Shown here: piece after piece, positions 1-63,057 of the stretch
How positions within the stretch are numbered: the first letter of the stretch is position 1
Layout of the letters: every line of letters begins with the position of its first letter
IMG/VR virus record: IMGVR_UViG_3300014205_000184
Coordinates: 67,162 to 130,218 of that record
From: a virus
Taxonomy: Duplodnaviria; Heunggongvirae; Uroviricota; Caudoviricetes
Strand: one strand, 5' to 3'
Length of the DNA: 63,057 nt
Translations under genes and position numbers: made by a program
The notes under the pieces: model-generated
What the model was told of the DNA's origin: nothing
The model's database searches: none
The model's input: the letters and a program-made list of their open reading frames with translations, nothing else

Positions 1-217
1 TAACGTGAGTCCAGTTTGTATATGTTTCAACGGAATTACCAGCTCCACTTAAGATTCTAAACTTTCTGCTTAATCCTAAGTCTGAATATATACTATCTAA
101 TTCATTTATACTAAATCCAGACTCGGATATCTTCCCATCTAATTCCAGTGTTTGATTGTTGAGGGACTCTATTTTAGTTGTTGTAGGAAGCCCATCATTT
201 ATCTTATCAACTGACAT
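1..217 (-). CDS. Hypothetical protein, partial (runs off the window start)
   Basis: ATG at 217 overlapping the end of the 207..497 ORF; open frame MSVDKINDGLPTTTKIESL... to base 1, read by hand. Confidence 0.5.
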   Translation of the reverse strand, partial: MSVDKINDGLPTTTKIESLNNQTLELDGKISESGFSINELDSIYSDLGLSRKFRILSGAGNSVETYTNWTHV

Positions 218-497
218 TTTCATCACCTTCCTTTTCCAGTTCATTAATTAAGGAAATTTTACCTATAATTTGCTGTAATATATATATAGTTTTCATTCTA
301 CATTCTATTAAAGTATTTTTCTTATCCTTTAGAAACTTTATATTTTCTTCAGATAGATTTTGTAATATTGCTAACAGCTCACTTATTAAGTCTATTTGAC
401 CATTGATTTGCTGTATAGTATCACATGCACAAAGTCTATCATCTATTAATTTTTGTTTCTTCTCACTTATTTTTTGCATAAACATTCCTCTGCGCAC
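207..497 (-). CDS. Hypothetical helical/coiled-coil protein
   Basis: 96-aa ORF tightly packed in the minus-strand operon; heptad-like Leu/Ile pattern. Confidence 0.55.
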   Translation of the reverse strand: MRRGMFMQKISEKKQKLIDDRLCACDTIQQINGQIDLISELLAILQNLSEENIKFLKDKKNTLIECRMKTIYILQQIIGKISLINELEKEGDENVS

Positions 498-1480
498 GTA
501 TTAACTAACTCAGCAGTAACTACCTTACCTTCATCGAATTTACCGTATAGCTCTTGAAATCCAGTTAATATATCATCTGCTGAATAGTTCATACACTCAT
601 CACTATACTTACAATCCCACATAAACCCATTTGGTTGTACGTCAAACAAATAGCTATTTGGTCTATGACATTCTGGGGTTGGGCAGTTTTTCTTTCTTAA
701 ATTCATATGCATCTCATACCCTAATTTCAAAGGTGATGTCCCACCCCAACAAACAAGAGCCTTCTTATTCATTACAGCCGCAGAGTGCATGATAAAACTA
801 TCTATTGAAATAACACCATGAACGTAAGGCATTAAAGCTATAATCGCTCTTGGTGGAAAATTAATTCTCTCAGCATTTTTAGGACAATATTGATTTGGAA
901 GCTGTACGCACCCAACATCAAAACCATTGCTTTTTAACTTGTTTACAACTTCGTCAACTACGTTCTCTGGTAAACTTCTTCTATACATACTATTTCTGCT
1001 CGCTAATTGAGAGTCTTTATCACATGTTTGCGGTTGCATACCACCAACATGCTGTATTAGAACAAGTTTATTTTTACGTTTTTGAACTTGTAAATATGCC
1101 ATTTCAAGTTCGCTCTTCGTAAAAAACATTTCCCCAACCGTATTATCACATGGTATTTCAAGTAAGTCGCACCACGCTTCAACGACGTGCATATTATTAT
1201 TAACATAATCGGGGTGACGGTATGGTTCCACGTCTAATACAATTGACTTGTTATCTTGTATAAAATCTTCAAATAAGTATATCGGTTTATCAAATTGGTA
1301 TACCCTCTTTATATGCGGACTATTATTAAACGTATCAGCAAACCCAGCGACAACTATAATATTCTTATCGTTATACGCTTTCTTTAAGTTTCTAACAACA
1401 GATGTAGCGAAAATATTTCTTCCTATACCACCATTTACTACCAATATTAAATTCTCAGCTTTTTCAATCAATTCTTTCAT
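467..1480 (-). CDS. GT9-like (heptosyltransferase-type) glycosyltransferase with a C-terminal Cys cluster
   Basis: N-terminal LVVNGGIGRNIFATSVVRNLKKAY resembles the GT9 start motif; ISIDSFIMHSAA and WGGTSP match the GT9 C-domain; C-x4-C...FD...FMWDC...EC cluster. Confidence 0.75.
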   Translation of the reverse strand: MKELIEKAENLILVVNGGIGRNIFATSVVRNLKKAYNDKNIIVVAGFADTFNNSPHIKRVYQFDKPIYLFEDFIQDNKSIVLDVEPYRHPDYVNNNMHVVEAWCDLLEIPCDNTVGEMFFTKSELEMAYLQVQKRKNKLVLIQHVGGMQPQTCDKDSQLASRNSMYRRSLPENVVDEVVNKLKSNGFDVGCVQLPNQYCPKNAERINFPPRAIIALMPYVHGVISIDSFIMHSAAVMNKKALVCWGGTSPLKLGYEMHMNLRKKNCPTPECHRPNSYLFDVQPNGFMWDCKYSDECMNYSADDILTGFQELYGKFDEGKVVTAELVNTCAEECLCKK

Positions 1481-1770
1481 TTTTTATTTCTCCTATTTTT
1501 TGTGTTAACTTCTACATTCGTATCGTTATCATTCCTATTTGAGTTATACTGATTACTATCATTATTAACGTATATATTATCACGCTGTAACTCTAGTTTT
1601 TGCGCTAATATATATGTCTCTAATTCTAATTTTCTCAACTCGTGCGCACGTGCTATTTCCTCATTACGTACTTTAGCTATTCTATCCATTCTTTTATGAT
1701 ACTCTTCATCTTCCCCATAACAATTTACTGCTAGTAACAAAAACAAAACAATCAAAATGCTCTTTTTCAT
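1477..1770 (-). CDS. Small exported protein, unknown function
   Basis: MKKSILIVLFLLLAVNCYG is a signal-peptide-like N-terminus, followed by a charged helix and an Asn-rich tail. Confidence 0.55.
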   Translation of the reverse strand: MKKSILIVLFLLLAVNCYGEDEEYHKRMDRIAKVRNEEIARAHELRKLELETYILAQKLELQRDNIYVNNDSNQYNSNRNDNDTNVEVNTKNRRNKK

Positions 1771-1782
1771 ATCATTCTCTCC

Positions 1783-4569
1783 TTAGGTATAGGCTATCGC
1801 TAACCAATTTAATGTACCACTTGGGTCAAGCGCACAATAGCACCCATAACAATTTACTACACTACACAAATTACTACTTGCGCATGAATCGGCAGCACCC
1901 GATGCGGCGCAATAACAAACTATCTGACATATCCCATAAATACAGTTCATATTATTGTCATAATAATCATAATTCATCATATTATAACCACGACAAATCA
2001 TCTCTGCAAAAGCAAAACTGCAACAATATGACGTATTACCTACTATCATATTACAATCAACTCGTGTTGTTGATTGTGTTTGCCCGTTAACCATATTACA
2101 AATTATACTCATTCCCGGAGCTGTTATCCTTGAAATAGTGCATACCCCATTAGGATACGCCCAACCTGACTGAGATTTGCAAACAGATACAGAATAATAT
2201 AAACATGTACAGTAAATAGTACCAGATGGTGACGCTCCAAAAGTTATAGTTCCTGACTGGGTGCAACACCCCTCATCATAACCACCTAAACACATCATAC
2301 CTAAATTACATGAAGATGCATTACATGTCACACAGCAACATGTAAACGTAGATGAGCATACTCCACTATTGGTATATGTTAAACTTACTTGATGCGCCAT
2401 AACCACCCACGTCGCCATGCATGGGAACGTCATTGCGGCGTATGTATTAGACGTTGACTTTATCTCACCAACACTAGAATGAGGTTGTACGTATTCATAG
2501 CAACACGCTCCCTCCCAAACATCAGGGTCAGCAGTTGATGTTTTATAACATATCGCATAGCACAATGTTCCATAACAGTAACAATCGGGAGCCGCACCAT
2601 TACACCAATACTGAAAATTAAATCTAAAACACGATGCGCACGTACATGCTTCCGTAGTTGCACACGCATCCATAGCTATATTTTTAGCTATTTCATTACT
2701 TGCGCCACTAGCTAATTCCAATAAAGCATGTATGACAAAACAATACCCATAGCATGTTGCACTCGTAACATAGCACTCTGGTGTATCATTATAAACATTC
2801 CACCTTTGATTTTGTGCTGATTGAGCGGCCGCATAACTACATAAAGATTTTACACTAACTATAACATTAGGCGCAACCTTCCAACCATTAAGTTCAACAA
2901 CACATCCAGTATCAGCAGTGCCACTAGCTATTCTTTTAACATACGGAACAGAACCAAGTTCATCATTAAATCTTAACATACCAGCATCTATGTACGAATA
3001 ACAGCAAGAGCAAAGTGGGTTATCAAATTTTGCTTCATTTGCCTGTATGCATCCATTCTGTATATTAACTCTACGATAAGCTCCACTCCCACTCCCAACA
3101 CCGCTTCCTACGCTGTATAACCCACCTTTAAGATAAGCATTGTTTGTATATATTCCAGAACCTGTGAGATATCCTCCAAATGCAGAATCATAGATACCCT
3201 CTAACGTCCCAATTCTTGCTCTTATATTGTAATCATTATACATAGCTGAATCTCTTTTATAAACATCAATAAAAGGTGAGTATGCAGATGATGCATCTAA
3301 CGATATAAACCCGGTTGTGCTACCAGTAGTTGTTAAACTTGATACTTTACCGTATGATACAACAGCAGTACCTTTATTCCATGATGGGTATGATAATCCA
3401 GAACCAGAATATGTGTTAGCTAAATCACGGTTAATATTATATGTTGGAGCAGATGAGATATTAGTAATCATGAAATATTCATCATTATTACCGTCTTTCA
3501 TACGCAACACTTCGTTTTCTGCAAATACTGGGTCATCAACTGTTATTGTGGTAGACGCATCGTTTATATCCGTTGCTAATACTGATGAATTACTAACAAC
3601 AAGTTTACCGCCAACTGCTGATACTTTATCATATTCAAATACTGAACTGCTTAATCTACCTCTAACACGTACATTCTCAAACTCAGCATACCCTGTATCT
3701 TTTATTTGGAACCCACTATGTTCACTAATAAAATTTGTACTCTGTATAGAGTTTCCTGTTATGGATATATTCCCAACTCGTGCTTCTGAAGTACCGAATT
3801 TAGCAACTAACGCCCCACCGTCATCGTAAAAGAAACTACCGTATCTATTCAACTTCGCTACGATATTTTTACTAGTAGACAATAATCTTAACTCTTTACT
3901 ATCTAACTCAAGCGTACCTTGTGTGTTTGTAATTTTTAAATCTTCACTAAGTCTTACATTGCCTATAAGATTATCAGCTAATATTTTACCGATACTATCT
4001 CTTAGAACAGCTATTGAATCATCATCTAAAACTGTATCTTCATCAAAGAACGCATCTCTACCAGATACAATCCAACCATCATGCCCAGTATCGGGTTTAT
4101 CATCTTGTATATTTACGGTTACTCCTGGAACAGGGACTATAATTCTACCAAGTCTTAACTTATCATCATATTTACTTGGGTCAACTGATACTTTTAAACC
4201 ATCAAAATTAACATAAAACACTGGTGTTTGCCCATCAAACGGGACGCTTAATCTCATAGACTCGACATTTTCAAGATGATGCCCCGCTACAACACCAGCC
4301 CCTGAAGAAACATTGATATAATTATCTGGTGGGTTAGACGCTGTTATTTCAAATCCCCAATCGATATATGGTACAACGAGTTGGTTAAGACTTGTAACCA
4401 ACTCAGTAACTATCTGTGTAGTTTCATCTGGGGTAACACTTTTACTAGACGAAAAAGGCTGTGATGCGTTATAATACGTAGATGAAGTCGTTGCTCCAGG
4501 TAAAGTAGTATTAGCATACTTTTCTATAAGCCCAATAACTAACTGGTCTAATGATTTATATGTCTTCAT
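1783..4569 (-). CDS. Tail fibre / receptor-binding protein with Cys-rich C-terminal half
   Basis: 928 aa at the distal end of the tail module; beta-rich fibre-like sequence (GYAEFENVRVRG); terminal GTLNWLAIAY resembles fibre tip domains; ~48 Cys all after residue 506. Confidence 0.72.
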   Translation of the reverse strand: MKTYKSLDQLVIGLIEKYANTTLPGATTSSTYYNASQPFSSSKSVTPDETTQIVTELVTSLNQLVVPYIDWGFEITASNPPDNYINVSSGAGVVAGHHLENVESMRLSVPFDGQTPVFYVNFDGLKVSVDPSKYDDKLRLGRIIVPVPGVTVNIQDDKPDTGHDGWIVSGRDAFFDEDTVLDDDSIAVLRDSIGKILADNLIGNVRLSEDLKITNTQGTLELDSKELRLLSTSKNIVAKLNRYGSFFYDDGGALVAKFGTSEARVGNISITGNSIQSTNFISEHSGFQIKDTGYAEFENVRVRGRLSSSVFEYDKVSAVGGKLVVSNSSVLATDINDASTTITVDDPVFAENEVLRMKDGNNDEYFMITNISSAPTYNINRDLANTYSGSGLSYPSWNKGTAVVSYGKVSSLTTTGSTTGFISLDASSAYSPFIDVYKRDSAMYNDYNIRARIGTLEGIYDSAFGGYLTGSGIYTNNAYLKGGLYSVGSGVGSGSGAYRRVNIQNGCIQANEAKFDNPLCSCCYSYIDAGMLRFNDELGSVPYVKRIASGTADTGCVVELNGWKVAPNVIVSVKSLCSYAAAQSAQNQRWNVYNDTPECYVTSATCYGYCFVIHALLELASGASNEIAKNIAMDACATTEACTCASCFRFNFQYWCNGAAPDCYCYGTLCYAICYKTSTADPDVWEGACCYEYVQPHSSVGEIKSTSNTYAAMTFPCMATWVVMAHQVSLTYTNSGVCSSTFTCCCVTCNASSCNLGMMCLGGYDEGCCTQSGTITFGASPSGTIYCTCLYYSVSVCKSQSGWAYPNGVCTISRITAPGMSIICNMVNGQTQSTTRVDCNMIVGNTSYCCSFAFAEMICRGYNMMNYDYYDNNMNCIYGICQIVCYCAASGAADSCASSNLCSVVNCYGCYCALDPSGTLNWLAIAYT

Positions 4570-5041
4570 TTTTTATTTCTTTTAATCCCTCTACGGATAA
4601 AAATCTCGCCATAAGTTCTAATATCATCCCATCAAATTTAGCTCTGAAAAATCTTTTAGAAAATAGCGTAAACGTAGAATTACAAAACGACGTACCACGT
4701 AAATCTGCACAAACAAAATCTATATTACTAGCATTACAAGAAGAGAAGTTACTTCCTCTACAATCAGCATGTGAAAAATTAGAGCCTAATATAAACTGTG
4801 TATATGAAAAATTGCAATTTCGAGCTACACCTTTATTAAGAATAAGTTTTACATTACTTCTGGATAAATTACAGTTACTTATGTCATACCCAGCTAAATT
4901 AAGTTCACTGATATATGCTCCGCTTAAATTTTCGTTAGATATACTATACCCCGTTATAAGTTCTTTTATATCTATATGCTTTTTATTGTAGAATTTAATC
5001 TTATCTCGTATCTCGTCTGTCATAATCTTAAGTGGTTCCAT
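4556..5041 (-). CDS. Pentapeptide-repeat protein
   Basis: Tandem A[DN]LxxA-like pentapeptides: NLSGA, CNLSRS, CNFSYT, SNFSHA, DCRGS, NFSSC, DLRGT, SFCNS. Confidence 0.8.
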   Translation of the reverse strand: MEPLKIMTDEIRDKIKFYNKKHIDIKELITGYSISNENLSGAYISELNLAGYDISNCNLSRSNVKLILNKGVARNCNFSYTQFILGSNFSHADCRGSNFSSCNASNIDFVCADLRGTSFCNSTFTLFSKRFFRAKFDGMILELMARFLSVEGLKEIKNEDI

Positions 5042-8000
5042 TATGGGTACCTCGCAACGGTTATTGAAGTTCCAGCATTGGTCGTTGACTTTCTTTCGAC
5101 GAAATAATTGGATGTTACTCTATTATACGGGTCATTTAAAGCTACGGTATGTCCAATTAATAGATGAGGTGCGTAGAGAAGTTCAACATCCAATTTAGTA
5201 TGATTCTTTAACGCTTCAGTAAGCCAATCTTTAGCTCGTAAATTAACTAATGTCTGGTCATCTAAATATTCATTAACAGTTGTATTTTTGTACACTACAT
5301 CATAAAGTTTGTCTAAAAGATTATCTGCATCATAGAGACTTGTGCTAGTTTCTTCGTAATCGTATACCTTAGTTCCAGCTGTATAATATCCCATACTAGC
5401 GGCTCCCGTAACCCCAGTAAATGATGTCGCTGTTTTACCTGAATACCAAAAACGTGATGTTGATACTCCAGCTCCTGAATTAATATATGCGAACCCGCTA
5501 CCCGATATAAACATCGCAGTACTAGTTACGTTAAGTGTAGACATTGAACCGGTATAGACACTCGTTAACGCTGTTGTTGGAATAAGTTTACACTCACCAC
5601 GTAAAACGATATCGTTATAGGCCTTAATTTCAACTAGAGATAACGCCCAAAGCCCTTTCTCAGTATATTCTAGTTTTTCTAAATCTTCTATTATAATCTT
5701 AAAATATCTAGCTTGAAACCCTTCTCCTAATACTTGCTCATCAAATGTCTTTGTTTTGCCACTTGTTAATGCAAAATTAGTTGTATCAGAAGCTATATCA
5801 TTATAAGTACGGTTATCCAGTGAATATTTTAACGTGATATAGTTAGTCATTTCATACTTACGTCTTCCGTCAGTATCTGGCTTAAAGAAACCTGCTATAA
5901 TATCAATAAGTTGTATATCTTTTATCTCCCCCAAATCAACAATCCCATATACAAACCCCTGAGGTGGCTTAGCATAAAATATAGTTTGTGTTTGCGTATC
6001 CCAACGCCCATCAAAGCAAGCTACAGCGTTCTCTATTGGGGTAGCTACTGTACTATATTCAAACGTAGCGTGTACAATTGCTTCTGTAACTACTGGTATT
6101 AATCTTCTATTAATTTTAAACTGTACATTTGAAAAGTCTATCTGTAAATCATCCGTAGAATACATTATCCAATATGATGCGTTTGAACATGCGGCAACAT
6201 TTGAATTTTCAGCAGTTCCAGGTATAATCCATATACCATTTTCATAATCAATATTTGAATCGTTTGGGCCAAGTGTAAAAAGTAAATTCCCAGTAGCCCC
6301 GTAAATTTTAACTAATTGGTTAGCAACTAACCCCCGGTGCCCAAAATATATCTTATATTCGTAATATGTATGTTCTTCAGATTTTGGTCCGCTACTCCAA
6401 CCACCATCGGTTACTTTTGTTGTGGATGTAGTTTTTGTAGATATTAATACATCTGTTTGTATAACTTCATGCAAGTTATTGTCTATTGGAATATTATTGA
6501 TATATACTACCGGATGAGGTATAGGTGAGTAACCCGAACCAGTTACGGTTGACATCATATCACCCAATATCTTACCACTCTGTAATCCTGTTACATATAC
6601 TCTATACGCTCCATCGTCTGTAGAATAAGATAACTCGCTATTTGTAGCAACAGCGGTATACGTTTCTCCTGTATTAAGAAACGAGACTCCAGTATCAAAA
6701 AACACGTTATGTGGGTTTTCGTTCTTCCCATAAAATAACGTTCTAGTATAAATATCTTCATCTTCACCATATGAGATAGACTTTATACCCTTTAAATCAA
6801 AATCGGCGGTATCTTTTTGACTCAGATAAGATGCCCATATTTTATCATCCCCAATAGTACGTATAATATAATTTGGAGGTAAAAATGTACGCAATTTACT
6901 TATTGCATCAAAACGATTATTTATATCTCTTTCCTTAAATTTAATACCGTTTGTCTCAACCCCTGTAGCTTGAAGAGTTTTAAACTCATAATTGTAATTA
7001 CATCTTATATCAGAAGCTGGGTCTACCGGGGTATCAAGCATGATGCTTCCATAACGTTTATTAAAATAACGCATAGTAATTCCAGGTGGTAGGGTAAATT
7101 GAGAACCACTCATAACTGAAATTAGATTATCGTAACTAAGATACCATATCATATTTGCAGGAAAATTAGCTGTATACGTGACATATGACCCAATAGGATG
7201 AGACTGTAACGCATATACTCCAGAAGAAGGTATCCCATAAATCTGAGAGCCTGTTATATATCTATATGCGGCTAAATCGCCATTTACTGAGAATAACGTA
7301 TTAAATCCAGTGTTAGGGAACCCAGATGCATCGGCTACTGTTATCGTAGTATCACCTTCAGCAACAGCTACGCTAAGAGTTGTTTCTATATCCATAACTT
7401 CAGGGGTTTTATTTCTAGTCAATGTATCATATGCTCTACCCTCAACATTATAAAATGTTTCAGTAAGATGATTATCTATAACCGCTTGTTGTGATGTTTC
7501 TTTAAACAAATAGTTATTATACCCATCTTTTCTAGTTATTAAATCTTCAATAATATCTTCAACGTAAATACCTTTTGGGTAGAAATAATATGTCCCAACT
7601 ATTTCATAATTATCACGAGCGTTAAGAACAGCCCCTAACGTAATCTGCCCCACCTCATTAGCTAACTCATAACCATTCCATTGCGGGTCTTCCAACTCAG
7701 TTGTTTTGTCTCGTATACGTATAGACACGGGCGGTTGTACTGCTAAATTAGAATTTGCGAAATCAAATATTGATGAAAACATCTCATTAGGTTCTGGGAG
7801 ATAATTCGGTGTTAACACCTCATTTTCAACTAGATATTTCGTAGCTTCATAATCGTGGTCAACATCTGTATCTTGAAGTTTAACTATATAATCAAGACAT
7901 GTGAGATTGATAATATTGCCAGAACTATCTTTTACTATATTACGCTGTGTAACATACCCAGTAAATGATTTAAACGTATCTGTTGCCCCAGCGAATTTCT

Positions 8001-8235
8001 CAATTAACACAATGTCATCACGTAAATTTACTTCACTTGTACCATCCGGTGAATACTTGCCACTATCATTATTAAGTGTTAATTGTAGTGTCTGACACCC
8101 AAAATCTCTACTCGCATCAATTGAATACGTAATAACATCTTTACAGACAATAGAGTTTATAGTTATCGTATAATCTACTAGTACATTATTATTATTTAAT
8201 TGATTCGTAGCTTGTGTTGAAAGTGCTTTTGCCAT
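5041..8235 (-). CDS. Large tail-tip / baseplate hub protein with probable carbohydrate-binding insert
   Basis: 1064 aa downstream of the tape measure and Dit-like genes; N-terminal QTLQLTLNNDSGKYSP hub-like motif; discoidin-like segment IVDLGEIKDIQLIDI...YSLD...ARYFKIII. Confidence 0.68.
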   Translation of the reverse strand: MAKALSTQATNQLNNNNVLVDYTITINSIVCKDVITYSIDASRDFGCQTLQLTLNNDSGKYSPDGTSEVNLRDDIVLIEKFAGATDTFKSFTGYVTQRNIVKDSSGNIINLTCLDYIVKLQDTDVDHDYEATKYLVENEVLTPNYLPEPNEMFSSIFDFANSNLAVQPPVSIRIRDKTTELEDPQWNGYELANEVGQITLGAVLNARDNYEIVGTYYFYPKGIYVEDIIEDLITRKDGYNNYLFKETSQQAVIDNHLTETFYNVEGRAYDTLTRNKTPEVMDIETTLSVAVAEGDTTITVADASGFPNTGFNTLFSVNGDLAAYRYITGSQIYGIPSSGVYALQSHPIGSYVTYTANFPANMIWYLSYDNLISVMSGSQFTLPPGITMRYFNKRYGSIMLDTPVDPASDIRCNYNYEFKTLQATGVETNGIKFKERDINNRFDAISKLRTFLPPNYIIRTIGDDKIWASYLSQKDTADFDLKGIKSISYGEDEDIYTRTLFYGKNENPHNVFFDTGVSFLNTGETYTAVATNSELSYSTDDGAYRVYVTGLQSGKILGDMMSTVTGSGYSPIPHPVVYINNIPIDNNLHEVIQTDVLISTKTTSTTKVTDGGWSSGPKSEEHTYYEYKIYFGHRGLVANQLVKIYGATGNLLFTLGPNDSNIDYENGIWIIPGTAENSNVAACSNASYWIMYSTDDLQIDFSNVQFKINRRLIPVVTEAIVHATFEYSTVATPIENAVACFDGRWDTQTQTIFYAKPPQGFVYGIVDLGEIKDIQLIDIIAGFFKPDTDGRRKYEMTNYITLKYSLDNRTYNDIASDTTNFALTSGKTKTFDEQVLGEGFQARYFKIIIEDLEKLEYTEKGLWALSLVEIKAYNDIVLRGECKLIPTTALTSVYTGSMSTLNVTSTAMFISGSGFAYINSGAGVSTSRFWYSGKTATSFTGVTGAASMGYYTAGTKVYDYEETSTSLYDADNLLDKLYDVVYKNTTVNEYLDDQTLVNLRAKDWLTEALKNHTKLDVELLYAPHLLIGHTVALNDPYNRVTSNYFVERKSTTNAGTSITVARYP

Positions 8236-8240
8236 ATTAT

Positions 8241-9623
8241 TTACTCATATGCTATTGTTATTGTACTATTTGCAGATGCTATTTTAAATGATAACCCATT
8301 ATTAAACGGTACTCCCCACAATGGAATATGAAACGGTTGAGTTTGCGCACCCATTACTCCACTATTCCACAATGTTGCCCCCGTAGCAGTTGTACTGTCA
8401 TATACAGTTATATTACTTGTATTGCTTACTCCAGATATAGCTAACCCATGTACATTCCCAGGACCGTATTTACACACTATAGCATCTGTTGTCCCAGACT
8501 GATACTTTGATATAGGTTGTGTGAGAAGTGCTCCTAAGCGATATATGCTTACAGTTCTACATATTATTGTTTGGTTTGTATTAACCCCATTAGAATTAAC
8601 ATTGTCAATATAAAAATATGGTGTTATAGAATTTGACCATGTTGAGCTAGCCGCAGATACTATATGTAAAATATTACCATTAACTGAATACCATACCTTT
8701 GAATTAGTCCAATATATTTCATATGTTTTAACATCCGTATCTAGAACATATGATGCCCCTAAATCTCCATTAAAATTACCACTACTAACAGTTGTTTCTA
8801 CACCACCCTTCATAGTTACTACACTAAACGTTCCCCCATTTAATTGAAAATATGCCTCATCTGTAATTGTTGGCATTGTACTTGTTGTATCGACTATCCC
8901 CCAACGTCTTTTATTATCAGTTACTCCAATATCCCCAAGTTGTATTATAGCTCTATATCTCATTGAAGAACCAGCTGAATATCTTGCTCTACGCACAGAA
9001 TAAAATTTAGATGAGCCATTAGCTGTTGTGTTTGTAGATAAAGTCACAACCCCATTACTCTGTATAACTGTTCCATTATTTGCAACTGATGTTGAAAAGA
9101 AATTTGTATCAAGTCCAACCGAATCTGGGTTAAACGTTGAACCAACAAGTTTTGTAAGTTGCGATACTCGCATCTCGCCCATAGGAGTGTTTTCTACTCC
9201 AAAACCATAACTATCTTCAATATATGATGAAGTTTTTAGTCTATTACTTGAATCTAAACTTCTAGGGATAGCTTCAACTATAGGGCACAATGCTGTCTGT
9301 AATCTTAAATATGTTGTTGGTGATGATTCATAATTCTTAACTCTTACTCTAGTAAAAGAATTTACAGCTTGTACAGTCCAACTATCGCCACCTAAAGAAT
9401 TTAAATAAATATATGTATCTGTTATATCCCAATTATCCCCATCTGGGCTTTGGTCAACGTATACATAACAATTTTTATCGGTCTTTAAAGAAACCTGTAT
9501 CCCCGCAACACCTAAAGTAGTATGCTTTACCCCGGTAAACATAGCTCCAGAAGTAATATTAGTAACTGAACTATTGCCAGAATCAGCTTTTACATCTTGT
9601 AATATTGAACCAAAAAAACTCAT
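8241..9623 (-). CDS. Tail-associated structural protein (beta-sandwich/lectin-like)
   Basis: 460 aa, Thr/Ser/Gly/Asn-rich; TYEIYWTNSKVWYSVNG resembles concanavalin-like folds; located in the tail module. Confidence 0.58.
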   Translation of the reverse strand: MSFFGSILQDVKADSGNSSVTNITSGAMFTGVKHTTLGVAGIQVSLKTDKNCYVYVDQSPDGDNWDITDTYIYLNSLGGDSWTVQAVNSFTRVRVKNYESSPTTYLRLQTALCPIVEAIPRSLDSSNRLKTSSYIEDSYGFGVENTPMGEMRVSQLTKLVGSTFNPDSVGLDTNFFSTSVANNGTVIQSNGVVTLSTNTTANGSSKFYSVRRARYSAGSSMRYRAIIQLGDIGVTDNKRRWGIVDTTSTMPTITDEAYFQLNGGTFSVVTMKGGVETTVSSGNFNGDLGASYVLDTDVKTYEIYWTNSKVWYSVNGNILHIVSAASSTWSNSITPYFYIDNVNSNGVNTNQTIICRTVSIYRLGALLTQPISKYQSGTTDAIVCKYGPGNVHGLAISGVSNTSNITVYDSTTATGATLWNSGVMGAQTQPFHIPLWGVPFNNGLSFKIASANSTITIAYE

Positions 9624-9633
9624 TTTTTACCTC

Positions 9634-11697
9634 TTAATTTATATACCATATATTAGAACCAATATCTTGCACCGTCATGCTATTGTACTGTGTTCCTATA
9701 TCAACCATTTGAGAACCATCTATTAATACCCCAGAGCCAGTTATATATACAGAGTTAGAAGATGAATCTATTTTTTTAATACTTAATACTCTCCCTTCAC
9801 CTAAAGATGATGGAAGAACAATATATATAGGATTGCTAACTGCATTGGCGTAAATTTTATTATCAAATTCTGTTACTGTATATAAAGAATCAGTTACTGT
9901 AGTATGTTTTTCATATTGTGCATTATTCTTAATGCTCCCATTTGAATTTATATTCACATACCCTGAACCAGTGATAATAAAACCACTATTATCAAGTGTA
10001 GCTACTGTTACTGGGGTATTATTAGCAATACCACTTAAAAATCTATAATGTGATGGTCTATCTATCCCAGAAATAACAAAATCACAATATCTATGCCAAT
10101 CACCGTTGTAAATATGATACCAATTCATTATCAGTTTATCTGAATTAGTGTATGTTTGTAAATCAGCTAAATCTTTTTTATAGATATACACCGGGTAAAC
10201 ATTATTTGCTGTGATGTTTAAAAAATCAACGGTGGTTCCCCCAGCCCCAAGAGTACCGGTAGTTACGATAGGGTTTGTGAGTAAGTCTAAAGACATCGCT
10301 ATCTTCATTCCAAGTATAGCAGAATTTGAACAAACAATTTTGTAATAACCATCAGATGCTACTGTGGATTGAACATAATGTTTAGCCCCACTTATGGTGC
10401 CCCACTCCCGCACAACACCATTAGTAGCAAACCCATATTGATTAAAATCTATAGTTTCAGAATATATCTCCAATGCACTACCACTATTACCAGTATTCGA
10501 TGTAAGGACTAAAGCATTATTACTATAAAGATACCCTTCGCCATACTGGTCTACGTTTATTCTTATCCTATCGCTATTTCTATAGATATTAAACTCTTTT
10601 CCATCTATTCCGCTAGAGACAATATTATCACTAAATAAACTTACCGTTGTCGCAAGACCTGTGAGGTCTAATTCCCCAATAATACCATTTCCTATAGTAA
10701 TTTTCTCTGTAGCGGAGATATCACCTGTCACATTTAAATTACCAGTCATATTAGACCCAGTAGTGTAGACAAAATCTTCTAAATTTAAAGTTGGCTGAAA
10801 CCCTGTATGACCAGAATTTGCGTAATCTAAATTAGTTAATGATGAGTGTACGCCTTGTGGGTCAGTAGCCTCTATTGTAAGTGTTTTACTAGTATTGTTC
10901 CCTATGAGTTTTATTCCCGCACCACTTCTAATATTTAATACTGTATTTATTGAATTAGCTGTTATATCAGTACCCTCAACGTTAATTGTATTAAATATAT
11001 TTTGGTCTTCAGTTCCATTTATAGTATTTCCAATTATAGCTATTCCGGACCCAGTATTTAAAGTAGCTTGAAAACCAGTATGCCCAGATAACGCATATGT
11101 TAAATTGTTTAATGCAGAGTGGTCTAAATTACTCCCAGGAACACTAGCCCAAGTCTTATCTCCTCTCCAAAATTGTGTTGTTAGCCCAGTACTTATTTTA
11201 GGCTCATACATAGTATTAGTATAATAAGTACTTGAACCAGTTAGAGTTCCTAATGGATTACCTATTTCCCCAGAATTATCTACATCAAATGGTTGTAATT
11301 CAGCTTGTAAATACCAATATTGGTCTTTACCCGTTAAATCCCAACGTTTATCTACATAGTTAAGATACCCCTCAATTACTGTGGCTGAATCATCATGTAG
11401 AACTATTTTAACCCCAACATGATTACCGACATATGCTGTTAATTGATTAAGGAACGCATCCGTAACTGTTTTTCTATGCCATGCTAATGTAATAGGTTCT
11501 CTATTATATACATTTGAAGGTGTTAACATACCTCTAGAACCATCAGCTAATTCAACAACTTGGCTTGTCGAAGAAAAATGCTCTGAGAAAGTTTCAATTG
11601 AACCACGAGGGAAACTCGTATCTGATTCCCATAAAGAAGAACCGGTATTATACGTCGCCACAGTCCATTTTTCAACATAAGGAAATATTTTTGACAT
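9634..11697 (-). CDS. Dit-like N-terminal domain fused to a long fibre extension
   Basis: First ~147 aa align with ORF 11701..12144; internal repeated HxxLxNLxYAxSGHTGFQ motif; C-terminal LSIKKIDSSSNSVYI...IDG fibre-type domain. Confidence 0.68.
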   Translation of the reverse strand: MSKIFPYVEKWTVATYNTGSSLWESDTSFPRGSIETFSEHFSSTSQVVELADGSRGMLTPSNVYNREPITLAWHRKTVTDAFLNQLTAYVGNHVGVKIVLHDDSATVIEGYLNYVDKRWDLTGKDQYWYLQAELQPFDVDNSGEIGNPLGTLTGSSTYYTNTMYEPKISTGLTTQFWRGDKTWASVPGSNLDHSALNNLTYALSGHTGFQATLNTGSGIAIIGNTINGTEDQNIFNTINVEGTDITANSINTVLNIRSGAGIKLIGNNTSKTLTIEATDPQGVHSSLTNLDYANSGHTGFQPTLNLEDFVYTTGSNMTGNLNVTGDISATEKITIGNGIIGELDLTGLATTVSLFSDNIVSSGIDGKEFNIYRNSDRIRINVDQYGEGYLYSNNALVLTSNTGNSGSALEIYSETIDFNQYGFATNGVVREWGTISGAKHYVQSTVASDGYYKIVCSNSAILGMKIAMSLDLLTNPIVTTGTLGAGGTTVDFLNITANNVYPVYIYKKDLADLQTYTNSDKLIMNWYHIYNGDWHRYCDFVISGIDRPSHYRFLSGIANNTPVTVATLDNSGFIITGSGYVNINSNGSIKNNAQYEKHTTVTDSLYTVTEFDNKIYANAVSNPIYIVLPSSLGEGRVLSIKKIDSSSNSVYITGSGVLIDGSQMVDIGTQYNSMTVQDIGSNIWYIN

Positions 11698-11700
11698 TAT

Positions 11701-12144
11701 TTAATCACCTATTGCACCGCTATTATCTACATCAAATGGTAAAAATTCTAATATTAATTCATATTTCTGCGTAGTCCCAGTAAAATTCCATTCTTTATTA
11801 AACGACATAAAATATCCTTCAAGTTTAGTTAAAGACGTATCGTGAAGCGTTATCTTAACGCCTACTTTATTAGTAATATATCCTTGTAATTGAGCCATAA
11901 ATGCATTAGTTACAGTATGCTTACTCCAACTTAATGTAAGTTGCTCGTAATTATACTTCGTAGAAGGAGAGTTTATGCCACGTGAACCATCAGCTAACGT
12001 TACAACCTGAGTTGTTGATGTATAATGTTGTGCAAACGTATTAACTGAACCTCTTGGTATAGATGTATCAGACACCCAAGTAGATGACCCAGTATCATAC
12101 TTCTGTACTAACCATTTCTGTACGTTATAATAATAATTTGACAT
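11701..12144 (-). CDS. Distal tail (Dit)-like protein
   Basis: 147 aa immediately downstream of the tape measure gene, the usual Dit position in siphoviruses. Confidence 0.58.
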   Translation of the reverse strand: MSNYYYNVQKWLVQKYDTGSSTWVSDTSIPRGSVNTFAQHYTSTTQVVTLADGSRGINSPSTKYNYEQLTLSWSKHTVTNAFMAQLQGYITNKVGVKITLHDTSLTKLEGYFMSFNKEWNFTGTTQKYELILEFLPFDVDNSGAIGD

Positions 12145-15100
12145 TAGCTATTATACCCACGTCTTGTCCCTAACGCAAATTCAGATGTTACTTGTGCATT
12201 AACCCCACCTCTACTTCTAGACCTTAGATAATAACTTTCCTGGAGTACGAACCCTTCAAACGAATGTCTTAACGCAACAAGATTTCTATTCACAATTTCA
12301 AGTTCTTTATTAGTAACATTGATTCTTGTTGTTATTTGGTTTGTTTGCTCTCTTACTTCTGTTGTAGTTTTACTTTTCTTCCCCATACTACTTACTAACG
12401 TACCAACTATATATAATACAGCTCCACCTATCATCGCATATGGGTTACCTGACATCATAGCCATAGCCCCAACGCCTTGCATTACTCCTCCGACTATGGC
12501 ACCAGCTTGGCTACCACCAGATTGTTTAGCATTAGCATATGCCGAATACCCTGTCATAACACCAGCCATAACCTGCCCACCAGATAAACTATTGCCTTTT
12601 TTCTGGCTTACATAAGCATTTAATTTTTCTCCTGATAATCCCTGCTTTACACCTTCTGCTCTTATTTCTGAATCTGTTTGTCCTGAGAATAAATTATTTA
12701 AAAAAGCACCGCCACCAGATTGTACAGCCCCAGACGCATCACCTGCACTAGCTGATTTAGCAACGCTTAATGTTGACGTAAGTGCTGACGCTAAATCTGG
12801 CAACTGAACAGTATTATCATCTATACTTTTTAGCGTAGCGTTAGTTTCTCTAAGTTCTTTTATCTCATCTTCAACAGATTTATAATAATCTTGAGTTGAT
12901 GTTGGAGTATATTTTGTACCTATAATTGACGCATTTGTTTCTCTTACAGCATTAAGTTCATCTTCTATGGATTTATAATAATCTTGAGTTGATGTTGGGG
13001 TGTATTTCTCCCCAGAAATAGCTTTATTTTCTTCTTTAATTTTAGTAAGTTCAGCTTCAAGCTTTGAATAATAATCTTGAACAGTATTCCCAGTAACTGA
13101 AGACTCAGCTCCTTCTAAAACTGAAACTGTTACACCCGTTTTAGGGTCTTTTTTAGCTTCTAAAAATCCTTGCACTATACCATCAATATGTGCTTGTCTT
13201 ATAATATCTTTACCTGCATCAATACCAGCTAGATGCGCTTTTGCAAATGGGCTACGCACTGCTTCTGACAAATCTAAGAACATACCTCGCATCATCGTAT
13301 CAACAGCTTGCTTTAAAATATCTTTTCTTATTATATTTGCAAAGTTCGTCAACATATCATTCAGAGTTCCAGTACCAGTGATTAAATCATCTAACCCATC
13401 AGTAAAAGCATCCTGAAATGCATCTTTTAAACCATAAACATAGCTTGTATACTCTTGTATAATTTCTTGCTGACGTTTTAATTTATCTTCATTACTAAGA
13501 TACTCATCGCCAAGCTGTTGTAGTTTTTGTAATTCTTCGACTTTAATAGCTATTATATTACGGCCCATTATCTCTTGCATTTTTGAAGAATGTTCTATTT
13601 GAGATAACGTCTCTTTTCTAACTAATAATTCATCCTTTTCTAATTTATTCCCTTCGGACCTTCTCTTAATTTCATCATCCATTAATTTTATTCTACGAGC
13701 TGTTTCTGCGGCACCTTTTGTGTTTCCTTCAGACATAAGTTTGTTAAAATATTCATATGCTTTAGCTCTTTTTTCTATTAATTTATCATCTGATATTTTA
13801 TCAGAATTCTGTATCATCTCCTTAAAGAGCATTAATGAAGATTTACGAGCTTTATCCATCTCAGCTCTAAACTTATACGTATCTTCAGCGGCTTTTAATA
13901 AATATTCACTCCATTTAACAAGTGCCCCACCAGCTAATATTAAAGCAAGTGCTATTGGATTTTTCCCAATCCAAAGCAATACCGCTTTTAATCCATTTAA
14001 CGCATTGGTAACATTTTTAGATGTTACACCTAATATTTTAATTACTGTATTAGCTTTTTCAGCTTCTAAACTTGCTGTAATTAAAGCTATTCCTAAAGCC
14101 CCAACTGCGGCAGTTAAAGATATCAGCATAATTTTTGACGCAAAAGAATCCTTAGTAACAGCAGTTACACCATCTGCAAAGTTAGTTAAAAGTTTTATAA
14201 TTTTACTTAACCCACTTATAAGTCCTGCTTGAGCTATCGCATTACCTAATTCCTGAAATGCTGTTTTTAGTGTAATTATCTGCTTATCAAACGACCCCAT
14301 TATCTCAGAGTTTTTCTTAACCGTATACCCTAAAGCTCCAAGTTGCTCATCTAGCGTCCTTATGTAAATATCTATTCCTTGAAACATAGCTCTTCCCATC
14401 TCTGTACGCCTCTGTCCAGCAAGAGCTTCCATTAAATCGCCTTGACCAGTCTCTGATAAACTATTATAAACTTTAGATATATCCATCATCACATCACTAA
14501 AGTCTCTCATTTTACCAGTATTTTGCATCGTAGCATTACCTATGGCATCTATATAAACCGGAACTTTAGCTATATTCTGTATATCTTCTCTAGTTATAGC
14601 TCTTTGATATCTTGTAAAAATTGTCTTAAACGCATCACCAATTTCACCACCTGTTCTTCTTGTAATAGTTCCAACAGAAGTAACCATAGCCGCTAATTCT
14701 TCAAATGTTATACCTACACTTTTTGCGGTTAAACCAACACGTAAAAATGCGTCTTCTAAGTCTTTGACCTCAACCGCCTCAGCATCAGCTACTTTAGCAA
14801 GTTTATCCTGTGCATACGCTACCTCTTCAGCAGACATACCCCAAGCATTCATCATACCAGTTAAATTACTAATAACGATACTCATTTCTTGACCGGTAAG
14901 ATTAACACCCATTGCGGCTGTTTCTGTAAGCTTCAATGATTCGCTAACACTCTTACCTTGTTGCGCCCAAGTCTTAGACGCTTGTGCGACTTCTACGACA
15001 CTTGTACCAGTAGCTCTAGCAACATTAAACGCTCCATCTGCAAACTGCCGCATTGAATATGTACTTTCACCAGAAGCTTGACGTATTCTAATTAATGCCA

Positions 15101-15560
15101 TTTCTAAATCAGAAAAATCTTTTATAGTTCCAACTATGGACTGTTTAACAAGATTAATGGTACCGTAAGCTATTTGCCATCCGGCGGCCCACAATGCAAC
15201 TTCACCTAAACTATTTTTTCTTTTATTACTAGCTTTAGATTCGGCATCGCTCGCTAAACGTATTGCTTGTTGATATTTATCAATAATACTAGTTGACTTT
15301 TTAGTAGCGGTTGATACTATCCCCATTTCAGATGAAACTTCACGGGATATTCTTTTATAATCACTAATCGCATAATCAAGCGATGCTTTTGGTCCTGAAC
15401 TGTATAATCCCCACTTTCTATCATCACTACCTTTAAGAAAATTAATCTTATACCCAAGCTCTTTCATTCTAGCTACAGTTTTTTCTCTAAAAGATTTAAA
15501 ACTAGCTTCGTCATTCTGCCAAACAACAGAATTAATTAATTCAAATTTTTCTCTTGCCAT
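12144..15560 (-). CDS. Tape measure protein (TP901-family-like core)
   Basis: 1138 aa, helical and Ala/Gly-rich; EVAQASKTWAQQG...LAKVADAEAVEVKDLEDAF...GGEIGDAFKTIFTR core; hydrophobic segments; follows the tail chaperone. Confidence 0.92.
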   Translation of the reverse strand: MAREKFELINSVVWQNDEASFKSFREKTVARMKELGYKINFLKGSDDRKWGLYSSGPKASLDYAISDYKRISREVSSEMGIVSTATKKSTSIIDKYQQAIRLASDAESKASNKRKNSLGEVALWAAGWQIAYGTINLVKQSIVGTIKDFSDLEMALIRIRQASGESTYSMRQFADGAFNVARATGTSVVEVAQASKTWAQQGKSVSESLKLTETAAMGVNLTGQEMSIVISNLTGMMNAWGMSAEEVAYAQDKLAKVADAEAVEVKDLEDAFLRVGLTAKSVGITFEELAAMVTSVGTITRRTGGEIGDAFKTIFTRYQRAITREDIQNIAKVPVYIDAIGNATMQNTGKMRDFSDVMMDISKVYNSLSETGQGDLMEALAGQRRTEMGRAMFQGIDIYIRTLDEQLGALGYTVKKNSEIMGSFDKQIITLKTAFQELGNAIAQAGLISGLSKIIKLLTNFADGVTAVTKDSFASKIMLISLTAAVGALGIALITASLEAEKANTVIKILGVTSKNVTNALNGLKAVLLWIGKNPIALALILAGGALVKWSEYLLKAAEDTYKFRAEMDKARKSSLMLFKEMIQNSDKISDDKLIEKRAKAYEYFNKLMSEGNTKGAAETARRIKLMDDEIKRRSEGNKLEKDELLVRKETLSQIEHSSKMQEIMGRNIIAIKVEELQKLQQLGDEYLSNEDKLKRQQEIIQEYTSYVYGLKDAFQDAFTDGLDDLITGTGTLNDMLTNFANIIRKDILKQAVDTMMRGMFLDLSEAVRSPFAKAHLAGIDAGKDIIRQAHIDGIVQGFLEAKKDPKTGVTVSVLEGAESSVTGNTVQDYYSKLEAELTKIKEENKAISGEKYTPTSTQDYYKSIEDELNAVRETNASIIGTKYTPTSTQDYYKSVEDEIKELRETNATLKSIDDNTVQLPDLASALTSTLSVAKSASAGDASGAVQSGGGAFLNNLFSGQTDSEIRAEGVKQGLSGEKLNAYVSQKKGNSLSGGQVMAGVMTGYSAYANAKQSGGSQAGAIVGGVMQGVGAMAMMSGNPYAMIGGAVLYIVGTLVSSMGKKSKTTTEVREQTNQITTRINVTNKELEIVNRNLVALRHSFEGFVLQESYYLRSRSRGGVNAQVTSEFALGTRRGYNS
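12840..13085 (-). repeat. ~93-nt (31-aa) tandem repeat, about 3 copies, inside the tape measure gene
   Basis: QDYYSKLEAEL...KYTPTST / QDYYKSIEDEL...KYTPTST / QDYYKSVEDEI. Confidence 0.85.
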
Positions 15561-15562
15561 TT

Positions 15563-15940
15563 TTATTCACCTAGTCCGAGTAATTCACAGTAATGTTTAT
15601 AAAATTCTTCATAAGAATTAAATTCATATTTCATCCAATCTGGACCTACCTTATCCCCCATAGCTCTTATCTCCCCACGCATATTCTCTAAATTGCTCAT
15701 CTCCTCTTCAACTATCTTCCCCCAATTATACCATTCATTAAATAGTATAGGTGTCATTTTAACATATTCAGGTGGATATGAAACTTTACGTAAGCTAGAA
15801 ATTATATCTTCTATATTATCTAGATATATTCTGAACTCAACTAAACTATAGAAATCAGCTGGGAATTCTACAACCTCTAAATCACTATACGCAGGAAATT
15901 TATTTAACTTCCTTGAGATTGCCCAGCTGGAGTAAAATTT
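15563..15940 (-). CDS. -1 frame extension of the tail assembly chaperone (gpGT-like); the listed 64-aa ORF is its C-terminal part
   Basis: Frame is stop-free from 15940 to 15563 (KFYSSWAISRKLNKF...VKMTPILFNEW), checked codon by codon. Confidence 0.8.
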   Translation of the reverse strand, partial: KFYSSWAISRKLNKFPAYSDLEVVEFPADFYSLVEFRIYLDNIEDIISSLRKVSYPPEYVKMTPILFNEWYNWGKIVEEEMSNLENMRGEIRAMGDKVGPDWMKYEFNSYEEFYKHYCELLGLGE

Positions 15941-16602
15941 GGGGACTGTGCCTCAACTCTTACAATTTGCTCATTAATATTATAACGAAAATCATTAACT
16001 ATCTCTAAACATTTTTCTATAATACTTTTATCTTTAACGAGTTGTACTTCATCTGCTGATTTGAATATCTTTTCTCTTGTTTCTGGGTCAACTGCCATAC
16101 TTGCGATACAATAATTATTCAACATAATGGACGCCCTAATTGATGCAAGACTTTCAACTTGTAAGTCAATTAAACGTTTCTTCAAATCTTCAACTGGAAT
16201 CTTTTTAAGCTCTTCTAAACGTTCATTTTTCCATTTTGCAAAAATATCATCACGCTCTTTAGTTTTTTGTTCTTGAGTTTTTTCAGTTTCATCTTCAACA
16301 GGGTATAAATCATAATATTGTTTTCTATATACACTCTCTATTTCAACAACGTTAGAGGCAATCTCAATATCGGATAATACTTCAAGCATTTTCTTTATAT
16401 CTGAAATCTCATAATTATTATCTTGTATTAATTTTCTCTGCTCTCGCAATGTTTTATTATATATCTCAAGAGAATTTGTTATTTCACCCTGCGTCATTTT
16501 TACAAACAACACATCTACCGTATTACCAGATTTATCGGTAAAAGATACTTTTTTCTCTCTTTCATATAGCGAGAATATACTAACTTTCTTTTTTTCTTCC
16601 AT
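15904..16602 (-). CDS. Tail assembly chaperone (gpG-like)
   Basis: Lies between the tail tube and tape measure genes; charged helical protein; slippery site at its 3' end. Confidence 0.8.
   Translation of the reverse strand: MEEKKKVSIFSLYEREKKVSFTDKSGNTVDVLFVKMTQGEITNSLEIYNKTLREQRKLIQDNNYEISDIKKMLEVLSDIEIASNVVEIESVYRKQYYDLYPVEDETEKTQEQKTKERDDIFAKWKNERLEELKKIPVEDLKKRLIDLQVESLASIRASIMLNNYCIASMAVDPETREKIFKSADEVQLVKDKSIIEKCLEIVNDFRYNINEQIVRVEAQSPNFTPAGQSQGS
15934..15940 (-). promoter_or_regulatory. Programmed -1 frameshift slippery heptamer A-AAU-UUU
   Basis: In-frame XXXYYYZ heptamer (CCA AAT TTT) near the end of the chaperone ORF, opening into the stop-free -1 frame. Confidence 0.8.
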
Positions 16603-16622
16603 TTTTTTATCTCCTTAATACA

Positions 16623-16650
16623 CCGACGAGAGGATTATTCCTCTCGTCGG
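16623..16650 (-). terminator. Perfect 12-bp hairpin after the tail tube gene (terminator or stability element)
   Basis: CCGACGAGAGGA-ttat-TCCTCTCGTCGG; no strong U-tract follows. Confidence 0.55.
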
Positions 16651-16662
16651 TTGCAATCATTC

Positions 16663-17472
16663 TTATGATACTAGTTTATACATCCCAACGTTAGCAACTG
16701 TTGGAGACACACCCAATGTTTTATTGTAAATATAATTTACATAAACATGAGTAGCCCAAGATAACGTTGATAAATCACCCAACTCTACAGTAACTGTCTT
16801 ACCAGAAGTAACCATAGCTGCATCTATAACTAAGTCATCCTGACCAATCTCAGTAATAGTTGTTCCACTTCTAGTTTCTTGAATCGCAACAACACGTATC
16901 GCATACAACGCTGGAGTCTCACCAGGGTTAACCTGTAAAGGAGTATACGAAAGTGATGTCGTCCAAGTTGTTCCAGACGCACCAGTCGTAAGTTTTTTCT
17001 TCTCCCCTAATATAGGTTGATTGTACTCTTTTGGAACGTCGCAGTTTCCAGCAAAAGTACGTGTACCCTTAGCATTCGTATCACCAGTTGTCATCCCAGG
17101 AACTGGAATCCATTTACCATAAAACACACCTCTTGTATACTGAGTATTATCAGCATTGAATCTATTCGCCCATACAGAAGTGTTATATATGTTATTCCAA
17201 TTATACACTTTAGTCCCCGTATCGTCAGGGTCTATCTGCTGTAACGAGTCCAGAAGGACGTTATTAGATTTCTTATCATAGACAGTCAACGAAAGAGTCC
17301 CAGTATTAACTGTTACATCTTTTATAGCGTCATCTTGACCGTATACATGCGCAACTTCAGACGAAGCATCTACTGCTCCGGTAAGTTCTGTAGCGCAATC
17401 AACAGCGTACCCTTCAACAAACACATTTTCCTTTTTACGCTTCACTAAATCAGAAGCTAATACATTAGCCAT
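16663..17472 (-). CDS. Major tail (tube) protein
   Basis: 269 aa, Thr/Val-rich beta protein upstream of chaperone and tape measure; possible C-terminal accessory domain. Confidence 0.78.
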   Translation of the reverse strand: MANVLASDLVKRKKENVFVEGYAVDCATELTGAVDASSEVAHVYGQDDAIKDVTVNTGTLSLTVYDKKSNNVLLDSLQQIDPDDTGTKVYNWNNIYNTSVWANRFNADNTQYTRGVFYGKWIPVPGMTTGDTNAKGTRTFAGNCDVPKEYNQPILGEKKKLTTGASGTTWTTSLSYTPLQVNPGETPALYAIRVVAIQETRSGTTITEIGQDDLVIDAAMVTSGKTVTVELGDLSTLSWATHVYVNYIYNKTLGVSPTVANVGMYKLVS

Positions 17473-17525
17473 TTGTGCTCACCTCACTATTTGTTTTTAT
17501 TATATTTTAAATTTTAACAACCTAT

Positions 17526-18038
17526 CTATCCAATGCTTTTCGCATATTCGCACTCTATATCTACGACAAATCTATATTTGTCAGCACTCAATGTTCCTGT
17601 TGGTTCTATAAATCTTGATTCAACAGACTCAATACTCATATCTCCATCAACAGTATTGAAATCTGGGTAATTATATAAATTTATATAATCAGTATCTTCT
17701 AATATTTCACGCACATCATTACACAATTCATCACGTAATGCTTGATTATCCCCATCTGTTTGTTTCCCACCACAAAAACCATAAACTGAAAATGACAACG
17801 GAATTAATTTTGTACCCGAATTAACAGTTACTCCTTGAGCCCCAACCGGGTTCATCATCACTGCAACTGTTGGTAATGGTAGTTTTTCTAACGAATCTGG
17901 GTAATTCTGGAGAACGTCAAGACCATCAAAAGCTGTTAATAGCGTATGGTTAACTCCACTTTTATTATACGTTGTATTGCGTAAAAAATAATATAAAGAT
18001 TGTAACGTTTTAGATATATACCCGCTTCCTGTAATCAT
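17526..18038 (-). CDS. Tail terminator-like protein
   Basis: Directly upstream of the tail tube gene; YPDSLEKLPLPTVAV...FSVYGF...RDELCNDVREIL...YRFVVDI pattern. Confidence 0.62.
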   Translation of the reverse strand: MITGSGYISKTLQSLYYFLRNTTYNKSGVNHTLLTAFDGLDVLQNYPDSLEKLPLPTVAVMMNPVGAQGVTVNSGTKLIPLSFSVYGFCGGKQTDGDNQALRDELCNDVREILEDTDYINLYNYPDFNTVDGDMSIESVESRFIEPTGTLSADKYRFVVDIECEYAKSIG

Positions 18039-18739
18039 TATTTTAACCTATTTTTTAAACTTTCAATAACAGCATTATTAATCGCTTTCCGACCTTTTAA
18101 CATACCTTTTAAAAACATTCTAAATGGTTTTATACTCTTAGTCATTTCTTTTGATACAGTTGTTTTGTTTGGTCCTGGGTGTAACACAGCTCCTCGATTC
18201 TTGTCTCTTGGAGTAACATTTAACATTCCTCCATACTCCCATATATACAATAAATCTCCCCAACCGCTCCACGCCCCGCTGTCTCTCGTATCTCTTCTTA
18301 CGAGAGAATTTTTACCAGTTTTCTTTAACCACCCAAAACCAATACTATTATTAATCCCTGAAATAATATCTTCAGGAGCTTCAAATTTTATATCGAACTT
18401 ATAATCATCCCCATAATCCTCCATTGAGAATCTAAGATTATTTCTAATCGCATCTCTTACGTATAAATGGTCTGGATTTTTTATAAATCTCCCCCCATCA
18501 GAAGAACCCATAGTTTTACCAGTTTTTTTATCAATTCCAATAGTTAACAATTCAGTTTCTTCTTGATAAGTTGGAGAGTAATTTGCTATTAGCTCTGGTA
18601 AAATAGTATTCACCTGATATCTCATTGAATCTTTAATTATTTCACGAGAGCGTTTAGCGTAATTCTTAAGCCTCTTATCAGCTATTTGCCTTGATAATCT
18701 TTTAAATTTATTTGAATCAAATTTTAAAGATAACTTCAT
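18038..18739 (-). CDS. Neck/tail-completion protein (HK97 gp10-like position)
   Basis: Gene order; basic C-terminus PFRMFLKGMLKG. Confidence 0.48.
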   Translation of the reverse strand: MKLSLKFDSNKFKRLSRQIADKRLKNYAKRSREIIKDSMRYQVNTILPELIANYSPTYQEETELLTIGIDKKTGKTMGSSDGGRFIKNPDHLYVRDAIRNNLRFSMEDYGDDYKFDIKFEAPEDIISGINNSIGFGWLKKTGKNSLVRRDTRDSGAWSGWGDLLYIWEYGGMLNVTPRDKNRGAVLHPGPNKTTVSKEMTKSIKPFRMFLKGMLKGRKAINNAVIESLKNRLK

Positions 18740-19059
18740 TATTTTTTAAAAAATTCTTCCGCTGTTTTTCTGACATTATTATTTTCTTTTCTAATTATCG
18801 TATCCTCAAAAGACGCTATATCACCGCCAGCTCGGAACGCCGCTATTAACATACCAACAGATAGACAGGCTGAAGATAAATCGTTATGAATTCTTCCTTT
18901 AATGTTACCCACAATTTCTTTCTCTCTAGATGTACTCGTAGGTATCATATCAATAAAATCTAGCAACGACCTTTTTGTTGACCCAATAATAGCCTTTACA
19001 CCCTCAGCCCAAATATCCTTTTGCTTATCCATGTTATATATCCTCCTATTTTCACTCAT
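18739..19059 (-). CDS. Hypothetical protein in the neck module
   Basis: 106-aa ORF with overlapping start/stop coupling. Confidence 0.5.
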   Translation of the reverse strand: MSENRRIYNMDKQKDIWAEGVKAIIGSTKRSLLDFIDMIPTSTSREKEIVGNIKGRIHNDLSSACLSVGMLIAAFRAGGDIASFEDTIIRKENNNVRKTAEEFFKK

Positions 19060-19429
19060 TTAGTCTTTCGCAATAGATAACAATTTCATTTGTATCTGTT
19101 GCTTGCGCCAAACTTTTCATGCGGAGTGGCACGCCCTCACACACTAGATAACTGTTATTTGTATCTAATGTATTTTTTTCATCATAACTACATACGATAG
19201 TTACGTCACTTGTTTTATAAAAACCACCCTGGCTATCTTTACGATAAATAGTATTAGCCCAAGCTACTGCCCCAGAAAAAAGTCTTGAACCACTTGTAAT
19301 AGTAACAGCCCTTCTATAAAAATCAGTTGAGCTATTACCAGATTTACTTATTGTCCATAAAGTACACGGTAAAGTCTTGAAGTCTGACCTAATATTTTTT
19401 AATTTTATTTTTTGAGATTCTGTTAACAT
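19052..19429 (-). CDS. Head closure (stopper)-like protein
   Basis: 125-aa beta-rich protein after the adaptor; ends in IVIYCER. Confidence 0.58.
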   Translation of the reverse strand: MLTESQKIKLKNIRSDFKTLPCTLWTISKSGNSSTDFYRRAVTITSGSRLFSGAVAWANTIYRKDSQGGFYKTSDVTIVCSYDEKNTLDTNNSYLVCEGVPLRMKSLAQATDTNEIVIYCERLNE

Positions 19430-19430
19430 A

Positions 19431-19958
19431 TTATATCCCAGTACTTATCTCTGTTCTAACAAGCCCTTCGCTATAGTTATCAGCTTGCGTTGAAGATGTA
19501 TTCCTTAATTCAGCGCCTTCTATTAACGTATCGCCATCGTTACTCGTTGAATTTGTAGCATTATTACTTGCATCTATACTATTATCTATTGCCTCTGATA
19601 ATATATCACGCATTTTAATTAAATATTCAGTAACTTTTGTTAAATCAGTTTTACCTGCTATGTTTTGGTGCATAATAGCGTTTCTTGCTGTTTTTTGTAT
19701 TTCACCTTCTGTCAAGACCATTGCGGCGCAAAGAACTATTAAACGTTGCTCATCCTTATCAGGGTCTGGTGAAAAATACGCTACATCTCCAGCACCCGTA
19801 ACTGAAAATTGAGTTTTATAACCACGTCTATTTAATTCAGCATATCCATCATTTATAGCCGAGAATAATTGGTTAGCGGTATATGTATATGCCGATGCGT
19901 CTGTATCACCCATTTGTCTTGCTAATGCTGGCATTAAATCTTTTTCATAAATAGCCAT
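19431..19958 (-). CDS. Head-tail adaptor protein
   Basis: Helical; LARQMGDTD...YTYTANQL...EQRLIVLCAAM pattern typical of adaptors; first gene of the neck block. Confidence 0.62.
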   Translation of the reverse strand: MAIYEKDLMPALARQMGDTDASAYTYTANQLFSAINDGYAELNRRGYKTQFSVTGAGDVAYFSPDPDKDEQRLIVLCAAMVLTEGEIQKTARNAIMHQNIAGKTDLTKVTEYLIKMRDILSEAIDNSIDASNNATNSTSNDGDTLIEGAELRNTSSTQADNYSEGLVRTEISTGI

Positions 19959-19972
19959 TTTAAATCACCTCG

Positions 19973-20179
19973 CTATAAAATATTTGGTACTCGTGTTGAT
20001 TCTGACGCAGTTTTATTACGGGACTGTTCACTTGCACTTTTTAATCTAACTTGTTCAGAAGCATCTTGTAATCTAGTCTGCTCTAAAGACGAATTTAAAC
20101 GTGTTTGTTCCGAAGCAGTCTTCGTTCTTCTATTTGCGTATATACCCCACTTATTCCCCCACTTCTTACCCCATTTCAT
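19973..20179 (-). CDS. Small repeat peptide: (K)WG x3 followed by five 9-aa ASEQxR repeats
   Basis: MKWGKKWGNKWG then KTASEQTRL/NSSLEQTRL/QDASEQVRL/KSASEQSRN/KTASESTRV. Confidence 0.6.
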   Translation of the reverse strand: MKWGKKWGNKWGIYANRRTKTASEQTRLNSSLEQTRLQDASEQVRLKSASEQSRNKTASESTRVPNIL

Positions 20180-20180
20180 A

Positions 20181-20366
20181 TTATGGTTTTAACCCTAACT
20201 CTATTGCGTCAGCTAATATTTTTTCCCAAACAGTTAAATCCTCTCTTATTCCAGAAATTCTACCTTGTATTGATGATAACCCCATGATTTGAACATCATC
20301 TCGTTTTACTGAAATCTTTACCGACCTATCCCCAGCTAATTCTATCACCTTGGTTTCGTTTGACAT
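20181..20366 (-). CDS. Small hypothetical protein
   Basis: 61-aa ORF with SD-like GGAGAG upstream; C-terminal amphipathic helix. Confidence 0.6.
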   Translation of the reverse strand: MSNETKVIELAGDRSVKISVKRDDVQIMGLSSIQGRISGIREDLTVWEKILADAIELGLKP

Positions 20367-20376
20367 ATTTCTCTCC

Positions 20377-21645
20377 TTATACTAATTCTTGGCACATATT
20401 TACACCACACCCTGTTTTACAAGAACCACTTTTACATTTATTATCTTTAATATTCTGATTACATATAGGGTTGCTTCTTACTAAACTATTTCCTTGTTTC
20501 CACCACTCTCTATCAACTGCTCGCAACACTTCATCTATCCGAGATACAACTTGCGCTGTTTTCTTTCTTATTCTACAATATACTTCGGGCATCTTATTAA
20601 TCGTACCAGTTGTAAGCCAATTAGTATGCATACACCCCTTTTCACAGCCTAAATTTGCTATACATGTTTTACACTCTTCATTCCATTCGTTACGTGTATT
20701 TTTCTGATACTGAGCAACTCTATCATAAACTAATTCATCATACCCTTTAGCTGTACCAGCTAATACATCTTTTATATACCCATAATAAAATGGATGGTCA
20801 TAAGGTTCTTTACTGAAACGATGACACATGTACATATGCCCATCCCAAGAAACGCAGTGAAGCCCTCTCGCCCCACCACACCCGAAAGAAGTTTGACCTA
20901 AAAATCTTGCAACCATTTCTTTTGATAAATAATAATTATAAAAAGCCTTGCCAGTTTTCCACTTTTCTATATAATAATCGCCTAACTCTTCCAATGACTT
21001 TTCAAAATCACAAATATGTTCTTCTGACCATTCAGTATAATAATTTGGCATTGGGGATATCCCTTTTTCGAACCCCATCTCTTCAAAAAACTTTTGGCTC
21101 TTTAGTAAATCTTTAGCGAATTCTGGTTGCACCGTCATTCTGCGTGAGTGGTCGAAATCCTTCCACAGCTTATTTTTTTCTTTATACGCTTCAATTGAGT
21201 TGGGGCGATATTTTTCTTGTGCTTCAGGATGCCCATCAATTGAGCGTTGCGTCCATATATTAAAATATTTTAAAAAATTTATTTGTTCTTGCGTACCGGT
21301 TGTCCCGTTCGATAACGCTGAAAAATGCAATCTCATATTACGCTTAATGGAGCGAAGTATGAAATACTCCATTCTTTCAAAAGATAATAACGGCTCACCA
21401 CCATAAAATGTAATCGTAGTTGGTTTTATATTAACATTATTACCATTAGCATCCTTATTAATTGGATGTGATACCCCATGTTTAAATACTAAATCAAGCA
21501 CCAACTCTATCGTTTCGTCTGACATGTCCCCCATGGGGTGTTTCCCTGTTCCGACATAACAGTATGGGCATCTGAGATTACATTTTGATGTTATTTCTAC
21601 ATCAATACTTTCAATATGAAGCGGGTGCTTATTTAAATCCATCAT
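20377..21645 (-). CDS. Radical SAM enzyme with SPASM domain (peptide/protein maturase type)
   Basis: CNLRCPYC (CxxxCxxC); FYGGEPLL; SPASM CGGARG...DGHMYMCHRF...CKTCIANLGCEKGC...YC; no N-terminal RRE-sized extension. Confidence 0.92.
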   Translation of the reverse strand: MMDLNKHPLHIESIDVEITSKCNLRCPYCYVGTGKHPMGDMSDETIELVLDLVFKHGVSHPINKDANGNNVNIKPTTITFYGGEPLLSFERMEYFILRSIKRNMRLHFSALSNGTTGTQEQINFLKYFNIWTQRSIDGHPEAQEKYRPNSIEAYKEKNKLWKDFDHSRRMTVQPEFAKDLLKSQKFFEEMGFEKGISPMPNYYTEWSEEHICDFEKSLEELGDYYIEKWKTGKAFYNYYLSKEMVARFLGQTSFGCGGARGLHCVSWDGHMYMCHRFSKEPYDHPFYYGYIKDVLAGTAKGYDELVYDRVAQYQKNTRNEWNEECKTCIANLGCEKGCMHTNWLTTGTINKMPEVYCRIRKKTAQVVSRIDEVLRAVDREWWKQGNSLVRSNPICNQNIKDNKCKSGSCKTGCGVNMCQELV

Positions 21646-21656
21646 TCTCTCTCCTT

Positions 21657-23126
21657 TTATGCATAGTCTGTGTTACAAAGACAATTTGAATCACAAGCAC
21701 AGTCGGGTCCACAACCCAAATCTGTGTTACAAAAACAATTTATATTACAATAACAATCTGCATTACAATAACAATCTGTACCACACCCAGCATCACTATT
21801 ACAGGTACAGTTTACATTACAATTACAGTTCGGGCCACAAGGGTCAGCACCGCCACACCCATAATCTATGTTACAATAACAATTTATATTACAACTACAA
21901 TTTACATTACAATTGCAGTTAGGGGCACAGGGGTCAACACCGCCACACCCTGCATTAGTATTGCAATTGCAGTTTGCATTACAAGCACAATCTGCACATC
22001 CATAATTTGTATTACAGTTGCAGTCAGTATTGCAAGTACAATCTGCATTACATGGGCAATTAGCGCACCCATAATTCGTGTTACAATTACAAACATCACT
22101 GGGGCATTCTGTATTACAAGCACAATTAGGGGCACATGGGTCCGCCCCTCCGCAGCCAGAATCACTATTACACGTACAATTTACGTTACAACTACAGTTG
22201 GGAGAACAAGGGTCAGCGCCGCCACACCCATAATCAGAATTACAAGAACAGCTATCGTACCCGCACCCCATATCGCTATTACACGCCCCACATCCATAAT
22301 TAGTATTACAATTACAATCCCCATTACAAGCACAATCTGCATTACATGGGCAATTAGTCCCACATCCATAATTCGTGTTACAATTACAATCTGTATTACA
22401 TGGGCAATTAGCGTTACAAGCGCAATTAGGATAGCATGGGTCCGCCCCTCCGCAGCCAGAATCACTATTACACGTACAATTTACGTTACAAGCACAATTA
22501 GGAGCACAGGGGTCAGCACCGCCACACCCTGCATTAGTATTGCAATTGCAGTTTGCATTACAAGCACAATCTGCACATCCATAATTTGTATTACAGTTGC
22601 AGTCAGTATTGCAAGTACAATCTGTCCCATTACAAAAACAATCCGCATTACATGTGCAATTGGTCCCACATCCATAATTTGTATTACAGTTGCAATCAAT
22701 GTTACAAGTACAATCTGCATTACATGGGCAATTAGGTTCACAAGATGGGTCAGTATTGCAACTACAATTTACATTACAAGCACAGTTAGGGGCACACCCA
22801 TCAACGCCCTCACAGCCACAATCAGTATTACAAGCACAATCAATATTGCAGGCGCATTCTATTCCACAATGGTCAGATGAACAATAGCTATAATCCGGTA
22901 TCCATCTGTCTACAATATTATTATTTATATCTTTAATTTGAATCTTAATCATCCCATAATACTGCCAACCAGTAGAGCCCTTTACACCCGTCTTGGGGAA
23001 TTGCTTATTACCAGAACCTTGTTTAGTAGAAATATTACTATTTTGGTCAGAAGTTTCAGTTCCTTTAAACTGTAACAAAGAGTCTGAAGATTGCTCTATT
23101 TTAATCTTATCTGCATTAATAGCCAT
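21657..23126 (-). CDS. Cys-rich repeat protein (~81-aa N-terminal domain + ~408-aa tail with 111 Cys); candidate radical SAM substrate
   Basis: Hand count of 111 Cys; repeat units CxCNx[DN], CNTNYGC and GGADPC; ends 11 nt before the radical SAM gene starts. Confidence 0.85.
   Translation of the reverse strand: MAINADKIKIEQSSDSLLQFKGTETSDQNSNISTKQGSGNKQFPKTGVKGSTGWQYYGMIKIQIKDINNNIVDRWIPDYSYCSSDHCGIECACNIDCACNTDCGCEGVDGCAPNCACNVNCSCNTDPSCEPNCPCNADCTCNIDCNCNTNYGCGTNCTCNADCFCNGTDCTCNTDCNCNTNYGCADCACNANCNCNTNAGCGGADPCAPNCACNVNCTCNSDSGCGGADPCYPNCACNANCPCNTDCNCNTNYGCGTNCPCNADCACNGDCNCNTNYGCGACNSDMGCGYDSCSCNSDYGCGGADPCSPNCSCNVNCTCNSDSGCGGADPCAPNCACNTECPSDVCNCNTNYGCANCPCNADCTCNTDCNCNTNYGCADCACNANCNCNTNAGCGGVDPCAPNCNCNVNCSCNINCYCNIDYGCGGADPCGPNCNCNVNCTCNSDAGCGTDCYCNADCYCNINCFCNTDLGCGPDCACDSNCLCNTDYA
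21925..22624. repeat. 121-nt direct repeat (21925-22045 and 22504-22624, one mismatch)
   Basis: Direct comparison; offset 579 nt (193 codons). Confidence 0.9.
22135..22490. repeat. 56-nt exact direct repeat (22135-22190 and 22435-22490)
   Basis: Direct comparison; offset 300 nt. Confidence 0.9.
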
Positions 23127-23129
23127 GCA

Positions 23130-23366
23130 TTATCCGGGTATATAAGAAGGAACCCATTTTTCAACTTCTGTACCAACATTGTTTTTTATAGTTACTTTAA
23201 TCATTCCACTAAACACCCACCCACCTGTATCCTTTGGCCCAGACAACGCTCCGGCACCATTTAATGTTGAAAGATTAGATGTAGCGTTTGTCGTTTCTGT
23301 ACCTTTGAAATATATGAATGAGCCACTTGTATTTTCTATTATTTGCTTATCAGTATGTATGGCCAT
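23130..23366 (-). CDS. Stand-alone paralog of the Cys-rich protein's N-terminal domain
   Basis: MAIHTDK...FKGTET...GW..SGMIKVTIK...KWVPSY aligns with MAINADK...FKGTET...GW..YGMIKIQIK...RWIPDY. Confidence 0.8.
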   Translation of the reverse strand: MAIHTDKQIIENTSGSFIYFKGTETTNATSNLSTLNGAGALSGPKDTGGWVFSGMIKVTIKNNVGTEVEKWVPSYIPG

Positions 23367-23926
23367 TATGCTTCCTCAAATCTTGCTTGTTCTATATAAC
23401 TACCAGAAATTCTTTTTAAAATTGACAAATTCTCCCCATCTCTGACTATTTTCCATGTTCCATTTGTTGCGGAGTCTCCAAAATATTCTGCTGTAGTAGA
23501 CGCTCCTAAAAAATCTTCAGATGTTTTAAATGAATTGTTTCCAATATCAATATCAACATTAGCATTTGAACCATTAATGTTAAGCGGTGTGAAATTGAGA
23601 GCTGAGATGGTCATTGTTTTTGTAATATTATCAGAACTAAACGCAATTCCAGAACCAGTACGTAGATTTAATGTAGTAGTTAATGAATTAGCTGTAATAT
23701 CAGTTCCAACAACATTAACTTTATCAAAAAGATTTTGTAAACTAGCTCCAGATATAATATTTAAATTTTGTAATAATAATTGATGTTTTAAAATCTCATC
23801 ATCATGTTTATTGTAATCCGTAGCTCCAGCAACAGTATCATCGCCTTCAGAATAATCTGGGTCTAATCTTTGTGGATTTCCAGGATAGCTAGGATATAGA
23901 GATTCGTTGATTGACATTATCGGCAC
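23366..23926 (-). CDS. Short fibre-like structural protein
   Basis: Shares a ~46-aa module with ORF 9634..11697; C-terminal FGDSATNGTWKIVRDG motif. Confidence 0.65.
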   Translation of the reverse strand: MPIMSINESLYPSYPGNPQRLDPDYSEGDDTVAGATDYNKHDDEILKHQLLLQNLNIISGASLQNLFDKVNVVGTDITANSLTTTLNLRTGSGIAFSSDNITKTMTISALNFTPLNINGSNANVDIDIGNNSFKTSEDFLGASTTAEYFGDSATNGTWKIVRDGENLSILKRISGSYIEQARFEEA

Positions 23927-24896
23927 CTTCTAATATTAAATCATTTTTTATCATTATATGTATTAATTCTTTAAATTTTACTCTTGGCTCCCACCCTAAT
24001 GCGTTTTTAGCTTTATCGTAATTACCAATCAATAAATTCACATCAGACGGTCTAAAAAATTTAACATCACTTACAACATAATCTTTCCAATCTAAACCAA
24101 CTGCTGAAAATGCTACCTCTGCAAACTCTTGAACAGTATGCACTTCATTCGTAGCTATTACATAATCATCCGGATATTCTTGCTGAAGCATAAGCCACAT
24201 AGCTTCTACATAATCTCCTGAAAAACCCCAATCACGTTTAGCTGTTAAATCACCGAGATATAGTTTATCTAACTTACCCGCTTTAATTTTAGCTACAGCA
24301 TTGGTTATTTTACGAGTTACGAACTCAAACCCTCTACGTGGGCCTTCATGATTAAAAAGTATCCCACTACATGCGAATATATTATATGCTTCTCTATAGT
24401 TTCTAGTCAAATCAAACCCTGCGACTTTTGATATACCATAAGCTGAACGTGGGTGAAATATAGTATTCTCTGTTTGTGGTACTTCATGCACTTTACCAAA
24501 CATCTCGGAACTTGCGGCAAAATAAAACTTGCATTTCGGAGCATATTTTTTTATAGCTGAAAGTATATAATGCGTTCCATTAATATTCGTATTCATCGTG
24601 GAGAACTCATCTTCAAAAGAATATGATACAAACGATTGAGCGGCAAGATGATAGCATTCATCGGGTTGTACTTTTTCTACTACATCACATATACTAGGAT
24701 AAGATTCTAAACTAGCAGAATGTAACGTTATCTTATCAAGTAAATGCTTAATTCTCCATAATCTGTGGTCGGGGTCTTCAATTGCAACACGACGAACGAT
24801 TCCGTGAATTTCATATCCTTTACTCAAAAGTAACTCTGCTAGATAGCTTCCATCCTGGCCACTTATCCCCGTTATTAATGCTCTCATTCTATTCAC
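23889..24896 (-). CDS. gmd: GDP-mannose 4,6-dehydratase
   Basis: ALITGISGQDGSYLAELLLSKGYEIHG; YHLAAQSFV; ASSEMFG; PRSAYGISK; FVTRKIT; RDWG. Confidence 0.95.
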   Translation of the reverse strand: MNRMRALITGISGQDGSYLAELLLSKGYEIHGIVRRVAIEDPDHRLWRIKHLLDKITLHSASLESYPSICDVVEKVQPDECYHLAAQSFVSYSFEDEFSTMNTNINGTHYILSAIKKYAPKCKFYFAASSEMFGKVHEVPQTENTIFHPRSAYGISKVAGFDLTRNYREAYNIFACSGILFNHEGPRRGFEFVTRKITNAVAKIKAGKLDKLYLGDLTAKRDWGFSGDYVEAMWLMLQQEYPDDYVIATNEVHTVQEFAEVAFSAVGLDWKDYVVSDVKFFRPSDVNLLIGNYDKAKNALGWEPRVKFKELIHIMIKNDLILEGADNVNQRISIS

Positions 24897-25761
24897 TCCT
24901 CTTGAAGTTTTTATTCATTTCAACAGCACCAGGTATATCTAACCAATCTTTCTTTATACGTATCTTGTCATTAAACTGCATCATAGTTTTTAATATAACG
25001 GGGTCATAACCATTGTCTTCTGCTAACTTAATAAACGCCATGGGGTCTTTAACTAGACATCTTCCGCCAACACCAAAATCCCCATCATGCCCAGGAACTT
25101 TTCTATGCGTTCCAATTCTACCATCAAATTTTAAATAATCTTGAATTTTATCATAATTAACGCCTATTTTTTTACATATAAAATATAATTCGTTAGCTAA
25201 CATAACTTGACCTGTTAAGAAAATATTACTTATATATTTAAGTGTTTCGGCTTCGGTGCAGGTTAATTTTATATAATTTATCTTATCACCATATGCGTAA
25301 TAAAATATAGATTTTACCGCTTCGTAAATCGTATCAGAGTTTGCTCCTATCACTATTCTAGATGTGTTTAACATATCATCATTTGCACTTCTCTCAGTAA
25401 GGAATTCGGGGCAGAAAACATAGTCAAATTTTGGATATTTTTCAGATAATCTGTCTGTGCTACCAGATACTGCGGTGCTTCGGATAATTATAATTTTCCT
25501 CTTATCTGTTAAGGAGTTTATATCCTTAATTGAATTATCTATATAGTCTAAGCATATACTGCCATCTATGCGCATAGGAGTAGGTAAACATAAAAATAGA
25601 AAATCTGCATCTTCAACAATAGCAGACCTACTCCCAATATTTTTATACTTATCATAGCGTATTACATTTATATTTTCATGTGCTTTTTCTTCAAACAAAT
25701 TAGCGGTTGCTTCACCAACGTTCCCAACTCCCCAAATACCAATATTTATTTTTTTATTCAT
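24889..25761 (-). CDS. UDP-glucose/GDP-mannose dehydrogenase family protein (short form)
   Basis: GIWGVGNVG Rossmann motif; FLCLPTP; RSTAVSG; FCPEFL; catalytic GGRCLVKD; no C-terminal UDP-binding domain. Confidence 0.85.
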   Translation of the reverse strand: MNKKINIGIWGVGNVGEATANLFEEKAHENINVIRYDKYKNIGSRSAIVEDADFLFLCLPTPMRIDGSICLDYIDNSIKDINSLTDKRKIIIIRSTAVSGSTDRLSEKYPKFDYVFCPEFLTERSANDDMLNTSRIVIGANSDTIYEAVKSIFYYAYGDKINYIKLTCTEAETLKYISNIFLTGQVMLANELYFICKKIGVNYDKIQDYLKFDGRIGTHRKVPGHDGDFGVGGRCLVKDPMAFIKLAEDNGYDPVILKTMMQFNDKIRIKKDWLDIPGAVEMNKNFKRSE

Positions 25762-26525
25762 TCTATCGATTCCTCCATTTCTAGTTTCATGTCCAGTAAA
25801 TGTACTTTTCGCTCTATCTGTATTTGTTCGTATCTATTTTGCCAATATTTTCTACTTCCATTTGTTTTCATATGACAATTATGACACAATGATATTAAAT
25901 TTACGCCATCATTATTAAATTTATTATAATCTATATGATGAATATCTAATTTCGTAAATAGTTCTCTTTGAGGTGCGCTACACTCCATACAATTATAGCT
26001 ATCTCGTTTTCTGATAAATTCTTTTAGCTTGTCATTAAACTCTCTAGGATAATTTAAAATTGAATTACCATTAATATAGTTGCTCGCATTTTCACCTATT
26101 CTATTCTTAGAGTTCCATTCACCCACGCACTTTCTATCGCAAAAATGGTTTTTTTGATTTTTATATTGATAATTTGGGTCTTCACACTGCTTCCCGCAAT
26201 TATCACAATTAAATTTTATCCTTTTTGTATAGGCTGGATTTTTTTCACCCACTTGATTTTTAGACAACCATGCTCCGTAACATTTATAATTATTTTTACA
26301 AAAATGGTGTTTATTGTGTTTAAATTTATATGGAGTAAGCAATAAATCACTACCACAAGTGTCGCATTTTACTTTAATCTTATCTTTATACATTGGGTTT
26401 TTTATGCCAACATTGCTTACGGATACCCACTTTCCACGACACTTATTACTACAAAATCTTTGTTTATCATGTTTATGTTTTTCAAACAATTTATTACAAA
26501 TTTCGCATTTAAACATTATCTTCAT
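25758..26525 (-). CDS. HNH homing endonuclease with N-terminal CxxC...FCxxKC repeats
   Basis: IRKRDSYNCMEC...LDIHHIDYNKFNN...NLISLCHNCH. Confidence 0.88.
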   Translation of the reverse strand: MKIMFKCEICNKLFEKHKHDKQRFCSNKCRGKWVSVSNVGIKNPMYKDKIKVKCDTCGSDLLLTPYKFKHNKHHFCKNNYKCYGAWLSKNQVGEKNPAYTKRIKFNCDNCGKQCEDPNYQYKNQKNHFCDRKCVGEWNSKNRIGENASNYINGNSILNYPREFNDKLKEFIRKRDSYNCMECSAPQRELFTKLDIHHIDYNKFNNDGVNLISLCHNCHMKTNGSRKYWQNRYEQIQIERKVHLLDMKLEMEESIE

Positions 26526-27517
26526 TTTTTATTCCATATAGATGGTGCCTTGCTATTCCATAACTCCAAAGGTTCACATAACCATTCCTGTGCTCCTATA
26601 CTTTTACACCACACAGCCATTTCATTCAAACATTCTTGAAGAGACCTAGTTTCTTTATACCCCAACTCATTAACACTTTTATCGTAAGTAGAATAAGCAT
26701 ATTTCACTTCTTTTGGTCTTGCGGGTAAATGTTCAATATTAACTTTTCCAACAACATCCATAGCTTTTAACGTCATCTCAGCGGCTTCGTTTAATGTTAT
26801 TGGTTCAATTCCACCTATGTTATAAATTTTACCATCTGTAAACTCTTCTAGACACTTCACATAACAAGGCAACGAAAATGAGATATAGCTAAAAGCCCGC
26901 ATCTGATTCCCATCACCAAACACATATATTTGTTTCTCACCTAACATAATTCTGTTCATCCATATAGCAAAAACATTTCTGTATAAATCAAACGCTTGTC
27001 TCTCTCCGAACACATTATGCGGTTTAACTATTGTATACTTAAAATCGTGTATATCAGCTAAACATTGAGTTGACCACTCCATAGCTGTTTTGTTGATTCC
27101 ATATATATCTTCTGGTCTACACTCCATATCTTCATTAAACGGTGGTATCTGCTGACCATATGTTGCCATAGTACTAAACATTATCATCTTCTTAAACTTA
27201 ACTTTAATACACGCATTAAGAAGATTCATATATGAAAGATAGTTGTCCTCTGTGCTTTTTAAAGGTTCAAACAGCGAACCTATCTCACGTGCGCTTGCGG
27301 CGCAATGAAATACATGAGTTGGTTTTATATCTTGTATAAGCTTTTCAGTAGATACTTTATCTCGTAAATCACAAACGCTAAATGTATGGTTTGTAGTATT
27401 ACGTATATTGCCGCCAGAAAGATTATCAATTCCAACAACATCGTGCCCCATTTTTGTAAGTTCATCGGCTATCCATGAGCCTATTAAGCCCGCACTTCCC
27501 GTTACTAGAATTTTCAT
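26522..27517 (-). CDS. NAD-dependent nucleotide-sugar epimerase/dehydratase
   Basis: KILVTGSAGLIGS; FHCAA; YGINK (YxxxK); KPHNVFG. Confidence 0.92.
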   Translation of the reverse strand: MKILVTGSAGLIGSWIADELTKMGHDVVGIDNLSGGNIRNTTNHTFSVCDLRDKVSTEKLIQDIKPTHVFHCAASAREIGSLFEPLKSTEDNYLSYMNLLNACIKVKFKKMIMFSTMATYGQQIPPFNEDMECRPEDIYGINKTAMEWSTQCLADIHDFKYTIVKPHNVFGERQAFDLYRNVFAIWMNRIMLGEKQIYVFGDGNQMRAFSYISFSLPCYVKCLEEFTDGKIYNIGGIEPITLNEAAEMTLKAMDVVGKVNIEHLPARPKEVKYAYSTYDKSVNELGYKETRSLQECLNEMAVWCKSIGAQEWLCEPLELWNSKAPSIWNKK

Positions 27518-28173
27518 TTTCGCACCTCGACATCTTTCTTTCGTAATAAAGCATTTATATCAAACCCATTGTCATTCGTATTAAACAATAGTAATTCTAC
27601 AGCGTCTTTTCTTTTATCAAGACAAGCCTTCAATTCATCGGGATTCATCTCGCAATAAGCATAATCATATTTACCTATATGCGGACCATTATCATGTAAG
27701 AAAAATCTTCTATCTGGTATTGTTATTGCTATCAGACCACCAGGTTTTAAAACTCTTATCCATTCTGCAAGTGCTAAGTCAGTATTCGGGATATGCTCTA
27801 AAGTATGACTAGATATAATATACCCTACGCTGTTAGTCTCAAATGGCAAATTGTGGTCAGTAACAACTACATCGCAAGTATCAACACCAACGTTAACGTG
27901 AAGCACCCCTGATATTGGGGTTCCGCCTATACCTAATCCTACACCCAGATGTTTACATGTTGCCTGAGTAAATAAAAATAGCGAATCACGCTGTATTTGT
28001 GATGGGATGTTACGATTTACGAACTGATAACGTGGCGGACCGTCCCACCATCCGTCAGATTTAGATTGCTCACGAACATCTTTATATCTATGGTCGTTAA
28101 ATTTAGAGTACACATCTGATTTTACAGGGGTATTTTTCTTATCCTCAACTATCATCTCATCTAGTGTTTTCAT
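27514..28173 (-). CDS. Class I SAM-dependent methyltransferase
   Basis: GLGIGG; LPFETNSVGYIISSHTLEHI; EWIRVLKPGG. Confidence 0.85.
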   Translation of the reverse strand: MKTLDEMIVEDKKNTPVKSDVYSKFNDHRYKDVREQSKSDGWWDGPPRYQFVNRNIPSQIQRDSLFLFTQATCKHLGVGLGIGGTPISGVLHVNVGVDTCDVVVTDHNLPFETNSVGYIISSHTLEHIPNTDLALAEWIRVLKPGGLIAITIPDRRFFLHDNGPHIGKYDYAYCEMNPDELKACLDKRKDAVELLLFNTNDNGFDINALLRKKDVEVRK

Positions 28174-29192
28174 ATTGTTCCTTCTAGAATGCTTAACATA
28201 TACATAGTTCGCTGTTTACATGTATGATACTTCATTAAATGCTCATGCCCTGCCATCGCTATTGCGTTTCGCTCATCATCATGAGATAGATAGTACTCTA
28301 AAAGTTCGTTAAAATTAGATAGGTCGTCTTTAATTATAACGCACGTCTCTTTATCCTTAAAAGGAAAAGGTATGATTATTTTAGGGTCAATAGTCATCAT
28401 CATAGTATTATACGATGGTATCTCCCAATATCTTACACAGTCTTTTCCGTGACCAATACACGAGAGTCCAATTTTAGAGCTCGCTATCTTTGACATATAG
28501 TCCTTGTATGCCATTTTACCATGGCGAGGTTTATTTCTGTCCCAATCTGCGACTCCCGAATCAATATCTACTACGCTATTATCAATGTTAAACTCGTGAA
28601 ACTTTTGTACTAATTTAACTCGTAATTGATTTGTGTTACCTAATATTGAAAACACATTTAAATCTTTTTTTAAATCATTAATTTCTGGTAATTTATTCAA
28701 AAATGCAGAGAATGGTAATGGATATATTCTTATTCCATTATACGATGTCTCGTACATCATTTCTCGTTTAAATATGTACTGTGGATTAAACTCATTAATT
28801 AATTGAGTCTGTAAATTTGCTCCGTCTTCACCATCAATAAGCACCAATTTATTAGCTAATAACTTAACTTTATCTTTAATATATCTAAAAGATTTTACAA
28901 CGTACTCTCTAGGCGATGCTAAAATTATATAATCAAAATCGTTAATCTGCTCACATATCTGGTCTAAAGTAAGTTCTGGTAGATGTGGTCTTATTAACTC
29001 ATAATCAACTTTGCCAGTCCACCCAGTCTTACCATCTGGTAATATATAATCATCGTCCGGTGCTCCAGTCCTCCAACGCTTTAACATTGGATAGACATAA
29101 ACGCTACTCTCGCCAACCAAGTCGCATAGTCCTTCAAAAACCATACTGGTTAGATAATCTTGCTGGGGGTCAACTAAATAAAGTACTTTCAT
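28170..29192 (-). CDS. Glycosyltransferase (CgeB-like GT-B)
   Basis: LVLIDGED; YIFKRE; YMSKIASSKIGLSCIGHG..CVRYWEIP; AIAMAGHEHLMKYHT. Confidence 0.75.
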   Translation of the reverse strand: MKVLYLVDPQQDYLTSMVFEGLCDLVGESSVYVYPMLKRWRTGAPDDDYILPDGKTGWTGKVDYELIRPHLPELTLDQICEQINDFDYIILASPREYVVKSFRYIKDKVKLLANKLVLIDGEDGANLQTQLINEFNPQYIFKREMMYETSYNGIRIYPLPFSAFLNKLPEINDLKKDLNVFSILGNTNQLRVKLVQKFHEFNIDNSVVDIDSGVADWDRNKPRHGKMAYKDYMSKIASSKIGLSCIGHGKDCVRYWEIPSYNTMMMTIDPKIIIPFPFKDKETCVIIKDDLSNFNELLEYYLSHDDERNAIAMAGHEHLMKYHTCKQRTMYMLSILEGTI

Positions 29193-29932
29193 TCTATCGC
29201 TTCCTCCATTTCTAATTTAATATCTAATAAATGCACTTTTCGGTCGATTTGTACCTGTTCGTAATGGTTTTGCCAATATTTTCTATTTCCATTTGTTTTC
29301 ATATGACATGTTTTACATAATGAAATTAAATTAATGCCATCATTGTTTTCTTTATCGTAATCTATGTGATGTACGTCCAGTGCATTAATAAGTTCTTTTT
29401 GAGGGACCTCGCACTCTACACATTTATAACCATCCCGATGTCTAATATTATCTTTTAAAAATTTATTAAATTCTGTCGGGTATGATAAGGTTGAGTTACC
29501 GTGAATATAATTTGGTGAATTTTCACCAATATGATGTTTTGAGTAATATCTCCCCATACATTTCAGACTACAAAATTGATTATCGTTTCTATTTTTATGT
29601 GATTTTATTCTTATAACTGTATTTAAACAATAACCGCATTTTACGCTAACTCTACTATGATTAAACCTCCATTCATGAAAACACTTCCTTGAGCAAAATT
29701 TATTTAATTGTTTTTTGAAATGGTCAACACGCTTAATGATGTGTTTTTTACAATTATCGCATTTAACTTTTATTTTAGCAATTTTTCTATATGGTAACCT
29801 TTTTTTACCGATATTGTTTTCAGATAGACATTTTCTATTGCAAAAATGCAACTTTGATTTTTTAAAACGGTACTTATGCCTAAGCACTATTTTTCCACAA
29901 TTATCACATTTACATCTAATCTTAAGCTTCAC
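29189..29932 (-). CDS. HNH homing endonuclease, paralog of 25758..26525
   Basis: IRHRDGYKCVEC...LDVHHIDYDKENN..INLISLCKTCH; near-identical C-terminal 60 aa. Confidence 0.88.
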   Translation of the reverse strand: MKLKIRCKCDNCGKIVLRHKYRFKKSKLHFCNRKCLSENNIGKKRLPYRKIAKIKVKCDNCKKHIIKRVDHFKKQLNKFCSRKCFHEWRFNHSRVSVKCGYCLNTVIRIKSHKNRNDNQFCSLKCMGRYYSKHHIGENSPNYIHGNSTLSYPTEFNKFLKDNIRHRDGYKCVECEVPQKELINALDVHHIDYDKENNDGINLISLCKTCHMKTNGNRKYWQNHYEQVQIDRKVHLLDIKLEMEEAIE

Positions 29933-30890
29933 AAGTACACTCCATCATATTTCTGTCAAGATACTTAACTACTCTTTTTGGTAAATCATTTATTTTTAAA
30001 ATATTATCGTGTACTTGAACTTGAGGTACATCCCAAAAATCACTACATCCCCAATACTTAGCAAAAATAACCCTAGAATAATCCATTCTATATGCAAAAC
30101 CTTTATCTGCTATTCGTTTATGCTCTTCTATATCTAAAGCTAATTTTTTAGAACTTTTACTCATAATATCAATATATTCATTTTTATCTAAAAAACTATT
30201 AAACTCTGTTATTGATAATTCTCTATTATTTGAAAATGTTTGCGAACCCCAATGTTCCATAGCTGGATATGGCACATGAAACGACCATAACTCATTACTC
30301 CATTGCTGAAAATTAAACCATGTCTCTTCGTAAAATGAACGTATATAATTAGCTGGGAACCCAAATGAACCGTCTTTATACTTTACATTTTTCCAGTTTT
30401 CACGCTTAAACGTAAAGCAACATCCCACTGGACTTCCTACACGCCCCACGGGGACATCATAATTAGGTAGAGTATACTGCTTATTAGGGTTGCCTGTCTT
30501 GGGGTCTATTTGAATCAAATTCCAACCAAGACTACCTACATTTTCGTTATTGTCAAAGAAGTAAATAACTGATTCTAACCAGTTACCATCATTTATGCAT
30601 ATATCATCATTGAATAAAACCTGGATATCGCAATCATCATAAAACGCTGTTAAATCATTCCAACTAGCAGGTATCCCCATGTTTTTATCATGTTTTATTA
30701 ACGGAACACCGTAACTTGAACACACTTCTTCTAGTTTGTTGACCATTTCAACATCTTTAGTACCATCATCTAATACCACAATCTTAAAGTTGTGTTTATT
30801 AGGTGTGTATAAGAATATACTCGCAAGAAGATTATTTATGCGGGCATAATCATTATACGTAGGTATTCCTATCGAAACCTTATGTTCCAT
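29922..30890 (-). CDS. GT2-family glycosyltransferase
   Basis: VSIGIPTYN; IVVLDDG; NMGIPASWN; VLFNDD (DXD); FYEET. Confidence 0.85.
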   Translation of the reverse strand: MEHKVSIGIPTYNDYARINNLLASIFLYTPNKHNFKIVVLDDGTKDVEMVNKLEEVCSSYGVPLIKHDKNMGIPASWNDLTAFYDDCDIQVLFNDDICINDGNWLESVIYFFDNNENVGSLGWNLIQIDPKTGNPNKQYTLPNYDVPVGRVGSPVGCCFTFKRENWKNVKYKDGSFGFPANYIRSFYEETWFNFQQWSNELWSFHVPYPAMEHWGSQTFSNNRELSITEFNSFLDKNEYIDIMSKSSKKLALDIEEHKRIADKGFAYRMDYSRVIFAKYWGCSDFWDVPQVQVHDNILKINDLPKRVVKYLDRNMMECTCEA

Positions 30891-30915
30891 AGCACCCCCA
30901 TTCTTTATTTATCTA

Positions 30916-33183
30916 TCATTCTTTACAAATCTGTAAATGCGATTTTGCTACTTTTGTCCATTCGTTCTTATTTAAAAACGCCTCAGCGTTTTGTGAAATT
31001 TGTGTACAAAGCTCTTTATTATTTAATAGTAATTCTATACTCGACACTATCGTTTGTCTATTTAAGTTGCTTACTTTGTAAACCTCTCTATCAACATCTA
31101 AAAATGCTATTGAAGATGGAGTTACTATGGGTTTACATAATCTTAATAGCGTCTTACATGCCGCTGAATTTCCACCCATATTTGGTGAATCTTTATAATT
31201 AAGAACAAACAAATCGCAAGCATTTAACGTTTTTAATAGAGTATTATCGTCAAGATAATCTCTTATTATAAGCACGTTATTTTGCATCTGTTCATCTTCT
31301 ATAAATCTAAAGAATCTTTCATCGTAAGATTTACTTCCAAATTCATGCGGTGGTGCTACTATTAAACAAAGAACGTCATTAAACTTTTGCTTTAAATCTT
31401 TTATAGCTACTATAAGCTCTTCATACCCCTTTTGGTCTCTAAGAAATCCAAACGAGCCAACTATCGGATACTTATTACTTATATTTAATTTTTCTTTTAT
31501 ATCAGAATTATTCTCAATAAATTTCTTATCACACCCCATTGGAATAACAAATATATTGTTTGCATCTGGTCGCTGTTTCATCGCATATTTCTTAAATGTT
31601 TCATTATGGAATATAACAGCATCAGCTTTGTCTATTACCATATTAAGGTATGGATATAATGGAGAAAAAGTATGCATTAGAATAACAGTCTTTACTTTTT
31701 TATCACGTGTCTTGTCTAAAAACTGCTCTAATTCTACTCTGTTCTGAAAGAACGAATATTCATGTTGTATATATATACAATTAAATTTATCTAAATTTTT
31801 CTCAAGTTCTTGCAAGTTATTACTTGGATAAATAACAACTTTTGTTTTATTTTCTTCTATCGCTTCACCTAAACTCTTAGTATATTGTGCTATCCCACAG
31901 TTCTTACCCCATGATGGAATAACCATTAAAAGTTTTAAATCTTCAAGCTTAACTTTATTTTTTATAAAGTCTCTATTGGGTGAATATTCAAGAGTAGATT
32001 GAACTAATTTTTCTACCGTATTAGCTGTATTTTCCCATGTAAAATTCTTAGACTGTTCTATACAGTTATTACTATATTTAAAATATAAACTATCTTCTTT
32101 ATTATCTGAATCTTTGAATTTCTTCCAGTCAGTATATAGTTTATTTAACTTACCAACTAAATCTTTCTTAGAAACTATGCCTCTTATAACCCCATACGCC
32201 CCATAAATAGTCTCAGCTACATCAATAGTTTCACCACAACCATTTATCACTTCAGGGGTTGATGCATAATTTGTAACAACGGGAACACACCCAGTTGACA
32301 TGCCTTCAAGTATTGGCATCCCAATACCTTCACCTATTGATGAGTTAACATTAACCTTGCATATATTATATAGTAAATTTATTCTTTCGTCGCTTATCCC
32401 ATTTACTGGAACTATACTTTTTACGACGCTTACTTTTTGCTCAAGTTTATTTCTTTTTATAACTCCCCATAAATTATACCCCGTTGGGGCTTCGGGATTT
32501 GTCCCTAGAAACAAAAATGTATCATTTTTATCTTTAGAGAATTCAGCGAATGCTTCCAAAGTAGCTGGGAAATTTTTCCTATCACAGTTTTGACCGATAT
32601 TTAAAACTGTGAACGTATTACTTATATCTAATTTTGTTTCCTTAACGTTTAATTTTGCATTTAATTTTTTAAAGATATCGTGGTTTACGCCTGGGTATAT
32701 AACCGGCACATCATTAAATCTTGATGATATATTTTTAATCTCATTTACACCAAATTTTGACATTGTAGCCACAGAATCGAATTGTCTCAAAATCTCAACC
32801 CATCCTAAATCGGTCCACTCACCATCAACTGTTACCCATAATACTGACTTAAAATTTGGGTTTATATCTCTGCACTGCGAAAAAATTCTACTAGCAGGCA
32901 GGAAATCCCATATATCCCCTATACATAGCACTATATCTGGGTTTGCGTCAGAGATAACATATCTAAGCTGACTCTCAGCATCCTGCGATATTTCTTTTAT
33001 TAATGGATAAATAAAAAATGGTAGATTAATCTTACTGGTATGTTGTTGATGCCAACCAGCTATTGTTAACTCATATTTTTCAAAGAGCCTAGTTGCAATT
33101 TCTTTACATACTCTCCCCAGACCAGTTGTAAGTGTTGGGGAGTCGGATATAATTAATAAACGTTTTTTTTGTTCTTTTCCCAT
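30916..33183 (-). CDS. Tandem two-domain GT4 glycosyltransferase
   Basis: ISDSPTLTTGLGRV...QNCDRKN...SSIGEGIGMPILEGM; second unit PSWGKNCGIAQYT...GFLRDQKG...SAACK. Confidence 0.85.
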   Translation of the reverse strand: MGKEQKKRLLIISDSPTLTTGLGRVCKEIATRLFEKYELTIAGWHQQHTSKINLPFFIYPLIKEISQDAESQLRYVISDANPDIVLCIGDIWDFLPASRIFSQCRDINPNFKSVLWVTVDGEWTDLGWVEILRQFDSVATMSKFGVNEIKNISSRFNDVPVIYPGVNHDIFKKLNAKLNVKETKLDISNTFTVLNIGQNCDRKNFPATLEAFAEFSKDKNDTFLFLGTNPEAPTGYNLWGVIKRNKLEQKVSVVKSIVPVNGISDERINLLYNICKVNVNSSIGEGIGMPILEGMSTGCVPVVTNYASTPEVINGCGETIDVAETIYGAYGVIRGIVSKKDLVGKLNKLYTDWKKFKDSDNKEDSLYFKYSNNCIEQSKNFTWENTANTVEKLVQSTLEYSPNRDFIKNKVKLEDLKLLMVIPSWGKNCGIAQYTKSLGEAIEENKTKVVIYPSNNLQELEKNLDKFNCIYIQHEYSFFQNRVELEQFLDKTRDKKVKTVILMHTFSPLYPYLNMVIDKADAVIFHNETFKKYAMKQRPDANNIFVIPMGCDKKFIENNSDIKEKLNISNKYPIVGSFGFLRDQKGYEELIVAIKDLKQKFNDVLCLIVAPPHEFGSKSYDERFFRFIEDEQMQNNVLIIRDYLDDNTLLKTLNACDLFVLNYKDSPNMGGNSAACKTLLRLCKPIVTPSSIAFLDVDREVYKVSNLNRQTIVSSIELLLNNKELCTQISQNAEAFLNKNEWTKVAKSHLQICKE

Positions 33184-33217
33184 CTTTACTCCTTATTTCT
33201 ATCTTTCTATCGTTTTA

Positions 33218-33610
33218 TTAAGCTGATGTTTTTTGATTCAACTTTTCTTCTAATATGTTTCGTATCTTAATATCAAGTTTTTCTCGTTCAGCTATAACTA
33301 TTAACTTACCAAGAGTTTCTATTGAAAGCTCTTCACTCCCAATAGCGGCAATTATTGCGGCTGGGCTTTTTCTTATAAATCGCTCTATTTCAATATCATT
33401 AAGTGTTGTTACTTTTTTTGTCTGTATAACTTCCCCAGTTTCAGAACTAACTTCAGCTATTTTTTCTTGCCTAAGAAATCTGTTCAATTCATCGCTATTC
33501 AATTTAGGGACCTCTTCTCCTGGACCTATTCTAACCCAATCTTCCTGTTTAGATTTACCATCAACTCCTTTGTAAGTGAAGCTACTGATAATTTTGTAAT
33601 TCTTAGCCAT
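33218..33610 (-). CDS. Hypothetical protein following the capsid gene
   Basis: 130-aa ORF with a good SD (AGGGGG). Confidence 0.6.
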   Translation of the reverse strand: MAKNYKIISSFTYKGVDGKSKQEDWVRIGPGEEVPKLNSDELNRFLRQEKIAEVSSETGEVIQTKKVTTLNDIEIERFIRKSPAAIIAAIGSEELSIETLGKLIVIAEREKLDIKIRNILEEKLNQKTSA

Positions 33611-33635
33611 TTCTTTCCCCCTATCATTTGTATAC

Positions 33636-33669
33636 TATTAGGGGGTAAGTAAAAACTCACCCCCTAATA
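33636..33669 (-). terminator. Hairpin downstream of the major capsid gene
   Basis: TATTAGGGGG...CCCCCTAATA 10-bp stem with further pairs and an AAAA loop. Confidence 0.6.
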
Positions 33670-33697
33670 ATATTATTCTTTCAAACTAGACGACGTG

Positions 33698-34729
33698 TTA
33701 CTCCAATACATTAGTTGTTAACGATGGAGCAGTATACGCATCGGTCGATATATACCCAACATACCCTGCCGCACGATACAGCACTTGCGTTGTGAACCAT
33801 CTTAGATAAGACGCTTCAATCAACGGATATGCCGCATTATAACTTCCAGGTGTAAGCAGAAGCCCCTGAGCAGACGGATTCTTTTTCTGAATAAATCTTA
33901 CAGGTTTATCTTCACCAGGTCTTGTCCCAATTATCATAAAATACCCATCTGGCATCCACTGAGTTTCAACCCAATTTATACCAAGCAGAGAACCTTTGAA
34001 ACCTTCTCTCATCACCTGATTAGGTAAGTCTTGTCCAAGATTAGCATATGTTGCCGTAGTTGTCAAGAACAAACCAATCAAATCTTCAAGGTCTTTTATG
34101 AAATCAGCATTACAGAACCCCACAAACGGTGCACCCCAACCATGCTCTTTTATATGCTCTTTAGCCGCAGTCAAATCTGAAACTCTCAGAGTTGCCGAAC
34201 CTGTAGAAACATAATGAGTATGCGTTGTAAGGAACGACGCCTGACCATATATAGGTGGTCTGTCTTGCTTTTCAGCAGTATCATAATACGCCGCACCAGC
34301 ATAAAAACCATTAGAACTGACGTTATTCATAGAATTCTCTATAATAACAGCAGTAACTAGGTCTCTATCTGTAGCTAAAGCTTTAGCCGCAAGCTTCCCA
34401 ACTTCAGTTGAAGACGACTGTTCGCTCATCAACCAATCAAACGTATACGTTATACCGAGACCATACTTTTCAGTATCTCTCTGCCTCTTCCCATAAACAA
34501 TCTTATGTGAAGTAGGTTTCTCTATTTCCCCAAGTTTACGAAACTTCCATTTCGATGTATTGACAGGGAACTTGTAATACGATTCATCTCCATCAACGCA
34601 TACCATATTTCTGATATCAAGCGTTTCCTCGGCATTATATATGTCAAGTATAGGGAGAACTGTATTGTAATACACTTCATTCAAATCAATTCCATCAGTT
34701 GTAGTAAAACCTCTTAATTCAACACCCAT
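33698..34729 (-). CDS. Major capsid protein (HK97 fold)
   Basis: 343 aa after protease and decoration genes; KYGLGITYTF, LTAAKEHIKEHG, GSLLGINWVETQWMPDGY motifs; followed by a hairpin. Confidence 0.8.
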   Translation of the reverse strand: MGVELRGFTTTDGIDLNEVYYNTVLPILDIYNAEETLDIRNMVCVDGDESYYKFPVNTSKWKFRKLGEIEKPTSHKIVYGKRQRDTEKYGLGITYTFDWLMSEQSSSTEVGKLAAKALATDRDLVTAVIIENSMNNVSSNGFYAGAAYYDTAEKQDRPPIYGQASFLTTHTHYVSTGSATLRVSDLTAAKEHIKEHGWGAPFVGFCNADFIKDLEDLIGLFLTTTATYANLGQDLPNQVMREGFKGSLLGINWVETQWMPDGYFMIIGTRPGEDKPVRFIQKKNPSAQGLLLTPGSYNAAYPLIEASYLRWFTTQVLYRAAGYVGYISTDAYTAPSLTTNVLE

Positions 34730-34757
34730 TTCTATTCACCTCCGATAATATTTATAT

Positions 34758-35135
34758 TTATGTTATAGACACTAAATCTAGGTCTACGAATACTTCATCA
34801 CTATCTATTGCAAAACCAACCTTCTGCGTACCAGTCTGACTATACTCTCCCGCCGTAGTAGATAAGTACACTGGTGAACCCTTAGCAAAACTCCAATCAG
34901 CGTTAACTACCCTAGCACATCTAACAAGAGTTGCATACTGGTTAATACCAGCAGTTTTTGTTCCTGCACCAGAAGTCGTAGCTACGCCATGAGCAAACAA
35001 CCCACCTGTATGATTAGCTGGGGAAAGCGTAGCCGCTCCGCTCATAATGTGCATCAATGTCCCGGGAGCACAATATGCGCCAGAAGTAAGCGCCATACCA
35101 AAACTTCTTTCATTTACACTATTTAAATCTGACAT
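34758..35135 (-). CDS. Capsid decoration/cement protein
   Basis: 125 aa between scaffold and capsid genes; GSPVYLSTTAGEYS...VGFAI pattern. Confidence 0.68.
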   Translation of the reverse strand: MSDLNSVNERSFGMALTSGAYCAPGTLMHIMSGAATLSPANHTGGLFAHGVATTSGAGTKTAGINQYATLVRCARVVNADWSFAKGSPVYLSTTAGEYSQTGTQKVGFAIDSDEVFVDLDLVSIT

Positions 35136-35162
35136 TTCTTAACACCTCCATATACAAATAAT

Positions 35163-36473
35163 TTATGTTTTCTTTACTTTTATTCCCGCAAACCTCACGA
35201 GTTCATCTTTTCTTTCTTTTGTTATCTCACCACTTCCACTAACTTCTTCAAAACCAAGTTTCAAAACGCTTCCCTGCATCTTTTTAGATATAAGAGAATC
35301 CTGCTCTTCAGCAGTAACTGACTCTTTCGTAAAACCTTTTTTAAGAATAGACTTTATAACAGTTGCATCCTCTTTCTTATAAGATTTTCCTTCAAGTTCA
35401 GCCCATTTAGCATCAACTTTTTTGTTGATTTCTTCATCAGCCTGTTTTGCTTTGATATCTGTAAGTTCTTTCTGAACACCAGTCAGTTTTACATCAGACT
35501 CAGCAATCTTCTTTTCAGTCTCAGCTAATTTAGCATTAGCTTCTAAAACCTTTGACTCAGATTCTGTAATCTTCTTTTCCATATCTGATATTTTTGCCTG
35601 AGCTTCAGATTTTTCTTTTATAGAAGACGCTTTAAAATCTTCCATCTCTTTAGACGTTGCTTGCAACTTAACTTCTATTGCATCAATTTCTTCCTGTGTA
35701 TAAAGAGTTCCATCTTTTTTCTTAATATCTGCCATTGACTTTTCCACCTCCGTTATTTCACCTTCTTCAATTTCAATATAACATGAATCAGTATCATCAT
35801 ACGCTTCCATTGATTTTATAGAACCAACAACATTAACTTTTACTCTATCATTTAACTTTCTATCTTTCACACCCTTAATATATTTAGAATACACACGCAT
35901 ATACGATGCATTATTGGGGTCTATCCCAATAGCTTTTAACATGTCCTCGTGTGAAATATTTTCAACATGTCTATCTAAAGCTTTCGACATATACCAAGCT
36001 AATGTCTTAGCTTGAGAATTAGCAGGTATTGAAACCATACTTACTTCTATGAGCTTCATAGCTTTTATTATATTAGCCCATATATCTTTACCAGCCTGTT
36101 TAACTTTTTCTTTAGTGGATTCTAATATTGCCCCACGTATTGAAAATTTATTTATAATTCCTTCTTTTATTTTTTGTCTTATATCAGGTTCAGCTTTTGA
36201 GATTAATACTTTTATTTTTAATCCCTTACTATCACCTAGAGCAGTTTCAACCTTACCTATAGGACGTTCTTTGTCATGATTAAATAACACTGTGGAGCGT
36301 TCTAAAAGGTCGTTCTCTGACTGTTTTATAGCTTCTGGGGTAATTATATCACCCTGGTCATCATAATCTACAGTAGCCGCATAACCTTCAACATATAACT
36401 TATCATCTTCCTCATATGTCTTAGTTATATCAAGTTGAGCATCAAACTGTACTTTTTGTAATTCTTTACTCAT
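35163..36473 (-). CDS. HK97-type prohead protease fused to a coiled-coil scaffold
   Basis: VEGYAATVDYDDQGDII; VLFNHD..RPIG; NKFSIRG; LIEVSMVSIPAN; C-terminal coiled coil. Confidence 0.9.
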   Translation of the reverse strand: MSKELQKVQFDAQLDITKTYEEDDKLYVEGYAATVDYDDQGDIITPEAIKQSENDLLERSTVLFNHDKERPIGKVETALGDSKGLKIKVLISKAEPDIRQKIKEGIINKFSIRGAILESTKEKVKQAGKDIWANIIKAMKLIEVSMVSIPANSQAKTLAWYMSKALDRHVENISHEDMLKAIGIDPNNASYMRVYSKYIKGVKDRKLNDRVKVNVVGSIKSMEAYDDTDSCYIEIEEGEITEVEKSMADIKKKDGTLYTQEEIDAIEVKLQATSKEMEDFKASSIKEKSEAQAKISDMEKKITESESKVLEANAKLAETEKKIAESDVKLTGVQKELTDIKAKQADEEINKKVDAKWAELEGKSYKKEDATVIKSILKKGFTKESVTAEEQDSLISKKMQGSVLKLGFEEVSGSGEITKERKDELVRFAGIKVKKT

Positions 36474-36489
36474 GTTTCTCCTAATAATA

Positions 36490-36837
36490 TTATGTTTTAT
36501 TTTTTAATATTTTTCTATCTTCAAGCAAGAGTACTTTAATATCATCTATACTACCTTTAATATCATCTATACTACCTTTAATATGATTAATGTTATTCTC
36601 TTCTAATTTACACGCTAAATCAAACTCAGCTTTTGTCACAAACAATGTTCTTGGTGCGTGTATTTCATCATTCGTTAAATGTGTAAAAATTTTAGAATCT
36701 ACTTTCTTAACATCATCACCTATATCTTTTACATCGCTCTTAACCCCACTTATTAGGAATAATGCAATTGTTACAAATATTGGGGTAACAAATCGAAGAT
36801 ACTCCCACCAATCTAATTTCTTTTCACTCATAAACAT
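36490..36837 (-). CDS. Small membrane protein (one TM helix + coiled coil); possible holin-like protein
   Basis: FVTPIFVTIALFLIS hydrophobic segment; KGSIDDI duplicated. Confidence 0.5.
   Translation of the reverse strand: MFMSEKKLDWWEYLRFVTPIFVTIALFLISGVKSDVKDIGDDVKKVDSKIFTHLTNDEIHAPRTLFVTKAEFDLACKLEENNINHIKGSIDDIKGSIDDIKVLLLEDRKILKNKT
36534..36584. repeat. 21-nt tandem repeat (~2.4 copies)
   Basis: CTTTAATATCATCTATACTAC twice plus a partial copy. Confidence 0.9.
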
Positions 36838-36856
36838 ATTGACCTTATGCTATCTA

Positions 36857-37090
36857 TTACGCATTTTGTGGTGCTTCTTTTTCAGATATTATCCCGTCCT
36901 TGTCTACATTATAAATCTTTCTTTCGTCAAGATTATATTTTTTGACAAGCGACAACCAGTGTAAATCAGATTCGTTTTGAAGTAAATTTAATTCTATTTT
37001 CTTATTCATCAAAACATCTTGACGAGTTTTTAACGCTCTCAACTCATCAGTACTTAATTTAATAACGTCAACCTTATCTAATGTTTCCAT
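36857..37090 (-). CDS. Small coiled-coil hypothetical protein
   Basis: 77-aa ORF abutting the portal stop codon. Confidence 0.6.
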   Translation of the reverse strand: METLDKVDVIKLSTDELRALKTRQDVLMNKKIELNLLQNESDLHWLSLVKKYNLDERKIYNVDKDGIISEKEAPQNA

Positions 37091-38830
37091 TTATTCCTCC
37101 TTATTCTTTCCAGCTTTCGTTTGTTTTGCTCCAGATGGGCGACCACCTTGACTACCTGAAGATTGTATTGTATCAATAGATTCACCATCTTGACCAACAG
37201 CAACCTGCTTATAGCTTATTGGAACATTTCTATCAGTTAGCTCTTTTTCGCCAGAAGCTATTTCTTTACCTATTCTCATAACTTCAACTTTATCGTCTAA
37301 ATTATGAGCTTGTAATAACGTCTTTGTTGAAACTTTACCTATCTTCATTAAATTTAAAATTGATGTTCTAAAAGCCTCTAACTTCGTATTAAGAACATTA
37401 AAAATCATATTAGGGGTTACCGTCAACTTGTCTTCGTTACGACGTATGATTTCTCCACATAAACTTTCAAAGAACCTTTTAACATGATGTCTCATACTAT
37501 TAATGTCTTCTTCAAAATTCTGTACATTAATAGAATCAAAATTATTATTCGCACTAACTGGACCAATTAAAATACCAAAACCTGATAATAACTCTGAAGT
37601 TGAATGAGTATATTTATCAGTTGATATGAGTGACTCTACATCTGGGGTTTTTATTTCTAATTTATAATAATATGGATGGAATATTTGCATTACGGGACCA
37701 CGATTATCATTGGTAATAGCTTCTTTAGCCATTTGTATTGATGATTTTTCAATAACATTCCCGCTAGAATCTTTTCTCGCTATTCTAGGTTGGTTAACTA
37801 ATCTTCCTTGCTTATCCTGAGTGCTATCACCAATACTCCAGTCTAAAACATAATTTATAACTCCATCTAATATTGATAAATCTGCCGCAGATAATGCTCT
37901 CCGCAACATTAAAATATCATACATCCCAACATAAGGTGGTGTTGGGTAAAGCCCCTGTCCAATAGTTATACTTCTTCCTTGATTAAGCGCAGTATTGTCA
38001 GACGGAGACCATTGATACTTTAACACAAATCCTTGCTCTTTACTATCTTCCCCAGATTGTGTATTTAAAATTGGTATATTATGCCAATATGCGCCTTCAG
38101 TAGGGTGTTCGTATAAACTCGCTATAGCATTTGTATTTTTATTAGTTTCAGTTATCTCTTTTTGTGGTGATAACTTTACCCAAAACTGTTCATCTACAAA
38201 ACTTGATGTTTCTCTCACGAGCACAGTTGATAAACAATTTTGTAATGTCATTCTTATAGGAACATTATACTCAATCTTATCTATTACAATTGTTCCCCAT
38301 TCCCAATTTAATGGAGCCATTGCATTTAATTTCAAAGATTTAAATATCCATTTCGTAACCTCATCTAAACCAGAAACAACATTAGGAACATCTTTATTTA
38401 TCGTAGCTGACCATTTATTCCAAAATTTACTTTCTTTTTCAATTATTTCTACTGTTTTATTCTTTTTTCCTATAAGAGTTTGTATGAACTCCCACCAGCC
38501 TTGATTCTTTTCTTTTGTATATGGTAATTCCCACTCAAAACCATTAACTGCAAAATCAACTTGTCTATCTATTAAATATCTAAAAAGTCTATCAAGTTCA
38601 TACATTTCCCAACTTTTTTTTACTTGTGCATGATACCCCTGAGGAATTCTTATATCTATCGCCCTTCCGTAATCACTTCTATTTGATTTACATATAGAAC
38701 CTTTAACATATCTATTCTCATCAGCGGCGCTCATTAACCCAAATTTTACACGATTACCAAAATCAGCGTATAGTTCTCTAGACGAGTCATCATTATTTAA
38801 ATATGCTTTTTTTGTATTCTTTTTTGACAT
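37091..38830 (-). CDS. Portal protein
   Basis: 579 aa upstream of protease and capsid; LFRYLIDRQVDFAVNGF and C-terminal GGRPSG tail typical of portals. Confidence 0.72.
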   Translation of the reverse strand: MSKKNTKKAYLNNDDSSRELYADFGNRVKFGLMSAADENRYVKGSICKSNRSDYGRAIDIRIPQGYHAQVKKSWEMYELDRLFRYLIDRQVDFAVNGFEWELPYTKEKNQGWWEFIQTLIGKKNKTVEIIEKESKFWNKWSATINKDVPNVVSGLDEVTKWIFKSLKLNAMAPLNWEWGTIVIDKIEYNVPIRMTLQNCLSTVLVRETSSFVDEQFWVKLSPQKEITETNKNTNAIASLYEHPTEGAYWHNIPILNTQSGEDSKEQGFVLKYQWSPSDNTALNQGRSITIGQGLYPTPPYVGMYDILMLRRALSAADLSILDGVINYVLDWSIGDSTQDKQGRLVNQPRIARKDSSGNVIEKSSIQMAKEAITNDNRGPVMQIFHPYYYKLEIKTPDVESLISTDKYTHSTSELLSGFGILIGPVSANNNFDSINVQNFEEDINSMRHHVKRFFESLCGEIIRRNEDKLTVTPNMIFNVLNTKLEAFRTSILNLMKIGKVSTKTLLQAHNLDDKVEVMRIGKEIASGEKELTDRNVPISYKQVAVGQDGESIDTIQSSGSQGGRPSGAKQTKAGKNKEE

Positions 38831-38831
38831 A

Positions 38832-39104
38832 TTATCTTTCGTATATTACAGCTTGAGCTAAACCAGCTCCAGTTGTAATAACAGCATGAACTCCAGTTAC
38901 ACATTTTTCATTTATATTATCATCACTTGAAAAACTATTAGCTAGACACCCAACCACAGCTATAACTCTGCCATCAGTTCCGGTACCATCATAAATTGTT
39001 AAAGTAGCATTCCCAGTTCCTTGTAATGTTGCTTTTTCAATAAACTTTTTACCAGTATAAATTTGATAAGCTGTAGTATGCGTTATATGTTTCAATACTC
39101 CCAT
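38832..39104 (-). CDS. Small beta-sandwich structural protein (probable true start 39104)
   Basis: GGAGG SD at 39111-39115 before ATG 39104; resembles the C-terminal domain of 8241..9623. Confidence 0.6.
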   Translation of the reverse strand: MGVLKHITHTTAYQIYTGKKFIEKATLQGTGNATLTIYDGTGTDGRVIAVVGCLANSFSSDDNINEKCVTGVHAVITTGAGLAQAVIYER

Positions 39105-39128
39105 ATATAACCTCCAAAATATGACATT

Positions 39129-39163
39129 AAAAAAAACCGAGTCCACCTACCTGGTAGCTCGGT
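39129..39163 (-). terminator. Intrinsic terminator ~25-55 nt downstream of a sigma70 promoter
   Basis: Minus strand ACCGAG-ctacc...ggtgg-a-CTCGGT followed by a run of 7 U. Confidence 0.7.
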
Positions 39164-39189
39164 CTTCACCGCAACTATTATACACTATA

Positions 39190-39218
39190 AGTATATCACA
39201 TAAATCGTGTTTTGTCAA
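39190..39218 (-). promoter_or_regulatory. Sigma70-type promoter
   Basis: TTGACA-17 nt-TATACT with extended -10 TG. Confidence 0.85.
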
Positions 39219-39229
39219 GTTATTTTTTA

Positions 39230-39433
39230 TTATTTTTTAATATTTTCATCACTCACATCAACAATCTCGTCCGGCTTGAATGAAGGTTGTAATGAAATAT
39301 GTATAAATTTTTTATTCTGTACTTTTATAATTATCTGCCCATTATCCATCCCGAACATATCCACTAACTTCTGTATATATACTTTAGGATTAATTCCAAC
39401 TCTATACTGAACTAATTTAATCATATTCTCCAT
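39230..39433 (-). CDS. Small hypothetical protein
   Basis: 67-aa ORF coupled to the upstream gene. Confidence 0.5.
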   Translation of the reverse strand: MENMIKLVQYRVGINPKVYIQKLVDMFGMDNGQIIIKVQNKKFIHISLQPSFKPDEIVDVSDENIKK

Positions 39434-40262
39434 TCAATAGTTTGTATTTTTCCAACAGTTCATTATAATTTATTCTTTTTTTTAATATATTTTCACCTTT
39501 CAAGCGTTTTACGTAATATCCAGCATTACGCATCATTGAACTTTGCTGATTATCTTTTTCTTTCGCTCCAGGTTTATTATGCCAATACGCCCCATCGCAT
39601 TCTATAATTAAATTATATTTTGTAATATAAAAATCAGCTGGATGATTTTTAATACGGTAAGGATGTTTAAATTTTATTTTTCTCTTTAATAATTCTTTCT
39701 TTACTATTAATTCTATATCTGTATCAAATAATCTTTGTCTTCTATTTTTATTTAATAAATAGCAAAATGTACACCTCTTAGCTGTATATGATTTTAATTT
39801 CTTTCCGCAACAAACACAATAATATTTTCTGAGAGTTCTACCGTCTTTATACGCCGGGTTATTTTTTGGATTTTTTAAACGCTCCTTTTGGCTAATACTC
39901 ATTTTTTTTCTAGTTTTTAATGAACGTTTCTTACCATAACCTGGGTGATTCTTGCCTTTTTTTGCTAAACTTAATTTTTTTCTATATTCTAATGAATATC
40001 GTTTACCATAATTTGGATTTTTTTTACCCAACTTTGATAAACTTAATTTTTCTCTATGCTTAAGTGAAAGTTTTTTACCTTTATGAAATAAACCTATTTT
40101 TTTTCTAGTTTTTAATGTATGTTTTTTACCATACATTGGGTGTTTTTCAATATTTCTTAACCTATATTTTTGACTACACGACCTACATCTCTTATTTTTT
40201 TTAAAGTAAGCATTTTGATTTAATAATTTTTTACAATCTAAACAGTAAACTAATTTAACCAC
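39417..40262 (-). CDS. Homing endonuclease: NUMOD3 repeats + DUF559/Vsr-like nuclease domain
   Basis: Repeated GKKHTLKTRKKI-type motifs; ADFYITKYNLIIECDGAYWH. Confidence 0.82.
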   Translation of the reverse strand: MVKLVYCLDCKKLLNQNAYFKKNKRCRSCSQKYRLRNIEKHPMYGKKHTLKTRKKIGLFHKGKKLSLKHREKLSLSKLGKKNPNYGKRYSLEYRKKLSLAKKGKNHPGYGKKRSLKTRKKMSISQKERLKNPKNNPAYKDGRTLRKYYCVCCGKKLKSYTAKRCTFCYLLNKNRRQRLFDTDIELIVKKELLKRKIKFKHPYRIKNHPADFYITKYNLIIECDGAYWHNKPGAKEKDNQQSSMMRNAGYYVKRLKGENILKKRINYNELLEKYKLLNGEYD

Positions 40263-41198
40263 TGGCCCTCAATGATAATGATTTAGTTGCTATCTCTTTA
40301 CGCCACACACTGAACAAAAAGCATCGTTAACCCCATATGCCTTACCACATGATGGACAGTGTTTTTTACAATACTTAGATATTATGTTACTATCTGTAGT
40401 CCCAACCAACTGAAATCTGATAACAATTTCATTACTCTCTAACTCACCAATGTATGCAAAAGAAAACTTTTGAGATGAGTTACTACCTTTTATCGTAGCA
40501 CCTTTTTCTTCAACAAGATGATTGTCTTGTATAAAAGCATCATCATGCGTTTTAATCTCACCAGCACCTGCTATTGATGTAGCGAATGATGTAAAATTAC
40601 TGTTACCGCTTGTGTTTAAAGTACCTGACGATAGCCCCTTAGAAACACTATTACAGAAAACAGTACCCCCAAATAATGGATAATCATAATCCACATAGAA
40701 TGGACCATTATATCTTATCGGCCAATGTGGACGATGATGATATATGTGTTCTTCATGTACTATAACGTTATTCACTACTGGTTTAACTAACTGAAATCTA
40801 ACTTCTATACATCCTTTTTCTGAGTTACCTTTGTCGGAAACTTTGTTATTTGATAAAGGAACAAACTTAAATCTTCGACCTCTCTCAACGTCATCTATAT
40901 ATCTTTCTAGATTAACACTTGAGTTTGCGTCGATTATAAGTCTCCCCTTCTCAGTAACTTCATCCCCATCAATGTACACACGTGCAACTGCTTTCCTATC
41001 ATTCCGATTCTTCAATAATAAACTATATTCTGAATTAAATGGGATAACAACCTTCCCATCTTTTTCTTCTACGGTTCTATCATTGATTTTTACGTTCACT
41101 ACCATCCCTTGACTATACATATCTTCCCCCTATAAGTACCGACGTTGCCAGATACTATTTTTATTTTTATCAACGTCTCTCGCTAGATTGAGGGCCAG
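40262..41198. repeat. Perfect 12-bp inverted repeat flanking ORF 40290..41120
   Basis: CTGGCCCTCAAT at 40262-40273 and ATTGAGGGCCAG at 41187-41198. Confidence 0.8.
40290..41120 (-). CDS. Hypothetical protein with C-terminal zinc ribbon
   Basis: 276 aa; HEEHIYHHRPH low-complexity linker; CPSCGK...FCSVCG. Confidence 0.7.
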   Translation of the reverse strand: MYSQGMVVNVKINDRTVEEKDGKVVIPFNSEYSLLLKNRNDRKAVARVYIDGDEVTEKGRLIIDANSSVNLERYIDDVERGRRFKFVPLSNNKVSDKGNSEKGCIEVRFQLVKPVVNNVIVHEEHIYHHRPHWPIRYNGPFYVDYDYPLFGGTVFCNSVSKGLSSGTLNTSGNSNFTSFATSIAGAGEIKTHDDAFIQDNHLVEEKGATIKGSNSSQKFSFAYIGELESNEIVIRFQLVGTTDSNIISKYCKKHCPSCGKAYGVNDAFCSVCGVKR

Positions 41199-41201
41199 CG
41201 A

Positions 41202-42191
41202 TTAAAAATCTTGCTGATGATATAATATTACTTGGCTACCTAATTCATCAAATTTAACCGGAACAAACAATACTTTTTTCATAGCTCTTTTAACTTCATC
41301 TTGATATTCTTCTGGGACATATAGTATGAAAAAACCTCCATTTCCAGCTCCGCAGAGTTTGCCTCCCAAGGCTCCATTTCGCATAGCACAATCATACATA
41401 TCATCTATTTTTTTATTAGATATTACATTTGAAAAACTTTTTTTAATTTTCCATGATTCATTTATTAGTTTACCAAAATTATCTATATTATTAGACTTTA
41501 ATATTTCAATTGAGTCATCCACTAATGAATACATCTCACGTAATTCTTTTCTTTTACTCGTTGGTAATTTGGGGACATATTCCCCAGCTACTTTTGATGA
41601 TGTTCTTGAAAAACCCGTAAAAAACATCATGATATTGTTTTGAAGTTTTAATACTTTTTCTTTTGGTAAAATAATTTTATCAACCACATAACTATCACCA
41701 TTAAAACTAATCTTATTAAGTCCTCCAAAAGATGCGGCTATTTGGTCTTGTGAACCGACATTTTCTTTAACTAGTTTTTGCTCAACATAAATAGCATCGT
41801 TAGAAAGTATTCTTTTGGTTACCATCTTACCTTGTAAGGCGTATAACGCATTTATAAAACCAACTGTAAAAGATGAGCTTGAACCTACACCCGAGCAAGC
41901 TGGTATGTCTGCTGTATGTACTAACTCTACTCCCTTACTAATATTCATATAATTCAAACATTCTCGTACGGTAGGATGATTTATTTCTGAAATATATTTC
42001 TTTCTCTCCGTACGTCTATATCTTACGTTATATTTATATTTAAAAAATGGGGGTAGATACCTACACATAATATAACAATATTTGTTGATAGTGGTGCTGA
42101 GAACAGCCCCAGGATTATCTTTATACCATAAAGGATAATCTGTACCTCCCCCAAAAAAACTCACTCTAAATGGTGTACGTGTAATAATCAT
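41202..42191 (-). CDS. hddA: GHMP kinase, D-glycero-alpha-D-manno-heptose-7-phosphate kinase type
   Basis: MIITRTPFRVSFFGGGTDYP; ADIPACSGVGSSSSF; VGSQDQ; GGKLCGAGNGGF. Confidence 0.88.
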   Translation of the reverse strand: MIITRTPFRVSFFGGGTDYPLWYKDNPGAVLSTTINKYCYIMCRYLPPFFKYKYNVRYRRTERKKYISEINHPTVRECLNYMNISKGVELVHTADIPACSGVGSSSSFTVGFINALYALQGKMVTKRILSNDAIYVEQKLVKENVGSQDQIAASFGGLNKISFNGDSYVVDKIILPKEKVLKLQNNIMMFFTGFSRTSSKVAGEYVPKLPTSKRKELREMYSLVDDSIEILKSNNIDNFGKLINESWKIKKSFSNVISNKKIDDMYDCAMRNGALGGKLCGAGNGGFFILYVPEEYQDEVKRAMKKVLFVPVKFDELGSQVILYHQQDF

Positions 42192-42749
42192 CTATTTTCC
42201 TATATGTTTTATATCACCCAACTCATCTCTTAATGATATTATTGGATTGTTTATAGGCCATCTAATATTAAAATTACTATCATTCCATTTTATCGTAAAT
42301 TGATTTTTTGGATTATAATAATTTGTTTGTTTGTAATGAAATATTGATTTATCTGATAAGCAAATATGTCCATTCCCAAAACCTGGAGGTATTAATACTT
42401 GATATTTATTTACATCTGACAACGTAAACCCCTGCCATTTACCAAATTGATTATTCTCTATCGTATTATTTGAATCACCTATGCGATAATCAATAACTAC
42501 AAGATAAAACTTACCATATAAACAAGATATTAACTTCCATGTCATACTGTCGCCGTGTATACCTTTAAGCACATGCTTTGTAGATACGGATATATCATCT
42601 TCTATGAAATTTTCATTAGTTAGCTCCGATAACTGCTCTTTATACTCTTTATCGTTATATATCTGTAGATACTCGCCTCTATAATCCTCAAAGCAAGTGG
42701 GTTTTATTAATTTAACTCCTGATAATGTAGTGTTTTCTATAGTAATCAT
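42192..42749 (-). CDS. dTDP-4-dehydrorhamnose 3,5-epimerase family (RmlC-like cupin)
   Basis: FEDYRG; STKHVLKGIH; VLIPPGFGNGH; IKWND...WPINNPIISLRD. Confidence 0.9.
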   Translation of the reverse strand: MITIENTTLSGVKLIKPTCFEDYRGEYLQIYNDKEYKEQLSELTNENFIEDDISVSTKHVLKGIHGDSMTWKLISCLYGKFYLVVIDYRIGDSNNTIENNQFGKWQGFTLSDVNKYQVLIPPGFGNGHICLSDKSIFHYKQTNYYNPKNQFTIKWNDSNFNIRWPINNPIISLRDELGDIKHIGK

Positions 42750-42769
42750 GTAGACCTCTATATTTATTT

Positions 42770-43777
42770 TTAAAATCGTTTCCCATTTTTAACTTCAATT
42801 CTACACCAATCTAGTAATTCTTTTAATGATTGTTTTAATGTTATTTTAGGTCTCCACTCAGGGCATACTTTCTTAAATTTATCAATATCAACAATCTGTA
42901 AATTTATATCTAATTTTCTCATTAGCGAATCATCAAGTTCTTTTTTTATCTTATCTTTCATTGGGCTTAACTCTATAAGATAATCTAGCATTTCTTCTAT
43001 CGTATAGACTTCCTCTCCACCGATATTATAGATTTCACCTATATTGCCATTTTTAATTAACATGTAATAAGCTTCAACGGCATCTCTAGCATCTGCAAAT
43101 GTTCTAACGGAGTTTAAATTCCCGTGTTTAACAGTTGGTTCTTGTAACGAAAGTTCTATCTTAGCTATTTGTTGAGCAAAATTAACTTCTGCTGACTTCA
43201 TTGTTCTACCAATAGAGAAATGTGTAAACATCCTAGTTATTATAACATTAAAATTATAATATTTACAGTAAAACTGCGCTGTCATATCAGCTCCAATTTT
43301 ACCTATTGCATATTGGTTTCCTGGTCTTATTTGATTATCTTCATTTATTGGTGTTTCATTTATATCAACTTTACCATAAACTTCACTCGATGAAACAACG
43401 TGTATTATAGGGTTATAGCTTTTATCAATATAATCTTTTACAATACGTATAGCTTCAAACAGGTTTACAGTACCTATTGTGTTTGTTTCTATGGTTATAA
43501 TTGGGGACACAAACCCAGAATTAACAAAACTTTCAGCGGCTAAATGACTAATAATATCTGGTTTATTATCAGCAATTACTCTTATTAAACTGCTTAAGTC
43601 TAATAAATCAGCTTGTACTATTTTTATCTTATCTTTTACGTGTTCAATTCTAGATGTATCTTCATTCCATCTTGTGGTAACTATTACATCTTCATTTTGC
43701 TTTAATAGGAAATTTATAAAATGAGACGCAACGAATCCACCGCCACCTGTTAATAACCACTTACTTTTCATGCTCAA
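42770..43777 (-). CDS. Second GDP-sugar 4,6-dehydratase/reductase (Gmd/Rmd-like)
   Basis: LLTGGGGFVAS; HLAAESFV; SSSEVYG; YAIGK; GNLNSVRTFADARDAV. Confidence 0.85.
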   Translation of the reverse strand: MSMKSKWLLTGGGGFVASHFINFLLKQNEDVIVTTRWNEDTSRIEHVKDKIKIVQADLLDLSSLIRVIADNKPDIISHLAAESFVNSGFVSPIITIETNTIGTVNLFEAIRIVKDYIDKSYNPIIHVVSSSEVYGKVDINETPINEDNQIRPGNQYAIGKIGADMTAQFYCKYYNFNVIITRMFTHFSIGRTMKSAEVNFAQQIAKIELSLQEPTVKHGNLNSVRTFADARDAVEAYYMLIKNGNIGEIYNIGGEEVYTIEEMLDYLIELSPMKDKIKKELDDSLMRKLDINLQIVDIDKFKKVCPEWRPKITLKQSLKELLDWCRIEVKNGKRF

Positions 43778-44672
43778 CCTCTATATTATCAAGTTCACAT
43801 TTAAAATGTAAATGAAATAAATGAGAATTTGTCACAACAACTTTATCTCTTTTTAAATTATTATCAAACTCTAAATCTGGGGCACCTATTGTAGTTAGTA
43901 AAGAATCAGAAGCTTGTTTAAATATAGTACTATTTGCTATCATGGCATTGTAATATCCATAATCTCTAACGCCACATGGTTCTATAATTGTTTTTTTGTC
44001 GAACTGATTACAAATATTACTCCAATCATCCAATTCTTTTTCTGTAATATAATCTTTATCTATTGGGAATTTCATTGTTAGGGAATGACAGTTTAACTTT
44101 CTCCATACATTCCATATAGAATCTAACGTTGTTTCTTCATTGTAACTTAAATCTTTATATTTTTCACCACAATTAGGCATATGAGCATTTGTCATTTTCT
44201 GTCTAGGTTCTACCCATATAGGAGTATATACCTTATCATCACCATGAATAGAACGAGCATCGCTAACATATTTATCCCAATTCTTGCCACAAACTAAGTC
44301 TATGTTATAATTATAGCACATAATAGTATCATCTGGGATTAAAAGTAACGCTTCTCTCATAGAATGAAACAATGATTGTTTCTTACTTGATTTAAAGAAC
44401 TCTATATTAAATTTATTTCTTATTTTATCTTTATAGACTTCACTAAATATAACATCTGGTTCATAAACTAATATGATTTTATGTTTAAAATAAGAGTTTT
44501 TATTTAAAGATGATAAACATCTAATAATAAGGTCTTGCCCCATTATATTTTCATTTGTTTCACCTGAGATATCCCCATTATGCCATAAACCATTATCATC
44601 TTGCGTCATTTGATACTGATTACCATAACCTGCTCTATTAGGTCTAAATGGTGTTAAAAGTGTTAAATTCAT
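43761..44672 (-). CDS. Putative GT-A glycosyltransferase
   Basis: LLTPFR...RCLSSLNKNS...YNIDLV...WDK...HLFH, a divergent GT2-like layout inside the sugar cluster. Confidence 0.5.
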   Translation of the reverse strand: MNLTLLTPFRPNRAGYGNQYQMTQDDNGLWHNGDISGETNENIMGQDLIIRCLSSLNKNSYFKHKIILVYEPDVIFSEVYKDKIRNKFNIEFFKSSKKQSLFHSMREALLLIPDDTIMCYNYNIDLVCGKNWDKYVSDARSIHGDDKVYTPIWVEPRQKMTNAHMPNCGEKYKDLSYNEETTLDSIWNVWRKLNCHSLTMKFPIDKDYITEKELDDWSNICNQFDKKTIIEPCGVRDYGYYNAMIANSTIFKQASDSLLTTIGAPDLEFDNNLKRDKVVVTNSHLFHLHFKCELDNIEVEHEK

Positions 44673-44673
44673 A

Positions 44674-45600
44674 TTATTCTTCCTTTAAAAACTCTTTTAT
44701 TCTAATAAAAGAACTTTTGTTGTCTATTCCGTAATACCCCCATATCACATCTTCTCTTCCCCCGAACTTATGACAGTACCCATGATTATTTTTAATTCCT
44801 ATTCTTAATAATTTTTGAGATATATCATTATCGTGTAAAAATTCACTAATGTGCCCACCTAAACCACCATTTAATACATGTTCTTCCATTGTTATAATTC
44901 TACCACTATCACTTAATACATCTAGCATTTTTTTATTATTAAATGGTAGTGTGTGCACGTCGATTACACCTAAATCGTCTATTCTAGACGCTATATCTAA
45001 AGCTGTATGCGTCATAATACCTGTTGATAATATATTACGACTACCTTTTTTAAAGATATGAAAACCATCATCAAGATTAATATGTTTTTCATATATATCA
45101 TCTGTTTTGCTTCTATCCAATCTTATATAATTAGCTTGTTTATAACTATACGACATTAACGCAATTTTTTCAGCCATAATTGAATCCGTACAATTATTAA
45201 TAATTATATTGGGTATAGCTCGTATCAAAGATACATCTTCAAATATATTATGAGTTGGACCGGCATCATCATAACTAAAACCACATCCAACTCCTACAAT
45301 TGTCAATGGAATACCCATTATTCCACAATTAATTCTTATCTGCTCTAAACATCTAGTTGATACAAAAGATGAAATCCCATAAACATATACTTTCTTACCC
45401 TGTAATGCCATACCGGAAGCTATACTGATACCATTTTGCTCTGCTATCCCAACATTAATATATTGCGACGATAGGTCTTTTCTGAACTTATCTAATGATG
45501 GAGCTGACATGTCAATACTGACAAGATAAACATTTTTGTCATTCTTAGCTAAATCATAGAGTACATCAAAAAATGCGTCTCTTTGTTGTAGATTACTCAT
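44674..45600 (-). CDS. Transketolase, C-terminal (pyrimidine-binding) subunit
   Basis: NVGIAEQNGISIASGMAL; RCLEQIR; AGPTH; TMEEHVLNGGLG. Confidence 0.92.
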   Translation of the reverse strand: MSNLQQRDAFFDVLYDLAKNDKNVYLVSIDMSAPSLDKFRKDLSSQYINVGIAEQNGISIASGMALQGKKVYVYGISSFVSTRCLEQIRINCGIMGIPLTIVGVGCGFSYDDAGPTHNIFEDVSLIRAIPNIIINNCTDSIMAEKIALMSYSYKQANYIRLDRSKTDDIYEKHINLDDGFHIFKKGSRNILSTGIMTHTALDIASRIDDLGVIDVHTLPFNNKKMLDVLSDSGRIITMEEHVLNGGLGGHISEFLHDNDISQKLLRIGIKNNHGYCHKFGGREDVIWGYYGIDNKSSFIRIKEFLKEE

Positions 45601-46417
45601 ACGCTATCTCCTCTCTAAATTTAACAATCTCATCATTATTTGTTGGGGTTCTTGAATGCCACAACGGTTGATAGTAAATACTTGGTATACCATATCCTTT
45701 TATTGTATCTGCTATAATAATCTTTGGTTTAGATGAACTTCTAGCATGAGATGATTGTAGTTCTCTTATAAGTTCGCTCATATTATGCCCATCAATTCTA
45801 CACGTTTCCCACCCAAAAGATTTCCATTTGTCTATAAGTGGTTCAATGGCGAGACATTCTTCAGTAAAATCTGTAGCACAAAGTTTATTTCTATCCATAA
45901 TAACTACAAGATTGTTAAGATTATTATGGCTTGCAAACATAGCCGCTTCCCATATCGACCCCTCATAGCACTCACCATCACCAATTAATGTAAATATAGT
46001 ATTGCATAGTTTATCTTTTTTATTAGCTAATGCCATACCTACTGCGACATTTAACCCGTGCCCTAATGAACCTGATGTTATTTCTATACCCGGAACACCT
46101 CTCTGAGGATGTGTACCCATAATTCCACCAAGTTGTGCAACATGCAGTAATTGAAGTTTATCAAAAAACCCACAATCAGCAAGCACTGAATATAAAGCAA
46201 TACTAGCTTGTCCTTTGCTCAATATAAACTTATCTCTTTTATCCCAATCTGGATTAGATGAGTCATATTTTAATATCCCGCTATAATATAATGCTACAAG
46301 TATATCGACACATGATAATGATGACGTTAAGTGCCCAGTTTTAGCATTAACACACACATCAAACACCCATCTTCGTATTTGTTTTGATTTTAAATACAAA
46401 TCATTTATATTAATCAC
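45593..46417 (-). CDS. Transketolase, N-terminal (ThDP-binding) subunit
   Basis: GHLTSSLS; RDKFILSKG; SGSLGHGL; GDGECYEGSIWEA (ThDP motif). Confidence 0.93.
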   Translation of the reverse strand: MININDLYLKSKQIRRWVFDVCVNAKTGHLTSSLSCVDILVALYYSGILKYDSSNPDWDKRDKFILSKGQASIALYSVLADCGFFDKLQLLHVAQLGGIMGTHPQRGVPGIEITSGSLGHGLNVAVGMALANKKDKLCNTIFTLIGDGECYEGSIWEAAMFASHNNLNNLVVIMDRNKLCATDFTEECLAIEPLIDKWKSFGWETCRIDGHNMSELIRELQSSHARSSSKPKIIIADTIKGYGIPSIYYQPLWHSRTPTNNDEIVKFREEIAYE

Positions 46418-47864
46418 TAAATAATCTCCTTTTAATACTTACTTTAAGCATATCTTTTATATCATTCTTTACTTTTTCACCAAATTTATAACTCATTAAA
46501 TCTAAATATTTCTTATTTGAACAATATGTTTTAAAAGCATTATCCCTAAATTTTAGTACTTGCCATGATTCAAGATATTTAGTCGGTAGTGGTTTTGTAT
46601 CGTAAGAATATTGAGAGTATCCATTCCATGATTCTGGTAATAATTCTTGTTTGTCACTATAATTGTTATATAATTTAGAACCAGGATAAGCCATAGTACA
46701 GAAAAAGTTTGGAGATTCACAATTGAGTTCAACGGCTAACTCAAATGTATCTGTCATTGTCTCAATATTATCATCTGGAAGACCAAACATAAAATTACCA
46801 CTTATGTTTATACCATTATCTTTTATCATTTTTACAATAGATACAATATTTTTATTTATTACTTTATTAACTCCTCTAAGTGATGTTTTACTTGCGGATT
46901 CTATGCCTAACCCTAACCAATTAAACCCAGCTCTTTTCATTTTACTTAATAATTTTTCATTAATAGTATCTACTCTAGCATATGCAAAAATATTTAAATC
47001 GTAACGTCTATTTATTATAAAATCACATATTTTTTCAACTCTTGAAATATCAAAAATAAATAATTCATCATCAAATCTTATATGTTGTACATGATATTTA
47101 TTTACTAACTCATCTATCCAATCAAACACTATGTCTAGTGACCAATACCTTATGCCCGGCTTACCAAAGATAGAATTAATACAACAAAAATCACAGCTAT
47201 ATGGGCATCCTAGAGATGTATTTAATGTTACATATGGAGAGCGTGTTGTATAGCCATATGTGTGAAAATCATGAGCCCTATAATTACTAAAATCTGGGAG
47301 TAAATCAAACGCATAATTATCAAGCGTTATGTCTAAATGTTTAATAATTGGAGATGGTTTATTTAATAGTATTGTTTCATCTTTTATATACCATATACCA
47401 GATATATTCTTAATTTCTTTATCACTATTTAAATAATGTAAGATATCAACTACTTGATATGCACCTTCTCCTACTATGACATAATCTATAGCTTCATCTC
47501 TAAGTGTTCTCTCTGGTAACGCTGATGGGTGAGTTCCACCCATAGCTATTGGTATATTTTTATTGTAGTTCTTTATATCTCTAGCTATAGACGATGCGCT
47601 ATCCATAGTTTGAGTAGACGCAGATGGGTGATGACCATACACCATTATTACTACCAAGTTAGGTGAGTATTTATTTATTTCACGTGTTGCATCGAACCCA
47701 TCTACGTTTACATCATGTATCGCTACAGAAAAGTCATTCTTTCTTACATAATTTGCTAATAATGACGTCCATGTTGGCGGAGCTATAGCTGTATATTTAT
47801 TTGATAATTCCTGATATGTTTTTTTATGATTACCAGGATGAATAAATAAAACGTCAACGCTCAT
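46410..47864 (-). CDS. Cobalamin-binding radical SAM enzyme (class B methylase type)
   Basis: N-terminal B12-binding domain (AMGGTHPSALP, DYVIVGEG); SLGCPYSCDFC; FDDELF; GIESAS; FMFGLP. Confidence 0.9.
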   Translation of the reverse strand: MSVDVLFIHPGNHKKTYQELSNKYTAIAPPTWTSLLANYVRKNDFSVAIHDVNVDGFDATREINKYSPNLVVIMVYGHHPSASTQTMDSASSIARDIKNYNKNIPIAMGGTHPSALPERTLRDEAIDYVIVGEGAYQVVDILHYLNSDKEIKNISGIWYIKDETILLNKPSPIIKHLDITLDNYAFDLLPDFSNYRAHDFHTYGYTTRSPYVTLNTSLGCPYSCDFCCINSIFGKPGIRYWSLDIVFDWIDELVNKYHVQHIRFDDELFIFDISRVEKICDFIINRRYDLNIFAYARVDTINEKLLSKMKRAGFNWLGLGIESASKTSLRGVNKVINKNIVSIVKMIKDNGINISGNFMFGLPDDNIETMTDTFELAVELNCESPNFFCTMAYPGSKLYNNYSDKQELLPESWNGYSQYSYDTKPLPTKYLESWQVLKFRDNAFKTYCSNKKYLDLMSYKFGEKVKNDIKDMLKVSIKRRLFSD

Positions 47865-47866
47865 AA

Positions 47867-48466
47867 TTATATCCTTTTGAACATTATTAATTTATCAATC
47901 TGTTCTGTAACTTCAATTTTTTGCCAGTTACTATTATTTAACAATAGCTTATCTACTGCGCTCTTAACTTGCAACATATCATAATCATCAACAAGTAAAT
48001 AACCACCGACTTTAACCCATTTAGACATATTTGTTATATCGCTCGTCACGTATGGTTCGTCGTGATTCCCGTCAACGATACACAAGTCTAGTTCTATATC
48101 CCAATTAGGTGCTGTTTTTAATGAATCACCATCGTGTATCGTTACTCTATTCTCGGTATTTGTTGATTTTATAGCATGTACAAAACCCTCTCGAATATTA
48201 GCAAACCCGGGAGACGCCGGTCCGCCTAACCAATTATCCAGAGCATGAAAATGACAATTTGGTAATGCATGAAGAATTATGAGAGCATCTCCACCTTGAA
48301 AAATACCAATTTCAGCTACGCTATATTTTTCTTCGGGGTTAAAATGAGTACATAAAAGCTGAATGAGACGGTCTTTATCCGTATCCGATATCCAACCGCC
48401 AAATTTATATAAATCAATACGGTTATCTCCACTCTTCTTTAATTCTTCATTAAATCTTTGTGACAT
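47867..48466 (-). CDS. Class I methyltransferase (Methyltransf_24-like)
   Basis: AEIGIFQG; DLCIVDGNH; GGYLLVDDY. Confidence 0.85.
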   Translation of the reverse strand: MSQRFNEELKKSGDNRIDLYKFGGWISDTDKDRLIQLLCTHFNPEEKYSVAEIGIFQGGDALIILHALPNCHFHALDNWLGGPASPGFANIREGFVHAIKSTNTENRVTIHDGDSLKTAPNWDIELDLCIVDGNHDEPYVTSDITNMSKWVKVGGYLLVDDYDMLQVKSAVDKLLLNNSNWQKIEVTEQIDKLIMFKRI

Positions 48467-49079
48467 CTTTACCCCACTTTAATTGTTCTGTTTTTTGTAA
48501 TACGAAATAATATGAATTCTGCTCAACGTCACTACCTTCTTTTAATATTTTTCTAAACCCAGATTTATGAAAATAAAACTTCCATTGTGTTGGTGAGAAA
48601 GGGTGATGATGATAATCATTCGGGTAGTCAGTCCCGTCAATACTATATGGTATATGAACAACCATATATCCCATTGACTTAAGTACTCGATTGCACTCAT
48701 AAAGTACTATCAATGGTGACAATGAGTGTTCAAATGTTTGTCTTGAAACTATAGCATCAAATATATTATCGTCAAATGGTAAATCATGCATATCTGCTAC
48801 AATAGCCTTCAACCCGTGTTTTAGACATTCCTGTTGCTCACCGGTGCTATATGTTAAACCTATAGTTTCATGCCCAGATTCTTCTAAAAGATGCAACAAA
48901 TACCCATCTGCACAACCTATCTCAAGAACTTTATTAGCTTCTTGAGGAACTAATGATGCTACAAATGGGAAATTACCATGACCCCAAACTCTAAACCCTT
49001 CACCACCAAAACTATCCCATTTATCAATTTCTAAATATTTTTTCCATTTATTTAAAAACTCTTTTCTTATAATAAACAT
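48450..49079 (-). CDS. Class I methyltransferase (Methyltransf_11-like)
   Basis: VLEIGCADG; ADMHDLPFDDNIFDAI; FEHS; RVLKSMG. Confidence 0.9.
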   Translation of the reverse strand: MFIIRKEFLNKWKKYLEIDKWDSFGGEGFRVWGHGNFPFVASLVPQEANKVLEIGCADGYLLHLLEESGHETIGLTYSTGEQQECLKHGLKAIVADMHDLPFDDNIFDAIVSRQTFEHSLSPLIVLYECNRVLKSMGYMVVHIPYSIDGTDYPNDYHHHPFSPTQWKFYFHKSGFRKILKEGSDVEQNSYYFVLQKTEQLKWGKDVTKI

Positions 49080-49690
49080 TAATATCCTCTAGTATAATAC
49101 ATCGGCCAGAACGTGTGGTCTGTTCTCTGCGTAAAACCTGGAAATTTTACTATTTGTTCAACACACGCTTTCTCAACACCCGTTATCCAGTCATCTAAAA
49201 GTAGAATACACTTATCTTTGGCGTGTTGTAACCACAGCATATCTATTTTAACATCTTCATATGTGTGCGAACCATCTATATAAAGCATATCAAATTTTTC
49301 ACCATTCCATTTAGATAGTATTTCTTCACTTGAACCCGGAAGACATGTTATGTTATTTTCTAACCCTAATCTTTTAATGTTTGATAAAGTAGCATCTAAT
49401 GTACATGGCAATACGCATTCATACTTATTATATCTTTCTGGGCGTTGCTCATCTTTAACAAAACATGGGTCTACACAATATATTTTTACGTTTTTATCTT
49501 TTAATTTTAACCCAAACACACACGCTGACCCACCATAATGCGACCCTATCTCTACTATAACTGCATTATCAGGTAATTTTTCACAAATCTTAATTAACGG
49601 AGAAACATAATCATCTTTTCTACCAGCAGTACCTGGGATTTTACCTACTATCTCAAAAATTTCATCTAAATTCATTATTACTTCCCCCAA
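49079..49690 (-). CDS. Class I methyltransferase (Methyltransf_24-like)
   Basis: IVEIGSHYGGS; FDMLYIDGSHTYEDV; LLDDW. Confidence 0.88.
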   Translation of the reverse strand: MGEVIMNLDEIFEIVGKIPGTAGRKDDYVSPLIKICEKLPDNAVIVEIGSHYGGSACVFGLKLKDKNVKIYCVDPCFVKDEQRPERYNKYECVLPCTLDATLSNIKRLGLENNITCLPGSSEEILSKWNGEKFDMLYIDGSHTYEDVKIDMLWLQHAKDKCILLLDDWITGVEKACVEQIVKFPGFTQRTDHTFWPMYYTRGY

Positions 49691-50310
49691 TCTTCATATT
49701 TCCCATTATAATCATAGCAACATAACTGATGAATGCTTATTAATTTAGGAATTAAATTGTTATCTATATCTTGAAAACTATCTTCAATATTCTCTACTAC
49801 GCTATGATTTACACAATATAACCCACAATTAACCCATCGTTCTCTTGTAAATCCTAATACTTTATTATATTTTTTTACTATAACACCACGTTCTTTTTCT
49901 GTTTCTGCTATATTTTTTACAACCATAGTCATCATACTATCGTTTTGTAAATGTGATATGTAGAAATTCTGAAGATTAATATCTAGCAAATTAACGTCGT
50001 TATGCACAACAATAAATGGATTTGAAAGACTTGAACAAAATTTCTTAATAGCATACGCATTCCCATTTCTAATATCTTCAACTAATAGATTGTACCCTAA
50101 GTCTTTAAAATATTCAATTTCACTACTATGAATATTTATATTTATCTTAAAAACTCCCACATTATCCCCATGCATAAAAGGATACAGCACAGTGTTAACT
50201 GCAATATCATTGTTATATTGCATAAGTGCTTTTGGAGTATTTCCTATTTTACTCTTGACTCTGCTCCCGCACCCACCAGATAATAAGAGTACATCTATTT
50301 TTTTATCCAT
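49678..50310 (-). CDS. Sugar-phosphate nucleotidyltransferase (HddC/GMP-like)
   Basis: LLSGGCGSRV...PKAL; VHNDV; VNCGLY. Confidence 0.82.
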   Translation of the reverse strand: MDKKIDVLLLSGGCGSRVKSKIGNTPKALMQYNNDIAVNTVLYPFMHGDNVGVFKININIHSSEIEYFKDLGYNLLVEDIRNGNAYAIKKFCSSLSNPFIVVHNDVNLLDINLQNFYISHLQNDSMMTMVVKNIAETEKERGVIVKKYNKVLGFTRERWVNCGLYCVNHSVVENIEDSFQDIDNNLIPKLISIHQLCCYDYNGKYEDWGK

Positions 50311-50488
50311 TTTTTCTCGTGAAAAAGTTTTTAATCTTTGTAATAAATGATACTTTTTCTAAAAAATCCCCATCACACGGTTTAGTATCTGATAAAATAT
50401 TGCATAATTTTCTATCCGTACCAACAGTAACCCCTTTGTATAAAAATTCACATTTTTTATTGTTTGGTTTTTTACAATAATACGCCAT
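50303..50488 (-). CDS. Small Cys-containing hypothetical protein
   Basis: 61-aa ORF coupled to its neighbours. Confidence 0.5.
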   Translation of the reverse strand: MAYYCKKPNNKKCEFLYKGVTVGTDRKLCNILSDTKPCDGDFLEKVSFITKIKNFFTRKNG

Positions 50489-50489
50489 A

Positions 50490-51059
50490 CTAATTCCCCC
50501 CTATTACGTTAGCACTCATTAAATCTGCCATATGAAGCAAAACAGCTAAGGCATGCATTTTACCACCATCTTTAGTCCAACCACCATGATGATAACTTAC
50601 GGAATTTAATTGCTTATCAGATAATGATATTCCATGCTTGGCGCATACATTTACGACTCTTGCACTATCATGTGAATCAACTTTATTATAATTATACTCA
50701 AACTCATAGACATTTGCTTGCCAATTTTCAGAATCATATTTTTTATTATCTACATACTTAGTTAACTTTTCAAGGTCATGTATAAAACACACAAAAACAA
50801 CATCAGACTCTGTTATTAATTTCTTTCTAAATTCTTGTTCAAAAATCTTAAATATTTTTAAACCACACTCAATAACTTCTAACGTATGCTTCTCAAGACC
50901 ACCTTGATAATTATGATGAAACTTAATACTAGCAGGCCAGTGCTGAAAATCTTCCGCTATTTCTGAATATAACCCTAAAACTTTATCTTTAAGATTTTCA
51001 TTCAGATATTTTGTTAAATAATCTTTAACATTATTTGCCACAACCACCGCCTTTCCCAC
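50490..51059 (-). CDS. HD-domain phosphohydrolase (YhaM-like)
   Basis: PASIKFHHNYQGGLEKHTLEV; FIHDLEK; HHGG; HMAD. Confidence 0.85.
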   Translation of the reverse strand: MGKAVVVANNVKDYLTKYLNENLKDKVLGLYSEIAEDFQHWPASIKFHHNYQGGLEKHTLEVIECGLKIFKIFEQEFRKKLITESDVVFVCFIHDLEKLTKYVDNKKYDSENWQANVYEFEYNYNKVDSHDSARVVNVCAKHGISLSDKQLNSVSYHHGGWTKDGGKMHALAVLLHMADLMSANVIGGN

Positions 51060-51084
51060 CTTTTTTACCGCCTTTTTTAGCCAT
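51031..51084 (-). CDS. 17-aa Lys/Gly micro-peptide MAKKGGKKGGKGGGCGK
   Basis: GGGGG SD 8 nt before ATG; GC-rich codons in an AT-rich genome; overlaps its neighbours. Confidence 0.55.
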   Translation of the reverse strand: MAKKGGKKGGKGGGCGK

Positions 51085-51304
51085 TAGAATCACCCCCTGT
51101 ATATTTTATAACTGTTTTATCTAAAAATTCTGTTAAATTTTTAACAGCAGTGTCAACTGTAATATTTTGTTGCTGTAGTGCTTCTAAATATGATAATATT
51201 CCACAAAGTCTAACAACTTTGACTTTTTCAGCATCTGTTTGATGAATAAAAGCGGCGTATTTATCTAAAAGCTCTTTTATTCTTTCTTCTTGAGTTTTTT
51301 GCAT
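51077..51304 (-). CDS. Hypothetical protein
   Basis: 75-aa ORF with SD. Confidence 0.55.
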   Translation of the reverse strand: MQKTQEERIKELLDKYAAFIHQTDAEKVKVVRLCGILSYLEALQQQNITVDTAVKNLTEFLDKTVIKYTGGDSNG

Positions 51305-51567
51305 TTTCTCTCCTTTTTTTTAACTAAGATTTTTCTAAAACCTGGTAATATAAAAAAATTATCATTATACTCTACTGGATAATTCATACTATCATCAACA
51401 AATCCTATATCTCCTATATCAAAATCATCAACAGATACTGCTACGGGGGTATTTGACTTATCATTAAATATCTTATCGCTTTTAAATATATATCTTTTTG
51501 CCATTAATGTCAATGATTGTTTTTTATTAGTTTTCATTATTATCACTGCTCCCTTGAAATACTTCAA
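51277..51567 (-). CDS. Hypothetical protein (true start probably the internal MKTNKK)
   Basis: ORF overlapping the TerL stop codon. Confidence 0.45.
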   Translation of the reverse strand: MKYFKGAVIIMKTNKKQSLTLMAKRYIFKSDKIFNDKSNTPVAVSVDDFDIGDIGFVDDSMNYPVEYNDNFFILPGFRKILVKKKERKCKKLKKKE

Positions 51568-53230
51568 AACCTAATTCAACGGTTTCAGCATGAGCCATCT
51601 CATCAGGTTCGTCATCAACTTCTTCATTTTTCATAATAACATACTTCTCATAATACGCTGCCGCAAAACATCTAAAAGCCTCTGGAATATGTACCCAATC
51701 AGGTGTTATAATCTCAGTTCTACCGCTTTGTGAGCGTTTTTGTTTTTCAGCATTAAATTGTAGTAATAAATCCTCAGAAAAGTACATATAAAATTCTTGA
51801 TTTGAGAACATCTGTCTTAAAAGAGTCGTTGTTTTATCTTTAATTTTTTCTTTTATAGCAACTTCTTCACCTTTTTTTTCATCCATCTTCTTTCCAACTT
51901 CAAAGTATTTCTGAAATTCCACCCACACAACTCGCTTGTCATAGTGTTTATCTTTATACTCTTCACGTTTAGGGTTTTGTAAGCTACTCGCTACAGCTCT
52001 ACCATCAGCAGAAGAACAGTCTATTGGTATAATCATAGCATTAAAAAAATCAGCTATATAATCTATAATCTCAGTTTGATTGTCGGGTATCATTCTGTCA
52101 ATCAACTCTACGATATTATATAGATGCCACTTATGATTTATATGCATAAATGGTAATATAACTGTAGGTTCTGAATACCCAGCATCAATAGCTAATATAA
52201 CTTCCGTTACTCCTTTTGGTAATTTCATATTCTGCAAAAAAGCACTGGGTGAATTTACTAAATTATAATCTTTAGCTGATATCGTAAAGTACTCAATATG
52301 ATTCTTTAATATACCGCTTCCGGCTTTTATTTCTTCTTTATCAATACACGCCCGCATAGCTTGTTCTGGCCACACCGACCACGCTGGTTCCCCCCAAAGT
52401 GCCAAAACTTGTTGTAAATAGTCATTCGCTGATTCACTGCCGAATGTCTGAATTAAATTAATTTTATCTTCTTGATTAAAATATGGCTCCATTAATCTAG
52501 CTACATGAAATCTTTTATTGTGGAATTTTTTAGATTTATTATCTAATTCATAATATGGAGTATCTAATCTTCCATCTGCACATCCGAAATATTTATCAAA
52601 ACTACCTTTGGGGTCTCGTGTTGACTGAAACTTTATCCATGCTTCTTTTGGGTATGTCTGCATTTCATCAATATATCTACGCACAGGGTGAGTCGATTGT
52701 ATCGAAACTGCGAGAGGGTCATCTCCAACACTTATACCCTTTAAATCATGCCCATTACGCAAATGTATAGAATAAAAAGGCGTACGAGTTATTGAATCTT
52801 TAGTGGTCTTATCGCCTCTGCCCTTTAAGAATTTTCTAAAATATGGAACTCTAATAAGATAAGAAATAACTTTTTCAAATCTATCTTTAACATGCATTCT
52901 TCTGAATGTTGTTAATAGACTCTCTTCGTTATATATGAGTAATGCCTGTTGGAGCATTGTAAATTCTAAAACTATAGATTTACCGAATGAACGACCACCA
53001 ATAACAACACATTCTGGAACAATAGCATATTGATACTGATAATAACGTAGAAAAAATGGCTTTCTCCAGCATGTAGGCCCAAAAAAATTACAAAACTCCT
53101 TGGGGTGGTTCATCACCACGTAATAACATAATGCTTCACGAATTTCATCCGTTAATTTTTGCATATATTTTTTTAATTTTTTGTTTAAAATATTTTTTCC
53201 AATATTTTCTATTAAAGTTAGCTTTTGCAT
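51527..53230 (-). CDS. terL: Terminase large subunit (true start possibly 53164)
   Basis: Walker A IGGRSFGKS; Walker B-like RYIDEMQ; RNase H-like ILAIDAGYSEPTVI; position in the morphogenesis module. Confidence 0.85.
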   Translation of the reverse strand: MQKLTLIENIGKNILNKKLKKYMQKLTDEIREALCYYVVMNHPKEFCNFFGPTCWRKPFFLRYYQYQYAIVPECVVIGGRSFGKSIVLEFTMLQQALLIYNEESLLTTFRRMHVKDRFEKVISYLIRVPYFRKFLKGRGDKTTKDSITRTPFYSIHLRNGHDLKGISVGDDPLAVSIQSTHPVRRYIDEMQTYPKEAWIKFQSTRDPKGSFDKYFGCADGRLDTPYYELDNKSKKFHNKRFHVARLMEPYFNQEDKINLIQTFGSESANDYLQQVLALWGEPAWSVWPEQAMRACIDKEEIKAGSGILKNHIEYFTISAKDYNLVNSPSAFLQNMKLPKGVTEVILAIDAGYSEPTVILPFMHINHKWHLYNIVELIDRMIPDNQTEIIDYIADFFNAMIIPIDCSSADGRAVASSLQNPKREEYKDKHYDKRVVWVEFQKYFEVGKKMDEKKGEEVAIKEKIKDKTTTLLRQMFSNQEFYMYFSEDLLLQFNAEKQKRSQSGRTEIITPDWVHIPEAFRCFAAAYYEKYVIMKNEEVDDEPDEMAHAETVELGFEVFQGSSDNNEN

Positions 53231-53948
53231 TACAGAATTTACAAAGTGATATATGATTTTTTGGATTGTTATTTTTTTTATTATAGTCTATATGATGAAT
53301 ATCTAGTTTACGCCCATTCTGAATCGTTCCAAGACCACAACTGCGGCATCTATATTCATCTCGCTTCCTAATTAATTCTTTATTTCTATTATTAAAATCT
53401 TTGCCATATTTTAAATATGTTTTACTTAAATTACCCGTACCGCCAAGTATTCTACTCATTCTTTTTCTTTCTTTAATACTACTAAATCTTTTAACCCCTG
53501 CGTCACTTATTTTTTTTCTAATATACGGATTGCTTAAAACTTTTTTAACACTGATACTTATTTTTCTTTTTGATTCTAATGAGTGTTTTTTACCTTTCTG
53601 TACTAAACTCATTTTTTTTCTTGTTTTTGGGTTACTTAATGCTTTTTTTATCAGTAATCCATTTCTATCTCTCTCTAATTTATTGCTAAACCTTATTTTT
53701 TGAGCTAAACTAATTCTTTTTCTTATCTCGGGGTTATTTAGTGCTTTTTTTGTAGCTATGCTTATTTTTAATATTTCTTCAGGGTCTTTAAATCTTCTTA
53801 TCTGGGATAGACTAATCTTCTCTCTTTCGCTATGGTTTTTAAACCTTCTTATCTGAGTACAAGAAGTGCATCTTTTTTTATTATTTTTTTTAGCCCACTT
53901 AGATAACTCTTTATGACAACCAACGCAGTAATATTTATTAAAATTCAT
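53145..53948 (-). CDS. HNH homing endonuclease with NUMOD3-like repeats
   Basis: RKKISLSQ-type repeats; IRKRDEYRCRSC...LDIHHIDYNKKNN..KNHISLCKFC. Confidence 0.88.
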   Translation of the reverse strand: MNFNKYYCVGCHKELSKWAKKNNKKRCTSCTQIRRFKNHSEREKISLSQIRRFKDPEEILKISIATKKALNNPEIRKRISLAQKIRFSNKLERDRNGLLIKKALSNPKTRKKMSLVQKGKKHSLESKRKISISVKKVLSNPYIRKKISDAGVKRFSSIKERKRMSRILGGTGNLSKTYLKYGKDFNNRNKELIRKRDEYRCRSCGLGTIQNGRKLDIHHIDYNKKNNNPKNHISLCKFCNAKANFNRKYWKKYFKQKIKKIYAKING

Positions 53949-53964
53949 CTATTTTACCAAATTC

Positions 53965-54891
53965 TTATACTATCTTAGTATCATCAATTTTTACTAATTG
54001 AACACTAGATTCTAGTATCCCCATATCTTTGTCATGTTTTTCTTGTTCAAATGGAAGCATTAATTCTTTAAGTTTTTTTTCAGCATCTTCTCTATTAATC
54101 TCACTTAAACTATCATTTCTAAGCTTAGCTGTATTGTACAATCCTTCAATGCTTGTACGTAGCACAAAAGCCATATATTCTAATGGTATTAATTTATTAT
54201 CAAATAAATACTTTAACTCTTCAGACCACACATAAGCTATATTCTCTTTTCCAGTATCTTTAGATATAAAATCTTGAGTAAAGCACCAATATGCCTTATC
54301 AATAATATTTTTTATACCACTAGCATTTGGGTCAGCTTTTACATACTCACCGAAATGTGCTTTTAGAAATTTCTCGGCTTTTTCGCATGTTTCTTTATGT
54401 AAATCAACAACGTCTTTAAGCTCCATTGTTGTTTGTAACGTGGAATCAAGTGTTTTCTGTAAGGTTGTTATATGGTCAGCTATTTTTTGTATATCACCTA
54501 AAAACTTAGTATCCTCAGCTTTGGTTAATGTTGAATAATCGTTGATAGTCTCCATCTGTCTTTTATGCTGAAGTTGGTATATAATCTGCATCCTTCTTGA
54601 TAATGTCGTCCAAAAAAGATACTCATTAAGGGTAGGGGATTGTGGATATCCTTGCGCAATTAAAACATCGTGATTCTTTTTAAGATACTCTAATGATTTA
54701 AACTGGTCATATTCTTTTGAAAAAATATCTTCAAGATATTTTAAATCTGATATTTTACTACTATCAAACTTATAAGCCGCTGGAGTAGACTTCTTACTAA
54801 TATCTTTTAAATCTACTTTAAAATCTACAGACTCTCCGCTTAACGCATCGTGCATATCATCACTTATATCGTCGTTCAATTCATCGCTCAT
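53965..54891 (-). CDS. Helical protein, candidate terminase small subunit
   Basis: Upstream of TerL (separated only by an HNH gene); coiled-coil middle; positional inference only. Confidence 0.4.
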   Translation of the reverse strand: MSDELNDDISDDMHDALSGESVDFKVDLKDISKKSTPAAYKFDSSKISDLKYLEDIFSKEYDQFKSLEYLKKNHDVLIAQGYPQSPTLNEYLFWTTLSRRMQIIYQLQHKRQMETINDYSTLTKAEDTKFLGDIQKIADHITTLQKTLDSTLQTTMELKDVVDLHKETCEKAEKFLKAHFGEYVKADPNASGIKNIIDKAYWCFTQDFISKDTGKENIAYVWSEELKYLFDNKLIPLEYMAFVLRTSIEGLYNTAKLRNDSLSEINREDAEKKLKELMLPFEQEKHDKDMGILESSVQLVKIDDTKIV

Positions 54892-54894
54892 ATA

Positions 54895-55152
54895 CTAATC
54901 TTCCAAATCTTTCTTTTTATCATACGGTCCTTTTTTAGTACCTTTAATATAATGCCCTATCAATTCTTTTATCTCTCTATATGTCATTATTTTGAATTCT
55001 TTTAGCTTAGAATTTGCAGCCGCAAACGCTCGTGACTCGCTACCAGTTTTTCGATAGACGCTATTCCACACCGCAAGCCACATTCTTTGTCTCTTTTTAC
55101 TCTTTACTTTTTTTACATGCTCAGGTAAGTCATTAATTGTCGCATAAGGCAT
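54895..55152 (-). CDS. chaB: ChaB-like protein
   Basis: MPYATINDLPEHVK...WLAVWNSVY...SRAFAAANSKLK matches the ChaB pattern; SD before the ATG at 55152. Confidence 0.72.
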   Translation of the reverse strand: MPYATINDLPEHVKKVKSKKRQRMWLAVWNSVYRKTGSESRAFAAANSKLKEFKIMTYREIKELIGHYIKGTKKGPYDKKKDLED

Positions 55153-55316
55153 TATTCCCCTCCACAACAATTATAGTGTTTTTTACACACCTTTACCGTT
55201 TTCCCAAAAAATTTATCAAATATTTCTACTGGCATATCTTCTTTTTCGAGAACTTTTTTACATATAAAACACAACCCGCTCTCATCTAATCTTTTCATTA
55301 GTTCTTCTTTATACAT
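55152..55316 (-). CDS. 54-aa putative zinc-binding protein (below the ORF-track cutoff)
   Basis: MYKEELMKRLDESGLCFICKK...VKVCKKHYNCCGGE; its TAA overlaps the chaB ATG. Confidence 0.6.
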   Translation of the reverse strand: MYKEELMKRLDESGLCFICKKVLEKEDMPVEIFDKFFGKTVKVCKKHYNCCGGE

Positions 55317-55331
55317 TATTCACCTTTATTT

Positions 55332-55550
55332 TTAACCAAATACTTTTTTAAACATTAACTCTAAGGGGCTACCATCATTATTTTTTTCATATTTTTTACG
55401 GTATTTTTCCACACGCTTAGTAAATAAATCTTTATCTACAGCCTCTTCCCCACGAAAAACAAAATCATGCATCGCACCAAATGACATAGCACTTGAAGTT
55501 ACATATTGCCTATAATCAATAGTGTCTTGTTTCTTGGGTGGTTTCCACAC
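55332..55550 (-). CDS. Hypothetical protein
   Basis: 72-aa ORF in the operon. Confidence 0.5.
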   Translation of the reverse strand: MWKPPKKQDTIDYRQYVTSSAMSFGAMHDFVFRGEEAVDKDLFTKRVEKYRKKYEKNNDGSPLELMFKKVFG

Positions 55551-55555
55551 TATTA

Positions 55556-56026
55556 TTATCCCTCATTTTCATTAATAATATCTTCTATTTTAACATCATC
55601 GTCCCATTGAGCTATAAAAAACTTATCAGCGCAACCTGTTATACATCCAAAAAGTATGGGGTCTTTTCTTTCAACAATACTTTGTATGTGTGCTATTTCA
55701 TACGTATCAAAAACACATACATTAGAACCATCTTCCAACTTAACGTTTTGCGCTTCTTCAAGTTTAAGTAAAACATCAGCTGGCGGTACTTTAGTATACT
55801 GGTCTATTCTAGTGAATATTAACTTATCGTAAGATTCGGAATATTTGTTAGGTTTTTTAACTGTTTTATTATATAGTTTTGTATTAAAATCTACAAACTT
55901 ATCTGGCGTAACAAATCTAAACCGTTCATAAGCTATCATCGTTTTTCTTTTAAATTCTAACGCTTTCTCAATATCACTTGCTACCCTAGTCATTCCCAAT
56001 TCTTTCAACTTAGCGATATCAACCAT
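55556..56026 (-). CDS. Hypothetical protein
   Basis: 156 aa; KDPILFG...FFIAQWDDD. Confidence 0.65.
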   Translation of the reverse strand: MVDIAKLKELGMTRVASDIEKALEFKRKTMIAYERFRFVTPDKFVDFNTKLYNKTVKKPNKYSESYDKLIFTRIDQYTKVPPADVLLKLEEAQNVKLEDGSNVCVFDTYEIAHIQSIVERKDPILFGCITGCADKFFIAQWDDDVKIEDIINENEG

Positions 56027-56047
56027 ATTTCACCTCTTTCTTTCTGT

Positions 56048-56461
56048 CTATACTACTTCAAGATTCTCTAAGCGATTATCTAACGTAATCCCATTTTTAT
56101 GCTTAACACTCTCGTTTTCGAGTAGTTTACGCCCCAAATGGGATTCTAATATCATCTTATGCAATAAAGCATATCCATTAGCATCAGCTAAGTTATTATC
56201 TTTACCAACGTGTATTTTAATATACCCATTGTTAATAATAACACCCTTCGGTAAAATAGTTTCTTCGACTTTACTATTTTTTATATCCTCTAGATTAAAG
56301 TAATATTTTTTACCTATTCTTACATGCTTTATAGTGTCTGATTTCGCAAAACTACGTAATGTGGCCGGGTGAAGATTTAACATCTTCGCTGTTTCATTGA
56401 TTGGGAGTAATTTATTCTTTTCTAAAAATTCTATATATTCTTTCGTAAACATCTCTTTCAT
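56048..56461 (-). CDS. Excisionase-like HTH fused to an HNH-type domain (possibly degenerate)
   Basis: LLPINETAKMLNLHPATLR...RIGKKYYF; LHKMILESHLGRKL...VKHKNGITLDNRLENL. Confidence 0.72.
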   Translation of the reverse strand: MKEMFTKEYIEFLEKNKLLPINETAKMLNLHPATLRSFAKSDTIKHVRIGKKYYFNLEDIKNSKVEETILPKGVIINNGYIKIHVGKDNNLADANGYALLHKMILESHLGRKLLENESVKHKNGITLDNRLENLEVV

Positions 56462-56479
56462 TTAAATCTACCTCTCATA

Positions 56480-57025
56480 TTATGTCTTTCACAATCTCCA
56501 AATAAAGGAAGCGTAAGAAGTAACTCGGACGTTAACAAAGAACCTAACTTACTTACGACATTTGACAATTAACGTGTAACTTCACCATCAGGTTCTCTCA
56601 TCGAGTGTTGCCCAAAGTGAATTATCACTTGTCTTTAGTCTTGATACGTTACCCTTTACTCTTGCTTAACTTCAGCCTTAAAGCTTGCTATCTTAAGTCT
56701 TAGGTCGGGGATACTTTTCCCCATGCGCAGAGTAGATACTGACGTATCTATTCATAACAATAACATTCGTCTGATTAGGACGATATCCGTTTTGTAATAA
56801 TTACTATTCGTAATTAACAATTAAATCCGCTTATCGTCGCAGAATACGCTTTATTATTTCCGATTTTTATCTCTTTATCTGAGACTTTTGTGAAAGAACT
56901 ATTTTTTAAATTGGAATTGATTTATCGCTAGAGAGCTACTCTAGATTAGTTCACACATCAATTCCGTATAAGCTACTCAGCTATACCAGATATGCATATC
57001 TGTGAACAAGGTATCACTTTTCGCA
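56480..57025 (-). ncRNA. Probable large structured ncRNA (~550 nt), ROOL-like in size and context
   Basis: ORF-free gap with many hairpins (56987-57002, 56733-56750, 56707-56722), nested pairing 56913-56921/56957-56965 and long-range pairing 56485-56494/56888-56897; near tRNAs. Family assignment not verified. Confidence 0.68.
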
Positions 57026-57028
57026 GTA

Positions 57029-57559
57029 TTACTTTTCAATTACGTCTGTCGTAGCGTTTGCTATCTCTAAAACTTTATCTATTGACTCTTTTTCTGTCTT
57101 AAGTAACTCTAACTGTTTATCACGTTCTGACGCATCGAAATAGAACCTGACTCTAGCTTGCTTTACTTTATCTGTGTCCAATCCTCTAACTAACATCGAC
57201 TTATCTGACAACCCTCTATCTGAAAGAATACTATACGACTGTATCTCGAAATCTATAATCTCACGTCTACGTATAACCCATTCAGAAATAGTTCTAGTTA
57301 CAGGTTCGTCACCGATTTTTATAGTAACGTTTGTTTCTAGATTCGTCCTCTGAATATCTTTCTTAAGTTTAGTCAGATTCAACGCCAAATCATGGTGCAT
57401 CTGTAACCATTCTGAAACTTTCTTCTTCTGTGAGTCTGCGTCTCCATAAGTAGCCTGCATACAGTCTAAATCAGCGCAGTACATACTTATTTTCTTACGT
57501 AAATCTTCCATTTTACGTAACGTATGTTTCGTACCATGCATAGCTTCAATTAACTTCAT
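57029..57559 (-). CDS. Coiled-coil protein (resembles DIP1984/DUF6847-type proteins, from memory)
   Basis: MKLIEAM...IQRTNLETNV...TISEWVIRRRE...LEIANATT. Confidence 0.6.
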   Translation of the reverse strand: MKLIEAMHGTKHTLRKMEDLRKKISMYCADLDCMQATYGDADSQKKKVSEWLQMHHDLALNLTKLKKDIQRTNLETNVTIKIGDEPVTRTISEWVIRRREIIDFEIQSYSILSDRGLSDKSMLVRGLDTDKVKQARVRFYFDASERDKQLELLKTEKESIDKVLEIANATTDVIEK

Positions 57560-57813
57560 TTAGTCTCCTCCTTTTTTACATAGTCATTTATTTTTATAGT
57601 AGATAAAACTTCCTCTGGTTTCTGTCCTCTTTCAATAGCAACTGTTATATGCGGATACGTTATTAAAGTCTGCTTCCCGCACCCTTCTGCATAACATGTC
57701 ATTCTATAAAAATGATTCGCTCTCATTGATAATAGAAAGTCTATATAATCAATTTGACATATATTCCCACAGTGTTTACATGTTGCGTCTATTAAAATGA
57801 CTTTTTCTTCCAT
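57556..57813 (-). CDS. Small zinc-ribbon protein
   Basis: CKHCG...CYAEGCG; good SD. Confidence 0.6.
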   Translation of the reverse strand: MEEKVILIDATCKHCGNICQIDYIDFLLSMRANHFYRMTCYAEGCGKQTLITYPHITVAIERGQKPEEVLSTIKINDYVKKEETK

Positions 57814-57862
57814 ATTTTCTCCTTTTTATAATCAGATTCAATTCTTATCTACTTATGAAATG

Positions 57863-57891
57863 AGTATATCATAAAAAATGCAGTTTGTCAA
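57863..57891 (-). promoter_or_regulatory. Sigma70-type promoter
   Basis: TTGACA-17 nt-TATACT with extended -10 TG. Confidence 0.85.
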
Positions 57892-57911
57892 GTTATTTTT
57901 TATTTTTCTTT

Positions 57912-57989
57912 TGGTCTGAGCGAAAGGATTTGAACCTTTGAACTCTTGTCTCCAAAACAAGCGACTTGACCAGACTAGCCTACGCTCAG
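57912..57989 (-). tRNA. trnP: tRNA-Pro(UGG) with encoded CCA
   Basis: Acceptor CTGAGCG/CGCTCAG, A73, CCA; anticodon arm CTTGT-TTTGGAG-ACAAG; T-arm AAAGG-TTCAAAT-CCTTT. Confidence 0.92.
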
Positions 57990-57993
57990 TTTT

Positions 57994-58070
57994 TGGTAGC
58001 GGGAGTGGGATTTGAACCCACGACATTCAGGGTATGAACCTGACGTGCTACCTGGCTGCACTATCCCGCA
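57994..58070 (-). tRNA. trnM: tRNA with CAU anticodon (Met; initiator/elongator/Ile2 identity unresolved)
   Basis: D-stem GTGC/GCAC; TCAGG-TTCATAC-CCTGA; GTGGG-TTCAAAT-CCCAC; U1.U72 mismatch; CCA. Confidence 0.92.
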
Positions 58071-58388
58071 ATAATTATTTATCGTTAGATGTAAACCCAA
58101 TTTTAATCTTTTCTTCATTAGCAAGCTCTGATACGAAACTTTTTAAACTACGTGAATCTTTTATTTTAAAATGTCTTAACTCTTCAGGGCTTAAATCTAC
58201 TTCAAGACCCTTTTCTGTTTTGATGTGCATTTTTGATTTCCTTGAATTTATTTTTTATATTTTCTGTCACAAATAATGGTATCTTTTTCTGACAGAATAT
58301 TGCTTTGTTTTCTGACGGTGTTAATGACTTAAAAAATTCGTGTACAGTATCGCACCCCTCGGATATAATAATCTCTGAAACAAAAGTT

Positions 58389-58577
58389 CTACACATACTT
58401 ACCTTTTAACCTTTCTGGTAAACATTTTTTACTGCTACAAATATCATTATACTTAGTACATAGGGTTATATCTTTACCACAATGATAGCAATATATCTGT
58501 TTCTGTCTACTCTTCATCATCAAGCACTTCTCGTACTGTTTCCTAAAAGAAATATACTTTTTTAAACTACTGTCCAC
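58389..58577 (-). CDS. Small Cys-containing hypothetical protein
   Basis: CYHCGK...CSSKKC. Confidence 0.5.
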   Translation of the reverse strand: MDSSLKKYISFRKQYEKCLMMKSRQKQIYCYHCGKDITLCTKYNDICSSKKCLPERLKGKYV

Positions 58578-58765
58578 GTATTCTCCTTTCTTTGTTCTAT
58601 TATCTTACCGCAAAATAAGCAGTACTTAACTGGTGACCCGTAATGCCCTACTGCCCACATGTACTCCGTCCAATCACTAATATTTTCATGATGACACAGT
58701 TCCTGTAAATGCTCAATTTCTTTTTTGTGTCGTTCACGCATCTTATCTATATTTTTAATTTTCAT
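58562..58765 (-). CDS. Small hypothetical protein
   Basis: LCHHE...YCLFCGK. Confidence 0.55.
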   Translation of the reverse strand: MKIKNIDKMRERHKKEIEHLQELCHHENISDWTEYMWAVGHYGSPVKYCLFCGKIIEQRKENTWTVV

Positions 58766-58967
58766 GTTTATTTCTACATTGATATAGTTTATAAAAGAAC
58801 ATTGGTATATCGCACTCTAACTTACTCTTATACTTATTACAAAACTCTTTCTTTTTATCTAAAAATTCACAATCGTCACCGCATACTATTTCACTATACT
58901 GCCCGTGCTTGTGCATGATTAAAGTACCTCTGGAATACGGCGTTAAAGAACAAATCTGCCGCATCAC
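58755..58967 (-). CDS. Small Cys-rich hypothetical protein (true start probably internal)
   Basis: CGDDCEFL...FCNKY...C. Confidence 0.45.
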   Translation of the reverse strand: MMRQICSLTPYSRGTLIMHKHGQYSEIVCGDDCEFLDKKKEFCNKYKSKLECDIPMFFYKLYQCRNKHEN

Positions 58968-59334
58968 TCATTATCATATCACCTTCATACTTAACTTCAT
59001 TTCCACTAAAGTCTATTTTAATTCTTTTACCTTCTTTATTCGTAAACTGAACACTATGCGGTGCAACGTCAGTTAAACCTACTATAATCTGTTCGTTAAT
59101 CTGATTGTTAATATCACTACTAATCATACCTAAGTCAGGAACAACGCTACCCCACTCTCGGAAGTTATTTCTAGCTTCTTCTAAAGTATTAAGTGTTAGC
59201 GTATTACTTCCATGTAATGTATGCCCACTCATAAAAACAGCATCACCTCTCTCAAGTACGTCACTTGCCGTTATATTGATACTACCAAAATTTTCTGGTG
59301 GTGGTACTCTACTCCCATCGCTACGTCTTATCAT
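58894..59334 (-). CDS. Hypothetical protein
   Basis: 146-aa ORF coupled to the upstream methyltransferase gene. Confidence 0.55.
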   Translation of the reverse strand: MIRRSDGSRVPPPENFGSINITASDVLERGDAVFMSGHTLHGSNTLTLNTLEEARNNFREWGSVVPDLGMISSDINNQINEQIIVGLTDVAPHSVQFTNKEGKRIKIDFSGNEVKYEGDMIMSDAADLFFNAVFQRYFNHAQARAV

Positions 59335-59843
59335 GCTTTCACCCCTTCAATTAAAAACCCGGTCAACTCACCAACTTCATCTTTATACTCTTCTGTTACT
59401 TTTATGTCTTTACATCCAGCATCTTTTAATAACTCACTTAACCATTCTGGGTCAAACGCACACTTATGATAATTCGTATAATCGTCTTGGTCAGCATACG
59501 TCGCATTTGAGAACTCTTTTGCTTTTATTCTACCCTCATAATACGCTCTACTGACACTCTTCTGACATGGAACTTTTAACTCTATCTTAGCTTTAACTTT
59601 TAACTTTCTAACCCACATCTTCAAAATACTGTCTACATCTCTCCACGAAAAATGCTCTAACGTATTTGAACTATACACAGCACTTAAACTATTATCTTTA
59701 AATGGTAACTCTTTACTCGCATCGCAAACATATTCAATATGCTCAAGCGGTTGTATATCTAAATGCTCATACCCTTCCCGAGGATGTTTACCGCACCCGA
59801 TATCAAGTTTTATTCCATCTATTATATAATCAATTATTTCCAT
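59331..59843 (-). CDS. Class I methyltransferase (Methyltransf_11-like)
   Basis: KLDIGCG; LPFKDNSLSAVYSSNTLEHF. Confidence 0.85.
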   Translation of the reverse strand: MEIIDYIIDGIKLDIGCGKHPREGYEHLDIQPLEHIEYVCDASKELPFKDNSLSAVYSSNTLEHFSWRDVDSILKMWVRKLKVKAKIELKVPCQKSVSRAYYEGRIKAKEFSNATYADQDDYTNYHKCAFDPEWLSELLKDAGCKDIKVTEEYKDEVGELTGFLIEGVKA

Positions 59844-60033
59844 ATTGATTTCTTTTCACTAAAAACAACTTTCCCGTTTTTATCATAGTTTATCTTAAAA
59901 CTTTGTCTCAAACTTCTTGGTATATATGTCTCTCTTATAATTTGTTTCTTAAAAAATTCTATCGTCTCTACACTAGAAGTTACCTGCGATACACCCATTC
60001 GCATCTGCGCACCTCCAACGCTAGGTTTATTTA

Positions 60034-60426
60034 CTACTTCACTTCTTTAAATATATTTTCTAAACTTATTATTCTTGTTTTGAGTTTTTCAATTTCAATA
60101 TATATATTACACAACCAATTTTGTATCTCGATTATTGTGTCTCTAAGCCTTTGCGGAACAACTATTTTATACATACTCCCATCTTCATGAAAACATCCTA
60201 TTATCTCAGTAGATTTATCTCCCCTCACCCAAGCAGACCACAATATCGAACCCCAATTATATAATTTATCAGTATGCGATACTTCGCTACTACACCCACA
60301 CTCGTAACTACAACACGATTCATTAACTGTAAATGTCCCTGAACATTCTCTACACATATAAACTTGTAACGTTTCGTAGTCTGTTTTAATAACTTCTTTA
60401 TCGCTATTACAATATGGGCACCGCAT
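60034..60426 (-). CDS. Zinc-ribbon protein with coiled-coil C-terminus
   Basis: CPYCNS...CRECSG. Confidence 0.6.
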   Translation of the reverse strand: MRCPYCNSDKEVIKTDYETLQVYMCRECSGTFTVNESCCSYECGCSSEVSHTDKLYNWGSILWSAWVRGDKSTEIIGCFHEDGSMYKIVVPQRLRDTIIEIQNWLCNIYIEIEKLKTRIISLENIFKEVK

Positions 60427-60579
60427 TCCGTCCTCCTTTTTATACTTTCACTCCATTATCGCTCTTCAACGCACCACTCTCAATCTGCTTAATTCTTCTC
60501 TTACGCTCACGTGTACCAAGATGTAACTTACCCTTAAACTTATCTTTTATCTTCCATTCATGCCGTTCTATTTTCATCT

Positions 60580-60831
60580 TTACTCCTTAACTACTTCATA
60601 AATATGCTTAAAATATCTTGATTTACATACTCTTACACCACAATCTTCATCTTTAAAAATATAATCATTTTTAGAAGCATATACTCTACCATAGTCTGTA
60701 TCTAACCCTATCTTTTTACCGCACACCCACGCCTGACCATCACCCTTAATAAATTCTACAATATCATCATAATTAAGTCCTGTATACTGAATAGCATCAA
60801 ATTCATAATTGATTTTCTTTCTAATTTTCAT
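60580..60831 (-). CDS. Hypothetical protein
   Basis: FDAIQYTGLN...ASKNDYIFK...CKSRYF. Confidence 0.65.
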   Translation of the reverse strand: MKIRKKINYEFDAIQYTGLNYDDIVEFIKGDGQAWVCGKKIGLDTDYGRVYASKNDYIFKDEDCGVRVCKSRYFKHIYEVVKE

Positions 60832-61475
60832 AGTATCTTCTTCTCCTCTTCTTCAAGCCTCTTTACTGATAATTTATGCGTCGCCTCATCTATCTCACTC
60901 CCAAAATAATCTCTGCCCGTCCGTAAACACGCTACCGCCGTTGTCCCGCTTCCCATAAAACAGTCATACACCGTATCGCCTTTATTCGTGAAATTCTTCA
61001 CACACCTCTCTACTATATCCGTAGGGAATCCATAGCTATACCCATCATACTTATCATTATCTACTCTCCACACATCGTACTCATAATCGTCATTATGATT
61101 CTGCTTAATCTTACCTTTCCCAAACGACATCACAAATGAATAATTTAACCTATATAAATTCCTCTTATCAGACTTATTCCATATCTTCTGACTTATATAC
61201 TTATACCCTAACTCATGCATTATCCTTATTATCTCAGCATGTTTCTCAATTACCCCACCATCATACTTCCTATCCGTAATAGCAACCGTAACCGCACCCG
61301 TCTCAATCTTAAACCCTTTAAACACTCTCTCAAGAAAGTCTAAATACTTACCCCAATCTTTACCCGGGTTCCACCCTAACTCATCAAAATCAGGCGGTCC
61401 GCAAAACACATAATTATACCAAATCTCATTCTTATGCATCGTAGTTAAACAGTCTTCTAACAATAATTTACCCAT
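60828..61475 (-). CDS. DNA N6-adenine/N4-cytosine methyltransferase (beta class) with atypical GPPD motif
   Basis: EDCL...VFCGPPD (motif IV position); FPTDIVERCV...VYDCFMGSGTTAVAC...YFGSEI (motif I). Confidence 0.85.
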   Translation of the reverse strand: MGKLLLEDCLTTMHKNEIWYNYVFCGPPDFDELGWNPGKDWGKYLDFLERVFKGFKIETGAVTVAITDRKYDGGVIEKHAEIIRIMHELGYKYISQKIWNKSDKRNLYRLNYSFVMSFGKGKIKQNHNDDYEYDVWRVDNDKYDGYSYGFPTDIVERCVKNFTNKGDTVYDCFMGSGTTAVACLRTGRDYFGSEIDEATHKLSVKRLEEEEKKIL

Positions 61476-61687
61476 TATCTCCCCTTCTCATACTTCCCAC
61501 ACTCTTTACACACCATCATATCTTCCTTAAACTCGCAATCACTAACCTTACTCTCCCTGCCCTCGACAAAGTGACCGCACGTTAAACACGATTTATAGTA
61601 CCTCTTCGTGAACTTACGCAACGAACCACTCACCGGTTGCTCCGTAAAACTATATGTCGGCGTATAGCCACCTACTGTTTTCTTCAT
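61475..61687 (-). CDS. Small zinc-binding hypothetical protein (start reassigned to 61687)
   Basis: CLTCGH...CKECGK; the annotated TTG start lies in a promoter -35 box. Confidence 0.45.
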   Translation of the reverse strand: MKKTVGGYTPTYSFTEQPVSGSLRKFTKRYYKSCLTCGHFVEGRESKVSDCEFKEDMMVCKECGKYEKGR

Positions 61688-61697
61688 GATTAAACAC

Positions 61698-61726
61698 AGT
61701 ATATCATAAAACAACATCTTTGTCAA
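61698..61726 (-). promoter_or_regulatory. Sigma70-type promoter heading the leftward transcript
   Basis: TTGACA-17 nt-TATACT with extended -10 TG. Confidence 0.85.
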
Positions 61727-61812
61727 GTAAAATTTAAAATAATTTGTTAACCACTACTCCAACTTGAGCAGGGAGAAGCGAGTATTTACACCTTATAATA
61801 GATACCCAGACA

Positions 61813-61973
61813 TTCAACTATAACGCTTCAACACCCAGGTCTTAAATATTACACCTTGACACTCATGCCTTGAGTCTTGAGTCTTGAGTTTTGTATCTCG
61901 ATTCTTGTGCGTTAGGTCTTGTGTCTCGGGACTTGCGCATTACGCATTAATTCTTAGGTCTCGGGGCTCTGGT
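61813..61973. repeat. Degenerate 7-nt periodic array (~23 units; CTTGAGT x3 core)
   Basis: Units in register: cccaggt cttaaat attacac cttgaca ctcatgc cttgagt cttgagt cttgagt tttgtat ctcgatt cttgtgc gttaggt cttgtgt ctcggga cttgcgc attacgc attaatt cttaggt ctcgggg ctctggt. Confidence 0.8.
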
Positions 61974-62280
61974 GAAGCGGATTATGATGCATATAATGAA
62001 GTATATATATGATATACTAGTGTAGAAAAAAACTGGACCACTCCGTGTAAGATACAGTAGACGTGTGAAATCGCAGAAAAAGAAAAATTCTCGTCGAGAA
62101 AAAACGTGGGGGGATATTTAATACTTTCGTGAGTCAAAAATTTTTTGATTTAAAATTAAATATAATTTATATCAATATATATTAAGTAAAAAAAATTATA
62201 ATAAAATGTCTTTTGTCAAGTATTATTTTAAAATAAATTTAATTTTGATTTTTCAAAGTGATTATGTTTTTCAAAGTATC

Positions 62281-62308
62281 TTGACTAAAAGTATATATAT
62301 GATATACT
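62281..62308 (+). promoter_or_regulatory. Sigma70-type rightward promoter
   Basis: TTGACT-16 nt-TATACT with extended -10 TG; GTATATATATGATATACT also occurs at 62001-62018. Confidence 0.72.
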
Positions 62309-62501
62309 CTATACAGAAGTATAAAAGAAGTTCATTCAAAGATAAGCAAGTAAAAAATAAGTAGCTTAAAGCATAATACGTTGAGCGACAACGAAAAACA
62401 ATAAGCAAAAAAAATAAATGCTTGCAGTTTAGAAAAATAAAAACAGAATAAAAAAATATACTTTTGTTTTTTATATAGTCACAGAGAGAGAGTAAAAAAT
62501 C

Positions 62502-63057
62502 GTGAAAACTTCAATAATGAAGATTGATAAGATGATGTCAAAGATATACAATGACGAGCAACGATTAAAAGATAAAATCGCTATATATAAAAACGATAAA
62601 AGAATTATAGCGATAAGACTTGACGTTGAGCGTGATTTCACTATAAAAAATAATGAAGTCACTTTTAACGTGTATAAACAATTTGTCAATCGTATTGAGA
62701 TTGTCAACTATAAAGTTGACAAAGAATTGACAAGCAAGTTGAAAAGTTCTGATACGAAAAAAGAATTTTCTAACTTGTTAAATGAGCACGTTGCAAACGT
62801 CATAGAAGTGCTAGACAAAAGCACAACAACAACACGTGAAACTTGCACGTTAAGAAAACGTTTTGCGAAATTCTTTTTTAATGTAACGAAAGACAAAAAA
62901 TTCGTTACGTTTGAAGAAGATAGCGAAAAACAAGTTGCAGAAGTTGTCAAAGTGACAAAAGTAAAAGCTAAGTCGAAAGACAAGACAAGCGCAAAAGCTA
63001 AGTCACAGCACGATAACATCGCAAAAGCTAAAAGCGCAAAAGCTAAAAGCGCAAAAG
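62502..63057 (+). CDS. Rightward gene, partial; 185 codons with no Gly, Pro or Trp; Lys/Ala-rich tail
   Basis: GAGAGAGAG SD-like stretch, GTG at 62502, open to the window end (MKTSIMKIDKMMSK...AKAKSAKAKSAK); absent from the ORF track because it has no stop. Confidence 0.8.
   Translation, partial: MKTSIMKIDKMMSKIYNDEQRLKDKIAIYKNDKRIIAIRLDVERDFTIKNNEVTFNVYKQFVNRIEIVNYKVDKELTSKLKSSDTKKEFSNLLNEHVANVIEVLDKSTTTTRETCTLRKRFAKFFFNVTKDKKFVTFEEDSEKQVAEVVKVTKVKAKSKDKTSAKAKSQHDNIAKAKSAKAKSAK

What the first reader, a model, noticed from the sequence alone, without database searches (positions are those of the whole stretch)
20377..23366. Phage radical SAM/SPASM maturase paired with a giant Cys/Asn-repeat protein inside the virion module
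Seen: a SPASM radical SAM gene starts 11 nt after a 489-aa gene. That protein's ~408-aa tail has 111 Cys in CxCNx[DN] units, including about 23 NxxC motifs (NIDC, NTDC, NVNC, NADC...). The pair sits among fibre-like and head-tail adaptor genes. The enzyme has no RRE-sized N-terminal extension, and the substrate has an ~81-aa folded-looking domain instead of a short leader. Established: NxxcB links Cys to the Asn beta-carbon in NxxC, PapB links Cys to Asp, and QhpD cross-links a protein subunit. Inference: a RiPP-like chemistry builds a poly-thioether virion appendage with tens of cross-links, for protease resistance, metal binding or adhesion. I know of no described phage system like this, but I could not search.
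Basis: partly seen in the sequence, partly recalled or inferred. Interest (0 to 1): 0.95.

Follow-up and report, generated by a model that had tools for sequence, protein, structure and literature searches.

The report
Radical-SAM-matured cysteine-repeat phage fibre
A 130-kb phage from landfill and groundwater carries a mobile gene cassette: a fibre-like protein set ending in a 408-residue tail with 111 cysteines, plus a radical-SAM enzyme of the thioether-forming kind. The enzyme probably staples that tail with many Cys-to-Asn/Asp links, which I found described only for one archaeal protein and for no virus.

Summary
A 489-aa protein (111 Cys, all after residue 81; 38 CxCNx[D/N] hexads) is followed 11 nt later by an rSAM/SPASM enzyme with no RRE.

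The pair is conserved. Every relative of the enzyme at 50% identity or more whose upstream DNA could be read (8 loci) has a CxCN-repeat ORF just upstream. Relatives at 35-40% identity have CxCDxE, CGCECPEE or CECECE tails on fibre-like proteins. Flanking genes share no detectable similarity, so the cassette is mobile.

The conserved register is Cys followed by N/D/E at +3 (99 of 111 Cys; shuffles give 33±4). Cxx[D/Q] is the motif that CrpC cross-links in the archaeal protein CrpA (PMC13692751, 2026).

Six loci repeat the layout fibre stub / bare N-domain paralog / N-domain plus Cys tail / enzyme. Two unrelated N-domain types are used.

The enzyme is closest to PapB and CteB but falls below every curated family cut-off.

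The chemistry, the number of links and the virion location are all inferred. This scan has noted the same kind of system on other phage DNA. I found no paper on it in phages. Verdict: a new variant of a known kind.

The parts
23366..23926 (-). 186-aa Cys-free fibre-like protein, first gene of the cassette; its stop overlaps the next start (TAATG)
   Evidence: Weak phrog_677 'baseplate wedge tail fiber connector' hit (E 0.006). The nearest Atlas clusters are all viral fibre types: T4 gp9/10 N, T7 tail fibre N, head fibre (leads only). Its C-terminal motif recurs at the end of the gene upstream of the bare domain in L007 and L171. The equivalent genes in L005, L009 and L172 hit tail-fibre PHROGs or are collagen-like.
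23130..23366 (-). 78-aa 'bare' paralog of the Cys protein's N-terminal region, with no Cys
   Evidence: 44% identical to residues 1-79 of the 489-aa protein. 54% identical to the 78-aa ORF at the same position in L007, and similar to P0032 in L171.
22884..23126 (-). N-terminal region (aa 1-81) of the 489-aa protein, with the conserved GW..GMIK...W.P.Y hairpin (type A)
   Evidence: G53, W54, M59, W75 and P77 are invariant in 7 sequences. AlphaFold models strands 53-65 and 71-82 at pLDDT 65-73 and the rest below 50. In P0001 and P0002 the same region lies between a long fibre part and the Cys repeats.
21657..22883 (-). 408-aa Cys/Asn/Asp repeat tail: 111 Cys, 38-40 CxCNx[D/N] hexads joined by GCG / GCGGADPC.PN linkers
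   Evidence: 99 of 111 Cys have N/D/E at +3, each with its own acceptor (shuffles 33±4, maximum 46). The DNA shows 18-90-nt tandem periods at 64-83% match. AlphaFold leaves it unfolded, pLDDT about 30.
20377..21645 (-). 422-aa radical SAM/SPASM enzyme without an RRE
   Evidence: Pfam Radical_SAM. Best NCBIfam hit is PapB NF047865 at 157 bits over the whole profile, below the cut-off of 340. Best solved relative is CteB. AlphaFold pLDDT 86.7; Foldseek ranks CteB first, then anSMEcpe.
21559..21582 (-). CX3CX2C radical-SAM cluster motif (C22, C26, C29)
   Evidence: Invariant in 18 relatives.
20575..20880 (-). SPASM region with seven invariant Cys (256, 274, 325, 328, 334, 338, 357) for two auxiliary [4Fe-4S] clusters
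   Evidence: The fold matches CteB and anSME.
20380..20463 (-). Variable C-terminal tail of the enzyme with 5 further Cys, ending in a GCGV.MC motif that resembles the substrate's GCG linkers
   Evidence: pLDDT below 50. Function unknown.

Best explanation
This is a mobile phage cassette that builds an enzymatically cross-linked fibre part. It has four genes: a fibre-like stub (186 aa), a bare N-domain protein (78 aa), the same N-domain carrying a 408-aa CxCNx[D/N] repeat tail (489 aa), and an RRE-less radical SAM/SPASM enzyme.

Proposed mechanism, by analogy with CrpC, PapB, CteB and NxxcB:
- The enzyme cleaves SAM reductively.
- The 5'-deoxyadenosyl radical abstracts a side-chain hydrogen from the Asn or Asp three residues after a Cys.
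- The Cys thiolate, held on an auxiliary Fe-S cluster, closes a non-alpha thioether (ranthionine), giving a four-residue ring.

Each hexad C1-x-C3-N4-x-D6 offers two such pairs, C1 to N4 and C3 to D6. The tail therefore has up to 99 candidate sites. The matured tail would be a densely stapled, reduction- and protease-resistant module at the distal end of a virion fibre.

Substrate recognition would go through the conserved N-terminal region instead of an RRE. The bare paralog would either co-assemble with it on the fibre or assist maturation, as CrpB does.

What is shown: gene anatomy, conservation of the pair, co-variation of the repeats, enzyme family placement and the +3 register. What is inferred: the chemistry, the number of links, virion incorporation and the role of the bare paralog.
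For: 1. Co-occurrence. A CxCN-repeat ORF lies directly upstream of the enzyme in L001, L002, L003, L004, L005, L007, L009 and L172, where the enzyme is 50-75% identical. Several of these ORFs were not gene-called or were cut by contig ends. Enzymes at 35-40% identity sit beside fibre-like or giant proteins ending in CxCDxE (L008), CGCECPEE (L006, L011, L016), CECECE (L014) or mixed Cys/Asp/Glu repeats (L015).

2. Mobility. None of 13 flanking window proteins has a BLAST hit in those loci, although the enzyme reaches 75% identity. The cassette therefore moves as a unit.

3. Register. 99 of 111 Cys have N/D/E at +3, against 33±4 in shuffles. This offset is the one kept in all relatives with Asx/Glx-bearing repeats (0.62-0.98). 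It equals the C-x-x-Q/D motif cross-linked in CrpA (PMC13692751).

4. Enzyme. It has a complete rSAM plus a 7-Cys SPASM. The best profiles are PapB, SCIFF/CteB and QhpD, all thioether formers. The best structure match is CteB.

5. Fibre context. The repeat is fused behind Laminin_G_3/DUF2341, tail-protein or collagen-like fibre parts in P0001, P0002 and L015. The upstream stubs hit tail-fibre PHROGs. The window's cassette lies between the head and tail genes.

6. Layout. The order fibre / bare paralog / tailed paralog / enzyme recurs in six loci with two unrelated N-domain types.

7. Wider pattern. 58 of 80 phage loci with rSAM/SPASM relatives have a Cys-dense ORF on the same strand within about 3 kb, against 6 on the opposite strand.
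Against: There is no chemical evidence for any cross-link. The enzyme falls below the curated cut-off of every thioether-maturase family, so its reaction cannot be transferred by homology. anSME, a Cys oxidase rather than a cross-linker, is the second-best structural match and also lacks an RRE. CxC-rich sequences bind metals without any modification. Two overlapping four-residue rings per hexad have no precedent, and the real number of links could be far lower. No proteomic or structural evidence places the protein in virions; the head-tail adaptor assignment of neighbouring genes is faint, and the fibre assignment of the 186-aa gene rests on weak hits. The N-terminal region is modelled confidently only as a hairpin.
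Confidence: 0.55

Rival explanations
1. The Cys tail is a metal-binding or disulfide-locked module (metallothionein-like, or a Cys-ladder solenoid as in insect antifreeze proteins). The neighbouring rSAM enzyme either makes only a few links or has another role, such as cluster or metal handling.
For: CxC spacing and 23% Cys are typical of metal-thiolate proteins. AlphaFold leaves the tail unfolded, as for apo-metallothioneins. The authors of the CrpA paper suspect a metal-related role even for the cross-linked protein. The same phage has a tail fibre with 48 Cys and no dedicated enzyme next to it.
Against: It does not explain why an rSAM/SPASM gene travels with the repeat in every locus. It also does not explain why an Asx/Glx is kept exactly at +3 of nearly every Cys across very different repeat types. 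Metal binding and cross-linking are not mutually exclusive.
Confidence: 0.2
2. The product is not a virion part. It is a giant RiPP-like protein released at lysis or acting inside the cell (for example a competitor toxin, metal scavenger or host-takeover factor), carried as a moron inside the structural module.
For: The cassette lies next to a clearly accessory sugar/glycosyltransferase island. It is mobile between unrelated phages. L004 has a C39-type peptidase about 4 kb downstream.
Against: In P0001, P0002, L008, L014 and L015 the repeat is the C-terminal part of a long fibre-like protein, not a free peptide. No protease or exporter is conserved beside the pair.
Confidence: 0.12
3. The enzyme is an anSME-like oxidase that converts Cys to formylglycine or another oxidised residue, rather than forming cross-links.
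For: anSMEcpe is the second-best structural match and, like this enzyme, has no RRE.
Against: The anSME profile scores 43 bits, against 157 for PapB. The anSME substrate motif C/S-x-P/A-x-R cannot occur, because the protein has a single Arg, at residue 74 and outside the tail.
Confidence: 0.05

Closest known systems
CrpC / CrpA / CrpB of Methanococcus voltae (PMC13692751, 2026)
   Same: An rSAM/SPASM enzyme acts on a large Cys-repeat protein rather than a short peptide. The C-terminal repeats carry Cys-x-x-acidic/amide motifs, and ranthionine links were shown by MS. A second protein (CrpB) shares the substrate's N-terminal region and raises the extent of modification, like the bare paralog here.
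   Different: CrpC has an RRE and belongs to TIGR04463, where the phage enzyme scores 39.6 bits against a cut-off of 525. CrpA has ten 17-residue repeats, not about 40 hexads. It is archaeal and cellular, with no fibre context. CrpB has its own C-terminal repeats, whereas the phage paralog has none.
PapB / PapA (freyrasin) ranthipeptide system, NCBIfam NF047865
   Same: It is the best-scoring profile and covers the whole model. It forms thioethers from Cys to the beta-carbon of Asp in repeated CxxxD motifs.
   Different: The score of 157 bits is far below the cut-off of 340. The substrate is a short leader-core peptide with six motifs. The spacing is CxxxD, not CxxN/D.
CteB / SCIFF (PDB 5WGG, 5WHY)
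   Same: It is the best solved sequence and fold match. It has an rSAM plus a SPASM with two auxiliary clusters, and it forms thioethers.
   Different: CteB has an N-terminal RRE of about 95 residues that is missing here. Its substrate is a 45-residue peptide.
CXXX-repeat system (NCBIfam TIGR04115 maturase and partners), found here in gut-phage loci such as L055
   Same: An rSAM/SPASM enzyme lies next to long Cys-repeat proteins in phage genomes. The L055 enzyme passes the family cut-off (457 bits).
   Different: The window's enzyme scores 58.6 bits against a cut-off of 350. The repeats there are C-x-x-x with Gly/Ser/Thr and no +3 Asx rule. As far as I know its chemistry has not been characterised.
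NxxcB / NxxcA (PMC9389541)
   Same: It is the precedent for Asn as a beta-thioether acceptor of an rSAM enzyme.
   Different: The acceptor lies before the Cys (NxxC). That register is not conserved among this enzyme's relatives. The substrate is a short peptide.
QhpD / QhpC
   Same: An rSAM/SPASM enzyme cross-links Cys to Asp/Glu in a protein subunit. Its profile scores 76 bits.
   Different: It makes three links in a small subunit of a periplasmic enzyme. Its family cut-off is not met.

Membership tests
Radical SAM / SPASM superfamily | CX3CX2C cluster motif and SAM-binding core | tested here: met
   C22/C26/C29 and the GGEP motif are invariant. Pfam PF04055 scores 42 bits against a cut-off of 29.5.
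Radical SAM / SPASM superfamily | C-terminal SPASM domain with seven Cys for two auxiliary [4Fe-4S] clusters | tested here: met
   C256, C274, C325, C328, C334, C338 and C357 are invariant in 18 sequences. The fold matches CteB and anSME.
PapB family ranthipeptide maturase (NF047865) | Score at or above the curated cut-off (340 bits) | tested here: not met
   157.2 bits, full-length match.
CrpC family (TIGR04463) | Score at or above the curated cut-off (525 bits) | tested here: not met
   39.6 bits, N-terminal core only.
CXXX-repeat maturase (TIGR04115) | Score at or above the curated cut-off (350 bits) | tested here: not met
   58.6 bits. A gut-phage enzyme (L055) scores 457 bits.
Ranthipeptide (RiPP) systems | RRE domain on the maturase or a partner that binds a leader peptide | tested here: not met
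   Only 11 residues precede the rSAM core, and the alignment to CteB starts at CteB residue 97. No Pfam or NCBIfam domain was found in the neighbouring small ORFs.
Ranthipeptide (RiPP) systems | Short precursor with a leader and a Cys/acceptor core | tested here: not met
   The substrate candidate is 489 aa, and 797-801 aa in fused relatives. The Cys-acceptor motifs are present.
Ranthipeptide (RiPP) systems | Non-alpha thioether links shown chemically | not testable with these tools
   Needs mass spectrometry or NMR of the co-expressed protein.
Anaerobic sulfatase-maturing enzymes | Family score at or above cut-off, and substrate motif C/S-x-P/A-x-R | tested here: not met
   TIGR03942 scores 43 bits against a cut-off of 349. 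The protein has a single Arg, outside the Cys tail.
Phage tail/head fibre proteins | Recognisable fibre domains in the protein or its fused relatives | tested here: inconclusive
   The window's 186-aa gene has only a weak phrog_677 hit and Atlas leads. Relatives carry collagen-like, tail-fibre PHROG or lectin domains. No virion data.

The most novel reading that the evidence does not exclude
Phages use an RRE-less radical SAM enzyme to turn a ribosomal Cys/Asx repeat into a hyper-cross-linked material at the end of a virion fibre. Each hexad would carry two interlocking four-residue thioether rings, on the order of a hundred links in one chain. A bare copy of the docking domain would set how many such tails each fibre carries, or would chaperone maturation. 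This would be the first enzymatic, RiPP-type covalent reinforcement of a virus particle, and by far the most densely cross-linked ribosomal protein known.
Probability: 0.3. Interest if true: 0.9.

Novelty: new variant of a known kind. Interest (0 to 1): 0.74.

Why it matters
If it holds, RiPP-type radical chemistry is not confined to small secreted peptides or one archaeal protein. It would be a widespread way for phages to harden or functionalise virion fibres.

The wider pattern supports this: 58 of 80 phage loci with related enzymes carry a Cys-repeat ORF. The repeat types range from CxCNxD here to CXXX repeats in gut phages.

It would give structural virology a new kind of covalent virion modification, beside HK97 isopeptide chainmail and glycosylation. 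It would give enzymology an RRE-independent maturase that works processively on about 40 tandem motifs. It would also offer protein engineers a genetically encoded, densely stapled scaffold.

There is a practical point too. These ORFs are systematically missed or mis-called by gene finders, and assemblies break at them, so the family is nearly invisible in protein databases.

Tried and rejected
- blastn of the cassette against 50,697 phage records found no match. tblastn of the enzyme found only relatives at 22-26% identity.
- A viral-contig scan with the single enzyme sequence found nothing. The alignment-based scan worked.
- Word-index and exhaustive HMMER searches with the 489-aa protein found only P0001, P0002 and one bare-domain protein (P0032). 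P0033 and P0034 are compositional noise.
- AlphaFold of the 489-aa protein with a 7-row alignment gave pLDDT 35, so nothing could be learned about the tail's fold.
- Complex prediction of the enzyme with substrate residues 1-110, three 4Fe-4S clusters and SAM scored 0.02, 'no answer'. This is evidence neither way.
- BLAST of 13 flanking window proteins against the related loci gave no hits. I used this only to show that the cassette is mobile.
- The small ORFs downstream of the enzyme (61 and 68 aa) are not conserved in related loci, so I dropped them as cassette members.
- Sequencing runs: no RNA holder is listed. Laying contigs showed only that short-read unitigs break inside the repeat.
- The Atlas search with the 78-aa protein gave nothing above chance.
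- I considered and rejected two ideas: an anSME-type reaction (no motif, low score) and NxxC as the operative register (not conserved in relatives).
Full report
**Setting**

The window is the second half of a 130,218-bp IMG/VR virus record with direct terminal repeats. GC content is about 33%, and every gene is on the minus strand.

In the direction of transcription the order is:
- head maturation protease (35163-36473) and major head protein (33698-34729);
- a 9-kb sugar and glycosyltransferase island (23889-33183);
- the cassette studied here (20377-23926);
- about ten small or unassigned ORFs;
- the tape measure protein (12144-15560) and large distal tail genes.

Near-identical DNA occurs in a landfill metagenome, probably the source, and in a groundwater metagenome from another study.

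**Observation**

The finding is accurate.

The 489-aa ORF (21657-23126) has 111 Cys, all after residue 81. It also has 81 Asn and 37 Asp in the 408-aa tail, and 38 C.CN.[DN] hexads separated by GCG-type linkers. Other structural proteins of the window have 0-3% Cys.

The rSAM gene starts 11 nt downstream behind a strong ribosome-binding site. It has CX3CX2C and a full seven-Cys SPASM signature, and only 11 residues before the core.

The 78-aa ORF upstream is a Cys-free paralog of the N-terminal 79 residues.

Two details need correction:
- NxxC occurs 53 times, not about 23.
- The N-terminal 'domain' is modelled with moderate confidence only as a beta-hairpin at residues 53-82.

**Is the pair real?**

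The Cys protein has only two database homologs, P0001 (801 aa) and P0002 (797 aa). Each is followed directly by an rSAM gene 75% or 61% identical to the window's.

I then went through the enzyme's own homologs (29 proteins at 36-75% identity). Every locus with an enzyme at 50% identity or more and readable upstream DNA holds a CxCN-repeat ORF immediately upstream. These loci are L003, L004, L005, L007, L009 and L172.

In L005 the gene caller had called the opposite strand. In L003 and L004 the ORF is cut by the contig end. Short-read unitigs break inside the window's own repeat. This explains why an exhaustive HMMER search of 1.8 billion proteins found almost nothing.

More distant enzymes (35-40% identity) sit next to fibre-like or giant proteins whose C-termini carry other repeats: CxCDxE (L008), CGCECPEE (L006, L011, L016), CECECE (L014) or mixed Cys/Asp/Glu (L015).

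None of 13 flanking proteins of the window has any BLAST match in these loci. The cassette, not the phage backbone, is what is shared.

**Which register?**

For each family member I counted how often N/D/E/Q lies at each offset from a Cys.
- In the window, 99 of 111 Cys have N/D/E at +3, each with its own acceptor. Shuffled tails give 33±4, with a maximum of 46.
- The +3 rule holds in all close relatives (0.88-0.98).
- It also holds in the distant repeat types (0.62-0.81), including the CTCDCNY hexads of phages whose enzymes are only 22-27% identical.
- The -3 rule (NxxC) holds in 74% of Cys here but falls to background or below in the distant relatives.

Each hexad C1-x-C3-N4-x-D6 therefore contains two Cxx[N/D] pairs.

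This is the motif type, C-x-x-Q/D (for example CAVD), within which CrpC was shown by mass spectrometry to install ranthionine links in the 28.8-kDa protein CrpA (PMC13692751). Asn as a beta-thioether acceptor has a precedent in NxxcB (PMC9389541).

**The enzyme**

The best NCBIfam profiles are PapB (157 bits, full length), nif11-type, SCIFF/CteB, and QhpD. All are far below their curated cut-offs. TIGR04463 (the CrpC family) scores 39.6 bits, TIGR04115 (CXXX-repeat) 58.6 and anSME 43.

The best solved relative by sequence and by fold is CteB, aligned from its residue 97, that is, after its RRE. anSMEcpe is next.

The enzyme is therefore an unmodelled, RRE-less branch nearest to the thioether-forming maturases. 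Its reaction is inferred, not transferable by family membership.

**Architecture of the substrate set**

Six loci share the order fibre-like stub / bare N-domain / N-domain plus Cys tail / enzyme.
- Window, L007 and L171 have N-domain type A (the GW..GMIK..W.P.Y hairpin).
- L005, L009 and L172 have an unrelated type B domain.

In P0001 and P0002 a long fibre part is fused in front of the type A region and the Cys repeats, and there is no bare paralog. That fibre part is Laminin_G_3/DUF2341 in P0001 and a tail-protein PHROG in P0002.

The stubs are collagen-like (L172) or hit tail-fibre PHROGs (L005, L009). The window's 186-aa protein has only weak fibre-type leads.

Two unrelated N-domains each keep a bare copy, which argues that the bare copy has a function. 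Either it co-assembles with the tailed copy on the fibre, or it helps maturation as reported for CrpB. I could not decide between these. The one complex prediction gave no answer.

**Wider pattern and prior knowledge**

Of 80 phage loci holding rSAM/SPASM relatives, 58 have a Cys-dense ORF on the same strand within about 3 kb, against 6 on the opposite strand. Among them are gut-phage CXXX repeats whose enzyme is a true TIGR04115 member.

This scan has already noted the same kind of system in other phage genomes. Their follow-ups, like mine, found no paper describing it.

My literature searches found nothing on phages. One cyanophage paper lists such a maturase as an 'antibiotic synthesis gene'. 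The CrpC paper does not mention phages.

**Verdict**

The enzyme-substrate pairing is well supported by comparative genomics. Thioether stapling at Cxx[N/D] is the best mechanistic reading, at about 0.55. Virion incorporation is likely but unproven.

The general kind has been known since 2026: an rSAM/SPASM enzyme cross-linking a large Cys-repeat protein. The new elements are the phage fibre context, the hexad with two candidate pairs, the absence of an RRE, and the bare-paralog layout. I class it as a new variant of a known kind.

Noticed in passing
window 1783-4569 (-): A 928-aa distal tail-fibre-like protein has no Cys in its first ~500 residues and 48 in the last ~420 (CYGYC, CYCY, CCC motifs). 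There is no Cxx[N/D] rule and no adjacent rSAM gene. It could be a second Cys-rich virion part of the same phage, and it is relevant to the metal/disulfide rival.
   Followed up: partly
window 20380-20463 (-): The enzyme's poorly modelled C-terminal tail carries 5 extra Cys and ends in a GCGV.MC motif that resembles the substrate's GCG linkers. Similar Cys tails occur in several, but not all, relatives. It might be a pseudo-substrate or an extra metal site.
   Followed up: no
window 23889-33183 (-): A 9-kb island lies between the major head protein and the cassette. It holds a GDP-mannose dehydratase, a UDP-glucose dehydrogenase-like gene, an epimerase, a methyltransferase and four glycosyltransferases (one of 755 aa). 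This suggests virion or host-surface glycosylation in the same module.
   Followed up: partly
L005 5136-5786 (called gene on the minus strand): The public gene call lies on the strand opposite the 387-aa Cys-repeat ORF. Gene finders mis-call these repeats, which hides the family from protein databases.
   Followed up: yes
L006 / L011 / L016: Phages of 40-190 kb carry proteins of about 1,500-2,000 aa with long poly-Ser tracts and a globular domain. These proteins end in CGCECPEE repeats, one small gene upstream of an rSAM 40% identical to the window's.
   Followed up: partly
L007 191-2461: A B12-binding radical SAM gene is interrupted by an intein (Hint / LAGLIDADG hits), a few genes upstream of the cassette in a related phage.
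   Followed up: no
L024 5001-6110: The rSAM match in this gut-phage locus contains 2 in-frame stop codons. This could be stop-codon recoding or a broken gene.
   Followed up: no
window 19973-20179 (-): A 68-aa ORF is built of a WG(K/N)KWG start and four ASEQ(T/V/S)R(L/N) repeats, just downstream of the cassette. It is not conserved in related loci.
   Followed up: partly
window 25758-26525 (-): A 255-aa protein with 17 Cys in repeated CxxC...C motifs and a C-terminal HNH-like HH..N..C.NCH segment sits inside the sugar island. It is probably a homing-endonuclease-type insertion.
   Followed up: no

What the first reader, a model, noticed from the sequence alone, without database searches (positions are those of the whole stretch)
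23889..51059. Two large glycan-biosynthesis islands interleaved with head genes: likely virion glycosylation
Seen: TerL is separated from portal by ~12.7 kb and the capsid gene from the adaptor by ~13.7 kb. The gaps are filled largely with Gmd x2, a UDP-sugar dehydrogenase, an epimerase, RmlC, HddA, a nucleotidyltransferase, split transketolase, a B12 radical SAM, at least four methyltransferases and four to five glycosyltransferases, co-oriented and coupled with late genes. Established: glycosylated virions are known in some mycobacteriophages and in chloroviruses/Mimiviridae. Inference: the phage makes its own unusual sugars for a glycan coat. DNA or host-surface glycosylation are alternatives, but no base hydroxymethylase is visible in this window.
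Basis: partly seen in the sequence, partly recalled or inferred. Interest (0 to 1): 0.85.

Follow-up and report, generated by a model that had tools for sequence, protein, structure and literature searches.

The report
Phage head-operon sugar-coating gene islands
An uncultured 130-kb tailed phage devotes about 17 kb of its head-gene operon to making unusual sugars (including a methylated 6-deoxyheptose type) and attaching them, most likely to its own capsid surface; this has been shown so far only on a much smaller scale in a few mycobacteriophages and in giant viruses.

Summary
TerL and portal lie 12,697 bp apart and the capsid gene and next neck gene 13,740 bp apart. Both gaps hold co-oriented, mostly overlapping genes.

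Island 1 holds a 755-aa tandem GT4, a GT2, a GT1-like transferase, a methyltransferase, a UDP-sugar 4-epimerase-like SDR, a short UGDH and Gmd.

Island 2 is a GDP-6-deoxyheptose-type pathway: HddA-like and HddC-like enzymes, a heptose 4,6-dehydratase-like SDR, a 3,5-epimerase and a split transketolase. It also has a GT-A transferase, three methyltransferases and a B12 radical SAM enzyme.

About 2.4 kb is homing endonucleases, and the last ~3.5 kb of gap 1 is a fibre/radical-SAM cassette.

In 13 of 13 related lineages (capsid identity down to 32%) the order protease, decoration protein, capsid, 130-aa protein, tandem GT, GT2 is kept, while the downstream cargo varies. Island 2 occurs only in this phage and its closest relative.

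The genome has no export or priming machinery, no ThyA-type hydroxymethylase and no C5 DNA methyltransferase.

Virion protein glycosylation is the best reading (about 0.6) but the target is unproven. The enzymes are not homologous to the mycobacteriophage ones. This scan has flagged similar head-embedded islands in other genomes. Verdict: a new, unusually large variant of a known kind.

The parts
51527..53230 (-). Large terminase (TerL), upstream boundary of island 2
   Evidence: Distant tblastn match to an annotated TerL. Invariant Walker A motif GGRSxGKS in the 3-way alignment. Directly followed by the portal gene in relatives.
50490..51059 (-). HD-domain phosphohydrolase-like protein at the start of the sugar genes
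   Evidence: Weak HD-type Pfam hits. Conserved in G001 (81%) and G002 (45%), where it also heads the GT cluster. A sugar-phosphate phosphatase role is inference only.
49678..50310 (-). HddC-like sugar-1-phosphate guanylyltransferase
   Evidence: N-terminal GGxGSR motif. Best PDB profile hits are 6jq8/5xhw (6-deoxy-D-manno-heptose pathway protein HddC, 2.3e-6) and mannose-1-P guanylyltransferases.
47867..49690 (-). Three SAM methyltransferases (Methyltransf_24, Methyltransf_11, Methyltransf_24)
   Evidence: Pfam. All three are conserved in G001.
46410..47864 (-). B12-binding radical SAM enzyme (class B, probable C-methyltransferase or sugar-rearranging enzyme)
   Evidence: Pfam B12-binding plus Radical_SAM. 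Best NCBIfam hits are HpnJ and BchE, all far below cut-off. Paralogues recur next to the tandem GT in relatives L025 and L026.
44674..46417 (-). Split transketolase (N-terminal subunit 45593-46417, C-terminal subunit 44674-45600)
   Evidence: Pfam Transketolase_N, Transket_pyr and Transketolase_C. NCBIfam transketolase PRK05899 at 250 bits for the N-terminal half. Supply of sedoheptulose-7-P is inferred.
43761..44672 (-). GT-A (GT2-like) glycosyltransferase with no Pfam hit
   Evidence: ESM Atlas features 0.97 and structure TM about 0.6 to GT2 and Glyco_transf_7C clusters, many of them viral. A homologue is paired with the heptose-dehydratase-like gene in L034.
42770..43777 (-). GDP-heptose 4,6-dehydratase-like SDR
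   Evidence: Best PDB hit is 7us5, GDP-D-glycero-D-manno-heptose 4,6-dehydratase, at 2.2e-71 (244 bits). dTDP-glucose dehydratases score about 99 bits.
42192..42749 (-). RmlC-fold NDP-4-keto-sugar 3,5-epimerase
   Evidence: Pfam dTDP_sugar_isom at 6.4e-42. PDB hits tie between RmlC and the C. jejuni GDP-4-keto-heptose 3-/3,5-epimerases.
41202..42191 (-). HddA/WcbL-like GHMP heptose-phosphate kinase
   Evidence: NCBIfam HddA at 1.6e-38, below the equivalog cut-off. PDB hits are WcbL 4usk/4usm and the heptose kinases 3k85 and 4n3o.
40290..41120 (-). 276-aa protein with a C-terminal zinc ribbon, phage-specific family, function unknown
   Evidence: Conserved in G001.
39417..40262 (-). NUMOD3/Vsr-type homing endonuclease (mobile insertion)
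   Evidence: Pfam. Absent from G001 and G002.
37091..38830 (-). Portal protein, downstream boundary of island 2
   Evidence: Atlas features and structure match portal clusters. Adjacent to TerL in G002, L023, L026, L031, L035 and L036.
35163..36473 (-). Prohead protease (S78) with a C-terminal extension
   Evidence: Pfam and PHROGs.
34758..35135 (-). gpD-like capsid decoration (cement) protein, 22% Ser+Thr, with a conserved TSGxGTKT loop; candidate glycan acceptor
   Evidence: AlphaFold model pLDDT 84. Foldseek probability 1.0 to decoration proteins in the phiCD508, Adjutor, T1, phi29, HFTV1 and TW1 capsids. Alignment. The acceptor role is inference.
33698..34729 (-). Major capsid protein (HK97 fold) with a conserved S/T-containing C-terminal tail
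   Evidence: phrog_3990 at 1.9e-43. Hits to actinophage capsid proteins. Tail motif P-[ST]-[IV]-T-T-N-V is conserved across the clade.
33218..33610 (-). p130: conserved small protein always found between the capsid gene and the tandem GT, function unknown
   Evidence: Present in 13 of 13 lineages. Model pLDDT 81, a small beta domain plus a helical bundle, with no significant fold match.
30916..33183 (-). 755-aa tandem GT4 (two GT-B modules): the conserved anchor enzyme of island 1
   Evidence: Pfam Glycos_transf_1 and Glyco_trans_1_4. About 39 full-length homologues, all in the same capsid-adjacent context where the upstream side is visible. The only cellular relative (22% identity) lies in a Wzm/Wzt locus.
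29922..30890 (-). GT2 glycosyltransferase, conserved next to the tandem GT
   Evidence: Pfam. Clade survey.
29189..29932 (-). HNH homing endonuclease (mobile insertion)
   Evidence: Weak Pfam HNH hit. Absent from G001 and G002. Homologous to an HEG in L028.
28170..29192 (-). Glyco_trans_1_2-type glycosyltransferase, conserved in the clade
   Evidence: Pfam. Clade survey.
27514..28173 (-). SAM methyltransferase (Methyltransf_11)
   Evidence: Pfam.
26522..27517 (-). SDR resembling UDP-hexose/UDP-uronate 4-epimerases
   Evidence: Pfam and NCBIfam. Best PDB hit is 4zrm, UDP-glucose 4-epimerase, at 2.1e-37, followed by UDP-GlcA 4-epimerases. It carries an intein in G002.
25758..26525 (-). Zinc-finger/HNH homing endonuclease (mobile insertion)
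   Evidence: NCBIfam IscB/ZorE HNH region. Absent from G001 and G002.
24889..25761 (-). Short (290-aa) UDP-sugar 6-dehydrogenase-like enzyme lacking the C-terminal UDP-binding domain
   Evidence: Pfam N-terminal and central domains only. GxGxxG and GGxCxxKD motifs are retained, and it is 65% identical to the G001 copy. The same short form is present in L023 and L031.
23889..24896 (-). GDP-mannose 4,6-dehydratase (Gmd)
   Evidence: Pfam at 1.7e-119. TIGR01472 scores 382 bits against a cut-off of 415.
20377..23926 (-). Fibre-like N-terminal module (23366-23926), Cys-rich 489-aa protein and rSAM/SPASM maturase. This cassette fills the end of gap 1 and is not a sugar gene set.
Evidence: The 186-aa ORF is homologous to the N-terminus of an 856-aa protein in G001. 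The rSAM/SPASM enzyme is PapB-like.
19431..19958 (-).
   Evidence: No family hit. Conserved in G001, G002 and L026, directly after the sugar genes. The tape measure protein lies downstream at 12144-15560.

Best explanation
The two islands are a phage-encoded, cytoplasmic system that glycosylates the phage's own virion proteins. It is expressed together with the head genes.

Sugar supply, island 1 (enzyme families shown): Gmd converts GDP-mannose to a GDP-4-keto-6-deoxyhexose. A short UGDH and a 4-epimerase-like SDR work on UDP-hexoses or UDP-uronates.

Sugar supply, island 2 (families shown, order inferred):
1. Transketolase raises sedoheptulose-7-P.
2. A host isomerase is assumed, because the phage encodes no GmhA.
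3. The HddA-like kinase and the HddC-like guanylyltransferase make GDP-heptose.
4. The heptose 4,6-dehydratase-like SDR and the 3,5-epimerase convert it to a GDP-6-deoxyheptose.

Assembly (inferred): the clade-conserved tandem GT4, with GT2, the GT1-like enzyme and the GT-A enzyme, builds an oligosaccharide or short polymer on exposed Ser/Thr residues of capsid-surface proteins. Candidate acceptors are the gpD-like decoration protein, the S/T-bearing C-terminal tail of the capsid protein, and possibly the fibre. Four SAM methyltransferases and the B12 radical SAM enzyme then methylate or cap the sugars.

The conserved GT core next to a hypervariable downstream cargo resembles an O-antigen-like diversifying glycan coat on the particle.
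For: (1) All listed enzyme families are present, co-oriented and tightly packed within the TerL-to-neck operon.

(2) Island 2 forms a coherent pathway. The dehydratase hits 7us5 at 2.2e-71, the epimerase matches C. jejuni GDP-4-keto-heptose epimerases, the kinase matches WcbL and HddA, and the nucleotidyltransferase matches HddC.

(3) The order protease, decoration protein, capsid, p130, tandem GT, GT2 holds in 13 of 13 distinct lineages, with capsid identity down to 32%, while the downstream cargo varies.

(4) Orthologues in G001 are 50-81% identical, similar to the structural proteins, and island GC content matches the rest of the arm. The genes are therefore long-resident and under selection.

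(5) No island protein has a multi-pass membrane segment and there is no initiating phosphoglycosyl transferase (controls positive). The only cellular relative of the tandem GT sits beside a Wzm/Wzt transporter, which the phage lacks.

(6) No ThyA homologue or C5 DNA methyltransferase was found in G000, G001 or G002 (controls positive).

(7) The 125-aa gene upstream of the capsid gene encodes an exposed decoration protein that is 22% Ser+Thr. The capsid C-terminal tail carries a conserved S/T motif.

(8) Precedent for the placement: Corndog has its methyltransferase and three GTs (gp35-38) inside the head module, and its capsid and tail tube are reported to be glycosylated (PMC11600133 and PMC12363180, both citing Freeman et al. 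2023). S-CBS4 and TJE1 carry homologous GT, epimerase and nucleotidyltransferase genes next to their head genes.
Against: There is no direct evidence for the acceptor.
- Virion proteins carry no serine-repeat or long S/T-rich tags, and the capsid tail is short and conserved rather than low-complexity.
- The GTs are not homologous to the experimentally validated mycobacteriophage GTs.
- The nearest cellular relative of the tandem GT is a lipid-linked polysaccharide enzyme.
- DNA-glycosylating phages also carry GT-B enzymes and NDP-sugar genes, can attach heptose to DNA, and some have these clusters near structural genes.
- The pathway is incomplete on the phage side: no GmhA, and no identified GmhB or C4 reductase.
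- Promoter and terminator scans were uninformative, so late co-expression rests on gene packing alone.
- A weak tyrosine-recombinase hit means a temperate lifestyle cannot be excluded.
Confidence: 0.6

Rival explanations
1. The islands remodel host cell-envelope glycans. The phage GTs would act at the cytoplasmic face on the host's undecaprenyl-linked O-antigen, capsule, teichoic-acid or S-layer-glycan intermediates, and host transporters would export the altered polymer. Possible benefits are blocking superinfection, preventing progeny from re-adsorbing to debris, or serotype conversion in a lysogen.
For: The only cellular relative of the tandem GT lies in an ABC-transporter (Wzm/Wzt) polysaccharide locus together with Gmd and SDRs. 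6-Deoxyheptoses and O-methylated sugars are typical capsule and O-antigen components (established knowledge; the PDB hits come from the C. jejuni and Burkholderia capsule pathways). A weak tyrosine recombinase is present in the left arm.
Against: The genome has no priming transferase, flippase, polymerase, ABC transporter or any multi-pass membrane protein in the islands. The genes are embedded and translationally packed inside the head operon in 13 of 13 lineages, not placed as an independently expressed moron. Envelope remodelling late in a lytic cycle would have little time to act (inference).
Confidence: 0.14
2. The islands hypermodify the phage DNA with sugars before or during packaging, to evade restriction.
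For: Phage DNA-glycosylation clusters use GT-B enzymes resembling MshA and BshA, encode nucleotidyltransferase, kinase and phosphatase sugar-activation genes, can add heptose or di-heptose to 5hmC, act late, and are sometimes found near structural genes. The left arm encodes a dNMP kinase and ThyX. The islands flank the packaging genes.
Against: All described routes begin with a ThyA-family 5-hydroxymethyl/5-hydroxy pyrimidine synthase, or with a C5 methyltransferase plus a TET-like dioxygenase. Neither a ThyA homologue nor a C5 methyltransferase is present in G000, G001 or G002, with positive controls. Tet_JBP and the T4 beta-glucosyltransferase family gave no hit, but those searches had no positive control. 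The anchor GT is tied to the capsid gene and p130, not to replication or nucleotide-metabolism genes.
Confidence: 0.08
3. The glycan is attached only to a non-capsid product: the fibre or Cys-rich protein encoded just downstream, tail proteins, or a soluble phage or host protein or small molecule. On this reading, adjacency to the capsid gene would reflect only a permissive insertion site for cargo and selfish elements.
For: The head-to-neck junction is clearly a hot spot for insertions: three homing endonucleases here, and inteins and TnpB in relatives. A fibre-like gene directly follows Gmd, as an 856-aa protein in G001. The putative tail tube protein has a T/S-rich patch.
Against: A neutral hot spot does not explain why the same tandem GT, GT2 and p130 stay fixed next to the capsid gene across lineages with 32-80% capsid identity. 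G002 and L026 keep the GT block but have no fibre gene between the island and the adaptor.
Confidence: 0.1

Closest known systems
Mycobacteriophage virion glycosylation cassettes (Corndog gp35-38, Che8 gp108-110, Myrna; Freeman et al. 2023, known here through PMC11600133, PMC12363180 and PMC12619734)
   Same: A methyltransferase plus several GT genes sit inside or next to the head module of a siphovirus (Corndog gp35-38 lie upstream of the major head protein gp41). The products modify capsid and tail-tube subunits at their C-termini. Here too, GTs and methyltransferases lie between head genes, and the capsid protein ends in an S/T-bearing tail.
   Different: There is no detectable sequence or profile homology between the GTs. 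The mycobacteriophage cassettes are about 3 kb and rely on host nucleotide sugars. This phage adds about 10 kb of its own nucleotide-sugar biosynthesis, a B12 radical SAM enzyme and a transketolase, in two separate islands. The host is unknown and low-GC, so it is not an actinobacterium.
Giant-virus autonomous capsid/fibril glycosylation (chlorovirus PBCV-1 GMD, GMER, UGDH and the multidomain GT-methyltransferase A064R; Mimivirus fibril sugar clusters). From my own knowledge; PMC9270025 and PMC7700475 only appeared in a literature search and were not read.
   Same: The virus encodes its own GDP-mannose 4,6-dehydratase, UDP-sugar dehydrogenase, multidomain GTs and sugar methyltransferases, and uses them in the cytoplasm to decorate its own particle with rare, methylated 6-deoxy sugars.
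   Different: Those are eukaryotic NCLDVs with double-jelly-roll capsids. This is a tailed phage with an HK97-fold capsid, different GT families and a heptose branch. Homology to the giant-virus enzymes was not tested here.
GDP-6-deoxyheptose capsule/O-antigen pathways of Campylobacter jejuni, Burkholderia pseudomallei (WcbL) and Yersinia pseudotuberculosis (HddA, HddC, DmhA)
   Same: The island 2 kinase, guanylyltransferase, 4,6-dehydratase and 3,5-epimerase each have these enzymes as best or co-best solved relatives. O-methylation of heptoses is also known from C. jejuni capsules (established knowledge).
   Different: The phage lacks GmhA, an identifiable GmhB and a dedicated C4 reductase. 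It adds a split transketolase and a B12 radical SAM enzyme, and it has no capsule export genes. All NCBIfam scores are far below the equivalog cut-offs.
Head-proximal GT/methyltransferase cassettes of Synechococcus phage S-CBS4 (gp14-16) and Tetrasphaera phage TJE1 (orf9-14)
   Same: True homologues of the N-terminal GT4 module, GT2, epimerase and nucleotidyltransferase are present. They lie between portal and protease in S-CBS4 and just upstream of the terminase in TJE1, as in relative G002. An HNH endonuclease is embedded there as well.
   Different: Those cassettes are small (3-6 kb) and have a single-module GT. Their function has not been established in anything I could read.
Phage DNA sugar-hypermodification clusters (T4 glucosyl-5hmC; RB69/DLP3 arabinosyl-5hoC; MT/5mYOX/GT clusters of Pyle et al.)
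   Same: GT-B transferases plus phage-encoded sugar activation; heptose can be the sugar; they act late in infection.
   Different: The defining base-hydroxylating enzymes are absent here and in two relatives. Here the GT is linked to the capsid gene rather than to nucleotide-metabolism genes.

Membership tests
Mycobacteriophage-type virion glycosylation cassette | GT and methyltransferase genes embedded in or adjoining the virion structural operon | tested here: met
   Compare the Corndog layout.
Mycobacteriophage-type virion glycosylation cassette | GTs homologous to the validated enzymes (Corndog gp36-38 / Che8 gp110 cluster) | tested here: not met
   tblastn of all window proteins against the Corndog locus gave no hit. 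hhalign and BLASTP of the GT-A enzymes against gp36, gp37 and gp38 gave E values of 0.19-0.43. Che8 itself was not compared.
Mycobacteriophage-type virion glycosylation cassette | Glycans physically present on capsid and tail-tube subunits | not testable with these tools
   Needs MS or glycostaining of virions or of co-expressed proteins.
Mycobacteriophage-type virion glycosylation cassette | Ser/Thr acceptor sites at the C-termini of capsid and tail-tube proteins | tested here: inconclusive
   The capsid tail has a conserved P-[ST]-[IV]-T-T-N-V motif with 4-7 S/T in the last 20 residues. There is no extended S/T tract, and the tail tube C-terminus has none.
GDP-6-deoxyheptose biosynthesis (GmhA, HddA, GmhB, HddC, DmhA-type dehydratase, epimerase, reductase) | GDP-heptose 4,6-dehydratase | tested here: met
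   7us5 at 2.2e-71 (244 bits), far above dTDP-glucose or GDP-mannose dehydratases. This is similarity only; activity was not assayed.
GDP-6-deoxyheptose biosynthesis (GmhA, HddA, GmhB, HddC, DmhA-type dehydratase, epimerase, reductase) | Heptose-7-phosphate kinase (HddA) and heptose-1-phosphate guanylyltransferase (HddC) | tested here: met
   HddA model at 1.6e-38 but 133 bits against a 600-bit cut-off. WcbL, 3k85 and 4n3o are the top PDB hits. HddC (6jq8/5xhw) is the top PDB profile hit at 2.3e-6. This is family-level membership, not equivalog level.
GDP-6-deoxyheptose biosynthesis (GmhA, HddA, GmhB, HddC, DmhA-type dehydratase, epimerase, reductase) | Sedoheptulose-7-phosphate isomerase GmhA (SIS domain) | tested here: not met
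   No SIS_2 match in six frames of the whole genome, with positive controls. The host would have to supply this step.
GDP-6-deoxyheptose biosynthesis (GmhA, HddA, GmhB, HddC, DmhA-type dehydratase, epimerase, reductase) | GmhB phosphatase and C4 reductase | tested here: inconclusive
   No HAD phosphatase was seen. The HD protein and the SDR at 26522-27517 are possible substitutes but are unproven.
Phage DNA glycosylation cluster | ThyA-family 5hm/5ho-pyrimidine synthase | tested here: not met
   PF00303 is absent from G000, G001 and G002, with positive controls in 10 genomes. Only ThyX is present.
Phage DNA glycosylation cluster | C5 cytosine methyltransferase plus TET/JBP-type dioxygenase | tested here: not met
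   PF00145 is absent from G000, G001 and G002, with positive controls. PF12851 gave no hit, but no control genome rang, so that half is inconclusive.
Bacterial surface-polysaccharide locus (Wzx/Wzy or ABC-transporter type) | Initiating polyprenyl-phosphate glycosyl transferase and membrane export components | tested here: not met
   No Bac_transf hit. No multi-pass membrane protein in either island. WecA-type (PF00953), Wzx, Wzy and ABC families were not searched individually.

The most novel reading that the evidence does not exclude
A tailed phage clade carries a dedicated capsid-glycosylation module (p130 plus a tandem GT4 fixed beside the capsid gene). It diversifies its particle coat in the way bacteria diversify O-antigens. 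In this lineage the coat includes a phage-made, methylated (possibly C-methylated) 6-deoxyheptose, fed by the phage's own transketolase. That would be the first autonomous rare-sugar virion glycosylation system in a bacteriophage on the scale of giant viruses.
Probability: 0.45. Interest if true: 0.78.

Novelty: new variant of a known kind. Interest (0 to 1): 0.6.

Why it matters
Virion glycosylation in phages has been demonstrated only for a few mycobacteriophages, which use small GT cassettes and host sugars.

If this reading is right, particle glycosylation is a conserved trait of a whole clade of uncultured, low-GC environmental phages. It would also mean a phage can invest about 13% of its genome in making rare sugars for its coat, as giant viruses do.

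- The conserved GT core with hypervariable cargo implies strong diversifying selection on the particle surface. That points to an unrecognised layer of phage-host or phage-environment interaction, such as adsorption, decoy avoidance, stability or defence evasion.
- The island is a source of compact, soluble enzymes for 6-deoxyheptose and methylated-sugar synthesis.
- It gives a directly testable system: co-express the capsid protein, the decoration protein, p130 and the GTs.

Tried and rejected
- **Sequence-level identification of TerL, portal and 'adaptor'.** PHROGs, Pfam and PDB profile searches found nothing. The portal was rescued only by the Atlas. The adaptor remains a positional call.
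- **Promoter and terminator scans.** Counts did not differ from shuffled sequence, so they are uninformative.
- **p130 fold search.** No significant match. A non-significant hit to prophage protein YqbF was not pursued.
- **Complex prediction, tandem GT with p130.** No verdict (score 0.02). This counts neither for nor against binding.
- **Serine-repeat or long S/T acceptor tags.** None found.
- **Homology to Corndog GTs.** None found.
- **Broken UGDH?** I considered that the UDP-sugar dehydrogenase was split by the neighbouring HNH gene. I rejected this because G001 lacks the HNH gene but has the same short form, and the catalytic motifs are intact.
- **Double SDR in G002?** I considered that G002's 693-aa SDR was a bifunctional double SDR. 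It is a single epimerase carrying an intein.
- **Freeman et al. 2023.** The paper (PMC10527164) is not held, so its findings are cited only through secondary papers.
- **Literature searches** for phage 6-deoxyheptose pathways, and for glycosylated capsid or tail tube, found nothing.
- **T4 glucosyltransferase and Tet_JBP family searches** had no positive control, so their negative results carry little weight.

Full report
**Context**

The window is the right half (67162-130218) of a 130,218-bp IMG/VR viral contig with a 38-bp terminal repeat. The left arm is on the plus strand. It encodes replication, repair and nucleotide-metabolism proteins, including ThyX, a dNMP kinase, an N6/N4 DNA methylase, an SNF2 helicase, a primase and MCM. 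The right arm is entirely on the minus strand and holds the late genes. GC content is 0.30-0.37 throughout, with no compositional break at the islands.

**Checking the observation**

- The major capsid protein (33698-34729) matches phrog_3990 at 1.9e-43 and distantly resembles actinophage capsid proteins.
- The prohead protease is Peptidase_S78.
- TerL (51527-53230) and the portal (37091-38830) have no Pfam or PHROG hits.
- TerL is supported by a 21.7% match over 82% of its length to an annotated terminase and an invariant GGRSxGKS Walker A motif.
- The portal is supported by Atlas feature scores of 0.98 to portal clusters and structural TM of about 0.6 to Portal_Mu and Phage_portal_2 clusters.
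- In relatives these two genes are directly adjacent.
It is the first conserved gene after the sugar genes in G002 and L026 and precedes the neck, tail and tape-measure genes. I accept it as a positional call only.
- The two gaps measure 12,697 and 13,740 bp, as stated.
- Genes within the gaps mostly overlap by 1-17 nt or are separated by less than 30 nt.

**Content of island 1, in transcription order**

- p130, a conserved 130-aa protein of unknown function.
- A 755-aa tandem GT4.
- A GT2.
- An HNH homing endonuclease.
- A Glyco_trans_1_2-type GT.
- A Methyltransf_11 enzyme.
- An SDR whose best solved relatives are UDP-hexose and UDP-uronate 4-epimerases.
- A zinc-finger/HNH endonuclease.
- A 290-aa UDP-sugar dehydrogenase-like protein. 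It lacks the C-terminal domain but keeps the Rossmann and catalytic-cysteine motifs, and it is 65% identical to its G001 orthologue.
- Gmd, at 382 bits against the 415-bit equivalog cut-off.

After the sugar genes comes a fibre-like N-terminal module, a Cys-rich protein and an rSAM/SPASM maturase (20377-23926). That cassette is absent from relatives and is the subject of another note in this scan.

**Content of island 2**

The Pfam labels hide a coherent pathway.

- The 210-aa ORF at 49678-50310 has the GGxGSR nucleotidyltransferase motif. Its best PDB matches are HddC of the 6-deoxy-D-manno-heptose pathway and mannose-1-phosphate guanylyltransferases.
- The GHMP kinase matches the Burkholderia capsule heptose kinase WcbL and HddA-type kinases.
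dTDP-glucose dehydratases score about 1e-27.
- The RmlC-fold protein ties with the C. jejuni GDP-4-keto-heptose 3-/3,5-epimerases.
- A split transketolase could raise sedoheptulose-7-phosphate. This is inferred from the known transketolase reaction.
- The 303-aa ORF with no Pfam hit is a GT-A (GT2-like) transferase by Atlas features and structure.
- Three SAM methyltransferases and a B12-binding radical SAM enzyme complete the set.
- The phage has no GmhA. No GmhB or dedicated C4 reductase was identified, so host enzymes or non-orthologous substitutes are required.
- A NUMOD3/Vsr homing endonuclease and a phage-specific zinc-ribbon protein of unknown function also lie here.

In total, sugar-related genes occupy about 17 kb, or roughly 13% of the genome. 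Homing endonucleases take about 2.4 kb.

**Comparative evidence**

The capsid protein recovered two relatives in IMG/VR.

- G001 (capsid 80% identical) has both islands in the same places. Its orthologues are 50-81% identical, similar to the structural proteins. It lacks all three endonucleases and the rSAM cassette, and it swaps some cargo, for example an aldo-keto reductase in place of the heptose dehydratase and an extra methyltransferase.
- G002 (capsid 53% identical) has TerL and portal adjacent. Its island 1 is reduced to p130, the tandem GT and the epimerase (which carries an intein), and is followed directly by the adaptor homologue. Its GT2, GT1-like, methyltransferase and HD genes lie upstream of the terminase.

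The tandem GT has about 39 full-length homologues, all metagenomic. I examined every context available through the look-up of encoding contigs and a second IMG/VR scan. All 13 distinct lineages show the order protease, decoration protein, capsid, p130, tandem GT, GT2, with capsid identity as low as 32%.

The genes downstream of that core are hypervariable. They include B12 radical SAM enzymes, methyltransferases, a DegT aminotransferase, a sulfatase-like fusion, GT2, GT9 and GT17 enzymes, SDRs and the short UGDH. They are also littered with inteins, homing endonucleases and TnpB genes.

TerL and portal are about 0.4 kb apart in every lineage except G000 and G001. Island 1's position is therefore ancestral, and island 2 is a lineage-specific addition. 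In L034 the heptose-dehydratase-like gene and the GT-A gene sit within island 1, so modules move between the two sites.

**What the target is**

The whole genome encodes no initiating phosphoglycosyl transferase, and neither island encodes a multi-pass membrane protein. The only cellular relative of the tandem GT (22% identity) lies beside a Wzm/Wzt transporter in a classic polysaccharide locus. The phage system therefore looks like a polysaccharide-type GT set that has lost its membrane steps. This fits glycosylation of a soluble cytoplasmic acceptor.

For DNA as the acceptor, every described route starts from a ThyA-family 5hm/5ho-pyrimidine synthase, or from a C5 methyltransferase plus a TET-like dioxygenase. 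Neither a ThyA homologue nor a C5 methyltransferase is present in G000, G001 or G002, and the control genomes gave positive results. I take this rival seriously all the same, for three reasons:

- Pyle et al. report heptosylated 5hmC and clusters near structural genes.
- RB69 and DLP3 encode their own NDP-sugar pathway.
- My Tet_JBP search had no positive control.

On the protein side, the 125-aa gene upstream of the capsid gene folds as a gpD-like decoration protein. The model has pLDDT 84, and Foldseek gives probability 1.0 to decoration proteins in six phage capsid structures. It is 22% Ser+Thr, has a conserved TSGxGTKT loop, and is duplicated in G002 and L024. The capsid protein ends in a conserved P-[ST]-[IV]-T-T-N-V tail. 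These are plausible acceptors but not proof. There are no serine-repeat tags of the kind other notes in this scan reported.

**Precedents**

Corndog's virions are reported to be glycosylated on capsid and tail tube (PMC11600133 and PMC12363180, both citing Freeman et al. 2023, which I could not read). It carries a methyltransferase and three GTs (gp35-38) inside its head module, upstream of the major head protein.

S-CBS4 has two GTs, a methyltransferase and an HNH gene between its portal and protease genes. TJE1 has a nucleotidyltransferase, an epimerase, a methyltransferase and a GT upstream of its terminase. Those two cassettes contain true homologues of this phage's GT4 module, GT2, epimerase and nucleotidyltransferase. 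The Corndog GTs do not.

The system therefore works like the mycobacteriophage one but is not a member of that enzyme family. In scale and in autonomous sugar supply it is closer to chlorovirus and mimivirus glycosylation (my own knowledge).

**Verdict**

Autonomous synthesis of unusual sugars is well founded. The virion, most likely the capsid surface, is the best-supported target at about 0.6. Host-envelope remodelling (about 0.14), another non-capsid target (about 0.10) and DNA glycosylation (about 0.08) remain open.

A weak tyrosine-recombinase hit in the left arm means temperate behaviour cannot be excluded.

This scan has already flagged similar head-embedded sugar islands in many other genomes, so the theme is recurrent. 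What is distinctive here is:

- the dual-island layout;
- the 6-deoxyheptose branch with a transketolase and a B12 radical SAM enzyme;
- the clade-wide capsid-p130-tandem GT anchor.

Noticed in passing
window 25758-26525, 29189-29932, 39417-40262; also G002 (L013:4682-6763), L023, L024, L025, L026, L028: The sugar islands are a hot spot for selfish elements. This phage has three homing endonucleases there, all absent from G001 and G002. Relatives carry inteins inside the epimerase, Gmd-like, GT2 and DegT genes, plus TnpB/IS605 and LAGLIDADG genes.
   Followed up: partly
window 53145-53948: A 267-aa ORF overlaps the 5' end of TerL by 86 nt. It is absent from G001 and G002, and part of it resembles the HNH endonuclease region of L028 (44% over 68 aa). 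It is probably a fourth homing endonuclease, lying between the conserved 308-aa pre-terminase gene and TerL.
   Followed up: no
window 24889-25761; G001 L010:5415-6326; L023:15636-16451; L031 about 14275-15015: A compact UDP-sugar dehydrogenase-like protein of about 270-300 aa, lacking the C-terminal UDP-binding domain but keeping the catalytic Cys motif, is conserved across the clade. Its substrate and whether it needs a partner are unknown.
   Followed up: partly
G000:C1:28808-29785 (left arm, outside the window; L050): Weak tyrosine-recombinase (Phage_integrase) hit at 30.6 bits, just over the cut-off, among replication genes. It could be an integrase or a dimer resolvase, so the phage's lifestyle is unresolved.
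   Followed up: no
protein P0037: A partial tandem-GT homologue on a 2.4-kb contig is labelled Candidatus Gottesmanbacteria (CPR) by NCBI. This may be a host hint for the clade or a mis-binned phage fragment.
   Followed up: no
G002 L013:126-503 and 523-897; L024:7623-8018 and 8054-8443: The gpD-like decoration gene is tandemly duplicated in two relatives.
   Followed up: no
G002 L012:17211-18770: A 519-aa protein with a weak galactose-binding-like (F5_F8_type_C_2) domain lies between portal and protease in G002 only. It may be a carbohydrate-binding head-associated protein.
   Followed up: no
window 39190-39218 (minus strand): A near-consensus sigma-70-like site (TTGACA, 17 nt spacer, TATACT with an upstream TG) lies in the 270-nt gap upstream of the 104-aa gene and the portal gene. 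Overall promoter counts were not above shuffled sequence.
   Followed up: no
window 20377-21645 and 21657-23126: A PapB-like rSAM/SPASM maturase sits next to a Cys-rich 489-aa protein at the end of gap 1. It is absent from G001 and G002. In G001 the upstream 186-aa module is instead the N-terminus of an 856-aa fibre-like protein.
   Followed up: partly

What the first reader, a model, noticed from the sequence alone, without database searches (positions are those of the whole stretch)
41202..50310. Pathway to a methylated, possibly branched (deoxy)heptose
Seen: HddA-type kinase, nucleotidyltransferase, GDP-sugar dehydratase, RmlC-like epimerase, two-subunit transketolase, class B (B12) radical SAM, three methyltransferases and a putative GT in one run. 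Established: HddA/HddC give GDP-D,D-heptose, and dehydratase plus epimerase give 6-deoxyheptoses. Inference: the transketolase supplies sedoheptulose-7-P or adds a branch, and the B12 enzyme C-methylates. GmhA and GmhB are not visible here, so they are host-supplied, elsewhere in the genome, or replaced (the adjacent HD protein is a candidate phosphatase).
Basis: partly seen in the sequence, partly recalled or inferred. Interest (0 to 1): 0.7.

Follow-up and report, generated by a model that had tools for sequence, protein, structure and literature searches.

The report
Phage-borne tailored-heptose sugar cassette
An uncultured 130-kb phage carries an 11-gene operon that most likely turns a host seven-carbon sugar into an activated, deoxygenated, carbon-branched and methylated sugar plus the enzyme to attach it; this uncharacterised pathway is widespread in bacteria but very rare in viruses.

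Summary
Window 41202-50310 (minus strand) holds eleven tightly packed genes:
- an HddC-like nucleotidyltransferase
- three SAM methyltransferases
- a B12-radical SAM enzyme
- a split transketolase-like pair
- a GT-A-fold glycosyltransferase
- a 4,6-dehydratase
- an RmlC epimerase
- an HddA-like kinase

**Heptose:** supported. The kinase, transferase and dehydratase each match solved heptose enzymes best. Their bacterial orthologues sit in a conserved cassette that in several phyla includes gmhA and/or gmhB.

**Transketolase:** "supplies sedoheptulose-7-P" is unlikely. This TK family has lost the equivalents of E. coli His461 and Asp469. It nearly always sits beside the radical SAM gene, and E1 alpha/beta pairs take its place in 20 of 73 loci. 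It more likely adds a two-carbon unit to the 4-keto sugar.

**GmhA/GmhB:** absent from the whole phage record, so they must come from the host. Nothing supports the HD protein as a phosphatase substitute.

**C-methylation by the B12 enzyme:** plausible but untested.

This scan has already reported the same bacterial cassette at least 35 times on other DNA. New here are the phage carrier and a different tailoring set (dehydratase/RmlC, three methyltransferases, its own glycosyltransferase). The product, acceptor and host are unknown.

The parts
49678..50310 (-). Sugar-1-phosphate nucleotidyltransferase (210 aa), HddC-like and short at the C-terminus; probably forms the GDP-sugar
   Evidence: GGCGSR at residues 12-17. 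Invariant NT residues in the alignment with 23 cassette HddC-like enzymes. NCBIfam HddC E 1e-7. PDB HddC 6JQ8/5XHW are the top hits. AF2 pLDDT 88.4; Foldseek hits GDP-mannose pyrophosphorylases and HddC at TM about 0.8.
49079..49690 (-). SAM methyltransferase, Methyltransf_24 type (203 aa)
   Evidence: PF13578, 72.6 bits. 59% identical copy in the relative phage L082.
48450..49079 (-). SAM methyltransferase, Methyltransf_11 type (209 aa)
   Evidence: PF08241, 62.6 bits. 68% identical in L082.
47867..48466 (-). SAM methyltransferase, Methyltransf_24 type (199 aa)
   Evidence: PF13578, 55.4 bits. 50% identical in L082.
46410..47864 (-). Class B (B12-binding) radical SAM enzyme (484 aa), the signature gene of the cassette
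   Evidence: PF02310, 65.4 bits, and PF04055, 57.9 bits. C220/C224/C227 are invariant. Thousands of homologues; the 120 closest listed are 52-67% identical. Orthologues found in 80 genome loci.
45593..46417 (-). Transketolase-like ThDP-binding subunit (274 aa), with Gln70 in place of the donor-binding His66 of E. coli TK
   Evidence: PF00456, 138 bits. Aligned to split TK 6YAK: 'LSKGHAS' in the reference, 'LSKGQAS' here. GDG...NN ThDP motif at 146-170.
44674..45600 (-). Transketolase-like Pyr/C-terminal subunit (308 aa), lacking the His461 and Asp469 equivalents
   Evidence: PF02779 and PF02780. Aligned to 6YAJ: THAGLTVGEDGASH in the reference, VGCGFSYDDAGPTH here. The same substitutions occur in all 40 aligned cassette-linked homologues.
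43761..44672 (-). GT-A-fold glycosyltransferase (303 aa), a family found so far almost only in phage or short metagenomic contigs
   Evidence: No Pfam, NCBIfam or PHROG hit. AF2 pLDDT 83.8, pTM 0.86. Foldseek hits ppGalNAc-T, K4CP and SpsA at E about 1e-5. ESM Atlas neighbours are GT2 at TM about 0.6. D73 and D125 are invariant.
42770..43777 (-). NDP-heptose 4,6-dehydratase-like SDR (335 aa)
   Evidence: [quoted passage not shown] SSSEVYG at 129 and YxxxK at 156.
42192..42749 (-). RmlC-type 4-keto-sugar 3- and/or 5-epimerase (185 aa)
   Evidence: PF00908, 143.6 bits. PDB hits to dTDP RmlC and to C. jejuni GDP-4-keto-heptose epimerases are equal, at about 109 bits.
41202..42191 (-). HddA-like GHMP sugar-phosphate kinase (329 aa)
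   Evidence: GHMP N and C domains. Best NCBIfam hit is HddA, 133 bits. PDB WcbL/HddA E about 1e-32. 44-56% identical to the kinases of most bacterial cassettes, including those flanked by gmhA/gmhB.
50303..51059 (-). 61-aa ORF and HD-domain protein (189 aa), upstream in the same operon-like run; role in the sugar pathway not shown
   Evidence: Weak TraI_2 and Cas3_HD hits. phrog_5889 and a phosphohydrolase PHROG. 81% identical in L082 at the same position. Not a recurrent member of the bacterial cassettes.

Best explanation
This is a phage copy of a widespread, biochemically uncharacterised bacterial cassette for tailoring a nucleotide-activated heptose.

Proposed route:
1. Host GmhA makes D-glycero-D-manno-heptose 7-phosphate.
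2. The phage HddA-like kinase phosphorylates C1.
3. Host GmhB removes the 7-phosphate.
4. The phage HddC-like transferase makes the (probably GDP-) heptose.
5. The DmhA-like dehydratase gives the 6-deoxy-4-keto-heptose, and the RmlC-type enzyme epimerises C3 and/or C5.
6. No C4 reductase follows. Instead the transketolase-like ThDP enzyme attacks the 4-ketone and leaves a two-carbon branch on a tertiary alcohol.
7. The B12-radical SAM enzyme performs a radical step, most simply a C-methylation.
8. The three SAM methyltransferases add further methyl groups.
9. The GT-A enzyme transfers the product to an acceptor, probably a virion protein or a surface glycan.

Shown by sequence and structure comparison: the gene identities, the heptose affinity of steps 2, 4 and 5, the altered TK active site, and the GT-A fold. 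Inferred: the order of steps, the branch chemistry, the radical SAM reaction, the nucleotide, the methylation sites and the acceptor.
For: Gene content and packing.

Heptose affinity:
- Kinase best hits are WcbL/HddA and NCBIfam HddA.
- Transferase best hits are HddC, with an HddC/GMPP fold.
- The dehydratase scores 244 bits to 7US5 over its full length, while the phage holds a separate true GDP-mannose dehydratase (382 bits to TIGR01472).

Comparative evidence:
- 73 bacterial or archaeal loci carry the rSAM orthologue. A TK pair is present in 40, an E1 alpha/beta pair in 20, either in 58. The rSAM lies directly next to a ThDP subunit gene in 40. The kinase is present in 38 and the transferase in 31.
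- The bacterial transferase scores 244 bits to HddC. Its SDR partners match 6VO6 (380 bits) and GDP-fucose synthase / C. jejuni C4 reductases (about 300 bits).
- gmhA and gmhB lie inside the cassette in L057, as gmhA-NT-gmhB-kinase. One or the other is present in L023, L025, L064, L076 and L077.

TK-like enzyme: Gly for His461 and Ser/Ala for Asp469 across the family, and Gln for His66 in the phage subgroup.

Precedent: split-gene TKs and E1 alpha/beta enzymes have been proposed or shown to add C2 branches to keto sugars (PMC12247030).

No C4 reductase in the cassette: the phage has only three SDRs.

Conservation: a second phage (L082) keeps 10 of the 11 genes at 32-68% identity. Identical DNA occurs in a second habitat.
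Against: - No enzyme of this cassette family has been characterised, so every catalytic step rests on homology.
- The kinase and transferase score far below the NCBIfam equivalog cut-offs (133 of 600 bits; 31.7 of 300 bits).
- The phage has no gmhA or gmhB. Three of four Patescibacteria genomes with the cassette show no GmhA-like gene, though these bins are small and may be incomplete.
- The relative phage L082 lacks the dehydratase yet keeps RmlC and the TK pair. The 4-ketone can therefore arise otherwise, or the TK acceptor is not the dehydratase product.
- The Arg358 and Arg520 equivalents of TK are kept (R7, R163), so a phosphorylated acceptor is not excluded.
- B12-radical SAM enzymes also catalyse reactions other than methylation; the best family hits (HpnJ, BchE) are not methylases.
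- The acceptor of the GT is unknown.
Confidence: 0.55

Rival explanations
1. The split transketolase is a metabolic booster. It raises the supply of sedoheptulose-7-phosphate for heptose synthesis during infection and takes no part in tailoring.
For: The subunits are clearly of the TK family. The ThDP motif, Glu411, His26, His100, His261, His473, Arg358 and Arg520 equivalents are kept. Phages are known to carry pentose-phosphate auxiliary genes (own knowledge).
Against: The His461 and Asp469 equivalents are replaced in the phage and in all 40 aligned cassette-linked homologues, and His66 is Gln in the phage subgroup. In 20 loci the pair is replaced at the same position by E1 alpha/beta, which cannot make a ketose phosphate. 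The pair is usually adjacent to the rSAM gene. Bacteria that carry the cassette should already have a housekeeping TK (not checked here).
Confidence: 0.07
2. The sugar is not a heptose. The kinase and transferase salvage a hexose or 6-deoxyhexose (mannose- or fucose-like) into a GDP-sugar, which is then dehydrated, branched and methylated.
For: Kinase and transferase scores are far below the HddA/HddC equivalog cut-offs. The second-best kinase family is fucokinase. The transferase model fits GDP-mannose pyrophosphorylases as well as HddC. There is no gmhA or gmhB in the phage, and 3 of 4 Patescibacteria genomes with the cassette lack a GmhA hit.
Against: All three diagnostic enzymes hit heptose enzymes first. 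gmhA and gmhB are embedded between the orthologous transferase and kinase genes in several phyla. The phage already has a separate GDP-mannose 4,6-dehydratase cassette.
Confidence: 0.15
3. The activated sugar is used to hypermodify phage DNA, as with glucosyl- or arabinosyl-hydroxymethylcytosine, rather than a protein or glycan.
For: Phages do encode sugar-nucleotide supply for DNA modification (own knowledge). An HD-domain protein lies upstream in the same run.
Against: No thymidylate-synthase-family hydroxymethylase is found anywhere in the phage. The cassette lies inside the virion gene block, directly upstream of the head genes. The GT is of GT-A type and resembles protein and polysaccharide transferases. 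The cassette is used in bacterial surface-glycan loci together with GT2 genes.
Confidence: 0.05
4. The heptose framework is the same but the chemistry differs. The B12-radical SAM enzyme is not a methylase: it performs a radical dehydration, rearrangement or ring contraction that creates the carbonyl used by the ThDP enzyme. Alternatively, the ThDP enzyme extends or cleaves the chain rather than branching C4.
For: The best family hits of the rSAM are HpnJ and BchE, not methylases, with a weaker AprD4 diol-dehydratase hit. The rSAM and ThDP genes are adjacent in 40 of 73 loci. The relative phage keeps the TK pair without the dehydratase and adds a second B12-rSAM.
Against: Most characterised class B enzymes are methylases (own knowledge). 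All family scores are far below their cut-offs, so they say little.
Confidence: 0.15

Closest known systems
Campylobacter jejuni capsular GDP-heptose synthesis and modification (GmhA, HddA, GmhB, HddC; GDP-heptose 4,6-dehydratase; C3/C5 epimerases; C4 reductases; Cj1427 C4-dehydrogenase; PLP C3-dehydratase) - PMC10680097
   Same: HddA-like kinase, HddC-like transferase, a dehydratase whose best solved relative is the C. jejuni enzyme 7US5, and an RmlC-type epimerase. The bacterial versions of the cassette add Cj1427-like, Fcl-like and DegT-type partners.
   Different: The phage has no GmhA, GmhB or C4 reductase. It adds a TK-like ThDP enzyme, a B12-radical SAM enzyme, three methyltransferases and a GT, none of which occur in the C. 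jejuni pathways. That paper does not mention transketolase.
ThDP-dependent sugar-branching enzymes: YerE (yersiniose), E1 alpha/beta-type alpha-KADH2 (aldgamycin, kibdelomycin) and the split-gene transketolases proposed for miharamycin/amipurimycin - PMC12247030
   Same: A two-subunit ThDP enzyme encoded beside enzymes that form NDP-4-keto-sugars. TK-type and E1-type pairs are interchangeable between loci. The split-gene TK architecture is shared.
   Different: The known cases are actinomycete antibiotic pathways or CDP-3,6-dideoxyhexoses. Here the scaffold is a heptose in surface-glycan or phage contexts, always coupled to a B12-radical SAM enzyme. The TK branching activity is unproven even in the reference cases.
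Canonical transketolase, including the split TK of Carboxydothermus hydrogenoformans (PDB 6YAJ/6YAK)
   Same: Fold, subunit split, ThDP/Mg motif, cofactor-activating Glu and most catalytic His residues.
   Different: Gln for His66, Gly for His461 and Ala for Asp469. Only 98 bits (C subunit) and 207 bits (N subunit) to the split TK.
Phage-encoded heptose-type kinases (Caulobacter phage Cr30 'D,D-heptose 7-phosphate kinase'; Synechococcus phage kinase plus nucleotidyltransferase pairs)
   Same: A phage-borne HddA-family kinase (phrog_34407).
   Different: Only 27-30% identity. No close TK-like gene (30% identity or less) and no close B12-rSAM (25% or less) was found in the phage collection.

Membership tests
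[quoted passage not shown] | Sedoheptulose-7-P isomerase GmhA present | tested here: not met
   No SIS_2, SIS or TIGR00441 match in the 130-kb phage record. tblastn with two GmhA proteins found nothing in the window. It must come from the host.
[quoted passage not shown] | HddA: GHMP kinase specific for heptose 7-phosphate | tested here: inconclusive
   Best NCBIfam and PDB hits are HddA/WcbL, but at 133 bits against a 600-bit cut-off. Orthologues lie next to gmhA/gmhB in bacteria. Substrate not testable here.
[quoted passage not shown] | GmhB heptose-1,7-bisphosphate phosphatase present | tested here: not met
   No TIGR00213 match in the phage. tblastn with three GmhB proteins found nothing in the window.
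[quoted passage not shown] | HddC guanylyltransferase | tested here: inconclusive
   Best hits are HddC, but at 31.7 bits against a 300-bit cut-off. Fold and invariant residues are met. Nucleotide specificity not testable.
GDP-6-deoxy-heptose modification (DmhA/DdahA dehydratase, C3/C5 epimerase, C4 reductase) | NDP-heptose 4,6-dehydratase | tested here: met
   244 bits over residues 3-333 to 7US5, with shared SSSEVYG and YxxxK motifs. Activity itself not tested.
GDP-6-deoxy-heptose modification (DmhA/DdahA dehydratase, C3/C5 epimerase, C4 reductase) | RmlC-fold C3/C5 epimerase | tested here: met
   PF00908, 143.6 bits. Scores equally to the C. jejuni heptose epimerases and to dTDP RmlC.
GDP-6-deoxy-heptose modification (DmhA/DdahA dehydratase, C3/C5 epimerase, C4 reductase) | Dedicated C4 reductase that finishes the sugar | tested here: not met
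   There is no second SDR in the cassette. The phage's only other SDRs are the GMD and a 331-aa SDR in the separate cassette at 23889-27517.
Canonical transketolase (EC 2.2.1.1) | ThDP/Mg motif and cofactor-activating Glu | tested here: met
   GDG...NN at tktN 146-170 and E54 in tktC 'IAEQN'.
Canonical transketolase (EC 2.2.1.1) | Substrate-binding His66, His461 and Asp469 (E. coli numbering; residue roles from my own knowledge) | tested here: not met
   Gln70, Gly105 and Ala113 in the alignments to 6YAK and 6YAJ. The changes are family-wide for the latter two.
Class B (cobalamin-dependent) radical SAM enzymes | N-terminal B12-binding domain plus a radical SAM core with CxxxCxxC | tested here: met
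   PF02310, 65.4 bits; PF04055, 57.9 bits; C220, C224 and C227 invariant in 21 sequences.
Class B (cobalamin-dependent) radical SAM enzymes | Methyl transfer to an unactivated carbon | not testable with these tools
   No subfamily model is reached. The best is HpnJ at 136.6 bits against a 577.6-bit cut-off.
ThDP-dependent NDP-keto-sugar branching enzymes | Encoded with NDP-4-keto-sugar-forming enzymes, and interchangeable with other C2-transferring ThDP enzymes | tested here: met
   TK pair in 40 loci, E1 alpha/beta pair in 20 and either in 58 of 73, beside Cj1427-like or dehydratase genes.
ThDP-dependent NDP-keto-sugar branching enzymes | Carboligation onto a sugar ketone to give a tertiary alcohol | not testable with these tools
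   Needs an enzyme assay. Not yet shown even for the reference split TKs.
GT-A glycosyltransferases | GT-A Rossmann-like fold with acidic metal/nucleotide-binding residues | tested here: met
   Model pLDDT 83.8. Foldseek probability 1.00 to GT27/GT2 enzymes at TMq about 0.48. D73 and D125 are invariant in 10 homologues. The DxD assignment itself is inferred.

The most novel reading that the evidence does not exclude
A bacteriophage builds an undescribed sugar for itself: a 6-deoxyheptose carrying a ThDP-installed two-carbon branch, a radical-SAM-installed methyl group and several O-methyl groups, in effect a nine-carbon-plus skeleton. It attaches this sugar to its own virion, for example to the cysteine-rich fibre tips next to its GT9-like gene. 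That would be the first viral use of transketolase-type sugar branching and of B12-radical SAM sugar tailoring. It would also give a compact 11-gene system for solving the chemistry of a cassette present in hundreds of uncultured bacteria.
Probability: 0.3. Interest if true: 0.8.

Novelty: new variant of a known kind. Interest (0 to 1): 0.6.

Why it matters
- The TK-like / B12-radical SAM heptose cassette occurs in many phyla of mostly uncultured bacteria and in a few archaeal bins: Planctomycetota including anammox bacteria, Nitrospirota, Omnitrophota, Verrucomicrobiota, Patescibacteria, Campylobacterota and others. I found no paper that describes it.
- The phage version is compact and self-contained, with its own glycosyltransferase. 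It depends only on host GmhA and GmhB, which makes it a convenient set for heterologous reconstitution.
- With the phage's second GDP-6-deoxyhexose cassette and three further glycosyltransferase-like genes, it suggests unusually elaborate phage-directed glycosylation. That bears on how phages shield or disguise their virions, or remodel host surfaces.
- It would also extend ThDP sugar branching beyond actinomycete antibiotics and CDP-dideoxyhexoses.

Tried and rejected
- **Megablast against the phage collection:** the 10-kb region gave no match.
- **Single-protein locus searches with the rSAM:** nothing in viral or genome contigs. The alignment-based search was needed.
- **The look-up of encoding contigs:** The short contigs that hold the closest rSAM and GT homologues (P0010-P0016, P0129-P0135) could not be inspected.
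- **Literature:** searches combining transketolase, radical SAM, GHMP and nucleotidyltransferase, and 'split transketolase', found no description of the cassette. A search for the PDB codes 6VO6 and 7US5 found nothing useful, so reading 6VO6 as Cj1427 rests on my memory.
- **Pfam and PHROGs** did not recognise the transferase or the GT.
- **The GT9-like protein at 467-1480** has no solved relative by sequence.
- **The GT-A alignment in viral contigs** found only the known relative and one distant homologue without the cassette.
- **Promoter and terminator scan:** not above chance.
- **Expression:** no RNA holder is listed among the public runs, so nothing can be said.
- **HD protein as a GmhB substitute:** rejected for lack of any support.
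- **DNA glycosylation:** considered unlikely.
- **Host inference from the rSAM tree:** failed. The two phage copies are sisters inside a mixed 27-row clade spanning several phyla.

Full report
**Setting.** The window is bases 67162-130218 of a 130,218-bp IMG/VR virus record with direct terminal repeats. GC is 30-37% and nearly all genes are on the minus strand. The finding lies inside the virion block. Head protease/capsid-like genes are at 35163-36473 and fibre genes lie further downstream. Homing endonucleases flank the region: NUMOD3/Vsr-like at 39417-40262 and HNH at 53145-53948.

**Observation.** Eleven minus-strand ORFs run from 50310 down to 41202. Neighbours overlap by up to 17 nt or are separated by at most 20 nt. 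Pfam and NCBIfam confirm these genes:
- GHMP kinase
- RmlC
- SDR dehydratase
- both transketolase halves
- the B12-binding/radical SAM enzyme (CxxxCxxC at 220-227, invariant in 21 homologues)
- three methyltransferases

Two genes needed more work.
- *The 210-aa protein at 49678-50310.* It has no Pfam hit, and family scans of the whole phage for NTP_transferase found nothing. However, it starts with GGCGSR. Its best NCBIfam and PDB hits are HddC. It aligns with 23 HddC-like enzymes from the bacterial cassettes with all nucleotide-binding residues invariant. Its model (pLDDT 88.4) superposes on GDP-mannose pyrophosphorylases and HddC at TM about 0.8.
- *The 303-aa protein at 43761-44672.* It has no family hit. 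It models confidently (pLDDT 83.8, pTM 0.86) as a GT-A glycosyltransferase. Foldseek gives probability 1.00 to polypeptide GalNAc-transferases, chondroitin polymerase and SpsA, and the ESM Atlas neighbours are GT2.

The stretch is not chimeric. A groundwater run from a different study holds identical contigs across it, including one that bridges the upstream boundary.

**Is it a heptose?** Each of the three diagnostic enzymes hits heptose enzymes first.
- Kinase: WcbL, HddA and a Bacteroides heptose kinase, E about 1e-32. The next hits are mevalonate kinases at 1e-13.
- Transferase: HddC.
[quoted passage not shown] This compares with 186 bits to an Rmd reductase and 93 bits or less to GDP-mannose dehydratases.

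The phage also has a separate, near-equivalog GDP-mannose 4,6-dehydratase at 23889-24896 (382.5 bits against a 415-bit cut-off). It therefore keeps two dehydratases of different types.

The strongest support is comparative. An alignment of rSAM homologues recovered 80 genome loci and 3 viral contigs. Mapping the cassette proteins and clustering the neighbouring ORFs shows a conserved set:
- kinase, 44-56% identical to the phage enzyme in most loci
- HddC-like transferase, 244 bits against a 300-bit cut-off
- DegT/RfbH-like PLP enzyme
- an SDR whose best solved relative is 6VO6 at 380 bits (C. jejuni Cj1427, from my memory)
- an Fcl-like SDR
- the rSAM
- a two-subunit ThDP enzyme

Using GmhA and GmhB proteins fetched from two of these genomes, I found gmhA inside the cassette in L057, L064 and L076. 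I found gmhB in L057, L023, L025 and L077. In Sulfurimonas L057 the order is gmhA, transferase, gmhB, kinase, which is a complete GDP-heptose module contiguous with the TK/rSAM genes.

The caveats are these:
- The kinase and transferase scores are far below the equivalog cut-offs.
- The phage itself has no gmhA, gmhB or SIS gene.
- Three of four small Patescibacteria bins with the cassette show no GmhA-like gene.

I put the heptose reading at about 0.7.

**What does the transketolase do?** I aligned the subunits to the solved split TK of Carboxydothermus.
- *Residues kept:* the phage N-subunit keeps the ThDP motif and the His26, His100 and His261 equivalents. The C-subunit keeps Arg358, Glu411, His473 and Arg520 (R7, E54, H117, R163).
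- *Residues changed:* Gln70 replaces His66. The reference has THAGLTVGEDGASH where the phage has VGCGFSYDDAGPTH, which means Gly105 for His461 and Ala113 for Asp469.
- *Family-wide pattern:* all 40 aligned cassette-linked TK-C homologues (39 bacterial or archaeal, 1 from a viral contig) share Gly at the His461 position and Ser/Ala at the Asp469 position. They fall into two subgroups, 'SKGQAS/RLDR' (the phage type) and 'SKGHGS/RFDGKP'.
- *Meaning:* from my own knowledge, in canonical TK His461 helps bind the substrate phosphate and Asp469 reads the 2-hydroxyl of the aldose acceptor. Their family-wide loss argues for a different acceptor.

Genomic context points the same way. Of 73 bacterial or archaeal loci, 40 have the TK pair, 20 have an E1 alpha / E1 beta pair in the same position, 58 have one or the other, and 2 have both. 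The rSAM gene is directly adjacent to a ThDP subunit gene in 40. An E1-type pyruvate decarboxylase cannot supply sedoheptulose-7-P, but it is the enzyme type known to put C2 branches on NDP-keto sugars. Split-gene TKs have been proposed for the same reaction in miharamycin and amipurimycin, though this is still unproven (PMC12247030).

The phage cassette has a dehydratase and an epimerase but no C4 reductase. The phage has only three SDRs in total. This fits a route in which the 4-ketone is consumed by carboligation rather than reduced. I therefore favour 'adds a branch' over 'supplies sedoheptulose-7-P' (about 0.07).

**The rest of the pathway.** The rSAM has no subfamily assignment. Its best hits are HpnJ at 136.6 bits and BchE at 120.8 bits, both far below their cut-offs. 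C-methylation is the default reading for class B enzymes, but a rearrangement or dehydration that prepares the ThDP substrate is not excluded. The three methyltransferases (two Methyltransf_24, one Methyltransf_11) are generic, and their sites of action are unknown. The HD protein upstream is 81% identical in the relative phage. It resembles nuclease/relaxase HD domains and is not a recurrent cassette member, so nothing supports it as a GmhB substitute.

**Phage relatives and origin.**
- One IMG/VR contig (L082, 105.5 kb) has the same block in the same place, from the HD protein to the 276-aa neighbour, at 32-81% protein identity.
- In L082 the methyltransferase and GT positions are rearranged and there is no dehydratase. 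Instead it has a fourth Methyltransf_24, an unknown 237-aa protein, a second and apparently split B12-rSAM, and an aldo-keto reductase.
- The two phage rSAMs are sisters (support 100) inside a mixed clade of Nitrospirota, Planctomycetota, Verrucomicrobiota and others. This suggests a single acquisition before the phages diverged, but it gives no host.
- Two further IMG/VR contigs (L083, L084) carry rSAM plus RmlC with a TK or E1 pair. I did not verify that they are phages.
- The deposited phage collection holds only distant HddA-like kinases (Cr30 and Synechococcus phages, 27-30% identity). It holds no close TK-like gene and no close rSAM relative.

**Target.** The target is unknown.
- The cassette sits in the virion block.
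- The phage has a second sugar cassette at 23889-30890: GMD, a UDP-glucose/GDP-mannose dehydrogenase-like protein, an SDR, a methyltransferase, a GT1-like gene and a GT2 gene.
- A GT9-like gene lies next to the fibre tip at 467-1480. Its Pfam hit is sub-threshold, and 26-32% of its ESM Atlas cluster neighbours carry PF01075.
I could not confirm this by sequence.
- No thymidylate-synthase-family gene is present, which argues weakly against DNA glycosylation.
- Virion glycosylation is my preferred guess, but it is inference.

**Relation to earlier scan notes.** The same bacterial cassette was reported at least 35 times in at least 32 other genomes, with the same reading: heptose tailoring, and a TK-like enzyme that modifies rather than supplies. 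I read those notes only after my own residue and neighbourhood analysis. They agree with it but are not independent evidence. None of the eight notes shown described a phage copy.

**Verdict.** This is a phage-borne variant of an uncharacterised but widespread heptose-tailoring cassette. Every catalytic claim beyond family or fold assignment is inference and needs biochemistry.

Noticed in passing
window 23889-30890 (minus strand): A second sugar cassette: a near-equivalog GDP-mannose 4,6-dehydratase (382.5 bits), a short UDP-glucose/GDP-mannose dehydrogenase-like protein (290 aa), an unknown 255-aa protein, a 331-aa SDR, a Methyltransf_11 protein, a GT1-like protein, an HNH endonuclease inserted between genes, and a GT2. 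The GMD and the SDR are conserved in the relative phage G010.
   Followed up: partly
window 467-1480 (minus strand): A GT9-like (heptosyltransferase family) protein next to the tail-fibre tip. The Pfam hit is only E 0.009 and there is no solved relative by sequence, but it belongs to large viral clusters in which 26-32% of members carry PF01075. It is a possible user of a phage-made heptose nucleotide.
   Followed up: partly
L082 13182-18237: In place of the dehydratase, the relative phage carries a fourth Methyltransf_24, an unknown 237-aa protein and a second B12-radical SAM gene that appears split (ORF 14431-15240 plus a further rSAM-like stretch at 15237-15593). After the kinase it has an aldo-keto reductase with a ParB_N-like tail.
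   Followed up: partly
L057 1609-4380; L023 4893-6518: Bacterial cassettes with gmhA and/or gmhB wedged between the HddC-like and HddA-like genes. Sulfurimonas has gmhA-NT-gmhB-kinase; a Lentisphaeria bin has NT-gmhB-kinase.
   Followed up: yes
L035, L044 (Deltaproteobacteria MAGs), about 1500-19900: Variants of the cassette with E1 alpha/beta instead of TK, a DJ-1/PfpI protein, a 570-aa SDR fusion and three consecutive B12-radical SAM genes. This suggests iterative radical chemistry on the same sugar.
   Followed up: no
window 40290-41120 (minus strand): A 276-aa protein with two internal repeats and a C-terminal zinc ribbon lies directly downstream of the kinase. It is 63% identical at the same position in L082. 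Its function is unknown, and no link to the sugar pathway is shown.
   Followed up: no
window 51485-51513 (minus strand): The best sigma-70-like match in the region (11 of 12) lies in the gap upstream of the small ORFs and the HD gene, making it a candidate start for the HD-to-kinase run. The scan as a whole is not above chance.
   Followed up: no
L083 and L084 (IMG/VR contigs): Two more 'viral' contigs carry rSAM plus RmlC with a TK pair (L083, which also has a 40%-identical dehydratase) or an E1 alpha/beta pair (L084). Whether they are phages or misclassified bacterial glycan islands was not checked.
   Followed up: no
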